A DNA stretch of 64,000 bases, from assembly GCA_001724265.1 (NCBI GenBank), contig MEDY01000105.1, forward strand, positions 1 to 64,000, given 5' to 3'. Positions within the stretch are counted from its first letter, which is position 1. The number at the start of each line of letters is the position of its first letter. Position numbers and translations under genes: made by a program. Of the stretch, positions 1 through 64,000 are shown one piece after another. Origin of the DNA: Rhizaria sp. SCN 62-66. Lineage: Eukaryota. The notes beneath the pieces were generated by a model that ran no database searches, was not told the DNA's origin, and worked only from the letters and a program-made list of their open reading frames with translations.

Positions 1-2
1 CG

Positions 3-3000
3 CTGCCCGCTGCCCCCGGCAGGGCCGCCGCGCGCGCGCCGCCGCCGCGCGCCGCTGCCGCCGCTGCCGCCGCAGCCGCGGCGCAAGCGCCGCCCTCGCG
101 CCCCGCGGCCGCCACTGCGCTCTCGCGCCAGCTGCTTACACCGCCGGCCGCGCGCGCTGCCTCTGCGTCCGCCTATGCTTCTGGCGCCGCTTCGAGCGCT
201 GCAGCGCCCGCAGTGCCTGCGCCGGGCGTCGCTGGCTCCGCCCCGGCCGCGCTGCAGGCGCATCCGCCGTTTCTGGGCTCTACGTCATCAGCGTCTTCGC
301 TGTCGGCTGCAACCGCTGCAGCGACTGGCGCGGCCGCGGTTCCTGCGCTGCGGCGCGCGGCCGCGCTGCTTCGCGTGCGTGTGCCCGCGAGCGCGCTGGC
401 GCTGGCGCCGGTGTGCGCGGCCGTGCCGGCGCCCGTCGGCCCCGCCGCTTCGCTGCTGGATCGCGCTCTCCGTCGCCAGCTCACCGCGCTCTCCGCGGCC
501 CCGGTCTCAGCTTCCCCTGCGCGCACCGCCGCTGCGCGTGCGACCCGCGCTGTGGCACCACCTGCGGCTGGCCCCTTGGGCCCGACGCGGGGCATGAACG
601 ATGACTGGGACGGCGACATTGACCGCAACGGCGACACGAACTGGACCGGTATCGAAGACTGCGACAGAGACAGCGACGACGCCGCCGACTGCGGCGAAGA
701 GGACGAGGACGGCCACGGCGCGGACGCCGCGCCCGACTCGATCTACAAGGTCTGGCGTCTGCGCCGCGCCCGTGCGGCACGTGATAAGCGTGACCCCGGC
801 ACCAACGCTGATGACGGCGCGGATTGTGAGGGACGCAGCGCGACTGCGCGGCTCCGCGAGGAGCTTCTCTTTACTGTTCGCTCGCGGGAGTAGCTCTGCG
901 AGGTGCGCGATGTCAAGATCGTTGCTGCTGCGGCAAACTCAAGTGAGGCCGCTAGCACCACTGCGAGCACTGGGCACGCCAAGAGGAGGGCGCGCGCGTC
1001 CGCGGCGGCTGCGCTGCCCGCGCCGCTGGCGGTGGTGTACGCCGTGCGCGCGACGCCGCTGCTGTCCCCGCGCGCGCCGCCGGCGCCCGTGGCCGCGCGC
1101 GCCGCGGTGCCTCTGCCGGCCGCGGCCGCCACGCATGCCGCCGCACTGTCCGCGCTGTCTGTGCTGGCCGCGGCCGCGGTGCGCGACGCCCACGGGCTGC
1201 CCGCGTTCACGGCCGCGGCGGCGCTGCAGACGCTCGTGCGCGAGCAGCAGGCCGCGCTGACCGCGACAGCGGCCGCCGCGCCCAAAGCGCTCTCGGTGCG
1301 GCGCCTGCGCGCGCTGGCCGCCGCTCCCGCGCTGGCCGCGGTGCCCGCGGATGACGCCGCCGCAGTGTTATCCTGCCCGTGTCCGGTGTGCGAGTTCGCA
1401 CGCGGAGAGGGGCCCGTCGCTGCGTTTGCTGACGCATTCAATGAAACAGTAATTGCCGCGCTTGCCGTCTTCACACCCGCAGCTGCCTTGACAACACCTT
1501 TTAAGAAGGAAAGCGCTGCGGGCTCAAACGCGAGCACGAACATGAACCTGAACGCTCTCGCGCAGCCGCTGGGCACGCTGGGCCTGCGGCGCGTGCCCGC
1601 GGGCGCCGGCGCCGGGCAACTCCCGAGTGCAATGACTGGTGCCACCGGGGACTCGCTGCTGCCACGGCTGCCGCGCGTGTCGGACGACGTGACGCCGTCG
1701 CAAGACGCGATTTCGCTCTCACATGGCTTCTCATCAAACTCGTCATCGTCGTCATTGCAACCGCAGTTACCTCAATGGTCCCAGTCTCAGTCCCAGTCTC
1801 TGTCACAGCCATTACAGCAACATCTGCAGGCGGGAGCTGCTGGATTTCCGTCCTCATTCCGTTCTGCCGCAGCCCCTAATTTCGCCGGCGAGCGCGCGGA
1901 CGATAACGCGGCCGAGACAGACGCGCTCCCGGGCTCCGCTGTCAAGCGCGCGCGCCACTGGTCGTCCTCGCCCGCCGAGCCTTCGTCCCCCAGCCACTGC
2001 AGCAACGGCGGTACAAGCAGCGAGGGCGACGGGGGGTGCTGCGTGGAGCTGCCCAGCGTCGGCGTCGCGGCTGCTGCGAGAGTTCCATTGCCACCGCTGC
2101 TGGCAGATCCACGCGCGGCCACGGCGCTTGCGTCGGCCCCGTTTGCCGCTGCCGCGCGCAGCGTCTGGGGCCCTGCGCGTCGCTGCGGTCCGGGCCCCTT
2201 CCTCGCCGTGATCCCTGTGCTGCCCGCAGCGGCTGCGACGGGCGCTGACAGCAGTGCCTCAACGCGTGCAGCGCCACTGGTGTGGTGCAAGCTGCCTGTG
2301 CGGCCACCCACCGGCGCATCGCCGCTTTGCACTTGCACAAGTCCGTTATTGTCGCGGCTTTGTGCGCACTGCGACGCACTGGCCGCGGGCGAGGCCTTTT
2401 CCGACGCCTCCGCGTACGCTGCACGCGCCGCCCGCGTCCACACGTTGCTGCGCGGACTCGCTGCTGCGCTGACCTCGATTGTCTCTGCACCCGCGCGCTT
2501 GACCGCCGCACTGGCCGCGACTGGCGTAGTCAAGGGCGCGCCCGCAGCCCCACCTCTGCTGTCTGCTGCACTGTTGGCCGCGCTGGCAGCGCGCTTTGTC
2601 GCCGAGGACGGCGCTGCCGAAGCTCCACGCGACGCGGCCGCAGCCGCCGAGCGCGACGACGTCAACTCTCTGTTTTATCCCGGCGTGCTGGACTGGCTCG
2701 AGATAGTCGACGCCACCGTCAACACAGGCACTGGCAGCGGCGCGGGCAGTCCGACTGTGGGCGCGAGCATGCTGGTGAAGCTGGGGCAGCGCGACATGCT
2801 TGCGCTGCGGTGCCCGCGGCCGGGCGTGGTGCTGCCGATGTGGCTACCGGGCACCGCGAATCTGAGCGGCGCCGACGCCTTCGTCTGCGCCGGCCCGCGC
2901 GCAGTGCTTTCGGCGTTCGCGACCGGGCTCGACTACACGCGCCGCGTGCCGCTCGACGCGCTGCTCGGTAACTGGGGCCGAGCGCGCGCGCACGCCGCCG

Positions 3001-6000
3001 CTGCCGTCCTGGCGCGGCCCCGCAGCACTAAGACCTTTGCACCCACAGTCCCCGTAACTGTTGCGGCACAAAAGGCGGCAGCCACCGAGGCCATTGACGA
3101 CGAAAACGTGTTTGCACTGCCAGAACTTGAGACCACTGCAACGCGCAGCTCTAGAGACGTTACCACTGACGCCGACGTTACCATTAGCCCTGCACCTATT
3201 GATACGCTATCCCCGCGAGGGCGTCGCCGTGACCGCAGCAGCCCCTCACTGAGTGCTGCGCCCGCTCCTGGCGTCAAGCCCGCTCTGCCTGCCGCTGCCG
3301 CGCCCACTGTCACTTCAGTCACTGCCCGGCCGAATGCTCACTTGCAAGCGCAACCCCACGTGTTCACAAACTCGCCGCCGACGCTGTCGACGCGCCCCGC
3401 CGTGCCTTCGGTGCCGCTATTCTCTTCGCCACCGCTGCCTTCTCTTTCACCCTCGCATGCAGCCGCGCCCGGCCGCGCCACAGCGCAGCGCCAACGGCAT
3501 GCGGACACCGCCACAAGCGCTGCGCGGAACAACGGTCAGCATGCGCTCGCCGCGCCTTCCGCGGCCCCAGGAGACTCGACACCTGCGTCCCCAACCGTGT
3601 TTCACGGGCCTGTGCCGCGTTTTAGCCCTAGCTATAGCCCTGCTCAGCAGCGCAGCGGCCGCAGCACCGCGCACGCGTCGCCCGCGTCCGTGCGCATGTC
3701 GCCCTCGCTGCGCGCGCCGCGCCGCGTGACCGCGGACGTTGTGTTCGCCGAAGCCGACGCTGGAGTCGCGCCGCCGTCGCTTGTCTACGGCTCGCCCCCG
3801 CCACTGCCGCAGCTGACTGCGACTGCGCACGCCGTCGCGACGCCCGGCTCCCCGCGACAGAGCGCGGGGCCCGCGGTGCCGACGCCCAGCACGTTCTCTT
3901 CCCTTCTTACGCTCTCGGCCGGCGGCGCGCGCGCATACCAGCAGCTGCGGGCGCAACACCTCCCTGCCGTGGCGGCTGCGGGGGGCGGTGTCGCGACGGC
4001 GCGGGGGCGGTTCGTGGCGTTGAGCGGGGCAGACGAGACGCTTGCAGACACGGTTGACGTCGCGCTCGTGCCACGCGTCAATGCTGCTGCTGGCCCCGAT
4101 TCGATCACCGATATGTCTGCTGCTGATGTCTGGCCGAGCCCGCTGCGGACCGCACGGCCTCCGTTGACTGCTGAGCTGGTGACTGCGGCGCTCGACTCGC
4201 CCTGGGCGCGGGAGCGGTCTGCGCCTGGCACGGGACACACCGAGCTCCTCGCTGCCGCGAGCCGCGCCTCTGTCGCCGTGCTGGCCGCTTCACACGCTGC
4301 GGCCGCCGCCGACGCCGCTGCAGCAGCTACCGAAGCCGCCACCGCCCGCGAGCGTGCTGAGGCGTTCGCACGCGAGCTCGACGCCGCCGCCGACGCCGCT
4401 GTCGCGGGTGCGTTTACTGGATCAAGTCATGGTGCTGTCACAGAGACCATTAAGCAGCCTGCTGATGATGGTAAGGTCAGCATTGTTGTTGCTGAAGATG
4501 ACTCTAGGCATGACGACCTTTCCGCCGACAACCAAGAGGACAACGACGGCTCATCGAGCGGGAGTGGCTGCGGGAGCGGGAGCGAGAGCTGGAGCGACTG
4601 TGGAAGTGGCAGCGAGAGTGACGGCGAGGCGCAGAGCCCGTGGCATCCGACGCGGCCGGAGCTGCTGGTGCCGCCGCCGCATTTCACGCTTGCGCCTGCA
4701 TCTACAGCGATTCAGGCAGCGGTTGCAGGCACCGCACCCAGTTACAGGACTGCCGCTGCTGATTTCGCACCAAATGCTGCCACAGTGACGCACGCGCCGT
4801 CTGCACCGCTCGTCTCGGCGTCGCCGCTGCCGTGGCTTTGGGCTGGCTCACCGACCGCCGCGCTGGCGGCGTCGCCGCTACAGGTGCTGTTTCCGCGTGT
4901 GCAGACCTTCCTCAATGCTGCGGCCTCATCTGCGCAACAAGGCCCTTCACAGAAACCGACTGTAGGCACTCCCCCGCAGTGCATCGGTACCGTTTCTCGT
5001 ATCCCATCATTCGGCACATGCGCGCCACGCCCCTGCCCCGCGCCCGGCCCGCTGCTATTCCTGCCGACGGGCCTGCTCGCACCTGCTGTTGGCGCGGTCT
5101 CGACATGGAGCGCAGTCGCGGCTGCTCGTCTGCCGCGACAGCCATGGCAGGCTCTAGCTCCTACACACCATTCTGCGAGCACGACTCAGTCACGTTCGAG
5201 TGGGCCTCGCACCAGCATTCATTGCCCCTCTGCGACAGCTGCGCCGTCATTGTCCCCACCGTCTGGCCCCACTTTTTCTCCCACAGGCGCCGCCGCCGCC
5301 CCGATGCTTGACGGCTCTGCCCCCGCCACGCCTTCTTCCACTTTAAGCGCCACTGCGCGCGCCCATTCTGACGGAGAAGGTGACATTCTTGATGTGTCTG
5401 GCCTTGTGAATGCTATCAACCAGGCTGAGTCAGCGGCTGCAGCTCATCAGTCCCAGCCACCATAGCAGCCGCAACGACTGCCGATGGCAGCTATCATCAG
5501 CGACGTGCTGACGACTAGCTTTGAGCAATACCTCTCGTTCCTGGGTTTCCAGACCTCTGTGGCGTGCCTCAGCCATGCACAAGGACTGGCTTGCATTGCG
5601 GTGCCGTGCGATCACCGCCGCCGCGCGCGCGTCGCCAGCGTTGCTGCCGCCGCCAAGACTGCGCTAAGCGCCGCGCTTGCTACTGGCGACGCCGCGACCG
5701 CGAGCTCTGCGGCGGTTTCGGCGGCTGCGGTGATGAGCGCGGCGCTCTGCAGTGCGCTGGAGTACCCTCTGCCCGAGCGCAACGGCGAACGCGTGAGCGA
5801 GATCCTCGACGTGCTTGGCGCGCCGTATCGCGTGTGCTTCGTGGACGTGACCTCGGGCGCGACGCTGCTTGAGCTGCGGCCTGAGGACGAGCCACTTGCC
5901 GCGCAGCCGCACGCGACCGCCGCGCTCGCCGCCATTGCAGCCGCGGGGCCTGCCGCCTTAGTGAACGCAGAGGAGGTGCTTGTGCTGCTTAGCACGCCAG

Positions 6001-7553
6001 CGGAGCAGCGAGCGCGCACCGCGCAGCTGCGTGCGACGGTCACAGCTCGTGGTGGGCGCGGTGGGCATGGGGTGGGTGCACCGCCGCTTGCGATGCCGTG
6101 GCTTTCTGCACCGAGCGTAGAGCACGCGGCAGATTTGTTAAATCACGGCAGTGTCAAAACCAGTGTTGGCGCTGGCAGCGGAGGTAGCGGCAGCGTGTTT
6201 GAGACGCCTTCACGCCGTGGCCGCCACCGCCGTCCGTCCGTTGCAGGCGAGCTCATGGCCGACGACGCTGTTTACAGCCCTCACAGCCACCATCACGGCC
6301 ACGGGCATAGCGCCCACAGTCATCAACGCAGCCGCAGTGACAGTAAAACCCGCGCCGCCGTTACTCCCCGCGGTCACGGCGACGCAATCTCCGTGCCAGG
6401 GTCCAGCGCGGCAGTTGCGCGCCCGGCTCCCATGACACCGCTGCCGGCATGGTTTGAGAAGATCCGCGCGTTGCTGCAGCCCGCTTACAGCTACATTCCG
6501 AGACACTCTGTTGCTTTCCATGGCTCTTATGATTCTGGCCCATGGTTTAGAGCACACGTCCAAACTACGCACTTGTCGCAGGCTCACGCGTTGGCTGCAT
6601 TTGCGCGCTCACCGGTGCCTCGCACCCCGTTGCAGCTCACCCCGCAACCGCGTATTGCTGCGTCTGCCTACACTTCCGTTTCAGCGTCAGGTGCTCGTCA
6701 TAACACAACTTCAACGACTACCGCTGCAACAACGGCTACGAGCATGCGCGCAGTCCCATCAGCGAGCGTGCTGGGTGTGCACTGCGCGGGCGCCACGCGC
6801 GCGGCGGCTGTGCCTGCTGCCGCACTGGAGGGCGTTCAAGCGTTGCTTCTTACAGTGGACGAGATTGACTCCGGTTCCGACTCTGACTCCGGCGATGATA
6901 GCGAGAGCGATGATGATGACACAACAAGCGAGCTCTGCAAAGAGTGTGCTGACGAGTGTGTCCAAGATGAGCCTGATTGGGCTCACTCGCCATCGCATTC
7001 ACAGTCGCTGTCAGACATACAAACTCGATGTGCAGCGTGCACTCGGCGCGCGCGGCGACTGCGCGCTCGTGCACGCCTGCAACAGCGCAGTGGTGGTACA
7101 AAGAAGCAAGAACCTTTCGTAGTTTTGTGGCTCGGCACGTATGCCGGGGAAGTCGCTGCCTTCGCGGCAGGCTCCCTGACTGGTTCAAGCACGAGCTCAA
7201 TCGCAAGCTTTGCTCAGGGCCTCGGCATGGCTCCCCTCGACGCACCGTCGGCCGCAGAGAGATCGCTGCTGGCGGCATTCTCCACGGACGCGTATGAGGG
7301 CGAGAGCGCAGCGTTTGACACCGCGTTTGACCCTTTGAGTGAAGCGACGCCAGCTGAGTTTGATTTAGACACAGCTGACGCAGTGCTACTGCGGCGCAAC
7401 TGTGCGCCAGCAACAACAGCTGATTGGGACGGACAGAGCTGGGACGCTGAGCTGGCTGCTGAGGCAGCAGCAGACACGGCGGATGCAGCGTTAGCTTTCG
7501 CTGTTCAGACGGGCGACTGGAGTTGCTTCGCGAGCACCAGTGTGCTGAACTGA
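3..7553 (+). CDS. Large hypothetical Ala/Pro/Ser-rich protein, 5'-truncated by the window edge (>=2516 aa if TAG is sense); in-frame TAG at 891-893 and 5463-5465
   Basis: Track ORFs 213..893, 903..5465 and 5484..7553 are all in one frame, which is open from base 3 and broken only by two single TAG codons. It ends at TGA 7551-7553, followed by an AT-rich stretch with AATAAA at 7666-7671. Cys clusters: CPCPVC, CTC..CAHC, CKEC..C, CAAC. No family recognised. Confidence 0.7.
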
Positions 7554-7935
7554 CGCGACACATCACAAGATTACTTACGAGGACACAGGCCGATTTGATA
7601 TCGACTTCAGATTCTATCTATCACATATTCATTACTGAGTTTGTATCGACTTACATAGTTTCAATAATAAAGCGTTATTTTTCTTCCACATCCTTTGAGT
7701 TGTCAAGTTTTCAGAGTTAGTATGACACATGAAGAAAGACATAGTCCACAAAAACACAGTCCTTCTTTCAGGCCCGAGGCCTTATGGGTATCATGAAAGT
7801 GTCGGCAGGTACGTATAAAACTTGTGATTTATTTCTTCGCCTATATACCAGGGCTACTGGCCCGGCCATCAGACAGTTCATAACAATCATGATCCTCAAT
7901 ACCTTGCGTCATCTAACGCAGCTTAAATGCGCTGC

Positions 7936-10357
7936 TCACCAGCCCGCAGTGACGGGGGCGCGCACCGTGGCGCCGGCGGCCGCGAGCCTGTTGAGCTCGG
8001 CGAGCGTCACAACGCCGCTCTGCTGCGGCGCGGGCTGGTCCGCCGCGTGCGCGCGCACGGCGCCCGGCACGGAGGGCGGCATTAACGGCCCCACGGCGGC
8101 GCGCGCGGCGCGCTCGGCGTTGGCGCGCACGGCCTCGACGTCGCTCGACACGGGCGGCAGCGCAGGCAGCGGCAGCTCCATGCCGAACGTGCGTGCCAGG
8201 CGCTCCACCAGCGGCCGCGCACGCTTGGTCCGCGCAGCGCCAGTCTCGGCACTGGCACCAGCAGTGGCAGAGGCGGCGACGGCGGCGGCGGCTCGCGCGG
8301 CGGCGGCGTCGGCGAGCTCGGCGGCGCCGGGCAGCGGCGCGAGTCCCGGCGCGGCGGTCATGGCGGCCGAGAGATGCTGCCAGTCGCGCTCGCCGACGGC
8401 GAAGAGGCGCGCGACGCGCGAGTCGAAGAGCTCCTCCTTAACGGCGTCGAGGTTCGAGTACTTGGCCCACTTGCTCTGCAGCGACTTGGCCGAGAGCTCG
8501 AAGATGCCGACCGTGCCGGACTTCTTCATGTCCTGCAGCTTCTTGGCCTGCACGCGCATGCGCGCCACCTCGAGCTGCGCCAGTTCGCGCTCGGCCTCAA
8601 CCAGCTTGGCGTGATGCACCGACTCCTGCGCCATGCGCTGGCGGTCCGCCTCGTCCGCGGGGCCCGCGCCGCCGCGCGCGAGCGCAGCCAGCTCGTCGTC
8701 GATGAGCGAGCGCAGGTGCGAGATGCGGCCCTTAAGCGTCATCCGCTCGTGCTCAAAGTCGGCGATCACCTTGCGCTCGCGCCTGCGCCGCTCCAGCTGC
8801 CGGTTGAGCGTCTCCTCGTCCCACACGAAGGTGCGGCGCAGGCGCTCCTTGGCCGAGTAGAGCGCATCCAGCGCCGCGGGCGTCGGCAGCGGGCGGCGCG
8901 CGGCCACGCTGGCGGCCAGGAACGCGCGCAGCTCCTCCTCGCCGATGCTTTGGTTGGACACGTTGAGCAGCGGCATCTCGAGCAGCTCGGCGCCGTGGCG
9001 CACGCGCAGGCGCTTGTCCGTGGAGCCCTTGCCAAAGGCGTAGCGGGCGCCGCCCGGCTTGAGGAAGACGGCGACGACCTCGGCGCAGAGGTTCTGCGTC
9101 GCGCCGTCGGGCGCCGTGCGCGCCACGCGGACAAAGAGCCCGGGCATGTAGTCGTCGAAGTACGGGTCGTCGACCATGCGCTCCAGCATCACGCGCCGGA
9201 TCTGGACGCGCTTCACGTGCTTGAGCTCCAGCGCGCGGTCGTCCTCGGCCGCGGCCACGGCAGCGGCGGCGGACGCCGCGTGGCGCGCAGTGGCCGCGGC
9301 GCCCGCGGCGGCGGCGGCGCCCGTGGTGGCCTTCTTGGTCGAGGTGGCGGCGCGCGAGTAGTCGCGGGAGCCGATGCCGCGCTCGCCGTCGGCGTCGTCA
9401 TCGTCGTCGTCGTCGTCAATGAAGCCCGCGAGATCGTCGTCGCCCGAGTCGTCGTCGACGAGCCCGGCGCCCGCGTCGTCGTCGTCGTCGTCGCTGTCGA
9501 GGTCGAGCCCGACGCCGCGGCGGCCGCCCTGCGCCTTAAGCGCGAGCAGCTTCTGCAGCTGGCTGTGCTGGCCCGCAGACATGCCCGCGCGGCCGCCCGT
9601 CGCCGACGCGCTGCGGGCGCCCATGGCCTCGCGCACGGAGCGGGACACGGCGGCCTCGTCCGCGTCGTCGTCATCGTCGTCAGAGCCCGCAGAGCGGCGC
9701 TTGCGGGAGGCCTTGGCCTTCTTCTCCTTCTTCTCTTTCTTTTCTTTCTTCTCCTTCTTTTCCTTTTTCTCCTTCTTCTCCTTTTTCTCTTTCTTCTCCT
9801 TCTTGCCCTTGGCCTTGCTCTTGTCCTTGGCCTGCGCGACGGCGGCCGCGGCGGCGCGCTGGCGCTGGTCGTTGCGGATCTGCGCCATCATCGCGCGACG
9901 TTCGCGCATTTCCTGATTCTTAAGGCCGAGGTTGTAGACGTACTCTTCGCGCTGCAGGGCGGTCATGCCGGCCATCAGCGCCTCGTCCTCAGCCTCGGAG
10001 ACCTCGCCGTCACCCGCGGCGTCGACCTGGTCATCCTCGTCGTCTCTGCGCGCGCCGCCGCCGCGGGTGGGCGCGGCGTCGCCGTCGTCGTCGGAGCCGG
10101 AGCCTGAGCCGGAGCCGCTTTCGGAGCCGGCGTCGGAGAGTTCGGACTCCGAGAACTCAGACTCGCTTCTGTTAAGGGGAATACGGGAGAGGGATGTGTG
10201 CAGGTGTGAGTCGAAGAGAGGTACATCTGCAGTGAGGGATGGGTGCGAGGGAGAGTGGGCAGAGTGAAGATCAAGGTTTTGAAACGTACCCGAGCTCAGC
10301 GAAGGCTTCAGACTCATCGCTATCACCAGAGGACTTCCGCGTAGACCTCCTGCCCAT
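7936..10357 (-). CDS. RTF1: RNA polymerase-associated protein RTF1 (Paf1 complex, Plus3 domain); exons 10357-10290 and 10168-7936, ~766 aa
   Basis: HMD-like segment EDEALMAGMTALQREEYVYN. Plus3-like segment LKHVKRVQIRRVMLERMVDDPYFDDYMPGLFVRV...CAEVVAV...YAFGKGSTDKRLRVRHG...VSNQSIGEEE. Exon 1 (MGRRSTRKSSGDSDESEAFAELG) joins in phase across a GTACGT...TTAACAG intron. Stop is TGA. Confidence 0.85.
9718..9804 (-). repeat. Coding (KKE)~9 tripeptide repeat in RTF1
   Basis: Purine-only 9-nt unit repeat on the minus strand, translating to KKEKKE...KK. Confidence 0.85.
10169..10289 (-). other. Spliceosomal intron in RTF1 (121 nt)
   Basis: GTACGT donor, CTCAC branch-like motif, pyrimidine tract and AACAG acceptor; the phase-2 junction restores the frame. 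Confidence 0.75.
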
Positions 10358-10912
10358 AGTGACTATAGAGAAACGCATTATAAACAAAATAAATGGAGTT
10401 AGTGAGATGTGGGGAGCGGGAGGACGTGGCCTAGGGCGACTCCGGCCCGAATGGACTGAGCGGTGGACGACGCAGATTCATCCTCGGAGCAGAGGATCTT
10501 ATTGTTGCCAATTTAAAACAATATTATTTTGAATAGATAATATAGAGCACTGAGTCATTCAAACGCATATCAAAGTCCTATCAAAACGACCGATGCTGCC
10601 GTTAGAGACCTCGCCAAGATCGCTTACGGCGGTTTGCCTGGCCAACCTCGCAACACCCACCGACTTCGCCAAAACGCAAGACAAGTCGAGCGAAATCAGA
10701 GCGTGAACGAGCATATCATGAGGTCATTGCAGGGGAGGACAGAGAGAAGAGGCATGTTTTGATATGTATAAGGGTTGTTAATACGTTGGATTTTTGTTTT
10801 TTGGTTTTCACGCGTGAGTTTTTCTCACTCTGCATGTGGTTCTTATTATCTGAAGTTTAAATATCATCTCGGGCACGGCCGCTCGGTGCGCCGCCGCGCC
10901 GCAGCGGCTGGC

Positions 10913-12244
10913 TTACTTCTGGGCCTTGGGGCCGCCCTTGCTCTTGGCGGCGGCGAGGAAGGACGCGTAGCCGCCGATGGTGGCGTTCTCGTCGAAGAGG
11001 TCGAGCGCGGCCTGGCGCTGCGCCTCGGCGGCCGCGGCCGCGTCGGCCGTCTTGCGCGCGCGGAACGCGTCGACGGGGCGCACGGCGAGCGGGACCTGGC
11101 GCTTCGACACCTGCGGCTCCGCGCGGAGGAACGGGCGCGTCTGCGTGGTCTGGCCCTCGGTAAAAATGGCGTGCTCGTCGAGCCCCAGGTCGCGGAGCAG
11201 CACCTGGTACGTGCGGAAGCGGTGGCGCTGCAAGTACTTGAGCAGGCGGCGGCGCTTGCCCAGCAGCAGGTGGTAGGGTAGCGTCGACGCCTTGTCCTGC
11301 TTGTGGCGCGAGCGGTGCAGCTCCATAACGTTGAGGCGCTCAGTGAGGACGGCGATCTGGACCTCGGTGGAGCCCGTGTCGCCGTCGCGGCGCTTATAAT
11401 GGTCGACGATGGCCGCCGTCTTGGCCTTGCGGATGTCGGCCGAGGACGCGAGGTCCAGAGCAACGGCCTGGCGTGCCAGCGCTACGTGCGCCGCCTCGGC
11501 CGGGTCCGCGGCCTGGCGCGCGAGCCCGTCGAAGAGCACGTTCTGCAGCTTGGCCTCGGAGGACAGGCCCTCGAGCATGGCCGCGCGCGTGAGGTCGTCG
11601 GCCTCGGAGCGCGAGATCGAGTCGTTGCGCGACTTGGTGCGCGCCTTCTCCGTCTTCATAAACTCGGTGTTAGTGTCGTCGTTCTCCGTGGTGTGGCGAA
11701 AGATGTCCGAGTGCGGCCGGTTGCGCGCCACGGCGGCCTTCTTGGCGGCCAGGTACTCGGCGTTGAGCTTCTTGCGCTCCTCGAACGCCGCCACCAGCTC
11801 AGCCGAGCGGCGCGGGTGCACGGCGGGGGGCTGCGCCGCAGCCTTGAGAGGCTGCGCGGCGGCCTGCGCAAAGAGCGACTCGTACTTGGCGACGTACTGG
11901 GCGCGGGAGCGCGTCTCGGGCGCGGTGGCGATGACGGGGCGGGCGGCGACGTACTCGGGGGTGAACTCGGGGTCGATCACCTCGATGTACTCCTCGTCGT
12001 CGTCGTAGCGGCGGTTGCGGCGGGGCATGGAACGCTCAGAGTCGGAGGACATCGCGGCGCGGACCTCGGAGATGGGCGCGACGGCAACAGCGGAGGCGCT
12101 GGTGGTGGTGCGCGCAGAGGCGGCGAGGCGGGCAGACAGAGCAGAGCCAGTAGCCAGGCTGCTCATGTTGCGCGACTGCTGCCGGACGGCGCCCAGGAGC
12201 AGCTGCATGCCTTGCTGTGCTTGAGTGAGAGCACGACCAGACAT
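10913..12244 (-). CDS. MRPS15: Mitochondrial ribosomal protein uS15m, ~443 aa with long N-terminal extension
   Basis: Bacterial-type S15 core DGDTGSTEVQIAVLTERL...HKQDKAS...LLGKRRRLLKYL...YQVLLRDLGL. The N-terminus from ATG 12244 (MSGRALTQAQQGMQLLLGAVRQQSRNMSS) has no acidic residues and resembles a mitochondrial presequence. Stop is TAA. Confidence 0.88.
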   Translation of the reverse strand: MSGRALTQAQQGMQLLLGAVRQQSRNMSSLATGSALSARLAASARTTTSASAVAVAPISEVRAAMSSDSERSMPRRNRRYDDDEEYIEVIDPEFTPEYVAARPVIATAPETRSRAQYVAKYESLFAQAAAQPLKAAAQPPAVHPRRSAELVAAFEERKKLNAEYLAAKKAAVARNRPHSDIFRHTTENDDTNTEFMKTEKARTKSRNDSISRSEADDLTRAAMLEGLSSEAKLQNVLFDGLARQAADPAEAAHVALARQAVALDLASSADIRKAKTAAIVDHYKRRDGDTGSTEVQIAVLTERLNVMELHRSRHKQDKASTLPYHLLLGKRRRLLKYLQRHRFRTYQVLLRDLGLDEHAIFTEGQTTQTRPFLRAEPQVSKRQVPLAVRPVDAFRARKTADAAAAAEAQRQAALDLFDENATIGGYASFLAAAKSKGGPKAQK

Positions 12245-12930
12245 TGTCTGTGGAAATGACAAAAGAGCGACAAGACACGAAATACAGTGAGCAAGGAGCA
12301 TGGCGAGAGAGTGAGTTTGACAGGAGTCGTGTTGCACACAGTCTTCGACGACCGGTCGGGCGACATTAGAGACCGCCCAAAAGACCGTCAATGGCGCTAA
12401 AACTAATGTGAATAGCAAATTAAAAATAAAATTGTGACTGAAATCATTTCTGGGCCGCACATGCGCAACTCTGGCCCCGCACGAGCGCGGTTTTCGCTTT
12501 TGCCGGTAGGTCCCGCGGCCGAGTCTAAGGGCCCGCAGCCACGCTTAGCCGCCCAGCCGAGCGGTGGGAACGGTCACTGCTTTGGCCCTGTGCGTCGCGG
12601 CAGTTGCGTCTGCTGGGACACCTGCCTCCGTCTGATAGCATCATAATTATAATGTTAAATGCAGCGTAACGGGTCTTCTGGGGCATTTGAGCCGCATCAC
12701 TAACGGCGCTCATTTCACCTCGATTATCTTCTTTAAACCTCCCACTGGCTCACCGGACAGTTTTGACTGGTGGACCGCTCCGACACGGAATACCTCCGTT
12801 TCACACTGCTACCATCTTCAAACAGACAACATTGCATTTCTAACTTGCCTTTATTTTTGCCATTCCTCACTTTTGTTCTATAATTTGTGCTACCCAACTT
12901 TCTTCTCCTGTGCAGCCGACCTCCAACCTC
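12245..12930. promoter_or_regulatory. Shared upstream region of the divergent uS15m and midasin genes
   Basis: Head-to-head starts are 686 bp apart, with a GC-rich core flanked by pyrimidine-tract/AG sites facing each gene. Promoter function is inferred from position only. Confidence 0.5.
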
Positions 12931-15900
12931 ATGGATTTGCATCAGGTTGCCAAAGGTCTGCACGACCTCTTCATAGCCTTCCCGGCTCTGTTGAACGATG
13001 CCACAGTGCCCGTCGCCGACAAGGCGAAGGAACTTTACTCCACACATGACGTCCTGCAGGTTCTCGCCTTCCTGCAGATGCCTATCGTCCCCGCCACGCT
13101 CACTGCCGCCGCCGCCACCTCCGCCGCCTCCACAACGGCCGACGCGGCTTCGACGCTGCCTGCGGGCAAGCTGGGCCAGCAGAAGCGCCGCAACGCGCCC
13201 TCCACGTCCGACGCCGCGCCCACGAAGAAGCGTGCCTCCCCCGGCGCGCACGCGGGCGCCCACGACGACGACGACGACGACGGCGACGCGCGGGCTGACC
13301 CCGTCTCGGCGCTCTCGCCCGCCGTGCTCGCCGCGCTCGCCAGCGCCGCCGCCTCGGCCGCCTCGGGCTCCAGCTCGAGCAGCAAGGCAGGCGGCCGCGG
13401 CGCCTCGGCTGCGTCGGCGTCGCCGCTGTCGTCGCCGACGGCGATGGTGACCGCGCTGAGCGGCTTCGTCGCGCGCCTCTTCCTGGGCTCGGCGCTGGCG
13501 CCGCTGCCGTCGGCCACGCAGCGCGCCGCCGCGCTTGCTGCCGCGCTCGCCTTTGCGCCCATCCTCGCCCCGCTGCTTGCGCACTTCGCGCCCGCGCTGT
13601 CCTTTCAGCCCGCTTTCCCCCCGCGCGCCCACAAGGCCTCCGCTGCTGCGCCTGCCGCCGCGACTGCGCTGGCACCGACGCCCGCCGAGGCGCACAGCCT
13701 GTTAGCGACGCTCGAGGCGCTGACGGTGGCGGCCGCCGTGGTGCCCGCGGCGCTGCCCTCGGTGCTGCGCGCCGTCGCTGCGCTGCCCGTCCCGCTGCCC
13801 GCGCTCTCGGGCCTCGTCGTCCCGCTCGCCGCCGACCCTGGCAGCACCAACACCAAGTCAGAGTCCGCGTCCAGCGGCAGTGGCGGCGGCAAGGACGCCG
13901 CGGTGGCGGCGGCGGTGGCGACGCGCTTCGTGGCGCTGCTGCAGGACCTGCTGGCGCTGCACCCGGCCGCGCCCGCCGTGCTCGTCTCGCTCTCGCACGG
14001 GCTCTGGGCCCCGCTCGCCGCGCTCGTCGCCCCGCCGCCGACCGCCGCCGCGGCCTCTGCAGCCTCCGCGGCCGCCGCGGTCAAGGCGGAGCCCGCCGTG
14101 GCGGGGCTGGCGCGCGGCGGCCGCAGCCTGGGGCTGGGACTCGAGCTCACCGTCCACGGCCCCGCGCCGCCCCCGTCCGCCTCCGGCCTTGCCGCTGCTG
14201 CCGCGGCCGCCGCTGCGACGGCCTCGTCATCGGCGACGGCGGGGCTGGTGGCCACGGCGCTGTCGCCCGAATCGGTCGCGGCCGCGGCCCCCGTGCAGCC
14301 CTCGGCGCTGGCCCGCGCGCGCCGCCCAGTGGCTCTGCTGCCCGCCCGCGCGCGCGCCGCGCTGGTGACTGCGCTGGCTTCGGTCAGCCACCTCTCGCCG
14401 CACGACCGCGCCAAGCTCGCCAACTCCGTCGCCTTTGCCTACGCGGCCGCGGTCTCTCACAGTAATGCCCACAGTAGCACTGCTGCTGCGAGCGGCACGG
14501 CGGCCCCCGGCGACGCGCTGCGCGGATTTTCGCTCTCGGCGCTGTCTGCGCAGGCGCGCGCGGCGTCGTGGGTGCCGCTCGTGGGCCAGGCGCGCGCCAA
14601 CACGCTTGCGCTCGCGCTCGCGCTCGCTGCGCCCGCCCTGGCCTCCAGCGCCACGACCTCGGCCACTGCGGGCGAGAGCGAGGCCGAGGCCACCGCCGCC
14701 GCGGTCGCCGCGGGTGGCGCGCTGCCGCTGCCGACGCTCGCGCGCTGGCAGGACGCCGCGTGCGCGCGCCTCGCCCAGTCCTTCGCCTCCTCGCAGGACG
14801 ATGACGCGCCCGCAGCCGCGGCCGCCTCGAGCGCCGCCGCTGCCGCCGCCGCCGTGGCGGCGGGCGCGGTGAGCCCGGTGACGGGGACGTTCTTCGCGCT
14901 GCCGCCCGTCGCCGCGACGGCGACTGCGGTGCCCGGCGCCGCCTCGGCCGTCGCCGCTGTGTCCGTCTGCGGCGTCACCGTCCCCGTCCGCCCCGGCCGC
15001 GCCACCGCGAGCGCCGCCGCCTCGGAGTCGGCCGCCACCGCCAGCGCGCGCGAGTACGTTGCGATCGAGAGCTCTGCGGCCGCAGTGCGGTCCGTGGCGA
15101 TGGCGCTCAACGAGGCGCGGCCGATCCTGCTCGAAGGCCCCGCCGGGTGCGGCAAGTCGCTGCTGATCAACCACCTGGCGCGGCTGACGCGCAACGAGGA
15201 CTACCTGCGCATCTACATGGACGACCAGATGGACTCCAAGACGCTGCTGGGTACGCAGACGTGCACCGACATCCCCGGCGAGTTCGTGTGGCGGCCCGGA
15301 GCGCTGGCTCAGGCCATGACGCAAGGCCGCTGGGTCGTGCTCGAGGATGTGCACCGCGCGCAGTTCGAGGTGCTCGCATCGCTCATTCCGCTCTTCGAGA
15401 AGAACGTGCTGCTCATCCCCGGTCGCGCCGAGGTGCTCACGGCCGCGCCTGGCTTCCGCTTCCTGGCCACGTGGACCACGGGCGGCGCCTCACTCACGCC
15501 GGCCTTCCTGCGGCGGCACGCGACCGAGATGCGCCAGCGCGGCGACGCGGCGGGCGCCGAGGCCGCGGCCGCGCAGGCCGTGCTGGCCGCCAAGGCCGAT
15601 GCGCTGCCCGACGGCTCCGACTCTGACGACGACGGCGGCGACCAGATCGGCGCCGCCGCCGCCGCCACGGCCGCCAACGCCGCGCACGCCGCCGCCGAGG
15701 CCGCGCAGCGCAAGCGTCAGGAGGCCGCGCTGCTGGCCGCCGGTCTCGACGCCGCCGCGACCTCGGTTGGCGCGCTGACGCCGTACACGCCGCTGACCAC
15801 GACGCCCGCGGCCGCTCTGGCGCAGCTGGCGTCGCAGGCGTCGACGGCGACGTCGCCAGCTCACGTCCTGCTGCACCGGCTCTTCACGCGCGTGATCCTG

Positions 15901-18900
15901 CCGCCGCTGTCGGCTGACGACGTGGCCGCCATCCTCGCGCGCTCCTTCCCCTACCTGCGCGCGCTCGCGGGCGTCGTCCCCGCCGTGCTCAACACGGCCG
16001 CGCGCTTCGCCGCCCCCGCCACGGTGGCGCAGGGCTTCCTGGTGCAGGCGCAGGTGGACGCGCCCGCCGAGGGCACGGATGAGGCCGTGGCCGCTGACGT
16101 CGTGCAGCAGACGGCCGCGCTGCTCGCCTCGTCCTCCGCCGCGGCTTCGGCCTCGGCCGCCGCCGTCGCCGCCACCAAGGCGGCCGCGCTGGCCGTGACC
16201 TCGATGGCGGGCCCCTCGCCCTTCGGCGGCGCGTGCACCGTGTCGCTGCGCCGCGTGCTGTCGTTCGCGGACCGCGTGCAGCGCATTGTGCGCCTTGCGC
16301 AGGCGCTGCCCGTCGCGGGCGCCGCCGCCGCCGCCGCGCTCGCGCCTGACTCGCTGCAGCTGCAGCTCACGCAGGACCTCGCGCTCGACGTCGTCCGCGC
16401 CGCGCTCGACGTCTTCACGGCCGCCGCAGTCCCCACGGCCTCGGCGCACGCCCAGGCCAAGCGCCGCGCAGTGATCCTGGCCGCGGCGTCGCTGTGGCAG
16501 GTCCCGCGCGCCGGGCTTGAGGCCGCGCTGGCGCACAAGCCGACGGTGCTGGTGACCGACACCGAGGTGCGCGTGGGCCGCTACGGGCTGCCGCGCAACC
16601 GCGCGCAGTCGCTGGTGCAGCTGTCTGACCCGCGCGGCAGCAAGTTCTCGCTCACGCGCCACGCGCTCGTCAACATGGAGCGCTTCTACGCGGGCATCTG
16701 CTCCGAGGAGCCGCTGCTGCTGGTCGGCGAGACGGGCAACGGCAAGACGACCATCGTGCAGTACCTGGCCGCGCAGCTGGGGCAGACGCTGCACGTGCAC
16801 AACATGAACCAGCAGTCTGAGGCCTCAGACTTGCTCGGCGGCTTCAAGCCCGTGGAGCTGCGCGTCGCGTGCGTGCCGCTCATGAACGAGTTCGGACAGC
16901 TCTTCCCCAAGACATTCTCGCGCGTCTCGAACAAGACCTTCCTGACGCAGATCAAACAGGCCTTCGACGCCAAGAACTGGAAGCTCGTCGTCCACTGCTT
17001 CAAGCAGACGCTCAAGAACGTCCAGGCCAAGCTCCGCAGCTCCGCCTCCGCCTCTGCCGCCTCTGCTGCGGATGACTCCGCGGCCGCGACGAGCGACAAG
17101 GCGCCCGTGAGCGCGGCGCTGCAGGCGCGCTGGGTGTCGTTCGCGCGCGAGGTGCAGCTCTTCGAGCGCCGCCTGCAGCAGACATCATCCTTCGCCTTCT
17201 GGTTCGCCGAGGGCTCGCTGGTCAAGGCCATCCGCGACGGCCACTGGGTGCTGTTGGACGAGGTGAACCTGGCCTCGGCCGAGACGCTGGACCGCCTGGC
17301 CTCGTTGCTCGAGGACTCGGCGGGCTCGGTCACGCTGACCGAGCGCGGCGACATCGAGACGGTGCGCCGCCACCCGGGCTTCCGCCTTTTTGCGTGCATG
17401 AACCCGGCCACGGACGCGGGCAAGAAGGACCTCCCGGCGCACATCCGCGAGCGCTTCAACGAGATCTTCGTGACGGACATCGAGGACGAGCAAGACCTCG
17501 ACCTTATCGTCCGCGAGGCCCTCGCCGACGCCTCGGGCTCCCAGCACAACGCCGTCAACGTCGCCGCCATCGTGTCGTGGTTCCGCCACGTCAAGCTGCT
17601 GTGCCGCTCCGTGCTGCTTGACGGCGCCCAGCGCCACCCGCACTACTCGCCGCGCTCGCTCGTCCGCGCGCTGCGCTTCGCCAAGAAGCAGGCGCAATAC
17701 TACGGCACCCTGCGCGCGCTCTACGAAGGCATCTGCCTGTCGTTCGCGTCGCCGCTGCACCCCGACTCGCGCCTGCTGCTCGATTCGCTGCTGTGGCAGC
17801 ACATCTTCTGCCCCGCGTACCGCACCGCCATCGGCCAGCCTGGCACCGCGCCCGCGGCCCCCGCGCTGGGCTCGGTGCCGCCCGTGGCGACGCAGCAGCA
17901 GGACCAGCAGATGCTGCTTAAGTTCCTGTCCAACTACACGGCTGCGGCGCTGCGCCAGGCCGCCGAGCGCGGCTACATCGCCATGGGCCCCCATGCGCTT
18001 GCGCCGGGCCCGCTGCCGCCGCGCCCCGTGGACACGTACATCGTGACGCCCACGGTCGAGGCGCGTCTCGGCGACGTCGCGCGCGCGGTCGTGTCGCGTC
18101 TGCCCGTGCTGCTGCAGGGCCCGACCTCGGCCGGCAAGACGTCGCTCGTGACGTACCTGGCCGACGTGACGGGCAACAAGTGCGTGCGCATCAATAACCA
18201 CCTGCACACGGACGTGCAGGAGTACATAGGCTCTTACGTTACCGACGCTGACGGCAACCTCACGTTCCAGGAGGGTATCCTCGTCACGGCCGTGCGCAAC
18301 GGCTACTGGATCATCCTCGACGAGCTGAACCTCGCGCCCTCCGAGGTGCTCGAGTCGCTCAACCGTCTGCTGGACGACAACAACGAGATCTTCATTGCCG
18401 AGACGCAGGAGACGGTGCACGCGCACCCCAACTTCCTGCTCTTCGCGACGCAGAACCCGCCCGGGCTCTACGGCGGTCGTAAGGTGCTGTCGCGCGCCTT
18501 CACGAACCGGTTCGTGCAGCTGCACTGCGACGACCTGCCCGAGGACGAGCTCGTCACCATTCTCGAGCGCCGCTGCAAGATCCCTTCGTCGTACGCACAG
18601 AAGATGGTCGACATCATGCGCGATCTGCAGAAGAAGCGCCAGGCCGCGTCCTCGGGCGTCTTCGCGGGCAAGAAGTCGCTTCTCACGCCGCGTGACCTTT
18701 TCCGCTGGGCGGACCGCAAGCCGGCGTCGATGAAGGACCTGGCCGAGGACGGTTTCCTGCTCCTCGGCGAGCGTCTGCGCAACGAGGAGGCCAAGACGGC
18801 CGTGCGCGGCGTGCTCGAGGAGCACTGCAAGTGCACCATCGACCTGACCGACATCTACACGCGTCAGGCCGTGCCCGAGCTCGAGGGCAAGCGCGCGCCG

Positions 18901-21900
18901 CTGACGGCCGAGCAGGACGCCGCGCGCCGCGCCGCCGCCGCGCAGGCCGCGCGCGACGAGGCCACGGACAAGATGCTCCGCGGTGGCGGCAAGCAGATCC
19001 GCAAGCAGCGCGCGCTCGAGGCCAAGGCCCGCAAGGCCCGCGCCGGCGCCAACGCTGCCATGGCCGACGAGGACGACGACAACGCTGCCGAGGTCGCCGA
19101 GGCCGAGGCTTTTGCGGCCGCGGGCGAGGTGATGACCGCGGAGGAGCTCGCCATGGAGAAGGAGGTCCAGGAAGAGCTGTCCAAGATCGGCTCCGTCGCG
19201 TGGACCTTCTCGATGCGGCGCCTTTTCACGCTGGTGTACCGCTGCGTGGAGCACGACGAGCCTGTGCTGCTGGTCGGCGCCACGGGCGCGGGCAAAACCA
19301 CGGTGTGCCAGATCCTGGCGCTCGTGCTGCGCCGCAAGCTCACCATCATTAACTGCCACCAGCACACCGAGACGTCGGACTTCCTCGGCGGGCTGCGGCC
19401 CGTGCGCGGCAAGAGTGGCGCCGCCAGCGCGCTCATCACCGCCGTGTCCGCGCTCGCCGCGCCCGCCGCGGCGACGCAGCAGGCCGCCACGCTCGCGGCT
19501 GAGCTCATCGCCGCCGCGCTCGTCGAGGTCGCCGCCGCCGCGGCCGCCAGCCCGCCCGCGGCGTCGCCCGCGGACGCTCTCGCGCCGACTCCGTTCCCCA
19601 ATACGCCCAATCTCAACGCCGCCGCCGCTGCGGACGCCGACGCGAGTGACGCCGACGCGGCCGCGCTGGCTCAGCGCCTGGAGATGCAGGAGAAGCTGCT
19701 CAAGCCGCTCAAGAACGCGGCCGCCGCGCTCAAGGCGTTGCCCGCGGCGCCCGAGACTGCGGACGACGCCGCGGCTCAGCAGACGGCGTCTGACCTGGCG
19801 CGCTGGTTTGAGAAGGTGCGCACTGCCGTGGAGAAGGCTTCCAAGGCGCTGCGCACGGCCAGCAAGACGGCCACGGGCGACGCGCTCGCGGGCGGCGCCG
19901 GCGCAGACTCGCTCACCGCCGCACTCGCCGCAATGCACCTCTCCGCGACGCCCGCGGACGCCGTGGCGAGCGCGTTCGGCGCGCTCGAGACGGCGCTGGC
20001 AGCGCTGGCGCCCGGCGTGCCCGAGGCGCAGCCGCTGGTGCAGAAGTTCAACGCACTGTTCGAATGGAAGGACGGCGCGTTGGTGACGGCGATGAAGGAG
20101 GGCCACCTGCTGCTGCTGGACGAGATCTCGCTCGCCGACGACGCCGTTCTGGAGCGCCTCAACTCGGTGCTCGAGCCCTCGCGCACGCTGTTCCTGGCCG
20201 AGAAGGGCGGCGAGGCCGTCGAGTCCATCACGGCGCACCGCAACTTCGCCATCGTGGCCACCATGAACCCCGGTGGCGACTTCGGCAAGAAGGAGCTTTC
20301 GCCCGCGCTGCGCAACCGTTTCACCGAGATCTGGGTCCCGCACCTGGAGAACCGCGAGGACCTGATCGCGATCATCCGCGAGCGCTTCCTTATGCCGCTC
20401 TCGCCGCGCGGCCGCGCCTCGCAGAACTCGCACCTGCCCGCAGGCGACGCCGCGACCGCGGATCCCGCGCTGGCGGCCGTGATCGCCGCGCGCGAGGCGC
20501 AGTTGCCCGCGCTGGCCGAGGAGTTCTCCGCGCTGCTGCTCGACTTCATCGCCTACTTCAACGGGCTCAAGCTGCACCGCCGTCAATTTTCGCTCCGCGA
20601 CATCCTCGCCTGGGTGAGTCTCATGACACGCCTCTTCCTGCAGCCGCCCGTGACCGCGTCCGTGTCCGCGTCGGCCGCGCAGTTCGCCGACGCTGACCCC
20701 GCGGCCGCGCGTGCCGCGATGGAGCTGTGCTACGTGCACGCCGCGTCACTGGTCGTGCTTGACGGTCTCTCTGTCGGAGCTGCGGACGGCGACTCGCAGG
20801 CCTCGCTGGCCAAGGAGCAGGGCTGCATCGACTTCCTGCTCTCGCAGCTGCCCGAGGCCTCACGCCCGGCGCTGCTGGCCACGCTGACCTACGCCGACGT
20901 CAAGGTGCAGCGCCCGCTCACGCTGCCGCCGCCCTCCGCGGCCGCGGCCGAGGCCGGGCATCACGGCCACTTCGGCGTCGAGCCCTTCTTCATCCCGCGC
21001 GGCGCGCAGCCGGCCCCTGCGTCGCTGCCCTTTGCGGCCGACGCGCAGTCGACGGGCATCAACCTCGTCCGCGTGCTGCGTGCGCTGCAGCTGCCGCGCG
21101 CTGTGCTGCTCGAAGGCTCGCCTGGTGTCGGCAAGACGTCGCTCATCTCGGCGCTGGCCAAATTGGCGGGCCACCGCCTGGTGCGCGTGAACCTGTCCGA
21201 GCAGACGGACATGCTTGACCTGCTGGGCTCCGACCTCCCGGTGCCCGGCGGCGACGGCGGCCAGTTCACCTGGTGCGACGGCGTCTTCCTGCAGGCGCTC
21301 AAGGCCGGCGACTGGGTGCTGCTCGACGAGCTCAACCTCGCCTCACAGAGCGTGCTTGAGGGCCTTAACGCCGTGCTTGACCACCGTGCGCAGATCTACC
21401 TGCCCGAGCTCGACAAGACGTTCAACTGCCCGCCCACGTTCCGCCTCTTTGCCGCACAGAACCCCATGGCGCAGGGCGGTGGCCGCAAGGGCCTGCCGTC
21501 GTCGTTCCTGAACCGCTTCACCAAGGTGTGGCTGCACGCGATGACGACGCGCGACCTCTACGGCATCGCCACCAAGCTGTACCCCGACATCAAGCCCGAC
21601 TACATCTCGCTCATGATCGCCTTCAACGAGGCCGTGCACCGCGACACGATGGTGTCCCGCGCTTACGGCCGCCAGGGCGCGCCGTGGGAGTTCAACCTGC
21701 GTGACGTCTTCCGCTGGTGCGACCTCGTGCGCAACTCGGCCACCGACGCGGGCTGCATCCTCGACGCCTCGCAGCAGAGCAAGGCCGAATCCGCTTCTGT
21801 TGCCTGCGCCGATACCCCCGAGCACGGCGCCGCTGACAGTGCCAGCGCCACCGCCATGGTGCTGGCCGGCGCGCAGCCCTCGCTGGGCTCCGCGCTCGCG

Positions 21901-24900
21901 CTGGAGCACCCGGGCGCGTTCCTCGACCTCATCTACCTGCAGCGCATGCGCTCCGAGGGCGATCGCCGCGCGATGGCGGCCCGCTTCGCGCTTGTGTGCG
22001 CGCAGCTCAACGCCGCTCTGGCGCTCCGCCGCGCACGCGCCCAGCTCGCCGCCTCCCGCTCCGCGGGCGCCATGGCCGACTCGGACTCAGAGGACGCGCA
22101 GGCGCTCGAGCAGGAGGAGGCCGAGGAGAGCACGGACGCCGACGATGTGGGCGGCGACGAGGCGCTCGCGCTGCAGGAGCCAGTGCCCGAGTACGCGCCC
22201 GTGGACGCGACGCCCGAGGTGGAGCTCACCGACAAGGTCTTCCGCATCGGCGACGCCTGGCTCCCGCGCCTGCCTGCGCGCCTCGGCGCCACTGCGGGCG
22301 CGCTTGCCCCTACGGCCACTCACGCCAAGTCGGGCCCCGACGCGGACCCGGCGGCGTTCCTCTCAGTGCCCGGCGGCGGCGCGGACCCGGCCGCTGACTC
22401 GCTGCTGCTGCACCAGCAGCTGCGCCCGCTGCGCCACCTCGCGCGCTGCGTGTCGCGCGGCTGGCCCGTGATCCTGGCTGGCGACGCCGCCTCGGGCAAG
22501 ACCTCGCTCATCCGCCTGCTCGCGCGCGCCACCAACAACGAGCTGCATGAGATCGCGATGTCGTCCTCGGCCGACGCCACGGACCTGCTGGGCTGCTTCG
22601 AGCAGGTCGACTGGGACCGCCACCGCGCCGGAGTCATCCGCAGCGCCTCGCAGCTGCACTCCTTCGTGTCGACCTCGCTGCTCGTCGGGCTGCCCACCGC
22701 CGCGCCCGACGCGCGCGCGCTGCTCGTCGCCGCCGCGGGTGCTTGGGAGCGCTTCTCCACGCTCGAGGCTGCCGAGGCGCGCGTGCTCGCTGCCGCCGCC
22801 ACCGCTGCTGCTGGTGGCGCTGCCGCCGCCGTGCCCGCTGCCGGCAAGGACACGCTCGAGGCGCTTGCGCCCCAGGCCGCCCAGTCTGCCACGCCATGCT
22901 TTGGCGAGGACACCTACAGCGCGTTGCGTGGCTTCTTTGACGCCGCCGAGGCCGCCGTGGCCTTCGTCGAGTCGTCGCTGGTGGACGCGGCCGAGCAGGC
23001 ACGTCTGCGCGCGGGCTCGGCGCCGTCGTCGGCGCTGCACAGCCTGTCGCTGCCGAAGCATCTTCGCCCGCAGACGGTGCGCGCGACGGCCGCGACGTTC
23101 CAGCACAACACGACCAACGCGAAGCTGGCCGTCGGCCGCTTCGAGTGGATCGACGGCACACTGCTCAACGCGCTCGAGCGCGGCCACTGGCTCGTGCTCG
23201 ACAACGTCAACTTCTGCAACCCCACTGTGCTGGACCGTCTCAACGGTTTGCTCGAGCCCGGAGGCACGTTGCTCGTGTCCGAGTGTGGCCTCGTCGACGG
23301 CGAGCCGCGCATAGTGACGCCGCACCCCAACTTCCGCATCTTCCTCACGCTCGACCCGCAGTTCGGCGAGATCTCCCGCGCCATGCGCAACCGCTGCGTG
23401 GAGATCGTCTTTCCGCACTCGGTCGGCGCCGCGGACCTGCCGCTGACTGCGCACCGCGTCGCCGCGCACGCCGCGCTGCTGGCCAACACGGCCCGCGCGC
23501 CGCTGTCGCTGGCCTCGCGCGCCTTCTCCGCGCTGGGCCTCGCGCCCGCGCAACTGGCCGCCGCCGGGCTGGGCCGCAGCCCGCCACTGCCGGTCGACCC
23601 CGCCGCGCTCTTCTCGCTCTCGCACCCGCTCGGCATGCTCACCTTCGCCGAGCTCGCCTGCGCGCCCGCCGCGGCGCCGCTCACGCTCGCCGCCGCCGCC
23701 GTAGCGGGGGCCGCGCGCACCGCGGGCCCCACCGCTGCCGCGGGCGAGGTCGCGTCCCCCGACGCGCTCTTCACCGAGCTGCTTCACGCCTCGGCCACCG
23801 CGCGCGCCGTCGCCGAGCGCCGCCGCGCCACGGCCGCTGCGAACCGTGCCGCCGCCGCCGCCGCGTCCGCCGCCGCCCGCGCCCGCCAGGCCGCCTCGCG
23901 CGGCGGCGTGCTGTCGCTGCCCGCGCTGGCTTCTGCCGCCGCGGCCGCGCCCTCTGCCGCGCCGCTGTCGCTGGCGGCCGCGCTGGCGCCGTCAACGCTG
24001 CGCGATCTGACCGCGATGGTCGCCGCGCTGGGCGTGCCGGGCCACGCGCTCTGCTCGTTTTTTGCGCAGATGCACACGGCGATGCAGCTGCTCCCGCCGC
24101 TGCTCTCAGCGTCCTCCGCCGTCGCCAACGCCTACGCGTCCTCCGCCGTCAGCCTCTCGTCGCCCGTGCCCGCGTCGTCGTCCGCGCTGGGCTTTGCCGC
24201 GGGCGCCAACGGCGGCGCTGCCGGCGCGGGCGCGGGCCCCCGCCACCGCGTGTGGTCGATCCGCAACCTGGGCCGCTGGGCCGCGCTTACAGTCACGCTC
24301 GTGCAGCAGCAACGCACGGCGGCCGCGCTGGTGCCCGCCACGGGCGCGCGCCCCGCCCCCGTGGACGGCATGCAGCTGCTCTGGGACTCGTTCTTCCACG
24401 CCTACACGCTCAACCGCTTCCGCGGCCACCCGCTCGTGCGCCAGTTCGCGCCCCGCGCCTTTACCGCGCTCGCCGCCAACACGCTCTTCGCGCTGGCGCC
24501 CGCGCTGGCGCCCGTCGTCGCGCCGCTGCCCGCGCCGCTGCCCGCGCTGATGCCGCCCGCGGCGCTGGCGCAGCAGCAGGTCGACCTGTCGTTGCTGTCG
24601 CCCTCGCTCTACCCCAGCGACTCGGCCGCTGCCGCGTTGCGGTCGTCCTCGGCGCCGCCCGCCGCGGCCGCCGCGCTGCGCGACCTGGCGACGCTCGAGC
24701 ACTGCGCGTTGGCCGCCATCGCGCGCTTCCCGCTGCCGCCTGCCGAAGGCCCCGCGGCTTCGGTGGCCGTCGCGCTCGTGCGGCTGCTTGCGCTGCGCGA
24801 CCTCACCGAGGCCTGCGCCACCGCGGCCGCCTCCGCCGCCGGCGACGCGCCCATGCCCTCCGGCGTCAAGATGGAGGACGGCTCCGCGGCCTCGTCCGCC

Positions 24901-27900
24901 GCCGCCGCCGCCCCCTTCTCCGGCTGGGCCGCGGCCGAGGCGTGGGCGTTCCCCGCCGACGACATGGCTTTCGAGCCCACGCCCGCGACGCCGCCTGCCG
25001 TGGCCGCCGCGCCGGGTTCGCTCAAGCTGCTCTTCGCCGCGCAGCTCCACCACTACCTCGCGCGCACCGCGCCCGGCACTGCTGCGCTGCGCGGCGCTGC
25101 GCTGGACCGCTTCCTCTCTGCGCTCGACGCCGCAGCGGGGCTCATGGCCGCCGCACTCACCGCCGCCGCCGCCGCGCGCGCCCCTGCGGCCGCCGTCGCC
25201 CGCGCGCGCGCCGCCGTGACCGAGTTGCGCCTCGCCGCGCTCGCCGTCGCCGCCGCGCGCCGCACGCTCGACGCTCTGTTCCCCTCCGCTGCTGCTGCCG
25301 CTGTTGCGACTGAAGAGCGCGACACCGCCTCGGACACCAGCGACGCGCTCGCGTCTGTCGCCGAGATGTTCTTCGCCCACCGCGCCGCGCTGGGCGCCGC
25401 CGCCGGTCTCGCGCCGGTGTACGTGGCGCAGCAGCCGCTGGACATGCTCTCCGTGCCCTCGGCCGCGCACCTGCAGCCGTCATTCGCGCACACTGCCGCG
25501 GCGACCGCTGCGGCCGCGTCGCCCGCCGCCGCCGCCGCCGCGCGCGCGCTGCCGCACCACGCGGACTCGCCCGTGCTGTCGCTGCTGCACTCGCGCCTGG
25601 CGCGCGCGCCCGGCTCGTCGCACGCGACGGCGGCGCGCGTGGTCGCCGCGCTGATGCTGCAGCAGCACTGCGTCACGACGCTGCTCGCGCTCGCGTCGCG
25701 CGCCAACGTCGAGGCCGTCGCCGAGGCCGCGTGGCTGCGCCGTGCCGCCACCGTCGGCTCGCCGCTGCCCGCGACACTGCGCTCGTCGCTGCCGCCGCTG
25801 CCGCTCTCGCTCGCCTGCGCGCACGGGCTCATCCCGCCGCACATGCTCAGCTCGGCCGACTCGGCGCCCTTCGCCGTGGCGGCGTACCCCGCGCTCGCGA
25901 CGCTGGCGCCCGCGGTTGCGCGCACTGTTGCCGCGATGGGCGCGCGTGCCGCCGCGCTGGCCGCCGCGAGCACCACGCTGCCGCAGTCGGCCCTGCGCGC
26001 CGCGGCCGCCGTGCTTGCGCAGGCCGTGCTCGTGACGCGCCTGCGTACGCAGCTCTACGACGCGCTCTGGAGCGCCGCCGCGGGCGCGTCCCCGCTCGCC
26101 GCGCCCGCGCTGGCGGCCGCGATGGCCCGCGACGACGTGGGCGCCGCGGGTGGCGACCTCTCGCTGTCGGCGTCGCGCTACCTCTGGGTGCTCGCGCCGC
26201 TGCTCGTGCGCTGGCGCTCGCTCTCGGTAACCTTCGCCGCATTCGCCGCGTCGGCCGACGGGTTCTTCGCCCGCTTCCTGCCGCTGCCCGCGTCGGCCGT
26301 GGAGGACGCCGCCGCGGCTGACCCCGTGCCCGCGCTGCGCTCCGCGGACCGCGCGCTGCAGCGCGGCGCCGAGGCACTGATGCAGCAGTCCGGTGGCTCC
26401 GCCTCGCTGCACGCGCTCGTGGGGCAGCCCGCCGTGGGCCGCGACCTGGCGCTGCTCGTCGCTGCGGGCCCCGCCTTCTCGGCCGTGCAGCAGTCGCTCG
26501 CCGACCTCACCGCGGCCGCGCGCGTCGTCCCGCTGCTCGCCGTGCCGCCCGCTGAGCTGCGCTTCTTCGACCCCTCCGCGGAGCCCGCGGCGCTGGCCGA
26601 CACGAGCGCCAATGCCGCGCTGTCGCACCTGTCGACCTACGGCCCCGCGGCCGGCGCCACCACGCGCACGCGTGCGCTCACGGCCGCGGCGCAGCTCTGG
26701 CTGCCCCCGCACCTGCACTGGGCTCTGCCCGCCAAGCTTAAGGACGCGCTCGCCGACGCCGTGGGCTCCGCGCTCTTCGCGCGCTCTCCGCTGCTCTTCA
26801 AGTCCGTCTCCGAGGCGGCCGAGAAGGAGGAGGCTGCCGCTGCCGTCGTCGCCTCTGCGCGTGCCGGCGCGTCGATGCTCTTCGGCTCCCGCTCGCGCGC
26901 CGCCGCATCCGCCGCTGCGCCCGCCGTGGAGGCTGCGTCCGTGCGCGAGGGCAAGCTCATTCGCGCCTACCTGGCCACGCTGGCCGCCGCGCCGGTGAAG
27001 CTGCGCGACCGCGTGGAGCGCTACCTGCGCGCCGCACTGGCCGCCAAGGCCGCCGCGATGCGCGGTGCGCCGCGCGCGCTCGAGTCGCTGACGGCGTCCG
27101 TGTCCCAGGCGCGCGGGCTGCCGCAGCACGCCTTCCTGGCCCCGCTAGAGGACGCCGTGCTGTTCCCCCTCTGGGAGCGCTTCGCGCAGGAGGTCGCCAC
27201 CGTCAGCGCGCTTGTCTCGATCGCCGCGCGCGCCGGCCCCTCGGTCACCATCGTCGCCTCCGCCGAGGACGAGGCCGTCTCTGCGGCCGCCAATGGCGAC
27301 GAGAGCATCGAGACGACTCTGCTGCGGGCGGCCGCTGTGGCCGTCGCCGTGGGCTCGCGCACGCTCGAGTTCATCGGCGCCGTCGACATCGACGCGGTCG
27401 AGGGCGAGGACGCCGACGACTCGGTGCCCGGCATCCTCTCGGCCGTGCGCGCAGTGGGCTTGCGCTCGCGCACGCGCTCCTCCACCTCGCCCGCTGACGC
27501 CGCGCACATCCGCTGCGCGCTGCAGCTGCTGCAGTCCATCGACGCCGGCGACACCGACCCTGAGAACGGCGGCAACGCTGTCGCGCCTCGCGTGTCGCTC
27601 GACCTGGCCACATCTCTCTCGGCCGTGTCCGCCGCGCTGACGGCCCGCGTGCGCGAGTTCGCCTGGAGCAACGCGCTCGTCGCGCCCATCGCCGCGCGCT
27701 ATCGCGTCCGCGGCGACGGCCGCTTCCAGAGTGACCGCACCGCCGAGGCTGACGCGCAGGAAAGCGGCATTCCCGTCACGCCCGCTGCCACCGCGGCCGC
27801 CGCGAACGAGCTGCAGACGATGGCGCCCGAGGCGGAGCTCATCCTTGTGCACCCCAAGCTCGCGTCGCTGGGGTCGGCCGCGCTGTCGCAGGCCGTGCAC

Positions 27901-30900
27901 ACGCTCACTCTCAAGCACCTGCCCGCGCGCGCGTCGCGCACCGCGCTCGGCAAGCGCGCCACCCGCATCGGCCAGATCTCGTGCGCCGTCGAGCACCTCG
28001 TCGTCGCAGCCGCCACAGCCTCGGCCACGCACGCCGCGCTCATCGCCACGCGCGCCGCCGCTGGGTCCGCGACCGTCGTCGCCAGCCACGTCCCTGAGGG
28101 CTGGGTGGCTGCGCTTGAGCTGGCCTCCGCTGCCGTGGCGCCCGTTGCCGCTGGCGTCGCGTCCACGCTCTCAGCGCTCGCCGCGGCTTTCGCTGCCACT
28201 CCTGTGGCGGCGGCCGCCGTCGGCACCGCTGCGACCGCGTTCGCGCGCCTGGCCCGCGACGGCACGGGCTCGGTGCCCGCACTGGCGACGCTGATGGCGA
28301 CGCTCAAGACCTCGCAGCACCCCGTGGTGACCGCCGTGGCGGGCCCGCTGCTGGCGCCGCTGCTCGACGTGCTTTACTCGCAGTGCCTCGTGCGCCCCGG
28401 CAAGGCCACCCCCACGGCCGCCGCCAACGCGGGCCTCTGGGCGCAGCTCTGCCGCCTCTACCTCGGCCTCGCCGAGCTGCGCCTCGCGCTGCCCGTGGCG
28501 CCCGTCGACCCCTCCGAGGTTGTTGCGCTCCAGTCCGCGCAGGCCGCCGAGCTGGCTGCCTCCGCGGGCTCCGCCGCCGCCGCGCGCCGCTGGGCCGTCG
28601 ACACCGCCGCAGGCGCCCCCAGCGCGCTCGGTGGCGCCGGTGCCACTGCGGACGTGGTGCGCACGGTCTCTGCGCTCGACGCCGTCAATATTGAGGGTGA
28701 CACCGCGTCTTCTGCCGCGCTCGACCGCGCCGTGGTCCCCGCCGCGCTGCCCGCCGTCGACGCGCCCTACGCGTGCGCGGACTCGTTCCTCGATGCCGCC
28801 AGCGCCGCGGGCGCGAGTGCACGCGCTGCTGCGCTGTCGACGCACATGGCTTCCCGCCCCGCGGGCGGCAAGCCCTTCTCGGTGCTGTTCGACGTGCTGT
28901 ACAAGTTCGCTCAGTCGGGCGCCGACCCCTCGCGCCTGGTGCGCCTGGCCGAGGGCATGGTGGCCTACACGCTCGACGCGTCGCCCGCCTTCGCCGCGGC
29001 CGCCGAGGCCGACGCCGTTGCGCGTGCGCAGGACGACGCCGCGACGGCCGTGAGCCAGCTGACGCAGCAGGCCTCGCACTTCCTCCGCGAGGAGGTGCTT
29101 GCGCAGGACATCTCGCAGGCCTTCCTCAAGGACCTCGCGCGCAACTACGGCACGCACTACGGCGACGTGTGCACGCCCGTCGCGGCCGCAGTCTACACCG
29201 TCAAGGCCGCGCTGCGCGACCTGGGCTCAGCCATGTCCGCCGCTGTTTCAGCGCAGACGCTCGCCGACGTCACCCAGGGCTCCGCGCGCGCTGTGGCCTC
29301 GACTGTCTCCACCGGCGACGTGCCCGAGGGCACGCGTGCGCTGTCCGGCGCGCTTTACTCGCTGCTCGCATTCCCCACGCCGACGCTGCCGGCCGTGCTC
29401 GCGCCCGCGCCCTCAGCGGCGACCGGCTCCGACGCGTCCGTGGGCGACATCTCGGCCGACACGCTGCTCTTCCTGCTCTCGACGCAGACCACGGCGGCGC
29501 TGCAGGGCCTCGGCGCTGCCGCCGCCTCTGTGGCGACCGCGCGCGCGCAGACGCTGGCCCAGCGCCGCGCGGACCGCGCTGCCGAGGCAGAGCGCGCGCA
29601 GGCTGACGTCCGCCGCCGCGTCGGCGACGCCTACGGTGAGGACTCGATCTCTGAGAACCCGTTCGCGGACGCGAGCTCGACGCTGGCGGCCCCGACTGAG
29701 GACGGCGAGAGCGCCGACGCCGACGTCGTGCCCGCGGACGCCATCGCGGCTACCGCGGCCGAGGACGGCGACGACGGCTTCGACGGCGTGGCCTCCGACA
29801 ACGACGACGACCTCGCCGACGAGGAGCCCGCGGCTGGCGGCAGCAAGAGGGGCGCGCGCGTCGAGCTGGCGCCCGAGACGAGCTCCGCGCAGTTCCAGCA
29901 GCTGCCCGTGCTCGTCTTCCGCGCCGTGCTGCTGCGCCTGCTCGTGCAGTGCCTGTCCGCGCCCTCGGGCCCGCTCACCAACGCGTCCGCGGGTGCTGCC
30001 GCCGCGGCCGCTGCTGCCGGCGGCTTCGGCGTGGCTGCCCTGAGCCTGCCACTCGCGCGCCTTGTCTCGCTGGTGTTCGGCCGCGTGCTGTCCGGCTTCC
30101 GTAAGGAGCAGGCCGCGCGCCGCCGCGCTGAGGAGGCTGCGACCGAGGCGTTCCGCTTTAAGACGGCCCACTTCGAGCAGGAGGACGAGGAGGTGATCAT
30201 CCAGCGCGAGCTCCGCAACATGTACCCTGACTTCAGCGACACGTTCGCTGACATCATGAAGATGAACGACGAGTTCAACAACGACGACCTCAACGGCGAC
30301 GATGACCGCGCCAACCAGGCCAAGGAGGAAGCTGCTGCCGCTGCTGCTGCTGCCGCCGCGTCCGCTGACGTCATTGGCGAGGACGTTACTGGCGTGTTCC
30401 TGGCGTTCAAGCTCATCTTCGCTTGCGCGCAGAACAGCATCCGCGTCGGTGACATCGTCACTGCGCCCACTGCTGACGAGCTCGCCAACGCCGTGACGAC
30501 GCTGCGCTCGATGGCCGTCTCGGCGGCGCAGTCGGCCGCGGCGACGCTCATCGCAGCGCTCGAGGCCACGCACTCGGCGCGCGCGCTGTGCTCTCGCGAG
30601 GCGCTCGACGTCGCCGCGCTGCCCGGCACGCTCTTCTCGCTGTCGACGGCGTACCTGTACCTGAACCAGCACGCCTCGCTCTCGGACGTCGCGTCGTCGC
30701 TCGCCGCGGCGTCGCAGTCGTCTGCCGCTTCGGCCGCCATGACCACAGTGGCCGCCGAGGACGTGGTGATGACGCTGCGCGGCCTGTGCGCCACGCTCTG
30801 CCCGTCGCTCACGCCCTCGCCGCCCGTCGACACGGCGACGCGCCGCCTCATCTGGAAGGCGAGCCAGCGCCACTCGCAGTCGGCCGAGGCCAACGAGGAG

Positions 30901-33900
30901 GCCAAGCTCATCTACCACGACGTGTGGCGCCACCCCAACATGGCCGAGGTCCAGCGCCTCGCGGGCCCGCTACGCGCGTACCAGGCGCGCGTGCGCCAGC
31001 TGCTGACGATGTTCCCCTCACATCCGCTGCTGCGCCAGCTCGCTCTGCTGGCGGGCCGCGTCGCGTCGCTGCCGCTGTCATCACCCGTGATGAAGGTGCT
31101 GACGGGCGCCGAGTGCATCATCAAGAAGTCCCAGGAATGGGAGGGGCTCGCCCACCGCGGCGTCAAGCTCGAGAAGGAGCTCTTCAACCTCACCGTGCTC
31201 GTCGCGCGCTGGCGCAAGCTGGAGCTGCACTCGTGGCCCATGGCGCTCAAGCGCAAGGACGACGACTACGAGCAGGCCGCCGTGCCCTGGTGGTGCCGTC
31301 TCTACCCCATCATCCACTGCTCGCCCGAGGACCTGGCCAGCTTTGCCACCGCGACCTCGGCGCCCGCCGACGCGCCTCTGGAGGCCTCCGGCCGCGCTGC
31401 GCTCGCGACGGGCCGCGGCACGCGCGACGGCGTGAGCGTCGAGATTATCGACAAGTACCTGCTGCAGCTCCACACTGCGCTGCAGGAGTTCGTCGTCTAC
31501 TCCAACCTCGGCGAGGTCAAGGCGCGTCTGGCGATCCTGCTGGCGTTCCGCAACCACACGGAGCGCGAAGTCCACTCCGGGCTCGCGGCAGTGGCAGCGA
31601 CGCAGGGCACGCGCCTGCCCGTGTGGGTGCGGCTGCAGGTCGGCCACCTGCTCGAGAGCGTGTTCCGCCAGTACGCACAGTTCCTGCCGCAGGTGTTCAA
31701 GTACATGGCGGAGGAGAAGGCGCCGATGGAGAAGACCATCATGGAGCAGGTGAAGCTCTCGGTATGGGACCTGTCTAACTACTGGGCGCTCAAGGAGTCG
31801 ACTGAGAAGTCGCACCGCAAGGTGCACAAGCTGTCGTGCGAGTACGAGATCCTGCTCAAGACGCCCTTCTCGGCCGTGCTGCAGAAGATCGCCGCCGTGG
31901 ACATCTCCACCCAGGGCCCCGGCCTGCCCCCGCTGGGCCAGACCTACAAGGATTACCTCGCCGCCAAGCAGGCCGCCGTGATGGCCGCGCGCCGCGTGCG
32001 CCGCATCGCCGGCAAGAGCGAGCGCAAGGTCAACAAGAAGAAGAAGCGTGCCGCTCTCGCCCGCGCCGCTGCCGCCGCCGCCGCTGCCGCCTCTGACGCC
32101 GCCATGGTCGCGTCCGTCGCCGGCAAGCGTAGCAACAAGGGCAAGAAGGACGAGGGCGACGGCTGGGCCGACGTCGACCACGACGCCGCCATCGCGGCGC
32201 ACGAGTCCGACCTGGGCGGCAAGGCCTCCGCGGCCGCCGCCGCTGCTGCGGCCGCCAAGGCCGCGTACGAGGCCGAGGCGGAGAGCTCGACGGACGAGGA
32301 GGCCGAGATGACCTCTGCCTCCGCGCTCGCTCTGCGTACGAGCGCCGACGTCACCGAGCTGCTGCGCGTGGCCGCCGACACCCCGGCCTCCGCGGCCAAT
32401 GCGTCACTGCCCGCCGCCGCGCGCGCCGCTCTCGCGTCTGTCACGACCGCGGGCACCACCACCGTCACGGTCGGTGGCTCCTCGCTGCCGACAGCGCTCT
32501 TCGGCTCCAGCCCCTTCCTGGCGTCCGTCGCGGCCTGGCTCCCCGCCGTGCTCGCCGCGGAGGCCGAGGCCGCCGAGGCCAACGCCGGCTCTACCGCCGC
32601 GACCGACGGCGCTTCCGAGGAGGACGCCAGCAACGACACGGTCGCGCGCGCGCCTGTGCTCTTTGGCCGTCTGCTGACGATCCTGCACCGCGCCGTGCTG
32701 GCGCCGAGCGCCGCCGCACTCGACGCCGCGGCCGTGGCCTCGCTGGACGAGATCACCGTGGCGACGCTGCAGCGCCTCGAGGCGCTGGCGGCCGACGCGC
32801 CGATGCAGGCGAAGAAGATGGCCGTGGCGGACACGCTCAAGCTGCTGCGCCACCTCGGCCTGTCGCACCACTCGTCAGCGTCTGGCATGCTCGCGCTGAC
32901 CGACGACGAGCGCTCGCTGTCGTCGCTGCACATCAACCAGCTGCGCGATCTCGACGTCTTCTCGCAGTCCGCGCTGCCCAACATCCCCGCGGGCCCCTCG
33001 GCCAACCCGGCCGCCGCCGCGGCCTCGGGCTCAAACGCCGCGGCGTCGACGATGCATGACATCCACTCGGCGTCGCTGTCTTTGCTGTCGTCCTCTGCCG
33101 CCGCGCGCGGCGTGCACCGCCTGGACCGCCGCGAGGACGCCATGCTGTCGATCCTCTCGGGCGCCTTCGACGCCATCGCCGCCGCCACGGGCACTGACGC
33201 CGAGGACCCGCTCTCGCACTACTACGCGCCCTCGACCGAGGACGAGGACGCCGGGCTCCATGGCGCCGTCGCCGCGCCACGCAAGCTCATCCGCGCGCTC
33301 GCGGCCTCGGGCAAGGACGCCACCAGCGTGCTGCAGATGCCGCTCTGGTTCATCAACTCGTCGCTCGCCGCCGCGTATCCCGCCGAGGCCGCCGCGGGCG
33401 CCACTCCCGCTGCGCTCACCATGCTCAGCGCTGGCGTGGGCGCCTCGGCCAGTGCGCTCGCCACGTCCGCCGCTGCGGCCGCGCTGCGCCTGCCGGCCTC
33501 GGTCTCTCGCGCGCAGACCGACCTGGCGCTGGAGCTCGACGCGGCGCTGCACGCGGCCTTCACGGCCGTGCGCAAGATGCGCACGCGCGTCGCCACGCCG
33601 ATGGCTTCGCAGACGGACATGCCGCGCCCGCAGGTGCTGCGCATGCAGGGCTTCATGGAGCACCTCTTCGCGCTGTGCTCCGAGGCCGCCACCGCGCTCG
33701 CCCGCGCTGCGCCCGCCTCGCACGCGCTGCGCCACTGGGTGGCCGCCACCGCCGTCGTTGCCGCCACCCCGTTGACCGACGCAGCGCCTGCGTCCGCCTC
33801 GGCGACGTCGACTGAGACGGCCCAGTTGGCGCTGCGCCGCGCGTCGACGCTGGTGCAGAGCATGCTCGAGGCCGCCGAGGGCGAGGTCGCGCTGCTGCAC

Positions 33901-36900
33901 CGAGTGCACGCCACAATGCGCTCGCAGGGCTCCTCCGTCTCGGTCGCGGCCACGACGCAGCCCGCGTTGGCGGCGATCGCCGCCCGCATCACCGCGCTGT
34001 CCACCTCTGCGCCCGCCACGCAGCCCGCGCTCGCGGCGCTGTCGCTGCCCCGCGGCGTGCTGCCCGCCCTGCGCGCGCTGCACACGCGCCTGTCGTCCGC
34101 CGTCGCATTCATCGCGCCCGAGCACCTCTCGGCCGCGCCCGCCGCCGAGTGGCAGGCCCTGGTGGCCGACGCCGCCGCCGCGCTGGCCGCGGCCGCGCTT
34201 GACGCCGTGCGCGCGCTGCTGGGCGGCCGCTACACCACCGCCATCGCGGTGCTGCCCTTCTCCGCGCTCGCCACGGCGACGTCGCCCGCCGCGCTCGCGT
34301 ACGGCACTGACGAACGCGCGCTTGGCGCCGCGGGCGACGCCGTGCTGCGCGGCCGCCTCGCTGCCACGGGCCCCGGCTCGCGCTTCTTGCCCGGCCCCGT
34401 CGCGCCTTGGCGCAGCCTCTGCGCTACGCTCTTCGCCGACAGCCAGCAGCAGCAGCTGTCCGCGGCCGCCAGCAGCACTGCCGCTGCCGGCTCCGCGGCC
34501 GTCGCCACCGCGCTCACGCTCGCGCCCTCTGCGGCGCACTCGGCGAACGTGGTGACGCGCGCGCTGGACTCGGTGCTGGTGCTCGTGCAGGACGTGTACC
34601 GCGACTCCAAGGCGCGCGTCATCGCGCACAAGAAGGCCGAGGCCGAGCGCAAGGAGCTCCGTCGCCAGCGCGAGGAGGCCATGGCCGCCGCGCGCGCTAA
34701 GGCCGCTGCGACCGCTGCCGCCACCGCCGCCAAGTTTGGCAGCGGCGTCCACGCCATGCACGATGACGTCGCTGCTGTTGACGATGACGACGTCGAGGGC
34801 GCCGCTGCCGAGGCCGACGCCGAGGCCGCAAAGCGCGACGGTTACGACCCCGACGACATCCCGGTCCTCTCGAGCGCGGACGTCGACGAGAACGGACTGC
34901 TGACGCGCCTCTCCGGCGTCGACGCCGCGCTCTACGCGCCCCAGGTTGCGCGCCTGCTCGCGCGCCTCTCGGCCATGGGCCAGGCCTACTCCGACCTCGA
35001 CACCGCCGTCAAGCGCGCCCGTGCCGCCGTCGCCAGCTCCGCCGTGCCCGCTGCTGCTGTCTCTGCGCCCAAGAAGTCGGCCAAGACTGCCAAGGGCAAG
35101 AAGGCCGCTGCTGCCGCCGCTGCCGCTTCTTCTGAGGACGGCGCTGATGTGACCGAGGCCCAAGTGGCTGCGGTCGCCGCGCTCGAGGCCCAGCGCGCGC
35201 GCATGGCGCGCTCCATCGGTCTGCTTGCGCCCTTCGTGGAGCAGATCTCGCTGCTGACGGCGCGCCACACCGTGGCCGCGATGGGCAGCACGCGCGGCGC
35301 GCTGCGCCTGCTGCAGGTACTGCTGGCCGTGTTCAACGTGATCCTGGTCAAGGGTCTGTGCCGCCGCCCCGACGAAGACGACGACGGCAAGGGCGACGGC
35401 GAGGGCGACTCGGGCGACGCGCAGGCCGGCACGGGCATGGGCCAGGGCTCCGGCTCCGAGGATGTGAGCGACCAGATCACGGACGAGGAGCAGCTACTGG
35501 GCACCAAGAACGAGCGCAACGACCCGAACCAGCCGCAGAACAAGGACCAGGACATGGACAAGGGCGTCGACATGACCAACGACTTCGACGGCGACATGAT
35601 GGACGTACCCAAGGACCAGCGCGAGCAGGAGCAGCAAGACCAGGACGATGGCGACGACATGGACAAGGAGATGGGCGACCTCGAGAACGAGGAGCAGGAC
35701 GTCGTCGACGAGAAGCTGTGGAACCCCAACGAGGACCACGAGGAGGACATCGACCGCAGCAAGGAGAACCGCGAGGACGGCGGCGTCCAGGGCGCCGAAG
35801 ACCAGAAGGAGATGGTCGCCGGCGACGACGACGCTGCCGACGATAACAAGGACGACAAGAAGGACAAGGACGACAAGAAGGACAAGAACAAGAAGGAGGA
35901 AAAGAAGAAGGACGACGCCAAGGCCGAAGACGACAAGGACCCGGGCGACGACTCCGAGCAGGAGGGTGGCGACGACAAGGCCGACAAGGGCGACGGCAAG
36001 GACCAGAACCAGGACCAGGAGGACGAGAAGAACGACGAAGACCTGGGCCAGGTGAACGTGGACGACGAGAACCGGCGCGAGGAGTCGCACGGCATCGAGC
36101 CCACTGACATCCCCGACGACATCGACCTGGACGGCAAGGACGACAGCGACGTCGACGCCGACGCCGGCGAGGAAGATGGCGGCAAGGAGCAGAGCGAGGA
36201 CGATGCCGACGACGACAAGAAGAACGCCGAGGACGACGAAGACGCGCTTAAGGAGGAGAAGGGCGACTTGACCGAGGACATGAAGGACTCGGAGAACCAG
36301 GACGCGCCCGGCAGCGACGACGACAACGAGCACAACCGCGATATGCACGACGACGACGAAGCACCCGCCGAGGACGAGAAGGAAGACGGCGCCGACGACG
36401 ATAACGAGGGCCGCGACGAGAACTCGCGTCTGGACGACGAGGACGACAAGCAGGATGAGAACGAGGACGACGAGGCCGACAAGCCGCAGAACAACGACTC
36501 GGTCGCGCCTGTGGACCGCCCCGACGAGGCCGAGGACTCCGAGGGCGAGGCCAGCGACGCGGACAACGAGGACAAGAACCTCGACCGCGAAGACGAGGGC
36601 GCCGGCGCCGAGGACCAGGCGCAGCAGGCGGACCAGTCCGCCGACGCGGACCTCGGCCAGCAGGGCGGGCTCGACACGCAGGGCAACGACGACGACAAGT
36701 CGACCAAGAAGAAGCCCAAGGAGGCGCAGGACGACAAGGCGCAGCCCAAGGAGCAGAAGGACCAGCAGGACCAGCAGGAGGCGCAGGAGGCCTCCGCCGA
36801 CGCCGCGCAGCAGTCGTCACAAGGCGAGGCAGGTGAGTACCGCGACGAGCAGGACGAGAAGGTTCACGGCCGCGCCCCGCGCGAGGAGAAGCAGCAGAAG

Positions 36901-38676
36901 CAGCAGGACAAGAAGCCCCAGAAGCCGCAGAAGAAGGACAATCCGTTCTCGAGCCTGGGCGACGCGCTCAAGAAGTGGCGCGAGCGGCTCGACATCCTCG
37001 AGACGGAGGAGGTGGGCAATGAGCAGAAGGAGATGCCCGCGCCCGACGCCGACTCGGAGCGCGAGAAGACCGTGGTCGAGGAGGAGGGCGACGACGACGG
37101 CGCCGGCGGCGAGGACGAGGACGACACGGACGAGCCCATGAGCGGCAAGGTCGAGCACGCACGCAAGAACGAGCGCGCGGACGCGCAGGTAATGGCCGAC
37201 GTCGACGAGCACGACGAGGACAGCACGATCCCGCAGCGCCCCGAGGAGCAGAAGGTCGAGGAGGCCGACGGCACCGAGGGCAAGACCGAGCTCGAGTCGG
37301 CCAAGGACGAGAACGTCGAGGACAAGGCCGACCAGGACAAGGAGGGCGAGGGCGGCGATGAGATGAAGGACGAGGACGAGCAAGAGGCGCCCAAGCAGCC
37401 CCCGCCGCGCCTCGCCAAGAACTCTGAGAAGAAGCAGCGCAAGGACACTGCCGAGGAGCAGCGCGAGGGCGCCGGCGAGGACAAGGAGGACGAGGACGAG
37501 GAGGACGCCGAGGCTGACCTCGCCGACGAATTCGGCGACCCCTTCGACTTCGACTCGCTCTCGGCCGCGGACCCCTCTGCCGCCGCGGCCTCGGGCCACT
37601 TCACGGGCGACACCGACGCGCCCGCCGACGCGCCCGCCGCGGACGCCGCGGCGCCGAGCGCCGAGGATGCCGAGGCACAGGCCGCGCTGACGGCCGACGC
37701 ACTGCAGGCGATGCGCGACGATCTGGACCGCGACATGAGCGAGTTCAACGCCGATGGCGGCGCCGGCAGCGCGGGCGGCGTGTCGCGCGGCGAGCGCGCC
37801 GCCAAGCTCTGGCAGACGCTGACCACTGTGACGGGCGACCTCGCGCAGCAGCTGTGCGAACAGCTGCGTATCATCCTCGAGCCGTCGCTGGCGAGCAAGC
37901 TGGCGGGCGACTTCCGCACCGGCAAGCGCATCAACATCAAGAAGATCATCCCCTTTATCGCTTCGCAGTTCCGCCGCGACAAGATCTGGCTGCGCCGCAC
38001 CGCGCCCAACAAGCGTAACTACCAGGTGCTCATCGCCATCGACGACTCGGGCTCGATGCGCGCCAACAAGGCCGGCCGCGTCGCGCTCGAGGCGCTGGCC
38101 GTGCTGTGCCAGTCGCTGACGCAGCTCGAGGTGGGCGAGATCTCGGTCGTCTCATTCGGCGACCAGGTGCGCCTGTTGCACCCCTTTCAGGCGCCCTTCA
38201 CGCCAGAGTCGGGCGCGTACGTCGTGTCGGCGTTTGAGTTCGCGCAGCGACAGACGCACTGGCCATCGCTGCTGCAGCGCGTGACGGCTGTGCTGGACCA
38301 CGCGCGCGACCCCAACGGCGCGGGCGGACAGGGCGACACGGAGAACCTGCAGCTCGTGTTCGTTATCTCTGACGCGCGCGTGCAGCAGGACCGCGAGCTC
38401 GTCGCGCGGCTCACGCGCGAGGCGCTCGAGAAGCGCCAGCTGCTGTGTATGCTCATCATCGACTCCGAGGACGAGAAGAACTCGATCATGAACATCAAGT
38501 CAGTGGTGTACCCGCAGATGCTGCCTAACGGGCAGATGGGCAAGATCAAGGTCGTTGACTATCTGGAGAACTTCCCCTTCCCCTACTACACCATTCTGCG
38601 CAACATCCACGCGCTGCCCGAGACGGTGGCCGAGGCACTGCGCGAGTGGTTCGAGATGATCCAACGCTCTAACTAA
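12931..38676 (+). CDS. MDN1: Midasin (Rea1) AAA-ATPase, ~8581 aa, single exon
   Basis: Six Walker A motifs: GPAGCGKS ~15136, GETGNGKT ~16726, GPTSAGKT ~18118, GATGAGKT ~19276, GSPGVGKT ~21115, GDAASGKT ~22480, each with a Walker B. Then a long linker, a D/E-rich tail, and a C-terminal MIDAS/vWA domain (GDFRTGKRINIKKIIPFIASQFRRDKIWLRRT; IDDSGSM; YLENFPFPYY). Stop is TAA. Confidence 0.97.
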   Translation: MDLHQVAKGLHDLFIAFPALLNDATVPVADKAKELYSTHDVLQVLAFLQMPIVPATLTAAAATSAASTTADAASTLPAGKLGQQKRRNAPSTSDAAPTKKRASPGAHAGAHDDDDDDGDARADPVSALSPAVLAALASAAASAASGSSSSSKAGGRGASAASASPLSSPTAMVTALSGFVARLFLGSALAPLPSATQRAAALAAALAFAPILAPLLAHFAPALSFQPAFPPRAHKASAAAPAAATALAPTPAEAHSLLATLEALTVAAAVVPAALPSVLRAVAALPVPLPALSGLVVPLAADPGSTNTKSESASSGSGGGKDAAVAAAVATRFVALLQDLLALHPAAPAVLVSLSHGLWAPLAALVAPPPTAAAASAASAAAAVKAEPAVAGLARGGRSLGLGLELTVHGPAPPPSASGLAAAAAAAAATASSSATAGLVATALSPESVAAAAPVQPSALARARRPVALLPARARAALVTALASVSHLSPHDRAKLANSVAFAYAAAVSHSNAHSSTAAASGTAAPGDALRGFSLSALSAQARAASWVPLVGQARANTLALALALAAPALASSATTSATAGESEAEATAAAVAAGGALPLPTLARWQDAACARLAQSFASSQDDDAPAAAAASSAAAAAAAVAAGAVSPVTGTFFALPPVAATATAVPGAASAVAAVSVCGVTVPVRPGRATASAAASESAATASAREYVAIESSAAAVRSVAMALNEARPILLEGPAGCGKSLLINHLARLTRNEDYLRIYMDDQMDSKTLLGTQTCTDIPGEFVWRPGALAQAMTQGRWVVLEDVHRAQFEVLASLIPLFEKNVLLIPGRAEVLTAAPGFRFLATWTTGGASLTPAFLRRHATEMRQRGDAAGAEAAAAQAVLAAKADALPDGSDSDDDGGDQIGAAAAATAANAAHAAAEAAQRKRQEAALLAAGLDAAATSVGALTPYTPLTTTPAAALAQLASQASTATSPAHVLLHRLFTRVILPPLSADDVAAILARSFPYLRALAGVVPAVLNTAARFAAPATVAQGFLVQAQVDAPAEGTDEAVAADVVQQTAALLASSSAAASASAAAVAATKAAALAVTSMAGPSPFGGACTVSLRRVLSFADRVQRIVRLAQALPVAGAAAAAALAPDSLQLQLTQDLALDVVRAALDVFTAAAVPTASAHAQAKRRAVILAAASLWQVPRAGLEAALAHKPTVLVTDTEVRVGRYGLPRNRAQSLVQLSDPRGSKFSLTRHALVNMERFYAGICSEEPLLLVGETGNGKTTIVQYLAAQLGQTLHVHNMNQQSEASDLLGGFKPVELRVACVPLMNEFGQLFPKTFSRVSNKTFLTQIKQAFDAKNWKLVVHCFKQTLKNVQAKLRSSASASAASAADDSAAATSDKAPVSAALQARWVSFAREVQLFERRLQQTSSFAFWFAEGSLVKAIRDGHWVLLDEVNLASAETLDRLASLLEDSAGSVTLTERGDIETVRRHPGFRLFACMNPATDAGKKDLPAHIRERFNEIFVTDIEDEQDLDLIVREALADASGSQHNAVNVAAIVSWFRHVKLLCRSVLLDGAQRHPHYSPRSLVRALRFAKKQAQYYGTLRALYEGICLSFASPLHPDSRLLLDSLLWQHIFCPAYRTAIGQPGTAPAAPALGSVPPVATQQQDQQMLLKFLSNYTAAALRQAAERGYIAMGPHALAPGPLPPRPVDTYIVTPTVEARLGDVARAVVSRLPVLLQGPTSAGKTSLVTYLADVTGNKCVRINNHLHTDVQEYIGSYVTDADGNLTFQEGILVTAVRNGYWIILDELNLAPSEVLESLNRLLDDNNEIFIAETQETVHAHPNFLLFATQNPPGLYGGRKVLSRAFTNRFVQLHCDDLPEDELVTILERRCKIPSSYAQKMVDIMRDLQKKRQAASSGVFAGKKSLLTPRDLFRWADRKPASMKDLAEDGFLLLGERLRNEEAKTAVRGVLEEHCKCTIDLTDIYTRQAVPELEGKRAPLTAEQDAARRAAAAQAARDEATDKMLRGGGKQIRKQRALEAKARKARAGANAAMADEDDDNAAEVAEAEAFAAAGEVMTAEELAMEKEVQEELSKIGSVAWTFSMRRLFTLVYRCVEHDEPVLLVGATGAGKTTVCQILALVLRRKLTIINCHQHTETSDFLGGLRPVRGKSGAASALITAVSALAAPAAATQQAATLAAELIAAALVEVAAAAAASPPAASPADALAPTPFPNTPNLNAAAAADADASDADAAALAQRLEMQEKLLKPLKNAAAALKALPAAPETADDAAAQQTASDLARWFEKVRTAVEKASKALRTASKTATGDALAGGAGADSLTAALAAMHLSATPADAVASAFGALETALAALAPGVPEAQPLVQKFNALFEWKDGALVTAMKEGHLLLLDEISLADDAVLERLNSVLEPSRTLFLAEKGGEAVESITAHRNFAIVATMNPGGDFGKKELSPALRNRFTEIWVPHLENREDLIAIIRERFLMPLSPRGRASQNSHLPAGDAATADPALAAVIAAREAQLPALAEEFSALLLDFIAYFNGLKLHRRQFSLRDILAWVSLMTRLFLQPPVTASVSASAAQFADADPAAARAAMELCYVHAASLVVLDGLSVGAADGDSQASLAKEQGCIDFLLSQLPEASRPALLATLTYADVKVQRPLTLPPPSAAAAEAGHHGHFGVEPFFIPRGAQPAPASLPFAADAQSTGINLVRVLRALQLPRAVLLEGSPGVGKTSLISALAKLAGHRLVRVNLSEQTDMLDLLGSDLPVPGGDGGQFTWCDGVFLQALKAGDWVLLDELNLASQSVLEGLNAVLDHRAQIYLPELDKTFNCPPTFRLFAAQNPMAQGGGRKGLPSSFLNRFTKVWLHAMTTRDLYGIATKLYPDIKPDYISLMIAFNEAVHRDTMVSRAYGRQGAPWEFNLRDVFRWCDLVRNSATDAGCILDASQQSKAESASVACADTPEHGAADSASATAMVLAGAQPSLGSALALEHPGAFLDLIYLQRMRSEGDRRAMAARFALVCAQLNAALALRRARAQLAASRSAGAMADSDSEDAQALEQEEAEESTDADDVGGDEALALQEPVPEYAPVDATPEVELTDKVFRIGDAWLPRLPARLGATAGALAPTATHAKSGPDADPAAFLSVPGGGADPAADSLLLHQQLRPLRHLARCVSRGWPVILAGDAASGKTSLIRLLARATNNELHEIAMSSSADATDLLGCFEQVDWDRHRAGVIRSASQLHSFVSTSLLVGLPTAAPDARALLVAAAGAWERFSTLEAAEARVLAAAATAAAGGAAAAVPAAGKDTLEALAPQAAQSATPCFGEDTYSALRGFFDAAEAAVAFVESSLVDAAEQARLRAGSAPSSALHSLSLPKHLRPQTVRATAATFQHNTTNAKLAVGRFEWIDGTLLNALERGHWLVLDNVNFCNPTVLDRLNGLLEPGGTLLVSECGLVDGEPRIVTPHPNFRIFLTLDPQFGEISRAMRNRCVEIVFPHSVGAADLPLTAHRVAAHAALLANTARAPLSLASRAFSALGLAPAQLAAAGLGRSPPLPVDPAALFSLSHPLGMLTFAELACAPAAAPLTLAAAAVAGAARTAGPTAAAGEVASPDALFTELLHASATARAVAERRRATAAANRAAAAAASAAARARQAASRGGVLSLPALASAAAAAPSAAPLSLAAALAPSTLRDLTAMVAALGVPGHALCSFFAQMHTAMQLLPPLLSASSAVANAYASSAVSLSSPVPASSSALGFAAGANGGAAGAGAGPRHRVWSIRNLGRWAALTVTLVQQQRTAAALVPATGARPAPVDGMQLLWDSFFHAYTLNRFRGHPLVRQFAPRAFTALAANTLFALAPALAPVVAPLPAPLPALMPPAALAQQQVDLSLLSPSLYPSDSAAAALRSSSAPPAAAAALRDLATLEHCALAAIARFPLPPAEGPAASVAVALVRLLALRDLTEACATAAASAAGDAPMPSGVKMEDGSAASSAAAAAPFSGWAAAEAWAFPADDMAFEPTPATPPAVAAAPGSLKLLFAAQLHHYLARTAPGTAALRGAALDRFLSALDAAAGLMAAALTAAAAARAPAAAVARARAAVTELRLAALAVAAARRTLDALFPSAAAAAVATEERDTASDTSDALASVAEMFFAHRAALGAAAGLAPVYVAQQPLDMLSVPSAAHLQPSFAHTAAATAAAASPAAAAAARALPHHADSPVLSLLHSRLARAPGSSHATAARVVAALMLQQHCVTTLLALASRANVEAVAEAAWLRRAATVGSPLPATLRSSLPPLPLSLACAHGLIPPHMLSSADSAPFAVAAYPALATLAPAVARTVAAMGARAAALAAASTTLPQSALRAAAAVLAQAVLVTRLRTQLYDALWSAAAGASPLAAPALAAAMARDDVGAAGGDLSLSASRYLWVLAPLLVRWRSLSVTFAAFAASADGFFARFLPLPASAVEDAAAADPVPALRSADRALQRGAEALMQQSGGSASLHALVGQPAVGRDLALLVAAGPAFSAVQQSLADLTAAARVVPLLAVPPAELRFFDPSAEPAALADTSANAALSHLSTYGPAAGATTRTRALTAAAQLWLPPHLHWALPAKLKDALADAVGSALFARSPLLFKSVSEAAEKEEAAAAVVASARAGASMLFGSRSRAAASAAAPAVEAASVREGKLIRAYLATLAAAPVKLRDRVERYLRAALAAKAAAMRGAPRALESLTASVSQARGLPQHAFLAPLEDAVLFPLWERFAQEVATVSALVSIAARAGPSVTIVASAEDEAVSAAANGDESIETTLLRAAAVAVAVGSRTLEFIGAVDIDAVEGEDADDSVPGILSAVRAVGLRSRTRSSTSPADAAHIRCALQLLQSIDAGDTDPENGGNAVAPRVSLDLATSLSAVSAALTARVREFAWSNALVAPIAARYRVRGDGRFQSDRTAEADAQESGIPVTPAATAAAANELQTMAPEAELILVHPKLASLGSAALSQAVHTLTLKHLPARASRTALGKRATRIGQISCAVEHLVVAAATASATHAALIATRAAAGSATVVASHVPEGWVAALELASAAVAPVAAGVASTLSALAAAFAATPVAAAAVGTAATAFARLARDGTGSVPALATLMATLKTSQHPVVTAVAGPLLAPLLDVLYSQCLVRPGKATPTAAANAGLWAQLCRLYLGLAELRLALPVAPVDPSEVVALQSAQAAELAASAGSAAAARRWAVDTAAGAPSALGGAGATADVVRTVSALDAVNIEGDTASSAALDRAVVPAALPAVDAPYACADSFLDAASAAGASARAAALSTHMASRPAGGKPFSVLFDVLYKFAQSGADPSRLVRLAEGMVAYTLDASPAFAAAAEADAVARAQDDAATAVSQLTQQASHFLREEVLAQDISQAFLKDLARNYGTHYGDVCTPVAAAVYTVKAALRDLGSAMSAAVSAQTLADVTQGSARAVASTVSTGDVPEGTRALSGALYSLLAFPTPTLPAVLAPAPSAATGSDASVGDISADTLLFLLSTQTTAALQGLGAAAASVATARAQTLAQRRADRAAEAERAQADVRRRVGDAYGEDSISENPFADASSTLAAPTEDGESADADVVPADAIAATAAEDGDDGFDGVASDNDDDLADEEPAAGGSKRGARVELAPETSSAQFQQLPVLVFRAVLLRLLVQCLSAPSGPLTNASAGAAAAAAAAGGFGVAALSLPLARLVSLVFGRVLSGFRKEQAARRRAEEAATEAFRFKTAHFEQEDEEVIIQRELRNMYPDFSDTFADIMKMNDEFNNDDLNGDDDRANQAKEEAAAAAAAAAASADVIGEDVTGVFLAFKLIFACAQNSIRVGDIVTAPTADELANAVTTLRSMAVSAAQSAAATLIAALEATHSARALCSREALDVAALPGTLFSLSTAYLYLNQHASLSDVASSLAAASQSSAASAAMTTVAAEDVVMTLRGLCATLCPSLTPSPPVDTATRRLIWKASQRHSQSAEANEEAKLIYHDVWRHPNMAEVQRLAGPLRAYQARVRQLLTMFPSHPLLRQLALLAGRVASLPLSSPVMKVLTGAECIIKKSQEWEGLAHRGVKLEKELFNLTVLVARWRKLELHSWPMALKRKDDDYEQAAVPWWCRLYPIIHCSPEDLASFATATSAPADAPLEASGRAALATGRGTRDGVSVEIIDKYLLQLHTALQEFVVYSNLGEVKARLAILLAFRNHTEREVHSGLAAVAATQGTRLPVWVRLQVGHLLESVFRQYAQFLPQVFKYMAEEKAPMEKTIMEQVKLSVWDLSNYWALKESTEKSHRKVHKLSCEYEILLKTPFSAVLQKIAAVDISTQGPGLPPLGQTYKDYLAAKQAAVMAARRVRRIAGKSERKVNKKKKRAALARAAAAAAAAASDAAMVASVAGKRSNKGKKDEGDGWADVDHDAAIAAHESDLGGKASAAAAAAAAAKAAYEAEAESSTDEEAEMTSASALALRTSADVTELLRVAADTPASAANASLPAAARAALASVTTAGTTTVTVGGSSLPTALFGSSPFLASVAAWLPAVLAAEAEAAEANAGSTAATDGASEEDASNDTVARAPVLFGRLLTILHRAVLAPSAAALDAAAVASLDEITVATLQRLEALAADAPMQAKKMAVADTLKLLRHLGLSHHSSASGMLALTDDERSLSSLHINQLRDLDVFSQSALPNIPAGPSANPAAAAASGSNAAASTMHDIHSASLSLLSSSAAARGVHRLDRREDAMLSILSGAFDAIAAATGTDAEDPLSHYYAPSTEDEDAGLHGAVAAPRKLIRALAASGKDATSVLQMPLWFINSSLAAAYPAEAAAGATPAALTMLSAGVGASASALATSAAAAALRLPASVSRAQTDLALELDAALHAAFTAVRKMRTRVATPMASQTDMPRPQVLRMQGFMEHLFALCSEAATALARAAPASHALRHWVAATAVVAATPLTDAAPASASATSTETAQLALRRASTLVQSMLEAAEGEVALLHRVHATMRSQGSSVSVAATTQPALAAIAARITALSTSAPATQPALAALSLPRGVLPALRALHTRLSSAVAFIAPEHLSAAPAAEWQALVADAAAALAAAALDAVRALLGGRYTTAIAVLPFSALATATSPAALAYGTDERALGAAGDAVLRGRLAATGPGSRFLPGPVAPWRSLCATLFADSQQQQLSAAASSTAAAGSAAVATALTLAPSAAHSANVVTRALDSVLVLVQDVYRDSKARVIAHKKAEAERKELRRQREEAMAAARAKAAATAAATAAKFGSGVHAMHDDVAAVDDDDVEGAAAEADAEAAKRDGYDPDDIPVLSSADVDENGLLTRLSGVDAALYAPQVARLLARLSAMGQAYSDLDTAVKRARAAVASSAVPAAAVSAPKKSAKTAKGKKAAAAAAAASSEDGADVTEAQVAAVAALEAQRARMARSIGLLAPFVEQISLLTARHTVAAMGSTRGALRLLQVLLAVFNVILVKGLCRRPDEDDDGKGDGEGDSGDAQAGTGMGQGSGSEDVSDQITDEEQLLGTKNERNDPNQPQNKDQDMDKGVDMTNDFDGDMMDVPKDQREQEQQDQDDGDDMDKEMGDLENEEQDVVDEKLWNPNEDHEEDIDRSKENREDGGVQGAEDQKEMVAGDDDAADDNKDDKKDKDDKKDKNKKEEKKKDDAKAEDDKDPGDDSEQEGGDDKADKGDGKDQNQDQEDEKNDEDLGQVNVDDENRREESHGIEPTDIPDDIDLDGKDDSDVDADAGEEDGGKEQSEDDADDDKKNAEDDEDALKEEKGDLTEDMKDSENQDAPGSDDDNEHNRDMHDDDEAPAEDEKEDGADDDNEGRDENSRLDDEDDKQDENEDDEADKPQNNDSVAPVDRPDEAEDSEGEASDADNEDKNLDREDEGAGAEDQAQQADQSADADLGQQGGLDTQGNDDDKSTKKKPKEAQDDKAQPKEQKDQQDQQEAQEASADAAQQSSQGEAGEYRDEQDEKVHGRAPREEKQQKQQDKKPQKPQKKDNPFSSLGDALKKWRERLDILETEEVGNEQKEMPAPDADSEREKTVVEEEGDDDGAGGEDEDDTDEPMSGKVEHARKNERADAQVMADVDEHDEDSTIPQRPEEQKVEEADGTEGKTELESAKDENVEDKADQDKEGEGGDEMKDEDEQEAPKQPPPRLAKNSEKKQRKDTAEEQREGAGEDKEDEDEEDAEADLADEFGDPFDFDSLSAADPSAAAASGHFTGDTDAPADAPAADAAAPSAEDAEAQAALTADALQAMRDDLDRDMSEFNADGGAGSAGGVSRGERAAKLWQTLTTVTGDLAQQLCEQLRIILEPSLASKLAGDFRTGKRINIKKIIPFIASQFRRDKIWLRRTAPNKRNYQVLIAIDDSGSMRANKAGRVALEALAVLCQSLTQLEVGEISVVSFGDQVRLLHPFQAPFTPESGAYVVSAFEFAQRQTHWPSLLQRVTAVLDHARDPNGAGGQGDTENLQLVFVISDARVQQDRELVARLTREALEKRQLLCMLIIDSEDEKNSIMNIKSVVYPQMLPNGQMGKIKVVDYLENFPFPYYTILRNIHALPETVAEALREWFEMIQRSN
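35368..37540 (+). repeat. Asp/Glu/Lys-rich low-complexity tail of midasin
   Basis: Dense GAC/GAG/AAG codons between the linker and MIDAS domains, the expected position in midasin. Confidence 0.85.
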
Positions 38677-39281
38677 GCATAATACGACGAGTGACTGATG
38701 ACGCCACATTACACACACCACATTTTTACAAAAGCATTAAGAAAGCTCAGTTTCATTACTTTACCGTTTTATCTCAAACACATCGAACATGTTATTATTA
38801 TAGCCACATCTCTATTATATATTAGTGGTCACAAATACAGCGTACTTTTAACTTCATGACTCGCTTCTGCACATTTGACACTGACATAATGTAATCGATG
38901 TATTCAAAGCTACAACATGGTACTTATACAAATAAACACAATGATACCAATACGTACATGTATATTCGACAATGCATGGGTCGATGAGCGACGAAGCTCA
39001 GCTGCTAAACGACAGTCTTGGGAGTCAGGCTCCTACAATGTACGTGGGGCCACTTCAGACAGTCACGATAAATAAATAAAACAATCCAGAAGGATTGCTG
39101 CTCACATTAACACGGCGTATCATCTTTTTAACGCACATAATTGATATAATAAACACTAGGTATAACATCTTCTTGGCGTGCTGAATCGCATCATCATGGT
39201 TGTGCAGCAGCTCAGCGGCGACTGTGCTGTCGGCAGACTGTCGTGCTGTATGCAGAGTAATTGACTGACAGTTAACTACGC

Positions 39282-40299
39282 TCAGCGGCGGCTGCGGAGA
39301 CCGAGACAGAGTGTGGTAACAATCCCGCGCAGAGTCGGGTTTTCCATCGCCGCCGACACGCGCTCCTTGTCGTTGATCTGCCGCGTGACTGCGTGGGCAG
39401 CAAGAGGAGAAGCGGATAAGAACGCAACAGTCAAATAGAAAACAGAGGGAAAAACAGGTTGAGAATAGATACAAGCGTGAGCGACGGATAATCGTGCTGA
39501 GAGAGAAATAACATAACGTCGGATTATGATTAGCACAACAAAATCATATACTTAAGATGAAGACGTAGATTTGAACGTACTCTCGCGCTCGAGCATGTGT
39601 TTCCCTGGCGCGACGTGGATGTCGAATTTGACGTTCGGCACCGAGGTCCCCACGGCGTGCGCAAGGCACAGCCCAATCGTGGTAGCCTGCGAGCAGTGAG
39701 GCACGGTGGGCGTGAAACGCACCGACACGCAGGGCTCACCGCGCGGGGAACGCGACACGAAGACGTGCTTCTCGCGCACGACCTTGAGGTCCTCGAGCGT
39801 CATCTCGAACTCGGGGTCCTTGATCGCACTAATCAGGTCCCAGATCATGTCGCGGAAGTCCTGCAAGTCGTCGTCGTCGAGGTCCTCGGCCTCGGAGTCG
39901 CTGTCGATGTGCGTGGGCGCGCGCTGGGGCGGCGTCGAGAGCGTGCCTGAGAATCATCAAGGAGAAGGGTAGAGCGGGGAACGAAGTGTAGTGAGTGCGA
40001 GATGATGGCAAACATACGTGCAACAAAATGTGGGTAATGGTGGCGATGTGTAGTGGGTGCATACCGCTCGCTGAGGTGATCGTGAAGTCGTCAGCGCCGT
40101 CGGGGCCGCCGAGGCTGTGCAGCGCGACGTCGACGCCGCCCGCGCGACGCGCCTTCATCTCTTCTGACGCAAAAATCACCTTCGGGGCGCGGCGCGACGC
40201 GGCGCCAGCAGCGGGAACAATGGCGCCATCGGTGTCAGTGGCGGTAGAGTGGCGTGGCGGCGACACCGGGCGGTCATCATGCACCTCACGGGCTTGCAT
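39282..40299 (-). CDS. CIAO2: Cytosolic Fe-S assembly component CIA2 / FAM96 (MIP18 family); exons 40299-40065, 39946-39581, 39388-39282, ~235 aa
   Basis: Motifs IWDLISAIKDPEFEMTLEDLKVV, FTPTVPHCSQATTIGLCL and ITRQINDKERVSAAMENP. Two phase-consistent GT-AG introns. Stop is TGA. The start codon is less certain. Confidence 0.88.
39389..39580 (-). other. CIAO2 intron 2 (192 nt)
   Basis: GTACGT...ACGCAG; joining gives HMLERE-ITRQINDKER, which matches the family alignment. Confidence 0.85.
39947..40064 (-). other. CIAO2 intron 1 (118 nt)
   Basis: GTATGC...TTCTCAG with a pyrimidine tract; phase-1 junction G|GC. Confidence 0.75.
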
Positions 40300-40757
40300 A
40301 CGGAGTCGAGGTGCGGGGTCGTGCTGCTTGAACGAACAAGTTGCTAAGTGAAACACAAAGAGAAATGAGAAAGACATTATTAAGAGAGAATACTTTCACG
40401 TCGTCAATGAATATTATATCTATACGTCAGAGCTAGTAACGGAGGCTGCGTCATGATATATATCTTTTTGTAAGCAATTTCCTCGTTCTCGACCCGTTGC
40501 AGAGTCTTCGTGTCGCAAAATGTTGCAAAACAGGATGCTGCGACAATTAAATGATAAATCCCACTTTTGACTTCTGCTATGGGCTTTACACGACGGATTC
40601 TGTATGCCGTGCTGTTTTACTATCTATTGGCCTCCGCCTGACCGGTATCTGCTGCGAAATGTGGGTCGTGTGATGACGCGAAGCTAACGTTACTGACAAT
40701 CAGGGCGAGATAATGGAGGCTGAATTGACCGATCCTTGCAACCCTGCGACATGACAG

Positions 40758-41419
40758 CTTTATGGCCACGATTTTTGGTTCCAGCAATCACGCCGGTTTT
40801 TTGCTGCCGAGCCTGGTGCAGGACCGCGTGGTCCTGTACCGTGGGCTTTCCTCGGCCGTGTACCCGGCGTGGTGGGGCATCGCAGGCTTCGTCAACGAGT
40901 GCGTGTGGTGCATCTTCACCGCGTTCATCGTCCAGATCCCGATGTACTTCCTGTCGGCCTCTCGCTGTCGCCGGCGATCTTCTTCCAACAGTATTTCGCC
41001 ACCTACTTTCTCTGCTTGACCTACATCAGCATGTATGTCTTGCTTCCTCTCAAGTGCCTGCCCCAACCTTGTCGTCGCCGGCGTATTCCAAGGCGTTTAT
41101 TTCGGCTTGTTTAACAGCTCCAGCGGGGTTGCGGTGCCTTATCCGAGCGTTCCGCGTGGATGGGTCTGGATGTTTCGCATGCTTCCGACGTCTCAGGCGC
41201 CCGTTATGCCTCAGCTGGGCGACTGCTCGCTGCTGCCGCTGTGCGGACCTTTGATCGAGGTCGTTCAGGGAACGGAGACTTAAGATGATGTATCTGGCTG
41301 AGTTTGGCAAGCAATATCTCGGCTTTAGCTTCGGAGGATGGGGCTCGTCGACTGGGTGGGTGCTTCTGTACATTGTCGTTGTGCAAATCCTCACACGGAT
41401 GAACTTCTCGCAGCTGTAA
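40758..41419 (+). pseudogene. Degenerate 3' fragment of an ABCG/PDR-type transporter membrane domain
   Basis: Pieces in successive frames: LPSLVQDRVVLYR..SSAVY...VQIPMYFL / GLSLSPAIFFQQYF / SACPNLVVAGVFQGVYFGLFNSSSGVAVPYPSVPRGWVWMFRMLPTS / KQYLGFSFGGW...VVVQILTRMNFSQL*. About three frameshifts (~40953, ~41035, ~41281) and no upstream ATPase domain. Confidence 0.72.
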
Positions 41420-42397
41420 GCCGTCCACTCGTTTGTCGTTTCTGTTGTCATTTCACAGTAGAAATAATTTTTGTGACTTGTGCATAATTGCGGTTTGTGT
41501 GGTTATATTCATTTTGTTGTTGATCGATAATGTTCTCTCTAGAGTGACTTGACAACAACACCTCACGGACAGTCTTTGGTGAGTCGAACGGATAGCGCAA
41601 TGTGTGTGATATTGTTCTGGTGTCGATAAGTGGGCAGTTTGAAGTCTTACTCAGTTGCACTGGTGTTGCTCTCCACTTGTTCATGTACCAACAAGATGAT
41701 CACACGTTGCTATTCCGATGAATGTGACACAATCCTTGTTCTTGTTGTGACGAAGTGACGCTTTGCAGAATAGAGAGGATATTGGAGGGAACTTTTGAAC
41801 GTGTGTGATCGTGAATATATTGCAGACATGAGTACTACAAAACGCGCAGAGCTATATCCTATAATGAAATCAAAGAGGAATCTCGTTTTAACTCGATTCT
41901 GGTTGTATTATGTGTTTTTCGCAAGTGTGACCGTGAGTGGTAAGGCCACGTGACTGATGCAAACGAACAAAGAGCCTTGATATCTTTATAGACCCGCGAA
42001 CCTGTCAGCTGATGCCCACTGAGAAGTGGATTAAGATAATAAGGTGTGAAGAACTATTTGATAATTTGCACTCTCTCGACTTATTCGTGCAAAAATGCCT
42101 GCTTTCTGGGCGAGAAGATTCTTGAGAGGCCGCCGAAAAGGAGACATTGGCGCTTATCTTTGCCGATCTTTTTCACACCTTTCCAGACGTGACACGGAAA
42201 GGCCCTTTACATGGCAAAATGGAAATTTGTTATTGAACTTAACTAAACTTTGTCATTTAAGAGAGGTTGTTGTTTATGCCGTCAAACTCCTCTAGTTTAA
42301 TCCTTCTAAGCCTCTTCTCATCATGACTCATGAATCCACTTCTTCCGACTCCCTCTACCTATCACCATTCAATTGTTCTCCCCCTTAGACCCATCCC

Positions 42398-45300
42398 ATG
42401 AGTGCGCATCCGAGCGAAATGTCCTGGGTTGGCACCGGGTCAAATGACAAGCTACGCTGGATTGCGCTGGAGCGCCTCGACAAGTTCGTCTCGTCCGAGT
42501 TTTTCCCCGATGTCAACCTCAACAAGGAGGCCATCTATTCCCCTCTGCCCGACGCGACCATGACGCTCACGGCCTACTCGCCCTACGGCAACGACCACAA
42601 GACGCCGCTGCCCTCCGCGACCGCCCGCGCCGTCCGCCCCTCGTTTGCGGAAATGACGTCCGCGACCGTGCAGCCGCTGTACAAACCCGTCTCCGTGGGC
42701 GCCGTCTTCGGCCCTTCGTGGAGCACGCACTGGCTCCGCGTCAAGCTTTCAGTTCCACAGGGCCACTTCCCCGCGCACCAGCGCGCCGGCGCGGCGCTGC
42801 CGACGGACCCCGCGCGCGCGACGGGGCTGCCCGCGGAGGCAGAGGAAAGCGACGAGGTCCACTTCCTCTTCGACTGCAACTGCGAGGGCCTCGTGTGGCT
42901 GCGCGGGGAGCCGCGCCAGGCCTTTACGGGCGGCACGGGTCACGACCGCCGCGCCGAGTTTATCCTGCGCCCCGCGGACGCCGTCGAGCTTGCTGGCGGC
43001 AGCTACAAGTTCGACTTCTACGTGGAGATCGGCTGCAACGGCATGTTCGGCAACGCCGAGAACGACATCATCCGCTCGCCCAACCCGCTGCGCACCTTCA
43101 CGCTCGCCACGGCGGGCCCGCGCCGCTTTGACGCACTGTACCACCGGTTGTATTGGGACTTTTACGCCGTGGCGAACATCGCCAAGGAGCTTAAGGACCG
43201 CCCCGAGGGCCAGACGGCGCTGCGCGTGGCACACGAGGTCATCAACGCGCTGCGCCCGCGCGACCCCGCGACGCACGCGGCGGCCGTGGAGACGCTCGAG
43301 GCATACTTGCACTCGCCCGCGCACAAGGGCGGCGTGGCTGCGCATCTCCACAACAACCCCCTCGTGGCGGCCGACCTGGCCGCGAAGCTAGGTCTCGCCG
43401 ATGAGGCCGCGGAGCTCGCGCGCGCCGCCGCCGCCGACGCAGACGCCGCCGCCGCGCACGCCGCGTGCTACGCCGCTGCCGTGCTGCCCTCCGCGCGCGG
43501 CGCCGCCGCGGCCCGGAGCGGGCTGCCGGCGCACGCGGCCGCCGCGCCCGCGACCGAGGTGCCCGAACACGCCCACGCGCGCGCGGCGGCCGCGGTCCCC
43601 GAGTCGCTGCAGCGCGTCGCCGCGGTCGGCCACTGCCACATCGACACGGCGTGGCTGTGGCCGTACGCCGAGACGCGGCGCAAGGTCGCGCGGTCCTGGG
43701 CAACGCAGCTGGAGCTGGCGGCCAAGTACCCGCAGCACCGCTTCGCCTTCTCGCAGGCGCAGCAGATGGAGTGGCTGCGCCAGGACTACCCTGAGCTCTT
43801 CGCGCGCGTGTGCGCCGCGGTCAAGGCGGGGATCTTCTACCCTGTGGGCGGCACGTGGATTGAGCAGGACGCCAACATCCCCGGCTCCGAGGCCATGGTG
43901 CGCCAGTTCACTTACGGGCAGCGCTTCTTCCAAGAGCACTTTGGCATGCGCTCTCGCATCTTCTGGCTGCCCGACACGTTCGGCTACTGCGCGCAGCTGC
44001 CGCAGATTTTGCGCGGCGTCGGCCAGAAGTACTTCCTGACGCAGAAGCTGAGCTGGAATCTTATCAACGTGTTTCCATACCACTCGTTCCTATGGCGCGG
44101 CATCGACGGCTCGCAGGTGCTGGCCCACTTCCCACCCACCGACACGTACACGTCGAACATGGGCGTGGCCGAGGTGGTCAAGCACCAGTCTCAATACCGC
44201 GAGCGCGCCATCACGCGCGACTCCATGCTGCTCTTCGGCAACGGCGACGGCGGCGGCGGCCCCACGGCCGAGATGCTAGAGCGCCTGGACCGCCTCGACT
44301 CGGCGCCGGGGCTGCCGCACCTTACGCTCGACTCGCCCGAGGCCATGTTTGAGCGCATCGAGACCTCTGCGCCCGCGTTGCCGCGCTACGACGGCGAGCT
44401 GTACCTCGAGCTGCACCGCGGCACGTACACGACGCAGGCCGTCATCAAGGACGGCAATGCTACGCTGCAGCAGCTGCTGCACGATGCCGAGGCGCTCTCG
44501 ACGCTCGCGGCGACACTGACCGACAGCGAGGCCAAGGAGCCCGAGCTGTACCCGCGGCCCATTTTCGACGCCGCGTGGCATGGACTGCTGCTGAACCAGT
44601 TCCACGACGTGCTGCCCGGTTCCTGCATCCACCTCATCGTCGAGGACGCCGTTGAGATCTACCGCTCGCACGTCGCCGCCGTCGCTGCCGCCGTCGCGCG
44701 CGCGGCTGGCGTCATCGCGCGCACCTTCGGCTTTGTCCCCGTTGAGGCTGGCAAGGCCGCAAGCGGACTCGCCGTCATCAACCCGCTTCCGTTCCCACGC
44801 ACAGAAGTCATCGCCGTCCCCGACACAGCCACCGCCGCCATTACCGCGACTGCTGCTCTCGACGCGGACGACGACGCGGCCCGCCGTGACGGCAGCAAAC
44901 CCTACGGCGTGCCGTACCCGGCCGTGCTCAGCACGGGCGGTGACACGGCCTTCGCGTGCCGCGGCGCCTCGGCCCCACTGGCCTGCGCTAAGCCCGCCGC
45001 CGCCACGGGCGCCGCCGCCGCTGGTGCTGCCGCCGCGGGCGCCGCCGCCGCCACCCCGCCGCGTCTGGTGGCGGTGACGGTGCCCGCGATGGGCGTGACC
45101 TCAGTCGACATCAAGGCCGCGCTCGCCGCCGCCGACGCCGCGAACAGCAGCGCCGAGACGGGCCCCGCGGTCGTGGCCTACCGCGACCGCATCACGTACC
45201 TTGTCCCCGCCGTTGGCGTCCACGCTGCTGCGCGCGGCAGCGACGCGGCCGTCTGCGCCGGGGCGGGCGCAAAGGGCCTGGTGAAGGCGCTGGTGGCCAA

Positions 45301-47479
45301 GCAGCGCGCTCGCGCCTCGTGCCCCGCACTAGGCTCCGTGACCGGCTCCAACGGTGTCACCGTGCCCGGCGAGTCACAGGCGCAGCTGGACATGATGCTT
45401 CACCCGCGCGACGCGCTGCCCACACACGTGCCCGCCGCCTTCGTCCGCGGCGCGTCCCTGCGCTTCCGCCGCGCGCTCGCCCGCGCCGGCGCCGCGCCCG
45501 TGCTCCCGCCATGCGCGGCCGCCGCGGCCGTCGCGCCCGCGGGCGTGGCGCTGCGCGCGGTCACCGAGGACGTGATCGTACTGGAGAACGAGCTCGTGCG
45601 CTACGAGGTGTCGACCGCCACGGGCCGCGTCGTTCAGGCCTTTGACAAGCGGCCCGCCGCCGCGCCCGCGGGCAGCTACCGCCGCATCCTGCACACCGCC
45701 GGCGACGACCTGGTCGGCGCGCGCTTCCGCTCTGCGCACGCGGACCACGTTTTCGAGCGCTTCGCCGAGGGCGCGGCCGCGATCGCGCGCGGCGACTGCT
45801 CGGCCAACACCTGCGCGCTCGACGCGCGCGCCTGGGAGGCTGACGGGACGCCGCTGACCGCGCTAGGCCTCTCGCCGGCGCAGGCTGCGACCGCGGCCGC
45901 GGCGATGGCGGCGGCGGCGACGGCCGCTGATGAGAGCGGCGACGCGGCGGCGCGCAAGCCGTCCAGCTCGCCCGCGCTGTCATGGGTGGTCACCGACGTT
46001 GAGTCCGCCTCGGGGTCGCCCTCCAAGGAGAAGAATTGCGCCGGCACCGGCGACCGCAGCGCCATCCGCGTGCCTCGCCGCGCCGGCGCCGCCGCCGCTG
46101 TGGCCGCGACTGCAGTTGTGGCTGCGAGCGAGGCCGAGAGCAAGAGCTGCGGCGCCGCGGCCGACGCTGCGACCGCGCACGTTGCCGCGGAGGCGGTGTT
46201 GCAAGCTGCCCTGCACGCGCACCCCGGCTTGACTTCGCGCCAGGTCGTCGAGCAGCTGGCGCACGAGGTGAGCGCGGGCGGCAACGCGCTGTACATCTAC
46301 AGCGATCTGCCGCTCTACTGGGACGCGTGGGACGTCGAGCTCTATCACCTGCAGTCGCGCCGGCCGTTGACCGCGAGCTCCGTCGTTGTCGCCGAAGCCA
46401 GCGGGCTGCGCGGCAGCGTCGCCGTGACCTACAACCTCGGCCACGCCAAGAAGAGCGCCGGCGCCTGCGCCAGCGTTGGCGCAAGCGCGGGAGCGGCGCG
46501 TAACGAGGACGACGACACGCTGCAGCAGCGGCTGACGCTGTCCGCGGGCTCCGCGCTGCTGGCGATCGACTGCCGTGCCGACTGGCGACTCGCGGCGCAC
46601 GAGATGCTCAAGGCTGAGTTTCCTTTCGCCGTGCGCGCCTCCACGGCCACGTACGAGATCCAGTTCGGCTCCGCCGCGCGCGCCGCACACACTAACTCCT
46701 CCATTGATCTGGCTAAGTTTGAGGTCTGCGCGCAGCGCTGGGCTGCGGCCGGCGACGGCGCCTACACCGTGGGGCTGCTGACCAAGGCCAAGCACGGCTT
46801 CCACTGCAAGCAGGCCGTCATGTCGCTGTCGCTGTTGCGGTCCCCCACGCGCCCCGACGACCAGTGCGACCTCCACGTGCACTCGTTCGCGCTCGCGCTC
46901 GCGCCGTACACCGCGGGCGTGGCCGACTGCGACATCACGCGCGACGCGCAAGCCTTCAACGCGCCCCTCCTCGCGCTCCCGGTGGTCTCCGCCGCCAGCC
47001 CCAACGTCGCGGTCAGCCTCGTCGGCAGCGCGAGCCGCGGCCGCAGCGTGCTGGTCGAGACGGTGAAGCTGGCCGAGACCACCATCGCCGGCTTCGAGCC
47101 CGACGCGCTGTGCAAGCCGGTCAAGAGCCTCTGCATCGCTAAGAGCGGCGCCGCCGCCGAACCGAGCCAGCGCGACGTGGTGCTGCGCGCCTACGAAAGC
47201 GCGGGCGCGGCCACGGTTGCCACGGTGTGGGTGCTGCAGGCGGCGCTGCGCGGGGCCGCCAAGGGCCGCGTGCGCGGCGTCGCGTGCAACATGTTGGAGG
47301 AGACCGAGGCCGAGCTGGCCGTCGACGGGCCGCGCGACCTCACCGACGAGGAGCGCGCGCAGGCGTACGGCGCCGAGGCTGCGGCACAGGGCGCGGGCAA
47401 GGGGCAGAAGGCGTTCTCGGTGCAGCTGCCGTTCCGTGCGTTCGACATCAAGACGGTGCGCTTCACCGTGAGCAAGTAA
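42398..47479 (+). CDS. MAN2C1: Cytosolic/vacuolar alpha-mannosidase, GH38 (MAN2C1/Ams1 type), 1693 aa, single exon
   Basis: GHCHIDTAWLWP (Zn ligands), FWLPDTFGY (nucleophile), FLTQKLSWN, FGNGDGGGGP, GELYLELHRGTYTTQ, LLNQFHDVLPGS, WDAWDVE, ATYEIQFG, SLSLLRSP. No signal peptide. Stop is TAA. Confidence 0.95.
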   Translation: MSAHPSEMSWVGTGSNDKLRWIALERLDKFVSSEFFPDVNLNKEAIYSPLPDATMTLTAYSPYGNDHKTPLPSATARAVRPSFAEMTSATVQPLYKPVSVGAVFGPSWSTHWLRVKLSVPQGHFPAHQRAGAALPTDPARATGLPAEAEESDEVHFLFDCNCEGLVWLRGEPRQAFTGGTGHDRRAEFILRPADAVELAGGSYKFDFYVEIGCNGMFGNAENDIIRSPNPLRTFTLATAGPRRFDALYHRLYWDFYAVANIAKELKDRPEGQTALRVAHEVINALRPRDPATHAAAVETLEAYLHSPAHKGGVAAHLHNNPLVAADLAAKLGLADEAAELARAAAADADAAAAHAACYAAAVLPSARGAAAARSGLPAHAAAAPATEVPEHAHARAAAAVPESLQRVAAVGHCHIDTAWLWPYAETRRKVARSWATQLELAAKYPQHRFAFSQAQQMEWLRQDYPELFARVCAAVKAGIFYPVGGTWIEQDANIPGSEAMVRQFTYGQRFFQEHFGMRSRIFWLPDTFGYCAQLPQILRGVGQKYFLTQKLSWNLINVFPYHSFLWRGIDGSQVLAHFPPTDTYTSNMGVAEVVKHQSQYRERAITRDSMLLFGNGDGGGGPTAEMLERLDRLDSAPGLPHLTLDSPEAMFERIETSAPALPRYDGELYLELHRGTYTTQAVIKDGNATLQQLLHDAEALSTLAATLTDSEAKEPELYPRPIFDAAWHGLLLNQFHDVLPGSCIHLIVEDAVEIYRSHVAAVAAAVARAAGVIARTFGFVPVEAGKAASGLAVINPLPFPRTEVIAVPDTATAAITATAALDADDDAARRDGSKPYGVPYPAVLSTGGDTAFACRGASAPLACAKPAAATGAAAAGAAAAGAAAATPPRLVAVTVPAMGVTSVDIKAALAAADAANSSAETGPAVVAYRDRITYLVPAVGVHAAARGSDAAVCAGAGAKGLVKALVAKQRARASCPALGSVTGSNGVTVPGESQAQLDMMLHPRDALPTHVPAAFVRGASLRFRRALARAGAAPVLPPCAAAAAVAPAGVALRAVTEDVIVLENELVRYEVSTATGRVVQAFDKRPAAAPAGSYRRILHTAGDDLVGARFRSAHADHVFERFAEGAAAIARGDCSANTCALDARAWEADGTPLTALGLSPAQAATAAAAMAAAATAADESGDAAARKPSSSPALSWVVTDVESASGSPSKEKNCAGTGDRSAIRVPRRAGAAAAVAATAVVAASEAESKSCGAAADAATAHVAAEAVLQAALHAHPGLTSRQVVEQLAHEVSAGGNALYIYSDLPLYWDAWDVELYHLQSRRPLTASSVVVAEASGLRGSVAVTYNLGHAKKSAGACASVGASAGAARNEDDDTLQQRLTLSAGSALLAIDCRADWRLAAHEMLKAEFPFAVRASTATYEIQFGSAARAAHTNSSIDLAKFEVCAQRWAAAGDGAYTVGLLTKAKHGFHCKQAVMSLSLLRSPTRPDDQCDLHVHSFALALAPYTAGVADCDITRDAQAFNAPLLALPVVSAASPNVAVSLVGSASRGRSVLVETVKLAETTIAGFEPDALCKPVKSLCIAKSGAAAEPSQRDVVLRAYESAGAATVATVWVLQAALRGAAKGRVRGVACNMLEETEAELAVDGPRDLTDEERAQAYGAEAAAQGAGKGQKAFSVQLPFRAFDIKTVRFTVSK

Positions 47480-48155
47480 AGGCAAGTGTAACGCTAATGA
47501 CTCGACTCGAGTTTTTAGGTTGCGTGAATCGGTTTACATGTTCACGGCACGTAGGTCGAACGTGCGTGCCTCTGTTGGTTACGTTGTATGATGAATAATG
47601 TTATTTTCAAGGCGAATATGTTTCGTACCCGAGCTTGTTTGCTGTTTTGTATTAGTTGCACACTTCAAGTGCATCTGTTGCTGAGGCCATCATGGAGGCG
47701 ATTTGTATGGACGGATGAGTCACTGTAGAGTAATAAAATCATGTCTCAATGTATTCATGCTTCGTAAATGTAACTTCAAGTTTTTAAATCAGCTGCTTTT
47801 ATCCCACGTTTTGTTGAACTTGCAACCGACGGGTGCGACTGCAGAGACGGCCAGTTCACTGGTCGAAGCCCGGCTCACGGTCACACTGGGAATGCGCTTT
47901 CGGAACTCGCGAACTGGCCCGCTCATATCCATCAAACAAAGGAGTGTTTGCGATATGTTAAAATAATCTGCATAGTGATTTTGTATTCTAAATTAAATGC
48001 GCTATGTCCTTTTTTGGGCTGCTCTAGACACATGCGACCGCTGGCTCACTCCGCACCACTTGTTCGATCCTCGCCCTTTCGCCTAGAATCCGCTTCAAAC
48101 AACGCAACCGAACTTATATTTAAACCATCGCCACAGACACGCCGAGTTAAACGCT

Positions 48156-51100
48156 ATGTTTAACTGTTCCGCCACCATTGCGCGTCTGCGCACGGCTGGC
48201 GGCGCCCGTCTCCCGCAGGCTGCGCTGCACTCACGCCGCCCTGCGGCCGCTTCTGTCGTCCCCGCGGCCGCGGCCTCCACTACTACACAGCCCACCACCG
48301 GCATCGCACCCGCACCCCGCGCTCGCGTCGCGCGCTGCGACGCTGCCCCCGCGCTGCCCGCGGTCCCGCGCGCGACGTTCGCGACCTCTCGTCGCAACAA
48401 CGGCTCCGCAGACTCCGCTGCCTCGAGCTCCGACGCAGCCAGCCGCCCCCGCGGCCAGCTGGCAGCGGACGGCTCGGTCGACCTTGATGCGATGTTCGGC
48501 TCCGCGCGCGGCGCCGCGGGCCTCGGCAGCCACCGCGAAGATGAGGCCGCCGACGCCGAGACGCAAGAACTCATGGACCAGGTCGCCGGCCGGACGCGGC
48601 GCCCCCGCCCCCGCGGCGACGGCGCGGACGACGCCGACGACGACGCGCAGGCGGACTACCACGAGGACGACTTCTGGGACAGCGTCGAGGACGAGGGCTC
48701 GGTCACCATGAACGGCCAGGCCATGGGACTCTCGAAGGCGCAGCTGGAGGCGGTGCGCGCGGCTGCCAAGGAGCGCCGTGCCGCCCGCGCACGCGGCTCG
48801 GGAGCCAACACTGGCGTGCGGCTGCTGGACGCGGCCGAATCGGAGGTCGAGCGCGGCTTCCCCACGCCCGCCGAGGTGGCCGCGCTCGACACGCAGGCCT
48901 TCGACGTCGACGACGAGTACGCCCACGAGCTCACGCCCGAGGAAGAGAGGTACTATTTCGGCGACGCCGCCGACAGCACCGACATCGACCCGCGCACGGG
49001 GCTCCCGCGCCAGCCGCGCCGCAAGGCCAATAAGAGCAAGAAGGCCGCCGTCGATGGCGGGGAAGAGCAGGACGCTGACGCCGACGAAGATGACGAGTTC
49101 GCTGACGAGACAATTTCGCAGCGCCGCCGCCGCCTGCGCCCGCCGCAGCTGCCGGATGACCGCGCGACGTCCAAGGCCGTGCTGCGGTTCGCGCGCACGG
49201 TGCCCGGCGACGCGCCATTGCCGCGCGACCTGCAGGTGCGCGTGAACCAGATCCTGCACGACGCGCAGTACAAGAAGGGCCGCGACGAGCACTTCTTCGC
49301 TAAGGACCTCGAGGTGTGGTACGTCGCCAACCGACTCCCCGTCGTGTTCTCAGTGCTGCGCCGCGTGCTGACCGAGGTGTCAAACCGCGTCCCCGGGTTC
49401 GCGCCGCGCAACGTGCTCGAGTTCGCCGCCGGCGCCAGCGCGGGGCTCTGGGCCACGCGCGAGGTGTTTTACCAGGACTTCGCTAAGTACACGTGCATCG
49501 AGCGCGACGGCCGGCTCGCGCTCATGGGCCAGCAGCTCACCTCGGATCTGGGAGTACACATCGTGTACCGCCCGCGCCTGCCCACGCTCGCCACGCTCGA
49601 GGCCGAGGCGAGGGCGCACGCCGAGGCGCAGCGCCGCCGCCGCCGCCGCGGCGCGCCCGTGTTCGTTAAGAACGCCCCGCCGCCGATGTCTGCGGGCGGG
49701 CAGGATCTGGTGATTGCGGCCTACGCGCTGTCGAAGCAGCCCAACGCCGAGTACCGGCGGCAACTGCTCGAGGCGCTGTGGGAGCAGGTGAACCCCGACG
49801 GCGGGCTGCTTCTGCTCGTCGAGTCCGCGGACCAAACGGCGCACGGCTTCAACGTCATCCGTGAGTCCCGCGACTACCTGCTCCGCAAGTACCCTTCCGA
49901 CGCCGCGCGCGAAGCGGTCGGCGGCGGGAAGCTCGGCCGTTTCCACAGCAATGAGGGTGCGGAGCCTGCGGCGACGGCGGTGCTGCCCTGCGCGCACGAC
50001 AAGCCGTGCCCGATGGGCGCGATGCAGGAGCTCAAGGAGGAGTTCTACAAGCTGCGCGCGCGTGCGCGGCTGCAGCAGGAGTACGTGTCGATCCCGCGCG
50101 TACCGCTCACGGTGTGCAAGTTCGGCGAACGCATGCTGCGCAAGCCGCTGCCGTCACAGTCGCCGCTGCAGGACCTCCGCATCCCCGCCCACCTGGGCGA
50201 CGCGGTGCTGGAGAACTTCTCCTATGTCGTGCTGCAGCGCGGCCGCCCGCGCTCGCTGCCCGCCGACGCCTTCGACCTGGAGCCGCCGCCGCGCGAGGCG
50301 CCGCCAGTGCTGCACCCCGTGGTGGACTCGGTGGCCGCGGAGCAGGAGGAAGCCACGGCGCGCGCCGCCGTCGGCTACGAGGCCATCGTGTCGGCGCGCG
50401 CGGCGGCCGAGGCCGCGCTGGGGCTGCCGCAGACGCGCATGCCGACGCTGCTGGATCTGGGCTACACGCCTTCGGAGACGGCCGTGAGTAACCCGCTGAT
50501 GTTCGCGTCGCGCGCGCCCGGGGCCGCGCCAGAGTTCGAGGTCATGACGCGCACGCCGGGACACCCGCGCAGCGCCGCCGAGGCCGCCGCCGCGACACCG
50601 CCCGCGCCTGTGTATGGAAACCACAGCAACAGCGAGGCCGGCGTGGCGGCCGCGACTGCGGCTGCGGCAGCTGCGGTGGCCGCCAACCCCCTCTTGGCCG
50701 GCAACGTCCCCGCAACTCTCGCTGATATCGGTAGCAGCACCGGCGGCGCTAGCCACCGCAGTCTGGCCACGGTCGGCCAGCGCTTCCCCGAGACCCTGGC
50801 GCCGCCCGCGAGCGCGGGCCCCGCCCTGGCGCTGTCGGGGCTGCGGCCCGAGGATTACTCGAGCGACAACGTGCTGCGCGCGCTGCCCACGGTCGCGCTC
50901 GCCGCGCTTAACGCGCTGACGGCGCTGGACCCCATGGCGGCCAAACTGCTCGCGCGCGACCTCTTCGGCGGCGCGCGCGTGGACCTGCAGGGTGACGCCA
51001 AGCACCAGGGCACGACGCGCAAGGACAAGCTCGCGGCCCGCGCGCTGCGCGCGATGCTCGAGGCCGAGCGTGCCTCTGCGCTTGGCGTGGTCGACGCCGA

Positions 51101-54100
51101 GGACGCCGAGGAAGAGATTGACCCCAGAGACCTCATCGGCCACTTCTCGCACGGCGACGCCGCCGAAGACGCGCCAAGCGAGCCCGCGGTGAACCCGAAG
51201 GAGATGTTTTACAAGCAGCGCTGGGCGCGCGTAATCTCGCCCGGTCTCAAGCGCGGCGGCCACGTCATCGTGGACCTATGCACGCCCGCGGGCACCGTGG
51301 AGCGCCGCGTCATCGGCCGCAGCAAGGTCGGCGCGGCCGGCTACAAGCACGCGCGCACGAGCCGGTGGGGCGACCTGTGGCCCTACGAGCACGTGCGGTC
51401 ACGCAACGACCTCAAGCGCGAGCAGGAGCTAGCGCGGGTCCAGGCCGACCTCGAGATCGCCGACTCGCGCGAAGCTCTGGCCAAGCTCAAGGAGATGCGC
51501 ACCATCTTCGGCGCGCTCGCGGGCGCGGGCGAGGCCGCCGCGGCGGCGCCGCTCAAGGAGCAGATGATCGAGGGCTTCAAGGCCGTGGACGCGGCCATCG
51601 TGCGCGACATGGAGGCGCGCGACCGCGTGGCGCGGCTGGCGCAGAAGGCGGCCGACGAGCGGGCCGCCGCGGCCGCAGCCAGCCAGGCCGCCGTCGCTGG
51701 CGCCGCCGCAGACCTCGCCTCCGCGAGCGCGGAGCTCGAGGAGCTGGCCGCGGCCGAGGCCGCCGCCGCGGTCGGCGCGGGCGCAAGTGCTGAAGAGCGC
51801 CGCGCCGCGCTGGACCGCGCGCGCCTCGCGCTGGGGCTCTCCACCGCGGGCTCCGCCGACGAGATCGAGGACCTGGTGGGCGTCGGCCGTGGCGCGCGCG
51901 GACGCACCGTGCTGTCGCGCGGCACCGACGACCTGGGGCCCGCGCCCGTGAACGTCGGGCTCGGCGCCGCGCACACCGCCGTGGAGGAGGACGAGGACTG
52001 GATGCAGGCCGAGGAGGACGACCTGATCGCGCTGGAGAACCAAACTGAGGAGGAGTGGCTCGAAGGGCTGCCCGACCACCTGCGGAACAACCCGCAAGCC
52101 GTGGCGGAGCTGCGCAAGAGCGACCTGGAGATCCGCGCCATCCGCGTCCGCGAGCACCTTAAGCTTAAGTCCGCGCTCGGTTTCCTCGAGAAGGCCGAGG
52201 AGGCCGCCGAGGCGCCGCGCGTGCCGCTGTCTCCGCGCGCCGCGGCCGCTAAGCGCGCCGCCGACGCTGCCGCGGCCGCGCTGGCCGCCGCCGATGCCAC
52301 CGGCGAGGACGCGTCGCTCGCGCATGCCAAGGCGATCCTGCGCGCGCAGGAGCCCGAGTTCGAGGTGACGGCCGGCGGCGGGCTGCGGCCCGCGCGCGTG
52401 GACCGGCACCGGCTCGCGGCCGAGGCGCGCGCGCTGGCCAAGGAGATCAACGACCCCTTCGCGGCGAGCGCGATCCAGGACGTGCGCCAGGCCTATCGCA
52501 TGGCGCTCGCGGCGCAGAAGGAGGGCCGCGCCGGCGCGCTGCCGCAGCCCGACGCTGTGGACAAGGCGCTCGCCGCCCGCCGCGCCGCCGACGCCGGCGC
52601 CGCGCCGCTCAACCCGGCGCGCGCCAAGGCCGCTGCGGCTGCTGCGGAGGCCAAGGCCGCCGCGGCTGGGCCCGCGTCCGCGGTGTCGCCCGCCGAGGCC
52701 GCTGCGCTGCTGGCAGCCGCGCACGCCCGCGCCGCTGCCGCCGGTGGCGTCAGCGCAAGCAGCGCTCGCGACCCCTTCGGCACTGCGTCCGCGCACCTCT
52801 TCGCCAGCGCGGACAAGGCCGCTGCCGCCACCAGTGCTCCCGCCTCTGCCTCTGCCTCGGCGCGCAACCGCAGTGCGGAGAGCGCGCTGGACGCGCTCGA
52901 GTCCGCGGCCGGGTCCGTGCGCGGGCTGGGCAGCGACGCGGCCTCGCGCGACGCCGACTTCGCGGGCTTCGACGTCGACGACGACGACGACCGCTTTGCC
53001 GACGACATGGCCGACCTGGACGACATCGACGCGCTGTTCGAGAGCTTCGCGCAGCGCGGCATCGAGGGCCGGCCCAGTGACGTTGCCTTCGCTGCCCCCA
53101 AAGTCCCCGCACCGGCGCCCGCGGCCACAGCCGCGCCCCGCGCCGTGCCGCAGCTCGCGATGGCGGACTTGTCCGAGTTCGAGGCCCTGCTCGCGCCCGC
53201 GCTGGCCAAGACGGCCGTCATGCCCTCTGCAGCCAGCCTCGCGCCGGGCGCCAACACCGCCGCCGCTGCACAGGCTGCGCCGAAAAAGATGAGTCTGCGC
53301 GAAACCATGCAGAGCACGCGCGCGTTCCTCAACAACGCCGGCTCCAACGCGAGTGCAAGCGGCAAGAGCACTGCGCCGGCGACCACTCGCCAAAGCGAGG
53401 CCTTCGCTGACGAGGCCCTCGAGGCGGGCGCGCTCGACTCTGTCGGCGCGGGCGACCAGTTTGACGAGCGCCAGCGCCAGCGCCGGCTGCAGAAGTTTGG
53501 CTCCGTCGAGCGCGGGGCCGACGGCGGCGCCACGGTTACGCTGCGCGGCAAGGCCGCCGGCCACGCCCCTCAAACGACGCTCACGCAGCAGCAGCGCGCC
53601 GCCGGCGTAAGCAACACCACTAGCGCTCGCCCCGAGTATGACGACTACGGGGTCGACGCTGATGAAGGCGACGAGGGCGACTACGAAGACGTCGAGGACG
53701 TGCTCAGCCGCGCCAAGGCCCCCAGTGCCTCCGACCTCAAGCGCCAGGCCAAGGCCAAGCGCGCCGCAAACGCTGCCGGCAACGCGACCGCTGGCCCTTC
53801 CGGCCGCCGTCGCTACTCGACAGTGGTTGCGCAGGCGCTGTCCGTGCCCCTGCCCGTCGTCGCGCTCTCTGCCGCCGCTCCGCACCTCGGCGCCGGGCTC
53901 GGCATGGGCCTCGCTGCGGCCCGGTCCGCGCTGCGGCCGATCACGGTCGCGCCCCTGCGCTTGTTCGCGTCGTCCTCGGCTGCGTTCGGCCGCCGCAGTG
54001 CCGCGGCGGATGACACTGACGCGGTGCTGCGCTCGCTGCTGCGCGACGACGACGACGGGCCTGTGTCCGCCGGCAAGAGGCTGCTGTCGCCCGCGCAGGC

Positions 54101-57100
54101 GTTTGCCAGTGACGTGTAGGTGGACTTCCCGGCCACCTCCTCACCGGCTACGGCCCGCCGCGCGCGCGTGTCCGCGACCGCCACCGAGACTGCGCGCGCG
54201 GCGACTGACCTGCGCGAGCGTGCAAAGCAGTCGAATGAAGTACAGTTCACGAACCGCGGCGACGCGACTTCCCGCACGCGCAACCGGCCGCTGACGCCCG
54301 CCGAGCTGCAAGCGCTGGTGCGCCCCATCGGCTCGGCGCGTGAGGGCGACCCCGCGAGGCGCACAGAGGGCGGCTTCGTCTTCAACGTCATGCCCGGCGC
54401 GTACACCACGGTCGGCATGCTCGCTTCGGCCGCCGCGTCGCAGCAGCTGCACAGCCGCGCCGCAGGACTCAACCTCGCGCCACCGCTCTCGGCCGCAGCC
54501 GCGGACGCCGTCGCGCGCGCTGTAGGCCCTGCGGCCGAACCCGCGCCGCAACACGTGCCTCTGCGCAGCCCGTCGCACCGCTACAGCGCGCTGGTAAGCG
54601 AGCGGAACCCGTACACGCCACCGCCCGTGGACCGCAGTCGCGGCGCGCACGGCGGCGTGGACCTTACGTGGTACCCCTCCGCCGACTCGCTCGCCGCCGC
54701 CGACGCCGCCGCAGAGGCTGCGAACGTGGACCGCACGGACGCGGCCGCCGTGGGGCGCGCGCAGGCGCGTCTATTGCGCGGCCGCGCTATCGCCAAGACT
54801 GCCGCCGGTGGCGCTAAGGCCGTTTCGTCGCCGGCGGCCGGCACGTCGGGCGTGACTGTTGACGCGCGCGGCGCTCGTAGCTTCCGCGACAAGTTCGGCA
54901 ACGTCTTGTCCGACAACGAGCTGGACATCGGCGAGTCGCAGCGCGTCGTGCACAGCGACGGCACGGTCGAGTACGTGCCGCCGGGCCGCACGCCGCGCGG
55001 TGTGCGCGGCCGGTCCTCGCTACCCAACCGCGAGCAGAACGACCAGATCGACGTCGACGATTTCCGCCGCGTGATCGCGATGCGCCGGCTCGAGGACGAC
55101 GCCGAGGCGCTGAAGACCAACGCCAACGGGCGCCTGCTGGGCGAGCACGGCGAGGCCGGCGGACCAGTCAAGTCGCTCTACGGCGTGTCGCGCGAGGAGC
55201 GCGAGTCTCGCCGTGAGGAGCGCAAGCGCATCAAGGCGGCGCAGTTCCGCTTTCGCATCGAGAAGGGCCGCAAGTCGCTGATCGAGGAGGCCGGCGGCAA
55301 ATACTCGCCCAACGCTGGCATCCGCGCCGTTTCGCGCGCCGAGGCGCAAGCCGTGTTCACGCACGCGAGCGAGGAGCTGCTGCGGCGCGACGGCCTGCTT
55401 CCGCCCTCTGCCGATGAGCGCGACGCGGAGCAGCTCGAGCGCGACTACGACGAGGAGCTCGAAGACGAGTGGCACAACGACATGCAACTGGTGCCGCTGA
55501 CGCCCGAGGGCGAACTCGACCTCTCTGGCACGGCGGCGTCGCAGGCGGACCCCCGCGCGGTGACCAAGCGCGACATGCGCCGTGACCGCGCCATCGTCGA
55601 AGACTATGAGTCGCACCTGCAGCGCGTGGAGATGGTCGAGTCCGGTGAGCTCGTCGAGGGAGACGACGGCTGGAACATCCACCAGGCCGCGCAGCGCGTG
55701 CGCGAAAACGCCCCCGCGTCCGCGCGTCGGAGCATGGACATTCTCACTAACCTGCTCAAGAAGGATAGCATGCCTGAGACCGTCACGGCGGGCACCAACG
55801 GCATGCCCGTGCCCCGGTCCGCCGCTGAAGCCCTTGCGCAGGCGGAGGCACATGCCGGGCTTGCACCCGCACCCAGCGCTGCTGTCGCTTCTGCTAGCAA
55901 TCACGGCTCAGCCTCCTCCGGCTCCGGCGCCTCTGGCTCCGGTGCTGGCGCTGCGGCTGGCGGCAGCAGCAACGGCGACGACGCCGATGCCGATGCTGGT
56001 TCATCGTACTTCCCTGCTGCACGCGCTGCTCGTATGGCCAAGAAGCAGCGCGCGCTTTCGGGCGTCGCTCGTGTGGCTGCGGTTGCGGACGCATCGCGTT
56101 CACCACTCGAACGCTCCAACGAGGCAATTCTGCTCACCGGTGTTCCGCATGAGGCGTCTTCCGCCGCTGCCGCAGCGGCTGCTGCTGCCGCTGACGCTGT
56201 GACGCGTGCGGGCGGCTCCAGTGCGCACCGTGATACGCTTGCCGCGGCCGCGCACATCACGACGACGCTGGGCGAGGCCGATCAGCGTCGGCAGGCGCTG
56301 GCGCAGGTCGCGCAGGAGCGCCTGCTGCACCCTGGGCGCGTGCGCTCGGCCGCGGAGGTCGGGCTCGCGCTCGAGGCGATGCTGGGCGCGCCTGAGACGC
56401 AGCGCATGTTGAGCGACGCGGGCGCTGCGCAGAGCGCGGCCTCGGGGCTGTCGGCGCCGGTGGAGGCTGCGAAGGCGACTGCCGTAGCCGCGGGCCGTCT
56501 TCGCGAGCAGGCGCAGCGCACCGCTGCTGTTGAGTCCGCCGTCGCGAGCGTGGCCATCCGCACCATGTCTCTTACGCAGACGCTCGACGGCATGCGCACT
56601 GACGCCGCTGCTCCCCCCAAGCGCAGTTCACGCAAGGATGCTGCTGCTGATGTTGCGCCTGTTGCTCCCGCTGCTGTGTCGCCACGCTTGGCCGAGCTGG
56701 CGAAGCGCTACGACGCGCTGCGTGCGCGCGAGGCCGCTGCGATGCGCGCCGAACAGGAGCGCTTCATGCCGCTCTCTAAGCCGTCGCTGGGCCACGCGTG
56801 GACCGCGAAGAACAAGGTGGTGAGCAAGTTCGACGAGGCCAACCTCGAGGCAGCTTCCATGATGTACCGTGCGCGCGCCCACCGCGCCCTGACTGCGAGT
56901 CTTGAGGAAGAGGACATGCTGCGCCGCCTTGGCGACAAGAACCTGGCCGCCCTGATGCCCTCCCCGGACGCTCCTTTGAGCGGTGGCGACGACGACGAGA
57001 ACCTGCTCGAGGACGCCGTCATGTTCGAGCGCCAGCTGGCCGACGCCGAGGCGCACCTCAAGAACGTCGTGGCCGCCGGCGCGCGCTCTGCGGAGCGCAA

Positions 57101-57263
57101 GATGGAGCGCCAGGCCGCGGGCAAGAGCGCTGCGCGTCGCACGATTGAGGACCTGGCTGCCAAGAACGCCGAGAAGGTGCGTCGTCGCGAGGCCCTTTTC
57201 AACATGCCCGCCGCCGACATCGTGCAAAATGTGCCCTTCAAGAAAGGTGGCGGTCGCCGGTGA
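48156..57263 (+). CDS. RSM22: Mitochondrial SSU assembly factor RSM22/METTL17-like with a very long C-terminal extension (~3035 aa if TAG 54117-54119 is sense; 1987 aa otherwise)
   Basis: Arg/Ala-rich presequence. Family motifs RLPVVFSVLRRVLTEVSNRVPGFAPRNVLEF, DLVIAAYALS, GGLLLLVES, PCAHDKPCPM, CKF, FSYVVLQRG, WARVISPGLKRGGHVIVDLCT, YKHARTSRWGDLWP. ORF 54120..57263 follows the TAG directly in-frame with no ATG and no intergenic DNA, and ends at TGA before an AT-rich UTR. Confidence 0.85.
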
Positions 57264-57482
57264 ATTAACAGCTGTCACTTCGTAGTGACATTAATGTTAC
57301 AACTATTTATTGATATTTAAGTCAAAATAATCAATGGTCAAGGCCATTGCAATAAAGACAAAATCTTCTAACTTTACTCATGGTGAATCTGAATCAACCT
57401 TGTATTGTCATTGTGAGATTAAGATCGCACGAAATAAGTACTAAAATAAACTGTGTGATGTTTGCGTTAACAGTGCGCTCAT

Positions 57483-59837
57483 TTATGCTGCGACGCGCTT
57501 TTTCTTCATTGCGGCAAGCTCGTCTTGCAGCTTACGCGTCGCCGCGCGCGCCTGAGCCAACCTTGCTGCGGCTGCGGCTGCGCCCTCGGCCGTGGAGCCA
57601 TCCTCGGTCGCGAGCGCCGTGGGCACCGGCGGCGGGATAGCAACAGCGGCGACCCCCCCATCCGCAGCGACGACGCTGGCGACCGTGAGCACGCGCCGCA
57701 GCGTCTCGGCCTCGGCGCGCGCGGCCGACAGCGCCTCCTCCCTGCGCGCGAGCGCGGTGCGGTGCACCGTCGCGCGGTGGGCCAGCTCCTGCTCAGCAGC
57801 GGCCGCACCGCGCTGCGCCGCCGCGGTCGCAGCAGCCGCGGCCTCGGCGTCGGCCCCTGCGCGCCGCGCCTGGCTCTGCGCAACTGTCACAGTGTTGGCG
57901 AGAGCGGCGCGCTCGGCCTCAGAGGCCAGCAGCGCGCTCTCGAGCGACGCGATGCGCTCAGCCTGCGCAGCGAGCTCGGCAATCAGCGGGGCTTCGCGGG
58001 CCTGCGTGCGAGAGTACGCCGTGCGCTGCGACTGCTGCGCAGTCCGAGCCTGTGTAAATATATATGTGGGTCAGACCGATAATGTTGAGTTTGGAAGTGT
58101 GAGCATGATTCATGTGATGACTTAGCGATTCAACACCGTCATTTGCCACACAAGCACATTTGGGAATATGTAAGATAATGCCTACCTTTAGCTGTTCAAG
58201 CTCAACTTCTGCCGTCGCGCGCGCATGCGCCTCTGCGGCCAGCTGCGAGTGCAGACGCGCCAGCGATGCTGCATGACCCTCGGCCTGAACCTGTGAATGG
58301 ATCGCAAATCCAAGGGTAAGGGAGCACAATATGTAAGACGATAAGAGAGTGAGAATATGCAAAGTTTGACACAAAAAGTAATAAAGCAGACACAATTTTA
58401 CATTTCATGATAATAAACAAAGAAAACACAAAAATTCTGCGTACCTGCATGAGCTCCAGCAAGTGTTCCTGCTTCTCTTTGGCGACAACGTCCGACTCGC
58501 CCACCACAGCCGCCGCGGCAATAGCAGTCTGCGTCTCTTGCTTGGCGACCGCGGCCTCAGCCCTGGCAGCCTCGAGCGCGCCCGTCATGGCCGCCTTCTC
58601 CGCCGTCAGCGTTTTAGCCCTGCGCTGCGTGTCCTCGGCCCACGCGCGCGCCTCGCCCAGCGCGGCCTCGAGCGCCTCACGCTGTTCCCGCTGCGCGCGC
58701 TGCGCCTGCGCGATCGCGGTCTCCACGCCCGTCGCCGCCGCGGTACGCAGCGCCGCGTTTTCGGTCTCCAACTCCGCGCGCGCGCTCTCAGCGCTAGCCG
58801 CGCGCCGTTGCAGCGCCTGCGCAGAAAGCTCGGCGGCGTGCGCGCGCGCCTCGGCGTCGGCCATGCGCGCCTGCAGGTCCAGCAGCAGCGACGCGGTCGC
58901 CGCGGACAGGCCGTTGTTGGCGCTGTTGCCGCTGGCGCTGGCAAGCGCGGCAATCTGGGCAGCAGCGGCCGTGGACGATGACATGTCGGCCACCGGGGCG
59001 GGCATTGGCTGCTGCTGTTGCTGCTGCTGCTGAGGCTGTTGTTGCTGCGAAGGCTGCGCGAAGGCGGGTGCAGCGTCCTGCTGCGCGGGGTGCGCAAAGC
59101 TGTCGTTGAGACTGGACGCGTTTGACGACGAGCGGTTCAGCGCAGCGGCCGCGCGCGCCTGCTGCATGCGTTGCGCCAGACTCAGCCCACCGGCCGACGG
59201 GGTCGGTCCTGGGGCTCGCTGCTGCGGCTGCGGGTCGGGAGCGAAAGGCGCCGCAGCAGCAGGTGCAAGGACAGCGGGGGCGTTATCAGACTCATAGTTG
59301 TCGTACGAGTCGTTCTGCTGTTGTTGCAACTCTTGCTGCTTCGCCATCTGTATCTGCAGGCGCTGCATAATCGACAGTCCTTGCTGTGGTTGCTGCTGCT
59401 GTTGTTGTTGTTGCTGCTGCATTTGCTGTTGCTGTTGTTGCGCAATCTGCTGCTGCTCACGCTCCTGCTGCTGCATCTGCTGCTGCAGCTGCGCGCTCTG
59501 TTGCTGCTGCATCTGCAACTGCTGTTGCTGCGCCGGAGTCGGCTCGATCGTGATCGGCTTCAGCCGACGCTTGCGCGGCGAGCTCGCCATCACGCTCATG
59601 TCCAACGAAGAGTCGAGCATGCTCATGTTCCCACCGCCGCCGCCGCCGCCGCCGCCAAGGCTGGCGCTGCTGTTGCCGAAGCCCGGGGCGCGCGCGGAGG
59701 GCGGCGCGGGTGCGTGGGGCGCGTGACCGTGGGCGTTGTAGGCCGCGGCCGCTGCGCCCAGGCTGGCGAACGCGCCGCTCATGCCCGCGCCGGCGGGGTT
59801 CATGCCGGGCGGCAAGTACTGCTGCTGCTGCTGCTGT

Positions 59838-59880
<43 letters not shown>

Positions 59881-61996
59881 TGTGCTGCTCTTGTTGCAGC
59901 TGCGACTGAGCCCGATCCTCACGGCTCGACTTCTGGGCGCGGCGGCCTGACTTCAGCGGCGACTCAGGGTCGTCGTCGTCGAGCGCGTCCCAGCCGGCCG
60001 ACGCCGTGCTCGCGTCGAGCCCGCTGCTGCTAGCGTTCGGGGCGTTGCGTATAGAGCGCGACTGCGAGTTATTGTGGTGGTCATTGTTCTGCCCCTGCAG
60101 CGAGCTCAGTGCGCCGAACGCGCCCGCCTTGGTGGTCGCGGGCGCCGCACCACCGTTGCCGCTGCCCCCGTTGCTGTTGCTCTGCTGGCCCGCGGCAGTG
60201 GCGGGCGAGGGTGGGGGCAGCGTGCCGCCGTTCTGGACGTACATCGCGCGGTGCTTCGCTAGCTGCTGCGGGGACAGGCCGAAGCGCTCCTCGGACTCGG
60301 GCCACTCGTCGTCGTCCTCCGGCTCTGCGCCGGCCGGGGAAGTGGGGTCGCTGTGCTTGGGAGAGCGGTTGCCACCGCGGGACTGCTGCTACTGCTGCTG
60401 CTGCTGCTGCTGTTGCGGTGGGAGGTTGCGGTGCGGTGGCGTCTGCTCCGGTGTGGTGTTGCTGCCCCAGTACCCGTCCTCCTCCTCTTCTTCCTCGTCC
60501 GCGGCATTCACGTTATCGGCGCGATTGGCGTTACCACTGCTCTTCGGCTTCGCGGGAGTCTGGTCGAACTGCTGCTGCGCCTGAGGCTGGGGCTGCTGCT
60601 GCTTACGAGGCGGCAGATACGAGTCGTCGAGCGCCATGCTAGAGTCGGGCGACGTCGGGGGCGTCACCGCGCCGCCGCCAGCGCCGGGCGGGGCCGCGAC
60701 GGCCGCGCGCGCCGCAGCGAGCGCCGCCGCCATGCCCGTCAGCGGCGGCACCGTGGCCACGGCGGCCGCCGCGGCGGGGTTGCCGGCAGCGGACTGCGCT
60801 TGGATGCCGTTGCCGCTGCCGTTGGCGGGCTCCGCGATGGTGGCCTCGCCCCAGAGGGTGACCTCCAGGTGCGAGTCGTCGATTGGAGCCCTCTGCTACT
60901 GCTGCGGCGGTTGCGGTTGTTGAAGCTGCTGCTGGAGTTGCTGCTCGAGCTGCTGCCGCTGCGCCTGCTGCCACAGCGCCGTGCGCGGCGACACGGCCCC
61001 GCTGCCGTCGCCCTCGCCCGCGCTGAGGCTGCCGCTGCCGCTGCCGCTGCTGCGCCGCCCGCGGCTCCGGCTGCGCGACCCCGAGCCCGCCCCCGAGCCC
61101 GGGCCGGAGCCGGAGCCGGAGCCTGCGCTGCGGCCGCGGCCGGTGTTGGGCGGCGACGCCGCGGGCTGCGAGCGCAACGACTGCTCGTGCGAGAGCTGCG
61201 CCTGGTGCAGCGCGGCGACCTGCTCCGCCGCGGCGGGCGCCATCGCGCTCACGGCGGCCGCGGCCGGCGGCGGCGGCGCCGAGTCCACGGCGTAGCTCGC
61301 GCCCGACGCGCGCGCGCGGAGGCGCCGCGGGGACACCGCCTCGTCGTATGTGCCGGACTCGCCGCCCGCGGGGCTCGCGGCCGCTCCGACTGCGGCTGTG
61401 GAGGCAGCGGGGGCCTGAGGGGGCGCGTGGGACGTCGAAAGCGTTGTGGACAGGTCAAGCACGCTGTTGTCGATGCCACCGACGGCTGCAGCAATATTCG
61501 GAGCGTGCGCGTTGAAACCAAGATTGTTACTGCTTGTTGAAGGAATGCCTTGGTAAAGGTTTTGCTGTTGCTGCGGCGCCGCATTGCTGTTGTTGCTGTT
61601 GATAGGAGCAAAGTGGAACCCGCTCGCGACAGCAACAGGGACTTGTTGCGGCTTGACATCCGCGCCACGCGGCCTAACATCTGGCCCCGGGCCGCCCACT
61701 GTCATCTCCATCATTGTCGAGCCCAAGTCAAGCATCGTCTCCTCTCCGGCACTTGCGCCAACAGCGCCCACCGCGGGAGCGGGAGCAACATCAGCGGCAG
61801 CGGCTCCAGTCGGCATGACGCTGTTGTTGCCAAAGTCGCCAAACGTCATCGTGAGCCCAACCGTCTCGTCGGCATTGTTATTGGGGTCATTCGCGGCAGG
61901 CAGGCCCAGCGTGGGGCCGGGACCGCGGCGCGTGCTCACGGTCATCGGCGCTGCACCGGCCCGCGCCTGCGCCTGCGCCTGCGCCTGCGCCTGCGC

Positions 61997-62029
<33 letters not shown>

Positions 62030-62283
62030 AGCCTGAGCAGCAGCGGCGGCCGCGGCAGCCGCCCTGGCGCTGGCCTTGGCCCTGAGCGCGGCGACGCTGC
62101 CGGCGGCCTCTCTGGCATCCTCTTCGTCGTCGTCGTCGAAGGTCAGGATCGACCGCGTCGCCGCCTCGTCGTCGTACTCGCCCTTGTGCGACGCTGCCAC
62201 GGCCGCGGCGGCGGCCGCGGCGGCGGCGGCCGCAGCGGCCGGGGACGGCGACGGCGGGCGCAGATATGCGTGCGCTGCTGTCG

Positions 62284-62314
<31 letters not shown>

Positions 62315-63919
62315 CTGAGGCGGCGGCGTGTAGCCGCGCGCGGGCGGCGGCGTCACCGCGCCGTGGCTGTGCGCGTTGGTGCCAAGGCCGCTGCTGTTCA
62401 GCCCGCCGACGCTCGCGCTCAGCGAGAGGCCGGTGCTGCTGTTCGCGGCCGCGGCGGCAGCGGGCGGCGGCGTGGAAGTTATGCCACGCACAGGCACCGC
62501 GATGGGCGGGGTTTGGCCCCGGTGCGGGGGCGGCGTCTGCCCGCGGTTGAGCTGCTGCTGCTGTTGCTGTTGTTGCTGAAGCTGGAGAAACTCCTGCTGC
62601 TGCCGCTGCAGCTGCTGCAACTGCTGCTGCTGCCACAGCAACTGGCCGTGGGCGTCCTGGGGCGGACCATGCATCAGCGCCTGCTGCTGCTGCAGCTGCT
62701 GCTGCTGAGGGTCCTGCGCCTGCGTCTGCTGCAGCGGCGACTGGAGCTGCTGCGGGACGGCGAAGGCGAACGCGGGCACAGGCGCGGTGCCCGGCGCGGG
62801 GGACGGGGCGCGCGCGCTCGAGCCCGCGCGCCGCAGGGACAGCGACGACTGCGACTCGTCGACCGCGCTGGCGGCAGCGCCAGCGCCCGGGTCGGGGTTT
62901 GCCGCGTGCGCGCCCGCCGTCGCCGTCGCCGCCGCCGCCGCCGCCGGGGCGGGGCCGAAGGGGCCGGGGGACGGCGGCCGGCTGCCGGGCCGTGACCCCG
63001 CCCCCGCCCCGGCCGCGCCCTGGGCGCTGGCGCTCGCAGCGGACCCATGGTTGGCGACGTGCGACTGCGACGGGTGGAGCGACGAGTGCGACACGCTGGC
63101 GCCCGAGCTGCCCAGCCCCGCGAACATGATTTCCTGCGCGTCGGCCACAAGCGCGAGCCACGTGCTCAGCGCGTCGCGCGAGGGAATCACACCGGGCTGC
63201 GACAGGCCCGTGCTGGCGGCGGCGGGGACGCGGACCTCGAGCGAGGCAGCGAGGCACACCGAGAGTGCCGCGGGCGTCATCAGCGTCGCCGCCTGGTTGT
63301 GCAGCACGGCCGCCAGCAGGCGCGCCAGGCGGGCTGTAAGGCGCGCGCGGTCAGGCGCCATGCGCTCGGCGGCGTCGCGGCACAGTGCAAGCGCGCGCGC
63401 GCGGTCCGCGGGCGCGGCGGCGGCGGCGGCGGCGAAGTCGGCCATGATGCACGCGCCGGGCAGCGGCTCCGGCAGTGCGCGGAGCAGCTTCTTGAGCAGC
63501 GACGCCACGGTGTGCGGTTCAACGTGCGGGACTGGGACGCCGCGGGGCAGCACGGACTTGCCTGCGAGCACGGCGTGGTAGAGCTCGTTGACGCGCTCGC
63601 CGTGACCGGGCACGCGGAACAGCCCCTCGGCGCGCGTGCCGTTGTCCTGCAGGTAGTCGATGCACTGGCTGATCGCGGTGGCCACAGGCGCGGGGATCGG
63701 AAGCGGCTCGCCGGGCGGTAGCGTGCACGCGCCGTCGAAGCTGGAGAGCAGGCGCAGCCATAGCAGCTTCTCAGGCTCCGAGTCGGCGCGGAAGAGCAGC
63801 GAGGTCGTCTTGTCTTTGTTGCTGGGCAGACGCGCGGGGGAAGTGCCCAGCGCGGGGGAGGGGAGGTCCATCATGACGACCTGGAACTCGCCGGGGTCGT
63901 TGTCGATGCCTTGCCCGCC
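57483..63919 (-). CDS. PH-RhoGAP protein with polyQ low-complexity middle and C-terminal coiled coil; 5'-truncated; exons 63919-58445, 58290-58186, 58049-57483 (>=2048 aa); in-frame TAG at 60898-60896 and 60391-60389
   Basis: PH C-terminal helix LLFRADSEPEKLLWLRLL. RhoGAP motifs QCIDYLQDNGTRAEGLFRVPG (Arg finger) and HTVASLLKKLLRALPEPL. Track ORFs 60896..63976, 60389..60760 and 58202..60244 share one frame broken only by TAGs. Two phase-0 introns lead to the last exon, which ends in TAA. Confidence 0.82.
58050..58185 (-). other. RhoGAP gene intron (136 nt)
   Basis: AAG|GTAGGC...CTGAC...TTACACAG|GCT; AT-rich, phase 0. Confidence 0.85.
58291..58444 (-). other. RhoGAP gene intron (154 nt)
   Basis: CAG|GTACGC...TTCACAG|GTT; AT-rich, phase 0. 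Confidence 0.85.
59819..59878 (-). repeat. PolyQ (CAG/CAA)20 tract; further polyQ tracts at ~59010-59530, ~60383-60415, ~62000-62030 and ~62280-62710
   Basis: (CTG/TTG)n on the plus strand, in frame with the RhoGAP gene. Confidence 0.9.
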
Positions 63920-64000
63920 CTGCATAGGCAAGGGAACACAGAATAACGAAAGGTGGAGAGCGGTGAGGTGAGACAATAGAAGGGTACGTATGCCAGCAAG
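63920..64000 (-). other. 3' part of an intron upstream of the RhoGAP exon
   Basis: Long pyrimidine tract ending TATGCAG. The exon begins partway through a PH domain, implying upstream exons beyond the window. Confidence 0.65.

Follow-up and report, generated by a model that had tools for sequence, protein, structure and literature searches.

In a 64,000-nt stretch of DNA from an uncultured nuclear eukaryote (MEDY01000105.1 positions 1-64,000, hereafter the window), the codon UAG is probably read as sense, and UAA and UGA serve as stops. This is the best explanation of the window because frame and composition continue past in-frame TAGs, an intact spliced gene extends beyond two of them, TAG is missing among the gene termini, and the sequence boundaries at TAGs recur in other assemblies. 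The first-pass annotation had proposed the same code. The proposal holds on frame, composition, the spliced gene, the termini and the recurrence; its argument that only TAG interrupts these genes, the free use of the codon, and its meaning as glutamine are weaker than claimed.

The organism has a GC content of ~70%, few introns, which are of the GT-AG type, and nuclear-encoded mitoribosome proteins. It occurs in engineered wastewater systems and was found in six studies. A midasin tree groups it with an uncultured clade next to the stramenopiles; the tree has no rhizarian rows, and the organism could also have a rhizarian affinity. Identity to midasin relatives does not exceed 51% among the matches listed. 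As the first-pass annotation had held, kinship with Iotanema or with ciliates is not apparent, neither ciliates nor metamonads being among the 240 midasin matches listed.

In-frame TAG codons and the genes that carry them

Seven modelled genes, which comprise 19,283 codons, contain five in-frame TAGs, a frequency of 0.26 per 1000 codons; TAA and TGA never occur in frame. The TAGs reside in three of the seven, all long. The features of the window are as follows.

Gene A: 3..7553, plus strand; Ala-rich, unknown, without a Pfam family; 5' end beyond the window; TGA at 7551
Rsm22-family gene: 48156..57263, plus strand; single exon, 3035 codons, TGA at 57261
RhoGAP gene: 57483..64000, minus strand; PF00620; 5' end beyond the window; TAA at 57483-57485
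RhoGAP exons: 64000-58445, 58290-58186 and 58049-57486, minus strand
RhoGAP intron 1: 58291..58444, minus strand; 154 nt, GT..AG, GC 0.34, phase 0
RhoGAP intron 2: 58050..58185, minus strand; 136 nt, GT..AG, GC 0.40, phase 0
TAG 1: 891..893, plus strand; in gene A, context GAG TAG CTC
TAG 2: 5463..5465, plus strand; in gene A, context CCA TAG CAG
TAG 3: 54117..54119, plus strand; in the Rsm22-family gene, context GTG TAG GTG
TAG 4: 60896..60898, minus strand; in the RhoGAP gene, context CAG TAG CAG
TAG 5: 60389..60391, minus strand; in the RhoGAP gene, within a CAG run
Midasin gene: 12844..38676, plus strand; 8610 codons, TAG-free, ends in TAA
GH38 alpha-mannosidase gene: 42389..47479, plus strand; TAG-free, TAA at 47477
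Rtf1-like (Plus-3) gene: 7936..10362, minus strand; TAG-free, TGA at 7936
Mitochondrial ribosomal S15 gene: 10913..12544, minus strand; PF00312, TAG-free, TAA at 10913
CIA2/MIP18-like gene: 39282..40245, minus strand; multi-exon, last exon ending in TGA at 39282; PF01883 on exon 39609-39953

Three reading frames are open save for the TAGs: plus-strand frame 3 from 3 to 7553 (TAGs 891 and 5463), the plus-strand frame 48087-57263 (TAG 54117), and the minus-strand frame 64000-58202 (TAGs 60896 and 60389). In the region of gene A, stops number 3 over the 2517 codons of the coding frame and 37-82 in each of the five other frames, so the openness of the coding frame is beyond chance. The same frame continues after the TAGs for 1523 (891), 695 (5463), 1047 (54117), 168 (60896) and 728 (60389) codons. 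The coordinates and frames originally claimed for the five codons were verified, as were the claimed continuation past each of them and the absence of TAA, TGA or frameshift from the genes concerned (0 TAA/TGA, 0 frameshifts found). The RhoGAP gene was an exception, in that the earlier end at 58202 is not borne out: two introns follow, and the terminus is the TAA at 57483. Past both of its TAGs, this gene has 871 more codons, two phase-0 GT-AG introns, a coiled coil that is carried on, a TAA and an AT-rich 3' region; the stops of its 6228-nt spliced coding sequence are the two TAGs and the final TAA.

The Rsm22 domain (PF09243) occupies residues 411-645 of its protein (E 4.7e-34) and, together with ribosomal S15, upholds the earlier claim that mitoribosome genes are present. 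Recognised domains lie upstream of the TAGs in the Rsm22-family and RhoGAP genes, and gene A has no domain. None of the five sites lies within a Pfam domain, in agreement with the earlier view that no TAG occupies a conserved column. When the 1200 residues around TAG 54117 were compared by HMMER with all 1.84 billion representatives, only the window's own two pieces were retrieved, and a search with the RhoGAP tail returned 0 matches.

Coding signal and recurrence across the TAG codons

Coding signal was scored with a codon model that was trained only on the midasin and GH38 genes and that treats stops as neutral, i.e., is blind to them. Over 100 codons on each side, the frame of the TAG is the best of three, both before and after the codon, at all five sites. 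Scores before and after are +28.0 and +26.8 at TAG 891, where the two other frames are strongly negative, +41.4 and +39.3 at TAG 54117, and +36.7 and +51.0 at TAG 60389. TAG 60896 has -18.6 before, in a low-complexity Ser/Gly/Gln stretch, and +50.2 after. The weakest site is TAG 5463 (-35.0 before, +5.3 after), with frame 0 still the best of three. The unchanged coding texture described earlier is therefore supported at four sites, but not at 5463, where the signal is weak. In a six-frame run of the model, TAGs 54117, 60389 and 60896 fall within unbroken coding segments (59581-60930 on the minus strand for TAG 60896), and the score of the Rsm22-family gene is unbroken from 48241 to 57330.

All TAA, TAG and TGA triplets of the window, whichever the strand, were put through a stop-blind screen, and 13 passed its filter. 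Three were sense-like, all of them TAG (891, 54117 and 60389); no TAA or TGA was. GC3 is 0.82-0.92 on either side of TAG 54117, and no stretch below 50% GC was found within the Rsm22-family gene between 48190 and 57221. The 25 such stretches in the window are all intergenic spacers, introns or shallow dips, and the closest to any TAG is ~580 nt away.

The TAGs are not assembly errors. The boundaries at 891, 5463 and 54117 recur elsewhere, and the last of these is bridged by an independent DNA contig. The piece that follows TAG 891 (903-5462) has an exact record on 3 contigs of other assemblies; pieces ending at TAG 5463 are found on 3 contigs and pieces starting after it on 5. Proteins ending at TAG 54117 and proteins starting after it are each found on 3 contigs, a variant protein identical at 1986/1987 residues has the same end, and a DNA contig of another study spans 53707-55023 with 0 differences. 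A further match, L001, equals the window at 3532/3532 bases and covers no TAG. On the RNA side, polyA metatranscriptome contigs flank TAG 54117 (52792-53724 and 54817-55142) and the pair of RhoGAP TAGs (59893-60204 and 61338-61689), with no variant row at the TAGs; contigs of this kind do not reveal where transcripts end. Among the 32 pieces listed of 10,933 RNA and DNA pieces, none of RNA bridges any TAG, and none of either kind bridges 60389 or 60896. Four runs gave no variant row at TAG 60896, read cover of the site being unproven.

Gene termini, codon use and alternative explanations

Nine gene termini were found, five TAA (10913 minus, 38674, 41417, 47477 and 57483 minus) and four TGA (7551, 7936 minus, 39282 minus and 57261), with TAG at 0/9. 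The DNA after each drops below 50% GC (0.31-0.48 after real gene ends), in line with the AT-richer DNA that the first-pass annotation had described at these same nine. If TAG makes up 22-25% of stops, its absence from nine termini has P ~0.08-0.11, and nine termini are few.

The distribution of TAG among genes is uneven. The midasin, GH38, Rtf1-like and S15 genes contain none in 11,657 codons (410 CAG), and the three poorly conserved genes contain five in 7,626 codons (347 CAG); under random placement, such confinement has P ~0.01 when codons are counted and 0.02 when CAGs are counted. Because TAG is missing from the 11,657 codons of four conserved genes, UAG is not a freely used synonym. This gap also fits tolerated truncations.

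Recent truncation under the standard code is the main rival, and an unlikely one. Here, recent nonsense mutations would have shortened the disordered C-terminal tails of three proteins that are non-essential or have their domains at the N-terminus, and the downstream open frames would be young, undecayed relics. Several observations are consistent with this: the TAGs are limited to the three least conserved genes and lie downstream of recognised domains, so that the shortened proteins could still work, and the searches with the TAG 54117 region and the RhoGAP tail gave neither relatives nor conserved columns in support of a need for the tails. Two TAGs are in CAG runs, where C>T yields TAG. 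More generally, TAG is the expected nonsense product of CAG-rich usage. Since a random nonsense substitution in these genes would yield TAG in 76% of cases (P = 0.25 for five of five), the fact that only TAG is seen is weak evidence for a changed code. With indels counted, at a rate assumed to be one tenth of the substitution rate, TAG accounts for 17% of random disabling events, and five in a row have a probability of ~1e-4. Against truncation, three of the seven modelled genes would be cut short, two of them twice, yet the 3,804 downstream codons hold no frameshift, TAA or TGA. Downstream GC3 is 0.8-0.9 while the introns of the same gene have a GC of 0.34-0.40, which indicates that exon composition is actively kept; the introns that follow TAGs retain their GT-AG ends and phase 0. 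Truncation is also at odds with TAGs that are fixed in every assembly seen and with termini that never use this codon.

A second possibility, improbable on balance, is that UAG is a leaky stop throughout the genome, read either by tRNA-Gln(CUG) as a near-cognate or by some weak suppressor in an ambiguous or intermediate state, with no formal reassignment. C at position +4 is known as the leakiest stop context in eukaryotes, and C follows four of the five TAGs. Glutamine is encoded by CAG in 757 of 862 cases, from which an abundant tRNA-Gln(CUG) is inferred, and the great rarity of TAG and its absence from conserved genes would suit a codon that is still partly a stop. However, leaky stops in mid-gene would yield mostly truncated products from three genes, and TAG is absent from the termini, small as their number is. 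The motif of programmed readthrough is stop-CARYYA. None of the hexamers 3' of the TAGs (CTCTGC, CAGCCG, GTGGAC, CAGAGG and CAGCAG) matches it in full, with CAGCCG matching at 5/6 positions, and the five sites share neither a downstream motif nor a hairpin or other common structure.

Correction of the TAGs in mRNA is very improbable. It would require restorative A-to-I editing of UAG to UIG (Trp), or U-to-C editing to CAG. UAG does offer the U at -1 that A-to-I editing prefers. However, to our knowledge, restorative A-to-I editing is confined to ascomycete sexual stages, and the organism is not among the fungi in the midasin tree. The sites have no common hairpin-loop placement (fold z-scores -0.30, -1.26, 0.02, 0.58 and -2.11, where the lowest value reflects a hairpin formed by a CAG repeat), and the RNA run showed neither an A>G nor a T>C row at these codons, cover being unproven. 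Finally, an artefact or misreading (assembly or sequencing errors, TAGs in introns, or neighbouring genes that share a frame by chance) is scarcely credible: in such GC-rich DNA, any of the frames often stays open over long distances, but the TAG boundaries recur independently, introns and spacers are AT-rich here with none near a TAG, the first ATG after TAG 891 is ~215 codons away, that after TAG 5463 follows at 18 nt only, and the coding frame is unchanged at all five sites.

UAG as a probable sense codon and comparison with known systems

If UAG is sense, the residue that it encodes would most likely be glutamine, because CAG directly follows the TAG at three of five sites and a CAG run surrounds two. 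The CAG context is the one basis of this meaning, which had been put forward more firmly, as no site lies at a conserved column. Decoding could be carried out by a tRNA with a CUA anticodon or by abundant tRNA-Gln(CUG) acting as a near-cognate reader, and recognition of UAG by eRF1 would be weakened. The window contains no tRNA genes or Rfam matches, and scans of sequence collections retrieved no more contigs of the organism. UAG would still be rare and found only where long proteins are disordered and under little constraint, in keeping with a sense codon that is young or decoded inefficiently. A more specific scenario, which we offer tentatively, is early-stage UAG-only codon capture in an unsampled eukaryotic lineage, a wastewater-common clade near stramenopiles. 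This natural intermediate of reassignment may have lost UAG as a terminator and use it as a rare sense codon in polyGln or disordered stretches, avoiding it in conserved genes; the driver may be extreme GC content and near-exclusive CAG, with a dominant tRNA-Gln(CUG) as the near-cognate reader. Literature searches turned up no stramenopile with a reported change of its nuclear code.

UAG-only changes have been described in few lineages, namely Iotanema, a single rhizarian and certain phyllopharyngean ciliates; they run counter to the older notion that UAA cannot keep its meaning when UAG changes. If true, the present reading would add a further independent case and extend the range of taxa and base compositions in which such changes occur, and the rarity of UAG could show an early stage of reassignment. 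There is also a practical consequence. Public protein records end at the TAGs or restart after them; because gene callers split the organism's genes at TAG, its proteome is mis-annotated in metagenome resources.

In Iotanema spirale (Metamonada: Fornicata), UAG encodes Gln, and UAA and UGA are stops; the available text of the report describes UAG as common and aligned with conserved Gln, and eRF1 as changed in its GTS motif (Panek et al. 2017, PMC5304391). The window resembles Iotanema in that UAG alone is probably sense, UAA and UGA terminate, and Gln is the likely meaning. In contrast to Iotanema, UAG is rare here and occupies no conserved column, and the window contains neither a tRNA gene nor eRF1. 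The organism is also of an aerobic type with mitoribosome genes, GC-rich, and placed beside stramenopiles.

Genomic in-frame UAGs inside genes are likewise found in Fusarium and Neurospora, where, in the sections available, full-length proteins are nevertheless made through editing to UGG, which is linked to hairpin loops and ascomycete sexual development (PMC4817773, PMC10776026). In Fusarium, A-to-I editing is described as restoring premature UAG in dozens of genes (PMC4817773, PMC10776026, PMC11156358). Unlike these fungi, the present organism lacks a common hairpin at its five sites and is non-fungal by the midasin tree.

Phyllopharyngean ciliates underwent independent UAG-only reassignments, recognised by metagenome and genome mining, with UAA kept as a stop (2024, PMC11687900). 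As far as the text available extends, suppressor tRNA genes were identified and UAG use is widespread (PMC11687900). The probable change here is similar in affecting UAG only and leaving UAA as a stop; it differs in its GC-rich DNA, which is not ciliate-like and comes without a ciliate among the midasin matches listed. In the rhizarian exLh (Sainouroidea), the accessible account gives UAG as Leu, with 384 in-frame UAGs in 71 genes at conserved Leu positions, termini that are exclusively UAA (56) or UGA (15), and under-use of UAG in highly expressed genes (PMC5304391). The context here is CAG/Gln, unlike exLh, and Leu-like sites number 0/5. What the two have in common is a UAG-only reassignment, a probable one in the window, read from uncultured sequence data.

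Gene content and source of the window

The window is nuclear DNA of a eukaryote, with a GC content of 51-78% in 2-kb windows across the 64 kb. The genes and gene parts it carries are as follows.

Features of the window (coordinates, strand, description)
3-7553, +, gene A, Ala-rich, with TAGs at 891 and 5463
12844-38676, +, midasin, single exon, 8610 codons
39282-40245, -, CIA2/MIP18-like protein, multi-exon, with PF01883 on exon 39609-39953
40729-41419, +, possible ABC-2-type membrane protein fragment (weak match, E 0.0088)
48156-57263, +, Rsm22-family mitoribosome protein, 3035 codons, with a TAG at 54117
57483-64000, -, RhoGAP protein, 5' end beyond the window, with TAGs at 60896 and 60389
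58291-58444, -, RhoGAP intron 1, 154 nt, GT-AG, GC 0.34
58290-58186, -, RhoGAP exon 2
58050-58185, -, RhoGAP intron 2, 136 nt, GT-AG, GC 0.40
58049-57486, -, RhoGAP exon 3, followed by TAA at 57483
Also encoded in the window: GH38 alpha-mannosidase (1696 codons), Rtf1-like Plus-3 protein, mitochondrial-type ribosomal protein S15 (543 codons)

Exons (70-78% GC) contrast so sharply with introns and intergenic spacers (25-48%) that exon borders can be read by eye. Small multi-exon genes occupy an AT-richer stretch at 38.7-42.4 kb. The midasin gene, at 8610 codons, is far above the 4,800-7,600 residues of the homologues among the matches listed, and Ala-rich low-complexity sequence also inflates S15, GH38 and Rsm22 (543, 1696 and 3035 codons). 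Neither tRNA genes nor Rfam matches were found within the 64-kb window.

The affinities of the organism were assessed with a midasin tree (40 rows, 1915 columns, LG+G4, short search), which contained no alveolate or rhizarian row. The window midasin belongs to a clade made up of seven uncultured sequences (100% SH-aLRT), whose sister group (96%) comprises oomycetes and the labyrinthulomycete Mucochytrium. As far as it goes, this tree would place the organism beside stramenopiles, a finer placement being beyond a tree that lacks alveolates and rhizarians. Among the matches listed, the closest midasin relatives share at most 51% identity, and the 240 listed include no ciliates or metamonads. The midasin of one uncultured relative (P0038, 7351 residues) contains a long insert within the AAA ring that appears intein-like by eye.

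The stretch 53500-61500 is present in 10 of the 11 public runs listed; these come from six studies and comprise bioreactor, wastewater, activated-sludge and microbial-fuel-cell metagenomes and one polyA metatranscriptome. Near-identical sequence thus recurs across wastewater-type metagenomes (runs X1-X10) in six studies dated 2015-2025, which suggests that a widespread, nearly clonal population may lie behind it. The sole contig recovered in a metagenome scan (L001) is identical to window positions 56135-59666 at 3532 of 3532 bases, a segment that includes no TAG site; scans of genome contigs found no further contigs of the organism.

Reading frames and coding signal across the TAGs

The first-pass annotation had located five TAGs within genes, at 891, 5463 and 54117 on the forward strand and at 60896 and 60389 on the reverse strand. 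All five are in frame at these coordinates, and the frame stays open beyond them for 1523, 695, 1047, 168 and 728 further codons, respectively. Its other counts were likewise upheld: the seven modelled genes, 19,283 codons in all, contain no in-frame TAA or TGA, and the nine termini consist of five TAA and four TGA, with GC falling below 50% after each. One boundary required revision. The RhoGAP gene does not end at 58202; the supposed tail is intron 1, and the gene runs on to the TAA at 57483, so that past its TAGs both introns, each in phase 0, and the terminal TAA are intact. Gene A has no Pfam family and a weak codon-bias signal. Its frame contains three stops in 2517 codons, compared with 37-82 in each of the five other frames of the same DNA, and is therefore a real coding frame.

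Coding signal was scored with a codon log-odds model trained on midasin and GH38 only, with the three stop codons scored as neutral. The TAG frame was the best of three on both flanks of all five sites, at 100 and at 200 codons. Scores were clearly positive on both flanks of TAGs 891, 54117 and 60389, positive downstream of TAG 60896, and weak at TAG 5463. In the six-frame model, TAG 54117 lies within a single coding segment (50671-54270), as do both RhoGAP TAGs (59581-60930). A stop-blind screen covered every TAA, TAG and TGA on both strands, retaining codons with a coding score above 15 and 100 preceding stop-free codons. Thirteen passed this filter; the three that were sense-like are all TAG, and the four TAA and four TGA that passed are all terminator-like. 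Two terminator-like TAGs, at 61293 (+) and 15951 (-), were rejected as gene ends because they lie in antisense frames within known genes and GC-rich DNA follows them.

Across TAGs 54117, 60896 and 60389, GC3 holds at 0.8-1.0 and GC2 at about 0.5. The 25 stretches below 50% GC are all spacers, introns or shallow dips, and the nearest to any TAG is about 580 nt away; no TAG therefore lies in an intron or marks the border of a gene. A single-sequence AlphaFold model across TAG 891 yielded no usable fold (mean pLDDT 46.8). About 60 codons upstream of TAG 54117, the peptide MGLAAARSALRPITVAPLRLFASSSAAFGRR (53970-54060, +) resembles a mitochondrial presequence by eye. Conceivably, the 9-kb Rsm22 open reading frame contains an internal start; TAG 54117 would be in frame even so.

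UAG as a probable sense codon, and the alternatives

The first-pass annotation proposed that UAG is sense and that UAA and UGA remain stops. The in-frame TAGs, uninterrupted frames and TAG-free termini behind this proposal all stand, and UAG read as sense is the best available explanation, one we consider probable and as yet unproven. In its favor, TAGs occur in three of the seven modelled genes, two of which hold two each, and the 3,804 codons past each gene's first TAG contain no frameshift, TAA or TGA. The introns and TAA terminus intact beyond the RhoGAP TAGs count on the same side. Exon-type composition after the TAGs, despite AT-rich introns in the same gene, argues that exon composition is maintained and is not merely regional.

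Recent truncation of these genes under the standard code is the alternative that survives best, and we regard it as unlikely. If indels are assumed to be 0.1 times as frequent as substitutions, only 17% of random disabling events would produce a TAG, and five of five has P ~1e-4, which favors UAG as sense. Given the codon usage here, however, TAG is the outcome of 76% of random nonsense substitutions (five of five, P = 0.25), so the exclusive occurrence of TAG is weak evidence. Several observations count against UAG as sense. Four conserved genes contain no TAG in 11,657 codons (410 CAG), against five in the 7,626 codons (347 CAG) of three poorly conserved ones, a skew with P ~0.01 when counted by codons and ~0.02 when counted by CAG. 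Moreover, all recognised domains are upstream of the TAGs, and the sample of termini is small (n = 9). An exhaustive representative search with 1200 residues around TAG 54117 matched only the window's own pieces. A search with the RhoGAP tail returned no match and missed the window's own protein too, probably swamped by polyGln words. Of three strain variants downstream of TAGs, two fall at third codon positions, a number too small to serve as a test of selection.

Leaky reading of UAG without full reassignment is a distinctly less probable account. RNA folds around the five TAGs share no common structure. Editing of the mRNA is very improbable. PolyA-RNA contigs flank the TAGs on both sides; among the 32 of 10,933 RNA or DNA pieces listed no RNA piece spans a TAG, nor do the 15 of 575 joints listed include one that skips an intron.

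An artefact is just as improbable as editing. A DNA contig from a different study spans 53707-55023, over TAG 54117, with no differences. Public proteins of 1987 and 1047 residues, each on three contigs, end at this TAG and begin at the codon after it, respectively, and a variant that matches the former at 1986 of 1987 positions shares the same end. Gene A pieces 903-5462 and 5484-7550 have exact records on three and five contigs. Exact look-up left five of seven protein sequences unmatched (three RhoGAP pieces that were guesses and two other candidate starts of gene A). At TAGs 60389 and 60896, four runs have no variant rows, read cover of both sites not being established. Many variant rows at 49610-49769 and 51518-51545 were set aside as low-complexity sequence of other organisms. 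Another public protein (P0251, one contig) is identical to gene A over 965 residues and then, near 3798 (+), continues into an unrelated 85-residue tail, which suggests that this contig either carries a frameshift-like difference or is misassembled.

The likely residue at UAG and known UAG-only codes

If UAG is sense, Gln would be the likeliest residue judging from codon context, because CAG follows three of the five TAGs, two TAGs lie within CAG runs, and CAG accounts for 757 of 862 Gln codons. As the first-pass annotation cautioned, this context is evidence of mutational origin and not of decoding.

Reassignment of UAG alone is documented in several lineages. UAG is reported to encode Gln in Iotanema spirale and Leu in the rhizarian exLh, the latter with 71 genes that together hold 384 in-frame UAGs and with 56 UAA and 15 UGA as termini (PMC5304391). 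Among phyllopharyngean ciliates, UAG is reported as Gln in Hartmannula and Trochilia and as Leu in three TARA taxa (PMC11687900). In searching the literature, we came across no account of a changed nuclear code in stramenopiles or of the organism itself; the window, if correctly read, would add a further UAG-only reassignment from an unsampled lineage. The features seen in the window are of the kind known from the Iotanema, exLh and phyllopharyngean codes, to which it would be a candidate addition. In contrast to these documented cases, UAG is far rarer in the window, which, if UAG is sense, possibly represents an early stage of its reassignment.

Follow-up and report, generated by a model that had tools for sequence, protein, structure and literature searches.

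UAG as a sense codon, probably for glutamate, in the GC-rich nuclear genome of a eukaryote with one glutamate-type tRNA(CUA)

Main finding

In the nuclear genome of Rhizaria sp. SCN 62-66, UAG is almost certainly a sense codon, and UAA and UGA serve as the stops. The residue specified by UAG is probably glutamate, a reading that concerns the code alone and gives the codon no part in autoregulation. As a rule, UAA and UAG nearly always change meaning together. One such TAG lies in a polyglutamine run of a RhoGAP gene, within the 64,000-nt stretch of DNA that was analysed (the window), and, to judge from the sequence, it is one instance of a genome-wide reassignment of UAG from stop to sense.

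The genome (G000) is that of an uncultured single-celled eukaryote and comprises 34.9 Mb in 714 contigs, with GC-rich coding DNA. Half or more of the words of its eRF1 gene are present in six runs from bioreactor, wastewater and sludge; the organism or its close kin occur in these settings. A single kinase, whose best named match is to Plasmodiophora brassicae (58%, versus 50% or less for others), gives a weak hint of an affiliation with Rhizaria.

A TAG in the polyglutamine run of a RhoGAP gene

As the initial annotation claimed, the minus strand from 60415 to 60380 reads CAA (CAG)7 TAG CAG CAG TCC. The frame downstream of this TAG also runs on for the ~1.9 kb described there: the GT donor at its end, position 58444, is reached after 1,944 nt, and two phase-0 introns follow (Table 1). 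Upstream, the TAG shares its frame with the Pfam RhoGAP domain. In this frame the long exon contains 197 CAG, 44 CAA and 2 TAG codons, with 0 TAA and 0 TGA; the remaining two frames contain 32 and 24 TAA/TGA. Three further in-frame TAGs connect long frames elsewhere in the window, and the context is Q-rich for three of the five window TAGs.

No splice signal had been seen at the site, and indeed the DNA 5' of the TAG has a GC content of 0.65 and contains no in-phase donor. The sole good donor-like site upstream, GTAAGC, lies 215 nt before the TAG and is out of phase with it (phase assigned by hand). Therefore, no intron removes the window TAG.

Table 1. Coordinates of the RhoGAP gene, of in-frame TAG codons and of the tRNA(CUA) gene; positions are those of the window unless a locus is named.
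Feature	Position	Strand	Basis
In-frame TAG within the polyglutamine run	60389..60391	-	sequence and frame analysis
CAA (CAG)7 TAG CAG CAG run	60383..60415	-	sequence
Another in-frame TAG of the long exon, Q/P-rich stretch	60896..60898	-	sequence and frame
RhoGAP gene, long exon of 5.5 kb: RhoGAP domain, low-complexity Q/A/S/G, start of A/E/R-rich helical tail	58445..63919	-
RhoGAP gene, first exon	beyond the window on the same contig (G000 C105), ~64.2-64.4 kb	-	by eye (L202)
RhoGAP domain PF00620, sets the reading frame	63239..63676	-	Pfam, E 4.7e-23
GT..AG intron, phase 0, GC 0.34	58291..58444	-	sequence prediction
35-codon exon	58186..58290	-	sequence
GT..AG intron, phase 0, GC 0.40	58050..58185	-	sequence prediction
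Last exon, true stop TAA at 57485-57483	57483..58049	-
In-frame TAG, different gene with a 2,516-codon frame	891..893	+
Second in-frame TAG of the 2,516-codon-frame gene, Q/P-rich	5463..5465	+
In-frame TAG, long Rsm22-domain gene (TGA end at 57263)	54117..54119	+
In-frame TAG of the eRF1 gene	L001:1594-1596	-
tRNA with CUA anticodon	L036:1489-1561 = G000 C84:76008-76080	-	ARAGORN; Rfam RF00005, 58 bits

In-frame TAGs and gene ends across the genome

A coding model was trained on 60 stretches of 10 kb together with the window (664 kb in all). In 94,563 codons flanked by coding signal on either side, the in-frame stops consist of 17 TAG, 0 TAA and 0 TGA, and 14 of these 17 TAGs are located outside the window. 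Strict settings give a TAG:TAA:TGA ratio of 4:0:0 in 50,667 codons. The same filter applied to 349 kb of other loci yields 8 TAG, 1 TAA and 1 TGA in 24,693 codons, and the survey of gene ends contains one TAA that is followed by coding signal. UAG occurs at a frequency of ~1 in 5,500 codons. No enrichment of TAG in weakly codon-biased regions, or depletion in strongly biased genes, was detected (p 0.51).

The clean gene ends (n=78) comprise 46 TAA and 32 TGA with 0 TAG, for a 95% upper bound for TAG of 3.8%. Five calls of a gene ending in TAG were discarded, four as antisense readings and one as an internal site. Dual use of UAG of the Condylostoma type, both inside genes and at their ends, was not found at any of the 78 ends.

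Protein families give a similarly sparse picture. Eleven of 142 kinase matches (tallied without two matches that hold TAA/TGA only) have a TAG, which is exon-internal in five, a splice acceptor by eye in four, and intronic in two. No exon-internal TAG was found in 42 DEAD and 19 SNF2 matches, two mixed-stop SNF2 matches being left out; the sole TAG in a DEAD match is a splice acceptor. None of ten additional TAG sites lies inside a Pfam domain above the cut-off, in a scan run without L089, L110, L224 and the window sites at 891 and 54117.

A standard code, with the TAGs due to mistakes of assembly or to nonsense alleles of genes in decay, is very unlikely. The genome is derived from a metagenome, the base at 60391 is known from the assembly alone, and one TAG-bearing ORF (L183) looks mobile or decaying. 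However, error or decay should yield TAA and TGA as well, and the observed ratio is 17:0:0. In addition, the gene ends lack TAG, a dedicated tRNA(CUA) is present, and the TAG of the single eRF1 gene recurs in cDNA from two other studies. Thus, the in-frame counts, the gene ends and the eRF1 cDNA bear out the proposal that TAG is tolerated in frame, both at the polyglutamine site and genome-wide. That site had also been called the clearest evidence, but eRF1, the stops used at gene ends and the tRNA(CUA) are all far stronger.

The annotation had suggested comparing TAG with TAA/TGA in CAG runs. This test is confounded twice, by strings that read in the wrong frame and by unequal mutational distance from CAG. 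The string CARCARTAGCARCAR has 462 matches genome-wide, and a polyglutamine-plus-TAG string is by itself not rare. When 94 of these matches were examined (from 100 listed of the 462), 64 fell in Ser/Asn frames, 19 in antisense Ala/Thr frames, 3 in same-strand Ala/Val frames and 8 in Gln frames. A frame-blind count therefore misleads: 86 of the 94 look-alike strings are read in non-Gln frames, mostly as AGC/AGT serine (AGT in AGC runs). Furthermore, by the arithmetic of the genetic code, CAG becomes TAG by a single transition but TAA or TGA by two changes. Genome-wide, TAG is commoner in Gln runs (about 39, interval 17-74) than in acidic runs (2 clear cases, or up to 6, of 22 matches), which bears against Glu to an extent set by the mutation rates. 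Many of the TAGs probably derive from CAG. The CTAG core of a (GAC)n/(TCG)n repeat (L215; G000 C140:47369-47382) places TAG in frame on both strands.

The eRF1 gene

The eRF1 gene (L001; G000 C63) consists of 441 codons, with an in-frame TAG at codon 111, which corresponds to human position 107. A search of the genome finds one eRF1 gene; the other matching locus is pelota-like by eye. A spliced eRF1 contig from run X5, in which the first intron is removed, spans the TAG with 0 differences from the DNA, and so does a polyA-RNA contig from run X7. These two runs come from two studies other than the source. A further run, X3, also matches the eRF1 DNA and was left uncounted, as it may be refiled data of the source study; an identical intron-bearing metagenome contig (L149), perhaps from the same source, was given no weight. 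Because the X5 and X7 contigs match the DNA at the TAG, the UAG is retained in spliced eRF1 mRNA, and the site is neither an assembly error nor an edited position.

Repair of UAG in the mRNA, whether by editing (U-to-C, giving CAG, or A-to-I, giving UGG) or by splicing, is thus hardly credible. Nothing found speaks for it positively. Against it stand the agreement of the spliced X5 and polyA X7 contigs with the DNA (for one gene, and in contigs, which drop rare variants), the window TAG, which no in-phase intron can remove, and the Pkinase scores, in which Trp is lowest or joint lowest at all three kinase sites.

Relative to 117 homologs, the eRF1 protein carries the changes T32S, G57S, T58K, L124M, L126M and K130Q, and it retains NIKS, E55 and S70. 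Position 32 is T in 117 of the 117. The nearest homolog (P0004, 84%) has T58K in common but keeps T32, and a metagenome search for eRF1 relatives yields 31 loci at 45-69%. The accessible text of Panek et al. 2017 (PMC5304391) describes a bond between T32 and the G of UAG, and a glycine at this position in Iotanema; in the portion available of PMC4381064, yeast does not survive with T32A, and readthrough is reduced by E107A. T32S may therefore weaken the recognition of UAG.

The position of the TAG within the eRF1 gene raises the possibility of an early-stage code, in which eRF1 would compete with a single tRNA-Glu(CUA) and limit itself through its own UAG at codon 111. More eRF1 would then mean more truncation at this codon. 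Autoregulation of bacterial RF2 is a parallel for such a feedback sensor. The TAG directly precedes the only AAA among the gene's 32 Lys codons. However, the chance of at least one TAG in a gene of this length is 7.5%, codon bias around the TAG is average, and a related contig in run X4 (one contig, depth 4.9) reads GAG AAG at the site, all of which bears against autoregulation and makes it quite unlikely. Plant eRF1 is autoregulated by readthrough and NMD, as set out in the available part of PMC5397192; there too a release-factor mRNA could sense termination efficiency, whereas the candidate sensor here would be a UAG in frame within the coding sequence.

A tRNA with a CUA anticodon

A search with a CUA anticodon-loop pattern gives 21 matches, and ARAGORN was run on 19 loci, the other two matches repeating a tRNA-Leu. 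It calls exactly one tRNA(CUA), which is single copy in the genome. The gene has a T run at its 3' side and adjoins a formin FH2 gene; the ORF on its other side is presumably VPS39-like. The tRNA is 73 nt long, with a 4-nt variable loop, U1-A72 and G73, versus G1-C72 and U73 in the tRNA-Gln of this genome.

Comparison with the genome's own tRNAs, a set taken from 63 scored of 506 tRNA candidates, gives an anchored identity of 42/63 to Glu(CTC), 36 to Glu(TTC), 32 to Asp, 28 to Gln(CTG) and 24 to Gln(TTG). Within the acceptor stem, 11 of 14 match Glu(CTC) versus 2 of 14 for Gln. E-values are weak for matches outside this genome, but the trend is the same: 8/8 of the E. coli matches listed and 12/16 of the annotated phage-collection matches listed are tRNA-Glu, with 0 tRNA-Gln in either. 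The tRNA also carries U11-A24, U13-G22, A46 and A37 and has no base 47, features that are glutamate determinants in E. coli according to the accessible portion of PMC9976931 and that may not be determinants in eukaryotes. The D-arm determinants are also present in the genome's own tRNA-Gln(CTG), and C36, another E. coli glutamate determinant, is necessarily lost in a tRNA(CUA). By these measures the predicted tRNA is Glu-like and not Gln-like, and it presumably descends from tRNA-Glu. No Gln-derived tRNA(CUA) is found among the 21 pattern matches of an assembly that may be incomplete.

Pyrrolysine, the label that ARAGORN assigns to CUA by default, was rejected for this tRNA, as U1-A72 here differs from G1-C72 in tRNA-Pyl; in the part available of PMC9976931, the determinants of tRNA-Pyl are G1-C72 and G73. 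A tRNA-Leu(CUA) of the exLh type, with a long variable arm, was likewise rejected given the 4-nt variable loop. Apparent divergence of the D arm or the acceptor stem is seen in several of the genome's tRNAs (L067:1489-1561, L008:573-654), and in tRNA-Ala(AGC), ATC replaces TTC in the T loop.

Which amino acid is encoded by UAG

The homolog columns at TAG sites are divided, four Glu/Asp versus four Gln. At the eRF1 site, the 117 homologs have E in 106, D in 10, V in 1 and Q in 0; since the V is carried by the nearest homolog, this column varies within the clade. The related X4 contig, at a depth of 4.9, has GAG at the position of the TAG, which would agree with Glu. At a TAG of the Nudix gene L103, E is present in 3 of 6 homologs, the nearest included, and a second TAG of that gene is opposite E in the nearest homolog (by eye). 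The TAG in the hinge of kinase L076 aligns with D in two paralogs; a homolog search with this kinase returned no matches. Gln is found at the TAG of the CaMK-like kinase L068 in the nearest homolog (81%; Q 17, K 14 and E 3 among the best 50), at that of the NEK-like kinase L069 in human NEK1, and opposite two TAGs of the ubiquitin/S74-domain ORF L183.

Pfam scores of variants at five sites hardly separate the two residues (E minus Q = +0.2 bits summed; at the Nudix site Q scores 0.7 higher). Leu falls under Glu at all five, and at the three kinase sites where all seven residues were scored with Pkinase, Leu, Tyr and Trp lie 0.3-3.1 bits under Glu. Such scoring would exclude Leu, Tyr and Trp, but not Gln or Lys. 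The flanks of 15 non-window TAGs are intermediate and depart both from pure Glu (p 0.036) and from pure Gln (p 0.022).

The two kinds of column are not equally informative. The CAG to TAG transition would arise readily whichever code applies, and the homolog-tested Gln columns are probably the variable ones. If UAG were Gln, however, GAG to TAG would entail a transversion plus a substitution, making four of the eight sites, the acidic ones, hard to obtain. The acidic columns and the type of the tRNA therefore favour Glu over both Gln and mixed decoding. A tRNA-Glu-derived tRNA(CUA) would be charged by glutamyl-tRNA synthetase and insert glutamate at UAG, and the T32S change in eRF1 would weaken UAG recognition so that this tRNA wins. 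The source of new UAG codons would be GAG, with a silent change, or more frequently CAG, where C>T would replace Gln with Glu. Such a replacement would be tolerated at disordered or variable positions, for example in the RhoGAP polyglutamine run, which would read QQQQQQQQ-E-QQ. The Gln that the context of this run had implied is doubtful, given that the tRNA(CUA) is of the glutamate type and that disordered polyglutamine would tolerate Gln or Glu. The change of code appears to be young, because UAG is so rare and T32 persists in the nearest eRF1 homolog.

Glutamine, the meaning of UAG in Iotanema, is an unlikely choice here. It would call for charging of the tRNA(CUA) by GlnRS, or for an unassembled tRNA-Gln(CUA), and would make CAG to TAG silent. 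This reading would account for the four Gln columns, for the Q-rich text around the window TAGs and for the TAGs in Gln runs, whose number is roughly the share expected if TAG is distributed like CAG; in E. coli, moreover, the central U35 permits charging of amber suppressors by GlnRS (PMC9976931, portion available). On the other hand, the acceptor stem of the sole tRNA(CUA) is of the glutamate type and its base 73 is G, and the flank composition rejects pure Gln. Glutamine would also require E>Q at two Nudix sites and at an eRF1 column in which no homolog has Q.

A second unlikely reading is that of an ambiguous intermediate, with UAG decoded mostly by the Glu-type tRNA(CUA), partly by first-position mispairing of tRNA-Gln(CUG), and partly by eRF1 as a stop. 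The product would be a mixture of Glu and Gln with some truncation, consistent with the even 4:4 split of the homolog columns, and in yeast a near-cognate tRNA inserts Gln at UAG. The rarity of UAG and its absence from the exons of the DEAD and SNF2 matches, the single copy of tRNA(CUA) versus at least five tRNA-Gln(CUG) loci, and the mildness of the T32S change would also agree. However, weakly biased regions show no enrichment of TAG, the 78 gene ends are without TAG, and a cognate tRNA normally outcompetes near-cognates. Thus, glutamate remains the probable meaning of UAG.

Comparison with known codes

As described in the accessible text of Panek et al. 2017 (PMC5304391), UAG is Gln in Iotanema spirale and Leu in the rhizarian exLh. 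In both, as here, UAG alone is sense and UAA is still a stop. The same eRF1 residue is changed in Iotanema (T32G) and here (T32S), whereas L69, which is A in exLh (L69A), is unchanged here. A tRNA with a CUA anticodon was predicted in that work, and such a gene is present in this genome. It differs from what those two codes would use in being of the Glu type with a short variable loop, and UAG is very rare here. The Gln-derived tRNA(CUA) of an Iotanema-type code was not found, the identity of the tRNA(CUA) being 28 and 24 of 63 to tRNA-Gln versus 42 to tRNA-Glu. A Leu code of the exLh type agrees neither with the Pfam scores, in which all five sites place Leu under Glu, nor with a tRNA that has no long variable arm.

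In the part available of McGowan et al. 2024 (PMC11687900), UAG is Leu or Gln in phyllopharyngean ciliates, and UAG = Ser is cited for Scotinosphaera. UAG-only recoding there is to Leu, Gln or Ser, with UAG = Glu only alongside recoded UAA. The phyllopharyngean cases likewise involve UAG only, a suppressor tRNA(CUA) and metagenome-assembled genomes; the genome here differs in being GC-rich, in its introns of 130-290 nt, and in ending its genes with TAA and TGA.

Glutamate is the meaning of UAG in codes that also recode UAA. In Oligohymenophorea sp. PL0344, UAG is Glu and UAA is Lys (McGowan et al. 2023, PMC10553269, as far as accessible). Its tRNA(CUA) genes are likewise most like tRNA-Glu (69-93% in PL0344), but they number ten and UAA is sense there, whereas here there is one tRNA(CUA) and UAA is the main stop. 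In Blastocrithidia (PMC12153298) and peritrich ciliates (PMC11687900), UAR is Glu according to the portions available, and a CUA-anticodon tRNA-Glu decodes UAG as Glu; therefore, an anticodon A36 is compatible with glutamate charging. These lineages recode UAA too, under AT pressure in Blastocrithidia, whereas the genome here is GC-rich with no in-frame TAA established. A UAR = Glu code is at odds with the 0 in-frame TAA among 94,563 codons and with TAA as the end of 46 of 78 genes. A code in which UAG is Glu while UAA and UGA remain stops was not found in the literature searched, which lay outside subscription journals and supplements. At the level of sequence, the genome appears to have what a UAG-only nuclear reassignment predicts (in-frame UAG, gene ends, mRNA, tRNA and eRF1 changes), with residue columns that split 4:4.

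Other loci

Two further long frames of the window are of note. An intronless frame of 8,610 codons (12844-38676, +), taken to be midasin from its AAA and acidic/VWA layout, has 0 TAG versus ~1.5 expected. The Rsm22 (mitochondrial ribosome) domain occurs in a ~3,050-codon frame (47997-57263, +) with one TAG and a TGA end, presumably far longer than is usual for Rsm22. A fragment in the AT-richer spacer (40700-41420, +) resembles by eye a decayed membrane segment of an ABC transporter, with apparent frame breaks.

Elsewhere, TAG is in frame four times in 700 nt of the Nudix gene (L103:3078-3773, +; G000 C44), a density far above that of the genome. Besides an unknown domain in two copies, the AT-richer ORF L183:1-2088 (+; G000 C681) encodes ubiquitin and Peptidase_S74 chaperone domains, and it is perhaps mobile or virus-derived. 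The ubiquitin genes L181, L182, L184 and L185 are single units with several differences from canonical ubiquitin by eye, and no head-to-tail polyubiquitin or polyubiquitin junction is assembled among the ubiquitin loci. A match to the SSU rRNA model (L148; G000 C706:4459-8903) extends over 4,445 nt versus 1,831 positions of the model, an excess that points to large insertions or introns.

Implications

This genome unites a suppressor tRNA, an eRF1 substituted at its contact to the G of UAG, gene ends free of UAG, and very low use of UAG. The lineage would be the second, after Iotanema, with a substitution at eRF1 T32. In a GC-rich genome, AT pressure cannot drive such a change, and the organism may serve as a test case for codon capture versus ambiguous-intermediate models. 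Annotation under the standard code would truncate genes at about a thousand sites, eRF1 included (scaled by inference from 15 per 84,216 codons). Given the occurrence in bioreactor and sludge, metaproteomes or cultures may be reachable. If UAG is indeed Glu, a new nuclear code table would be needed; if it is Gln, the genome would represent a new independent origin of that code.
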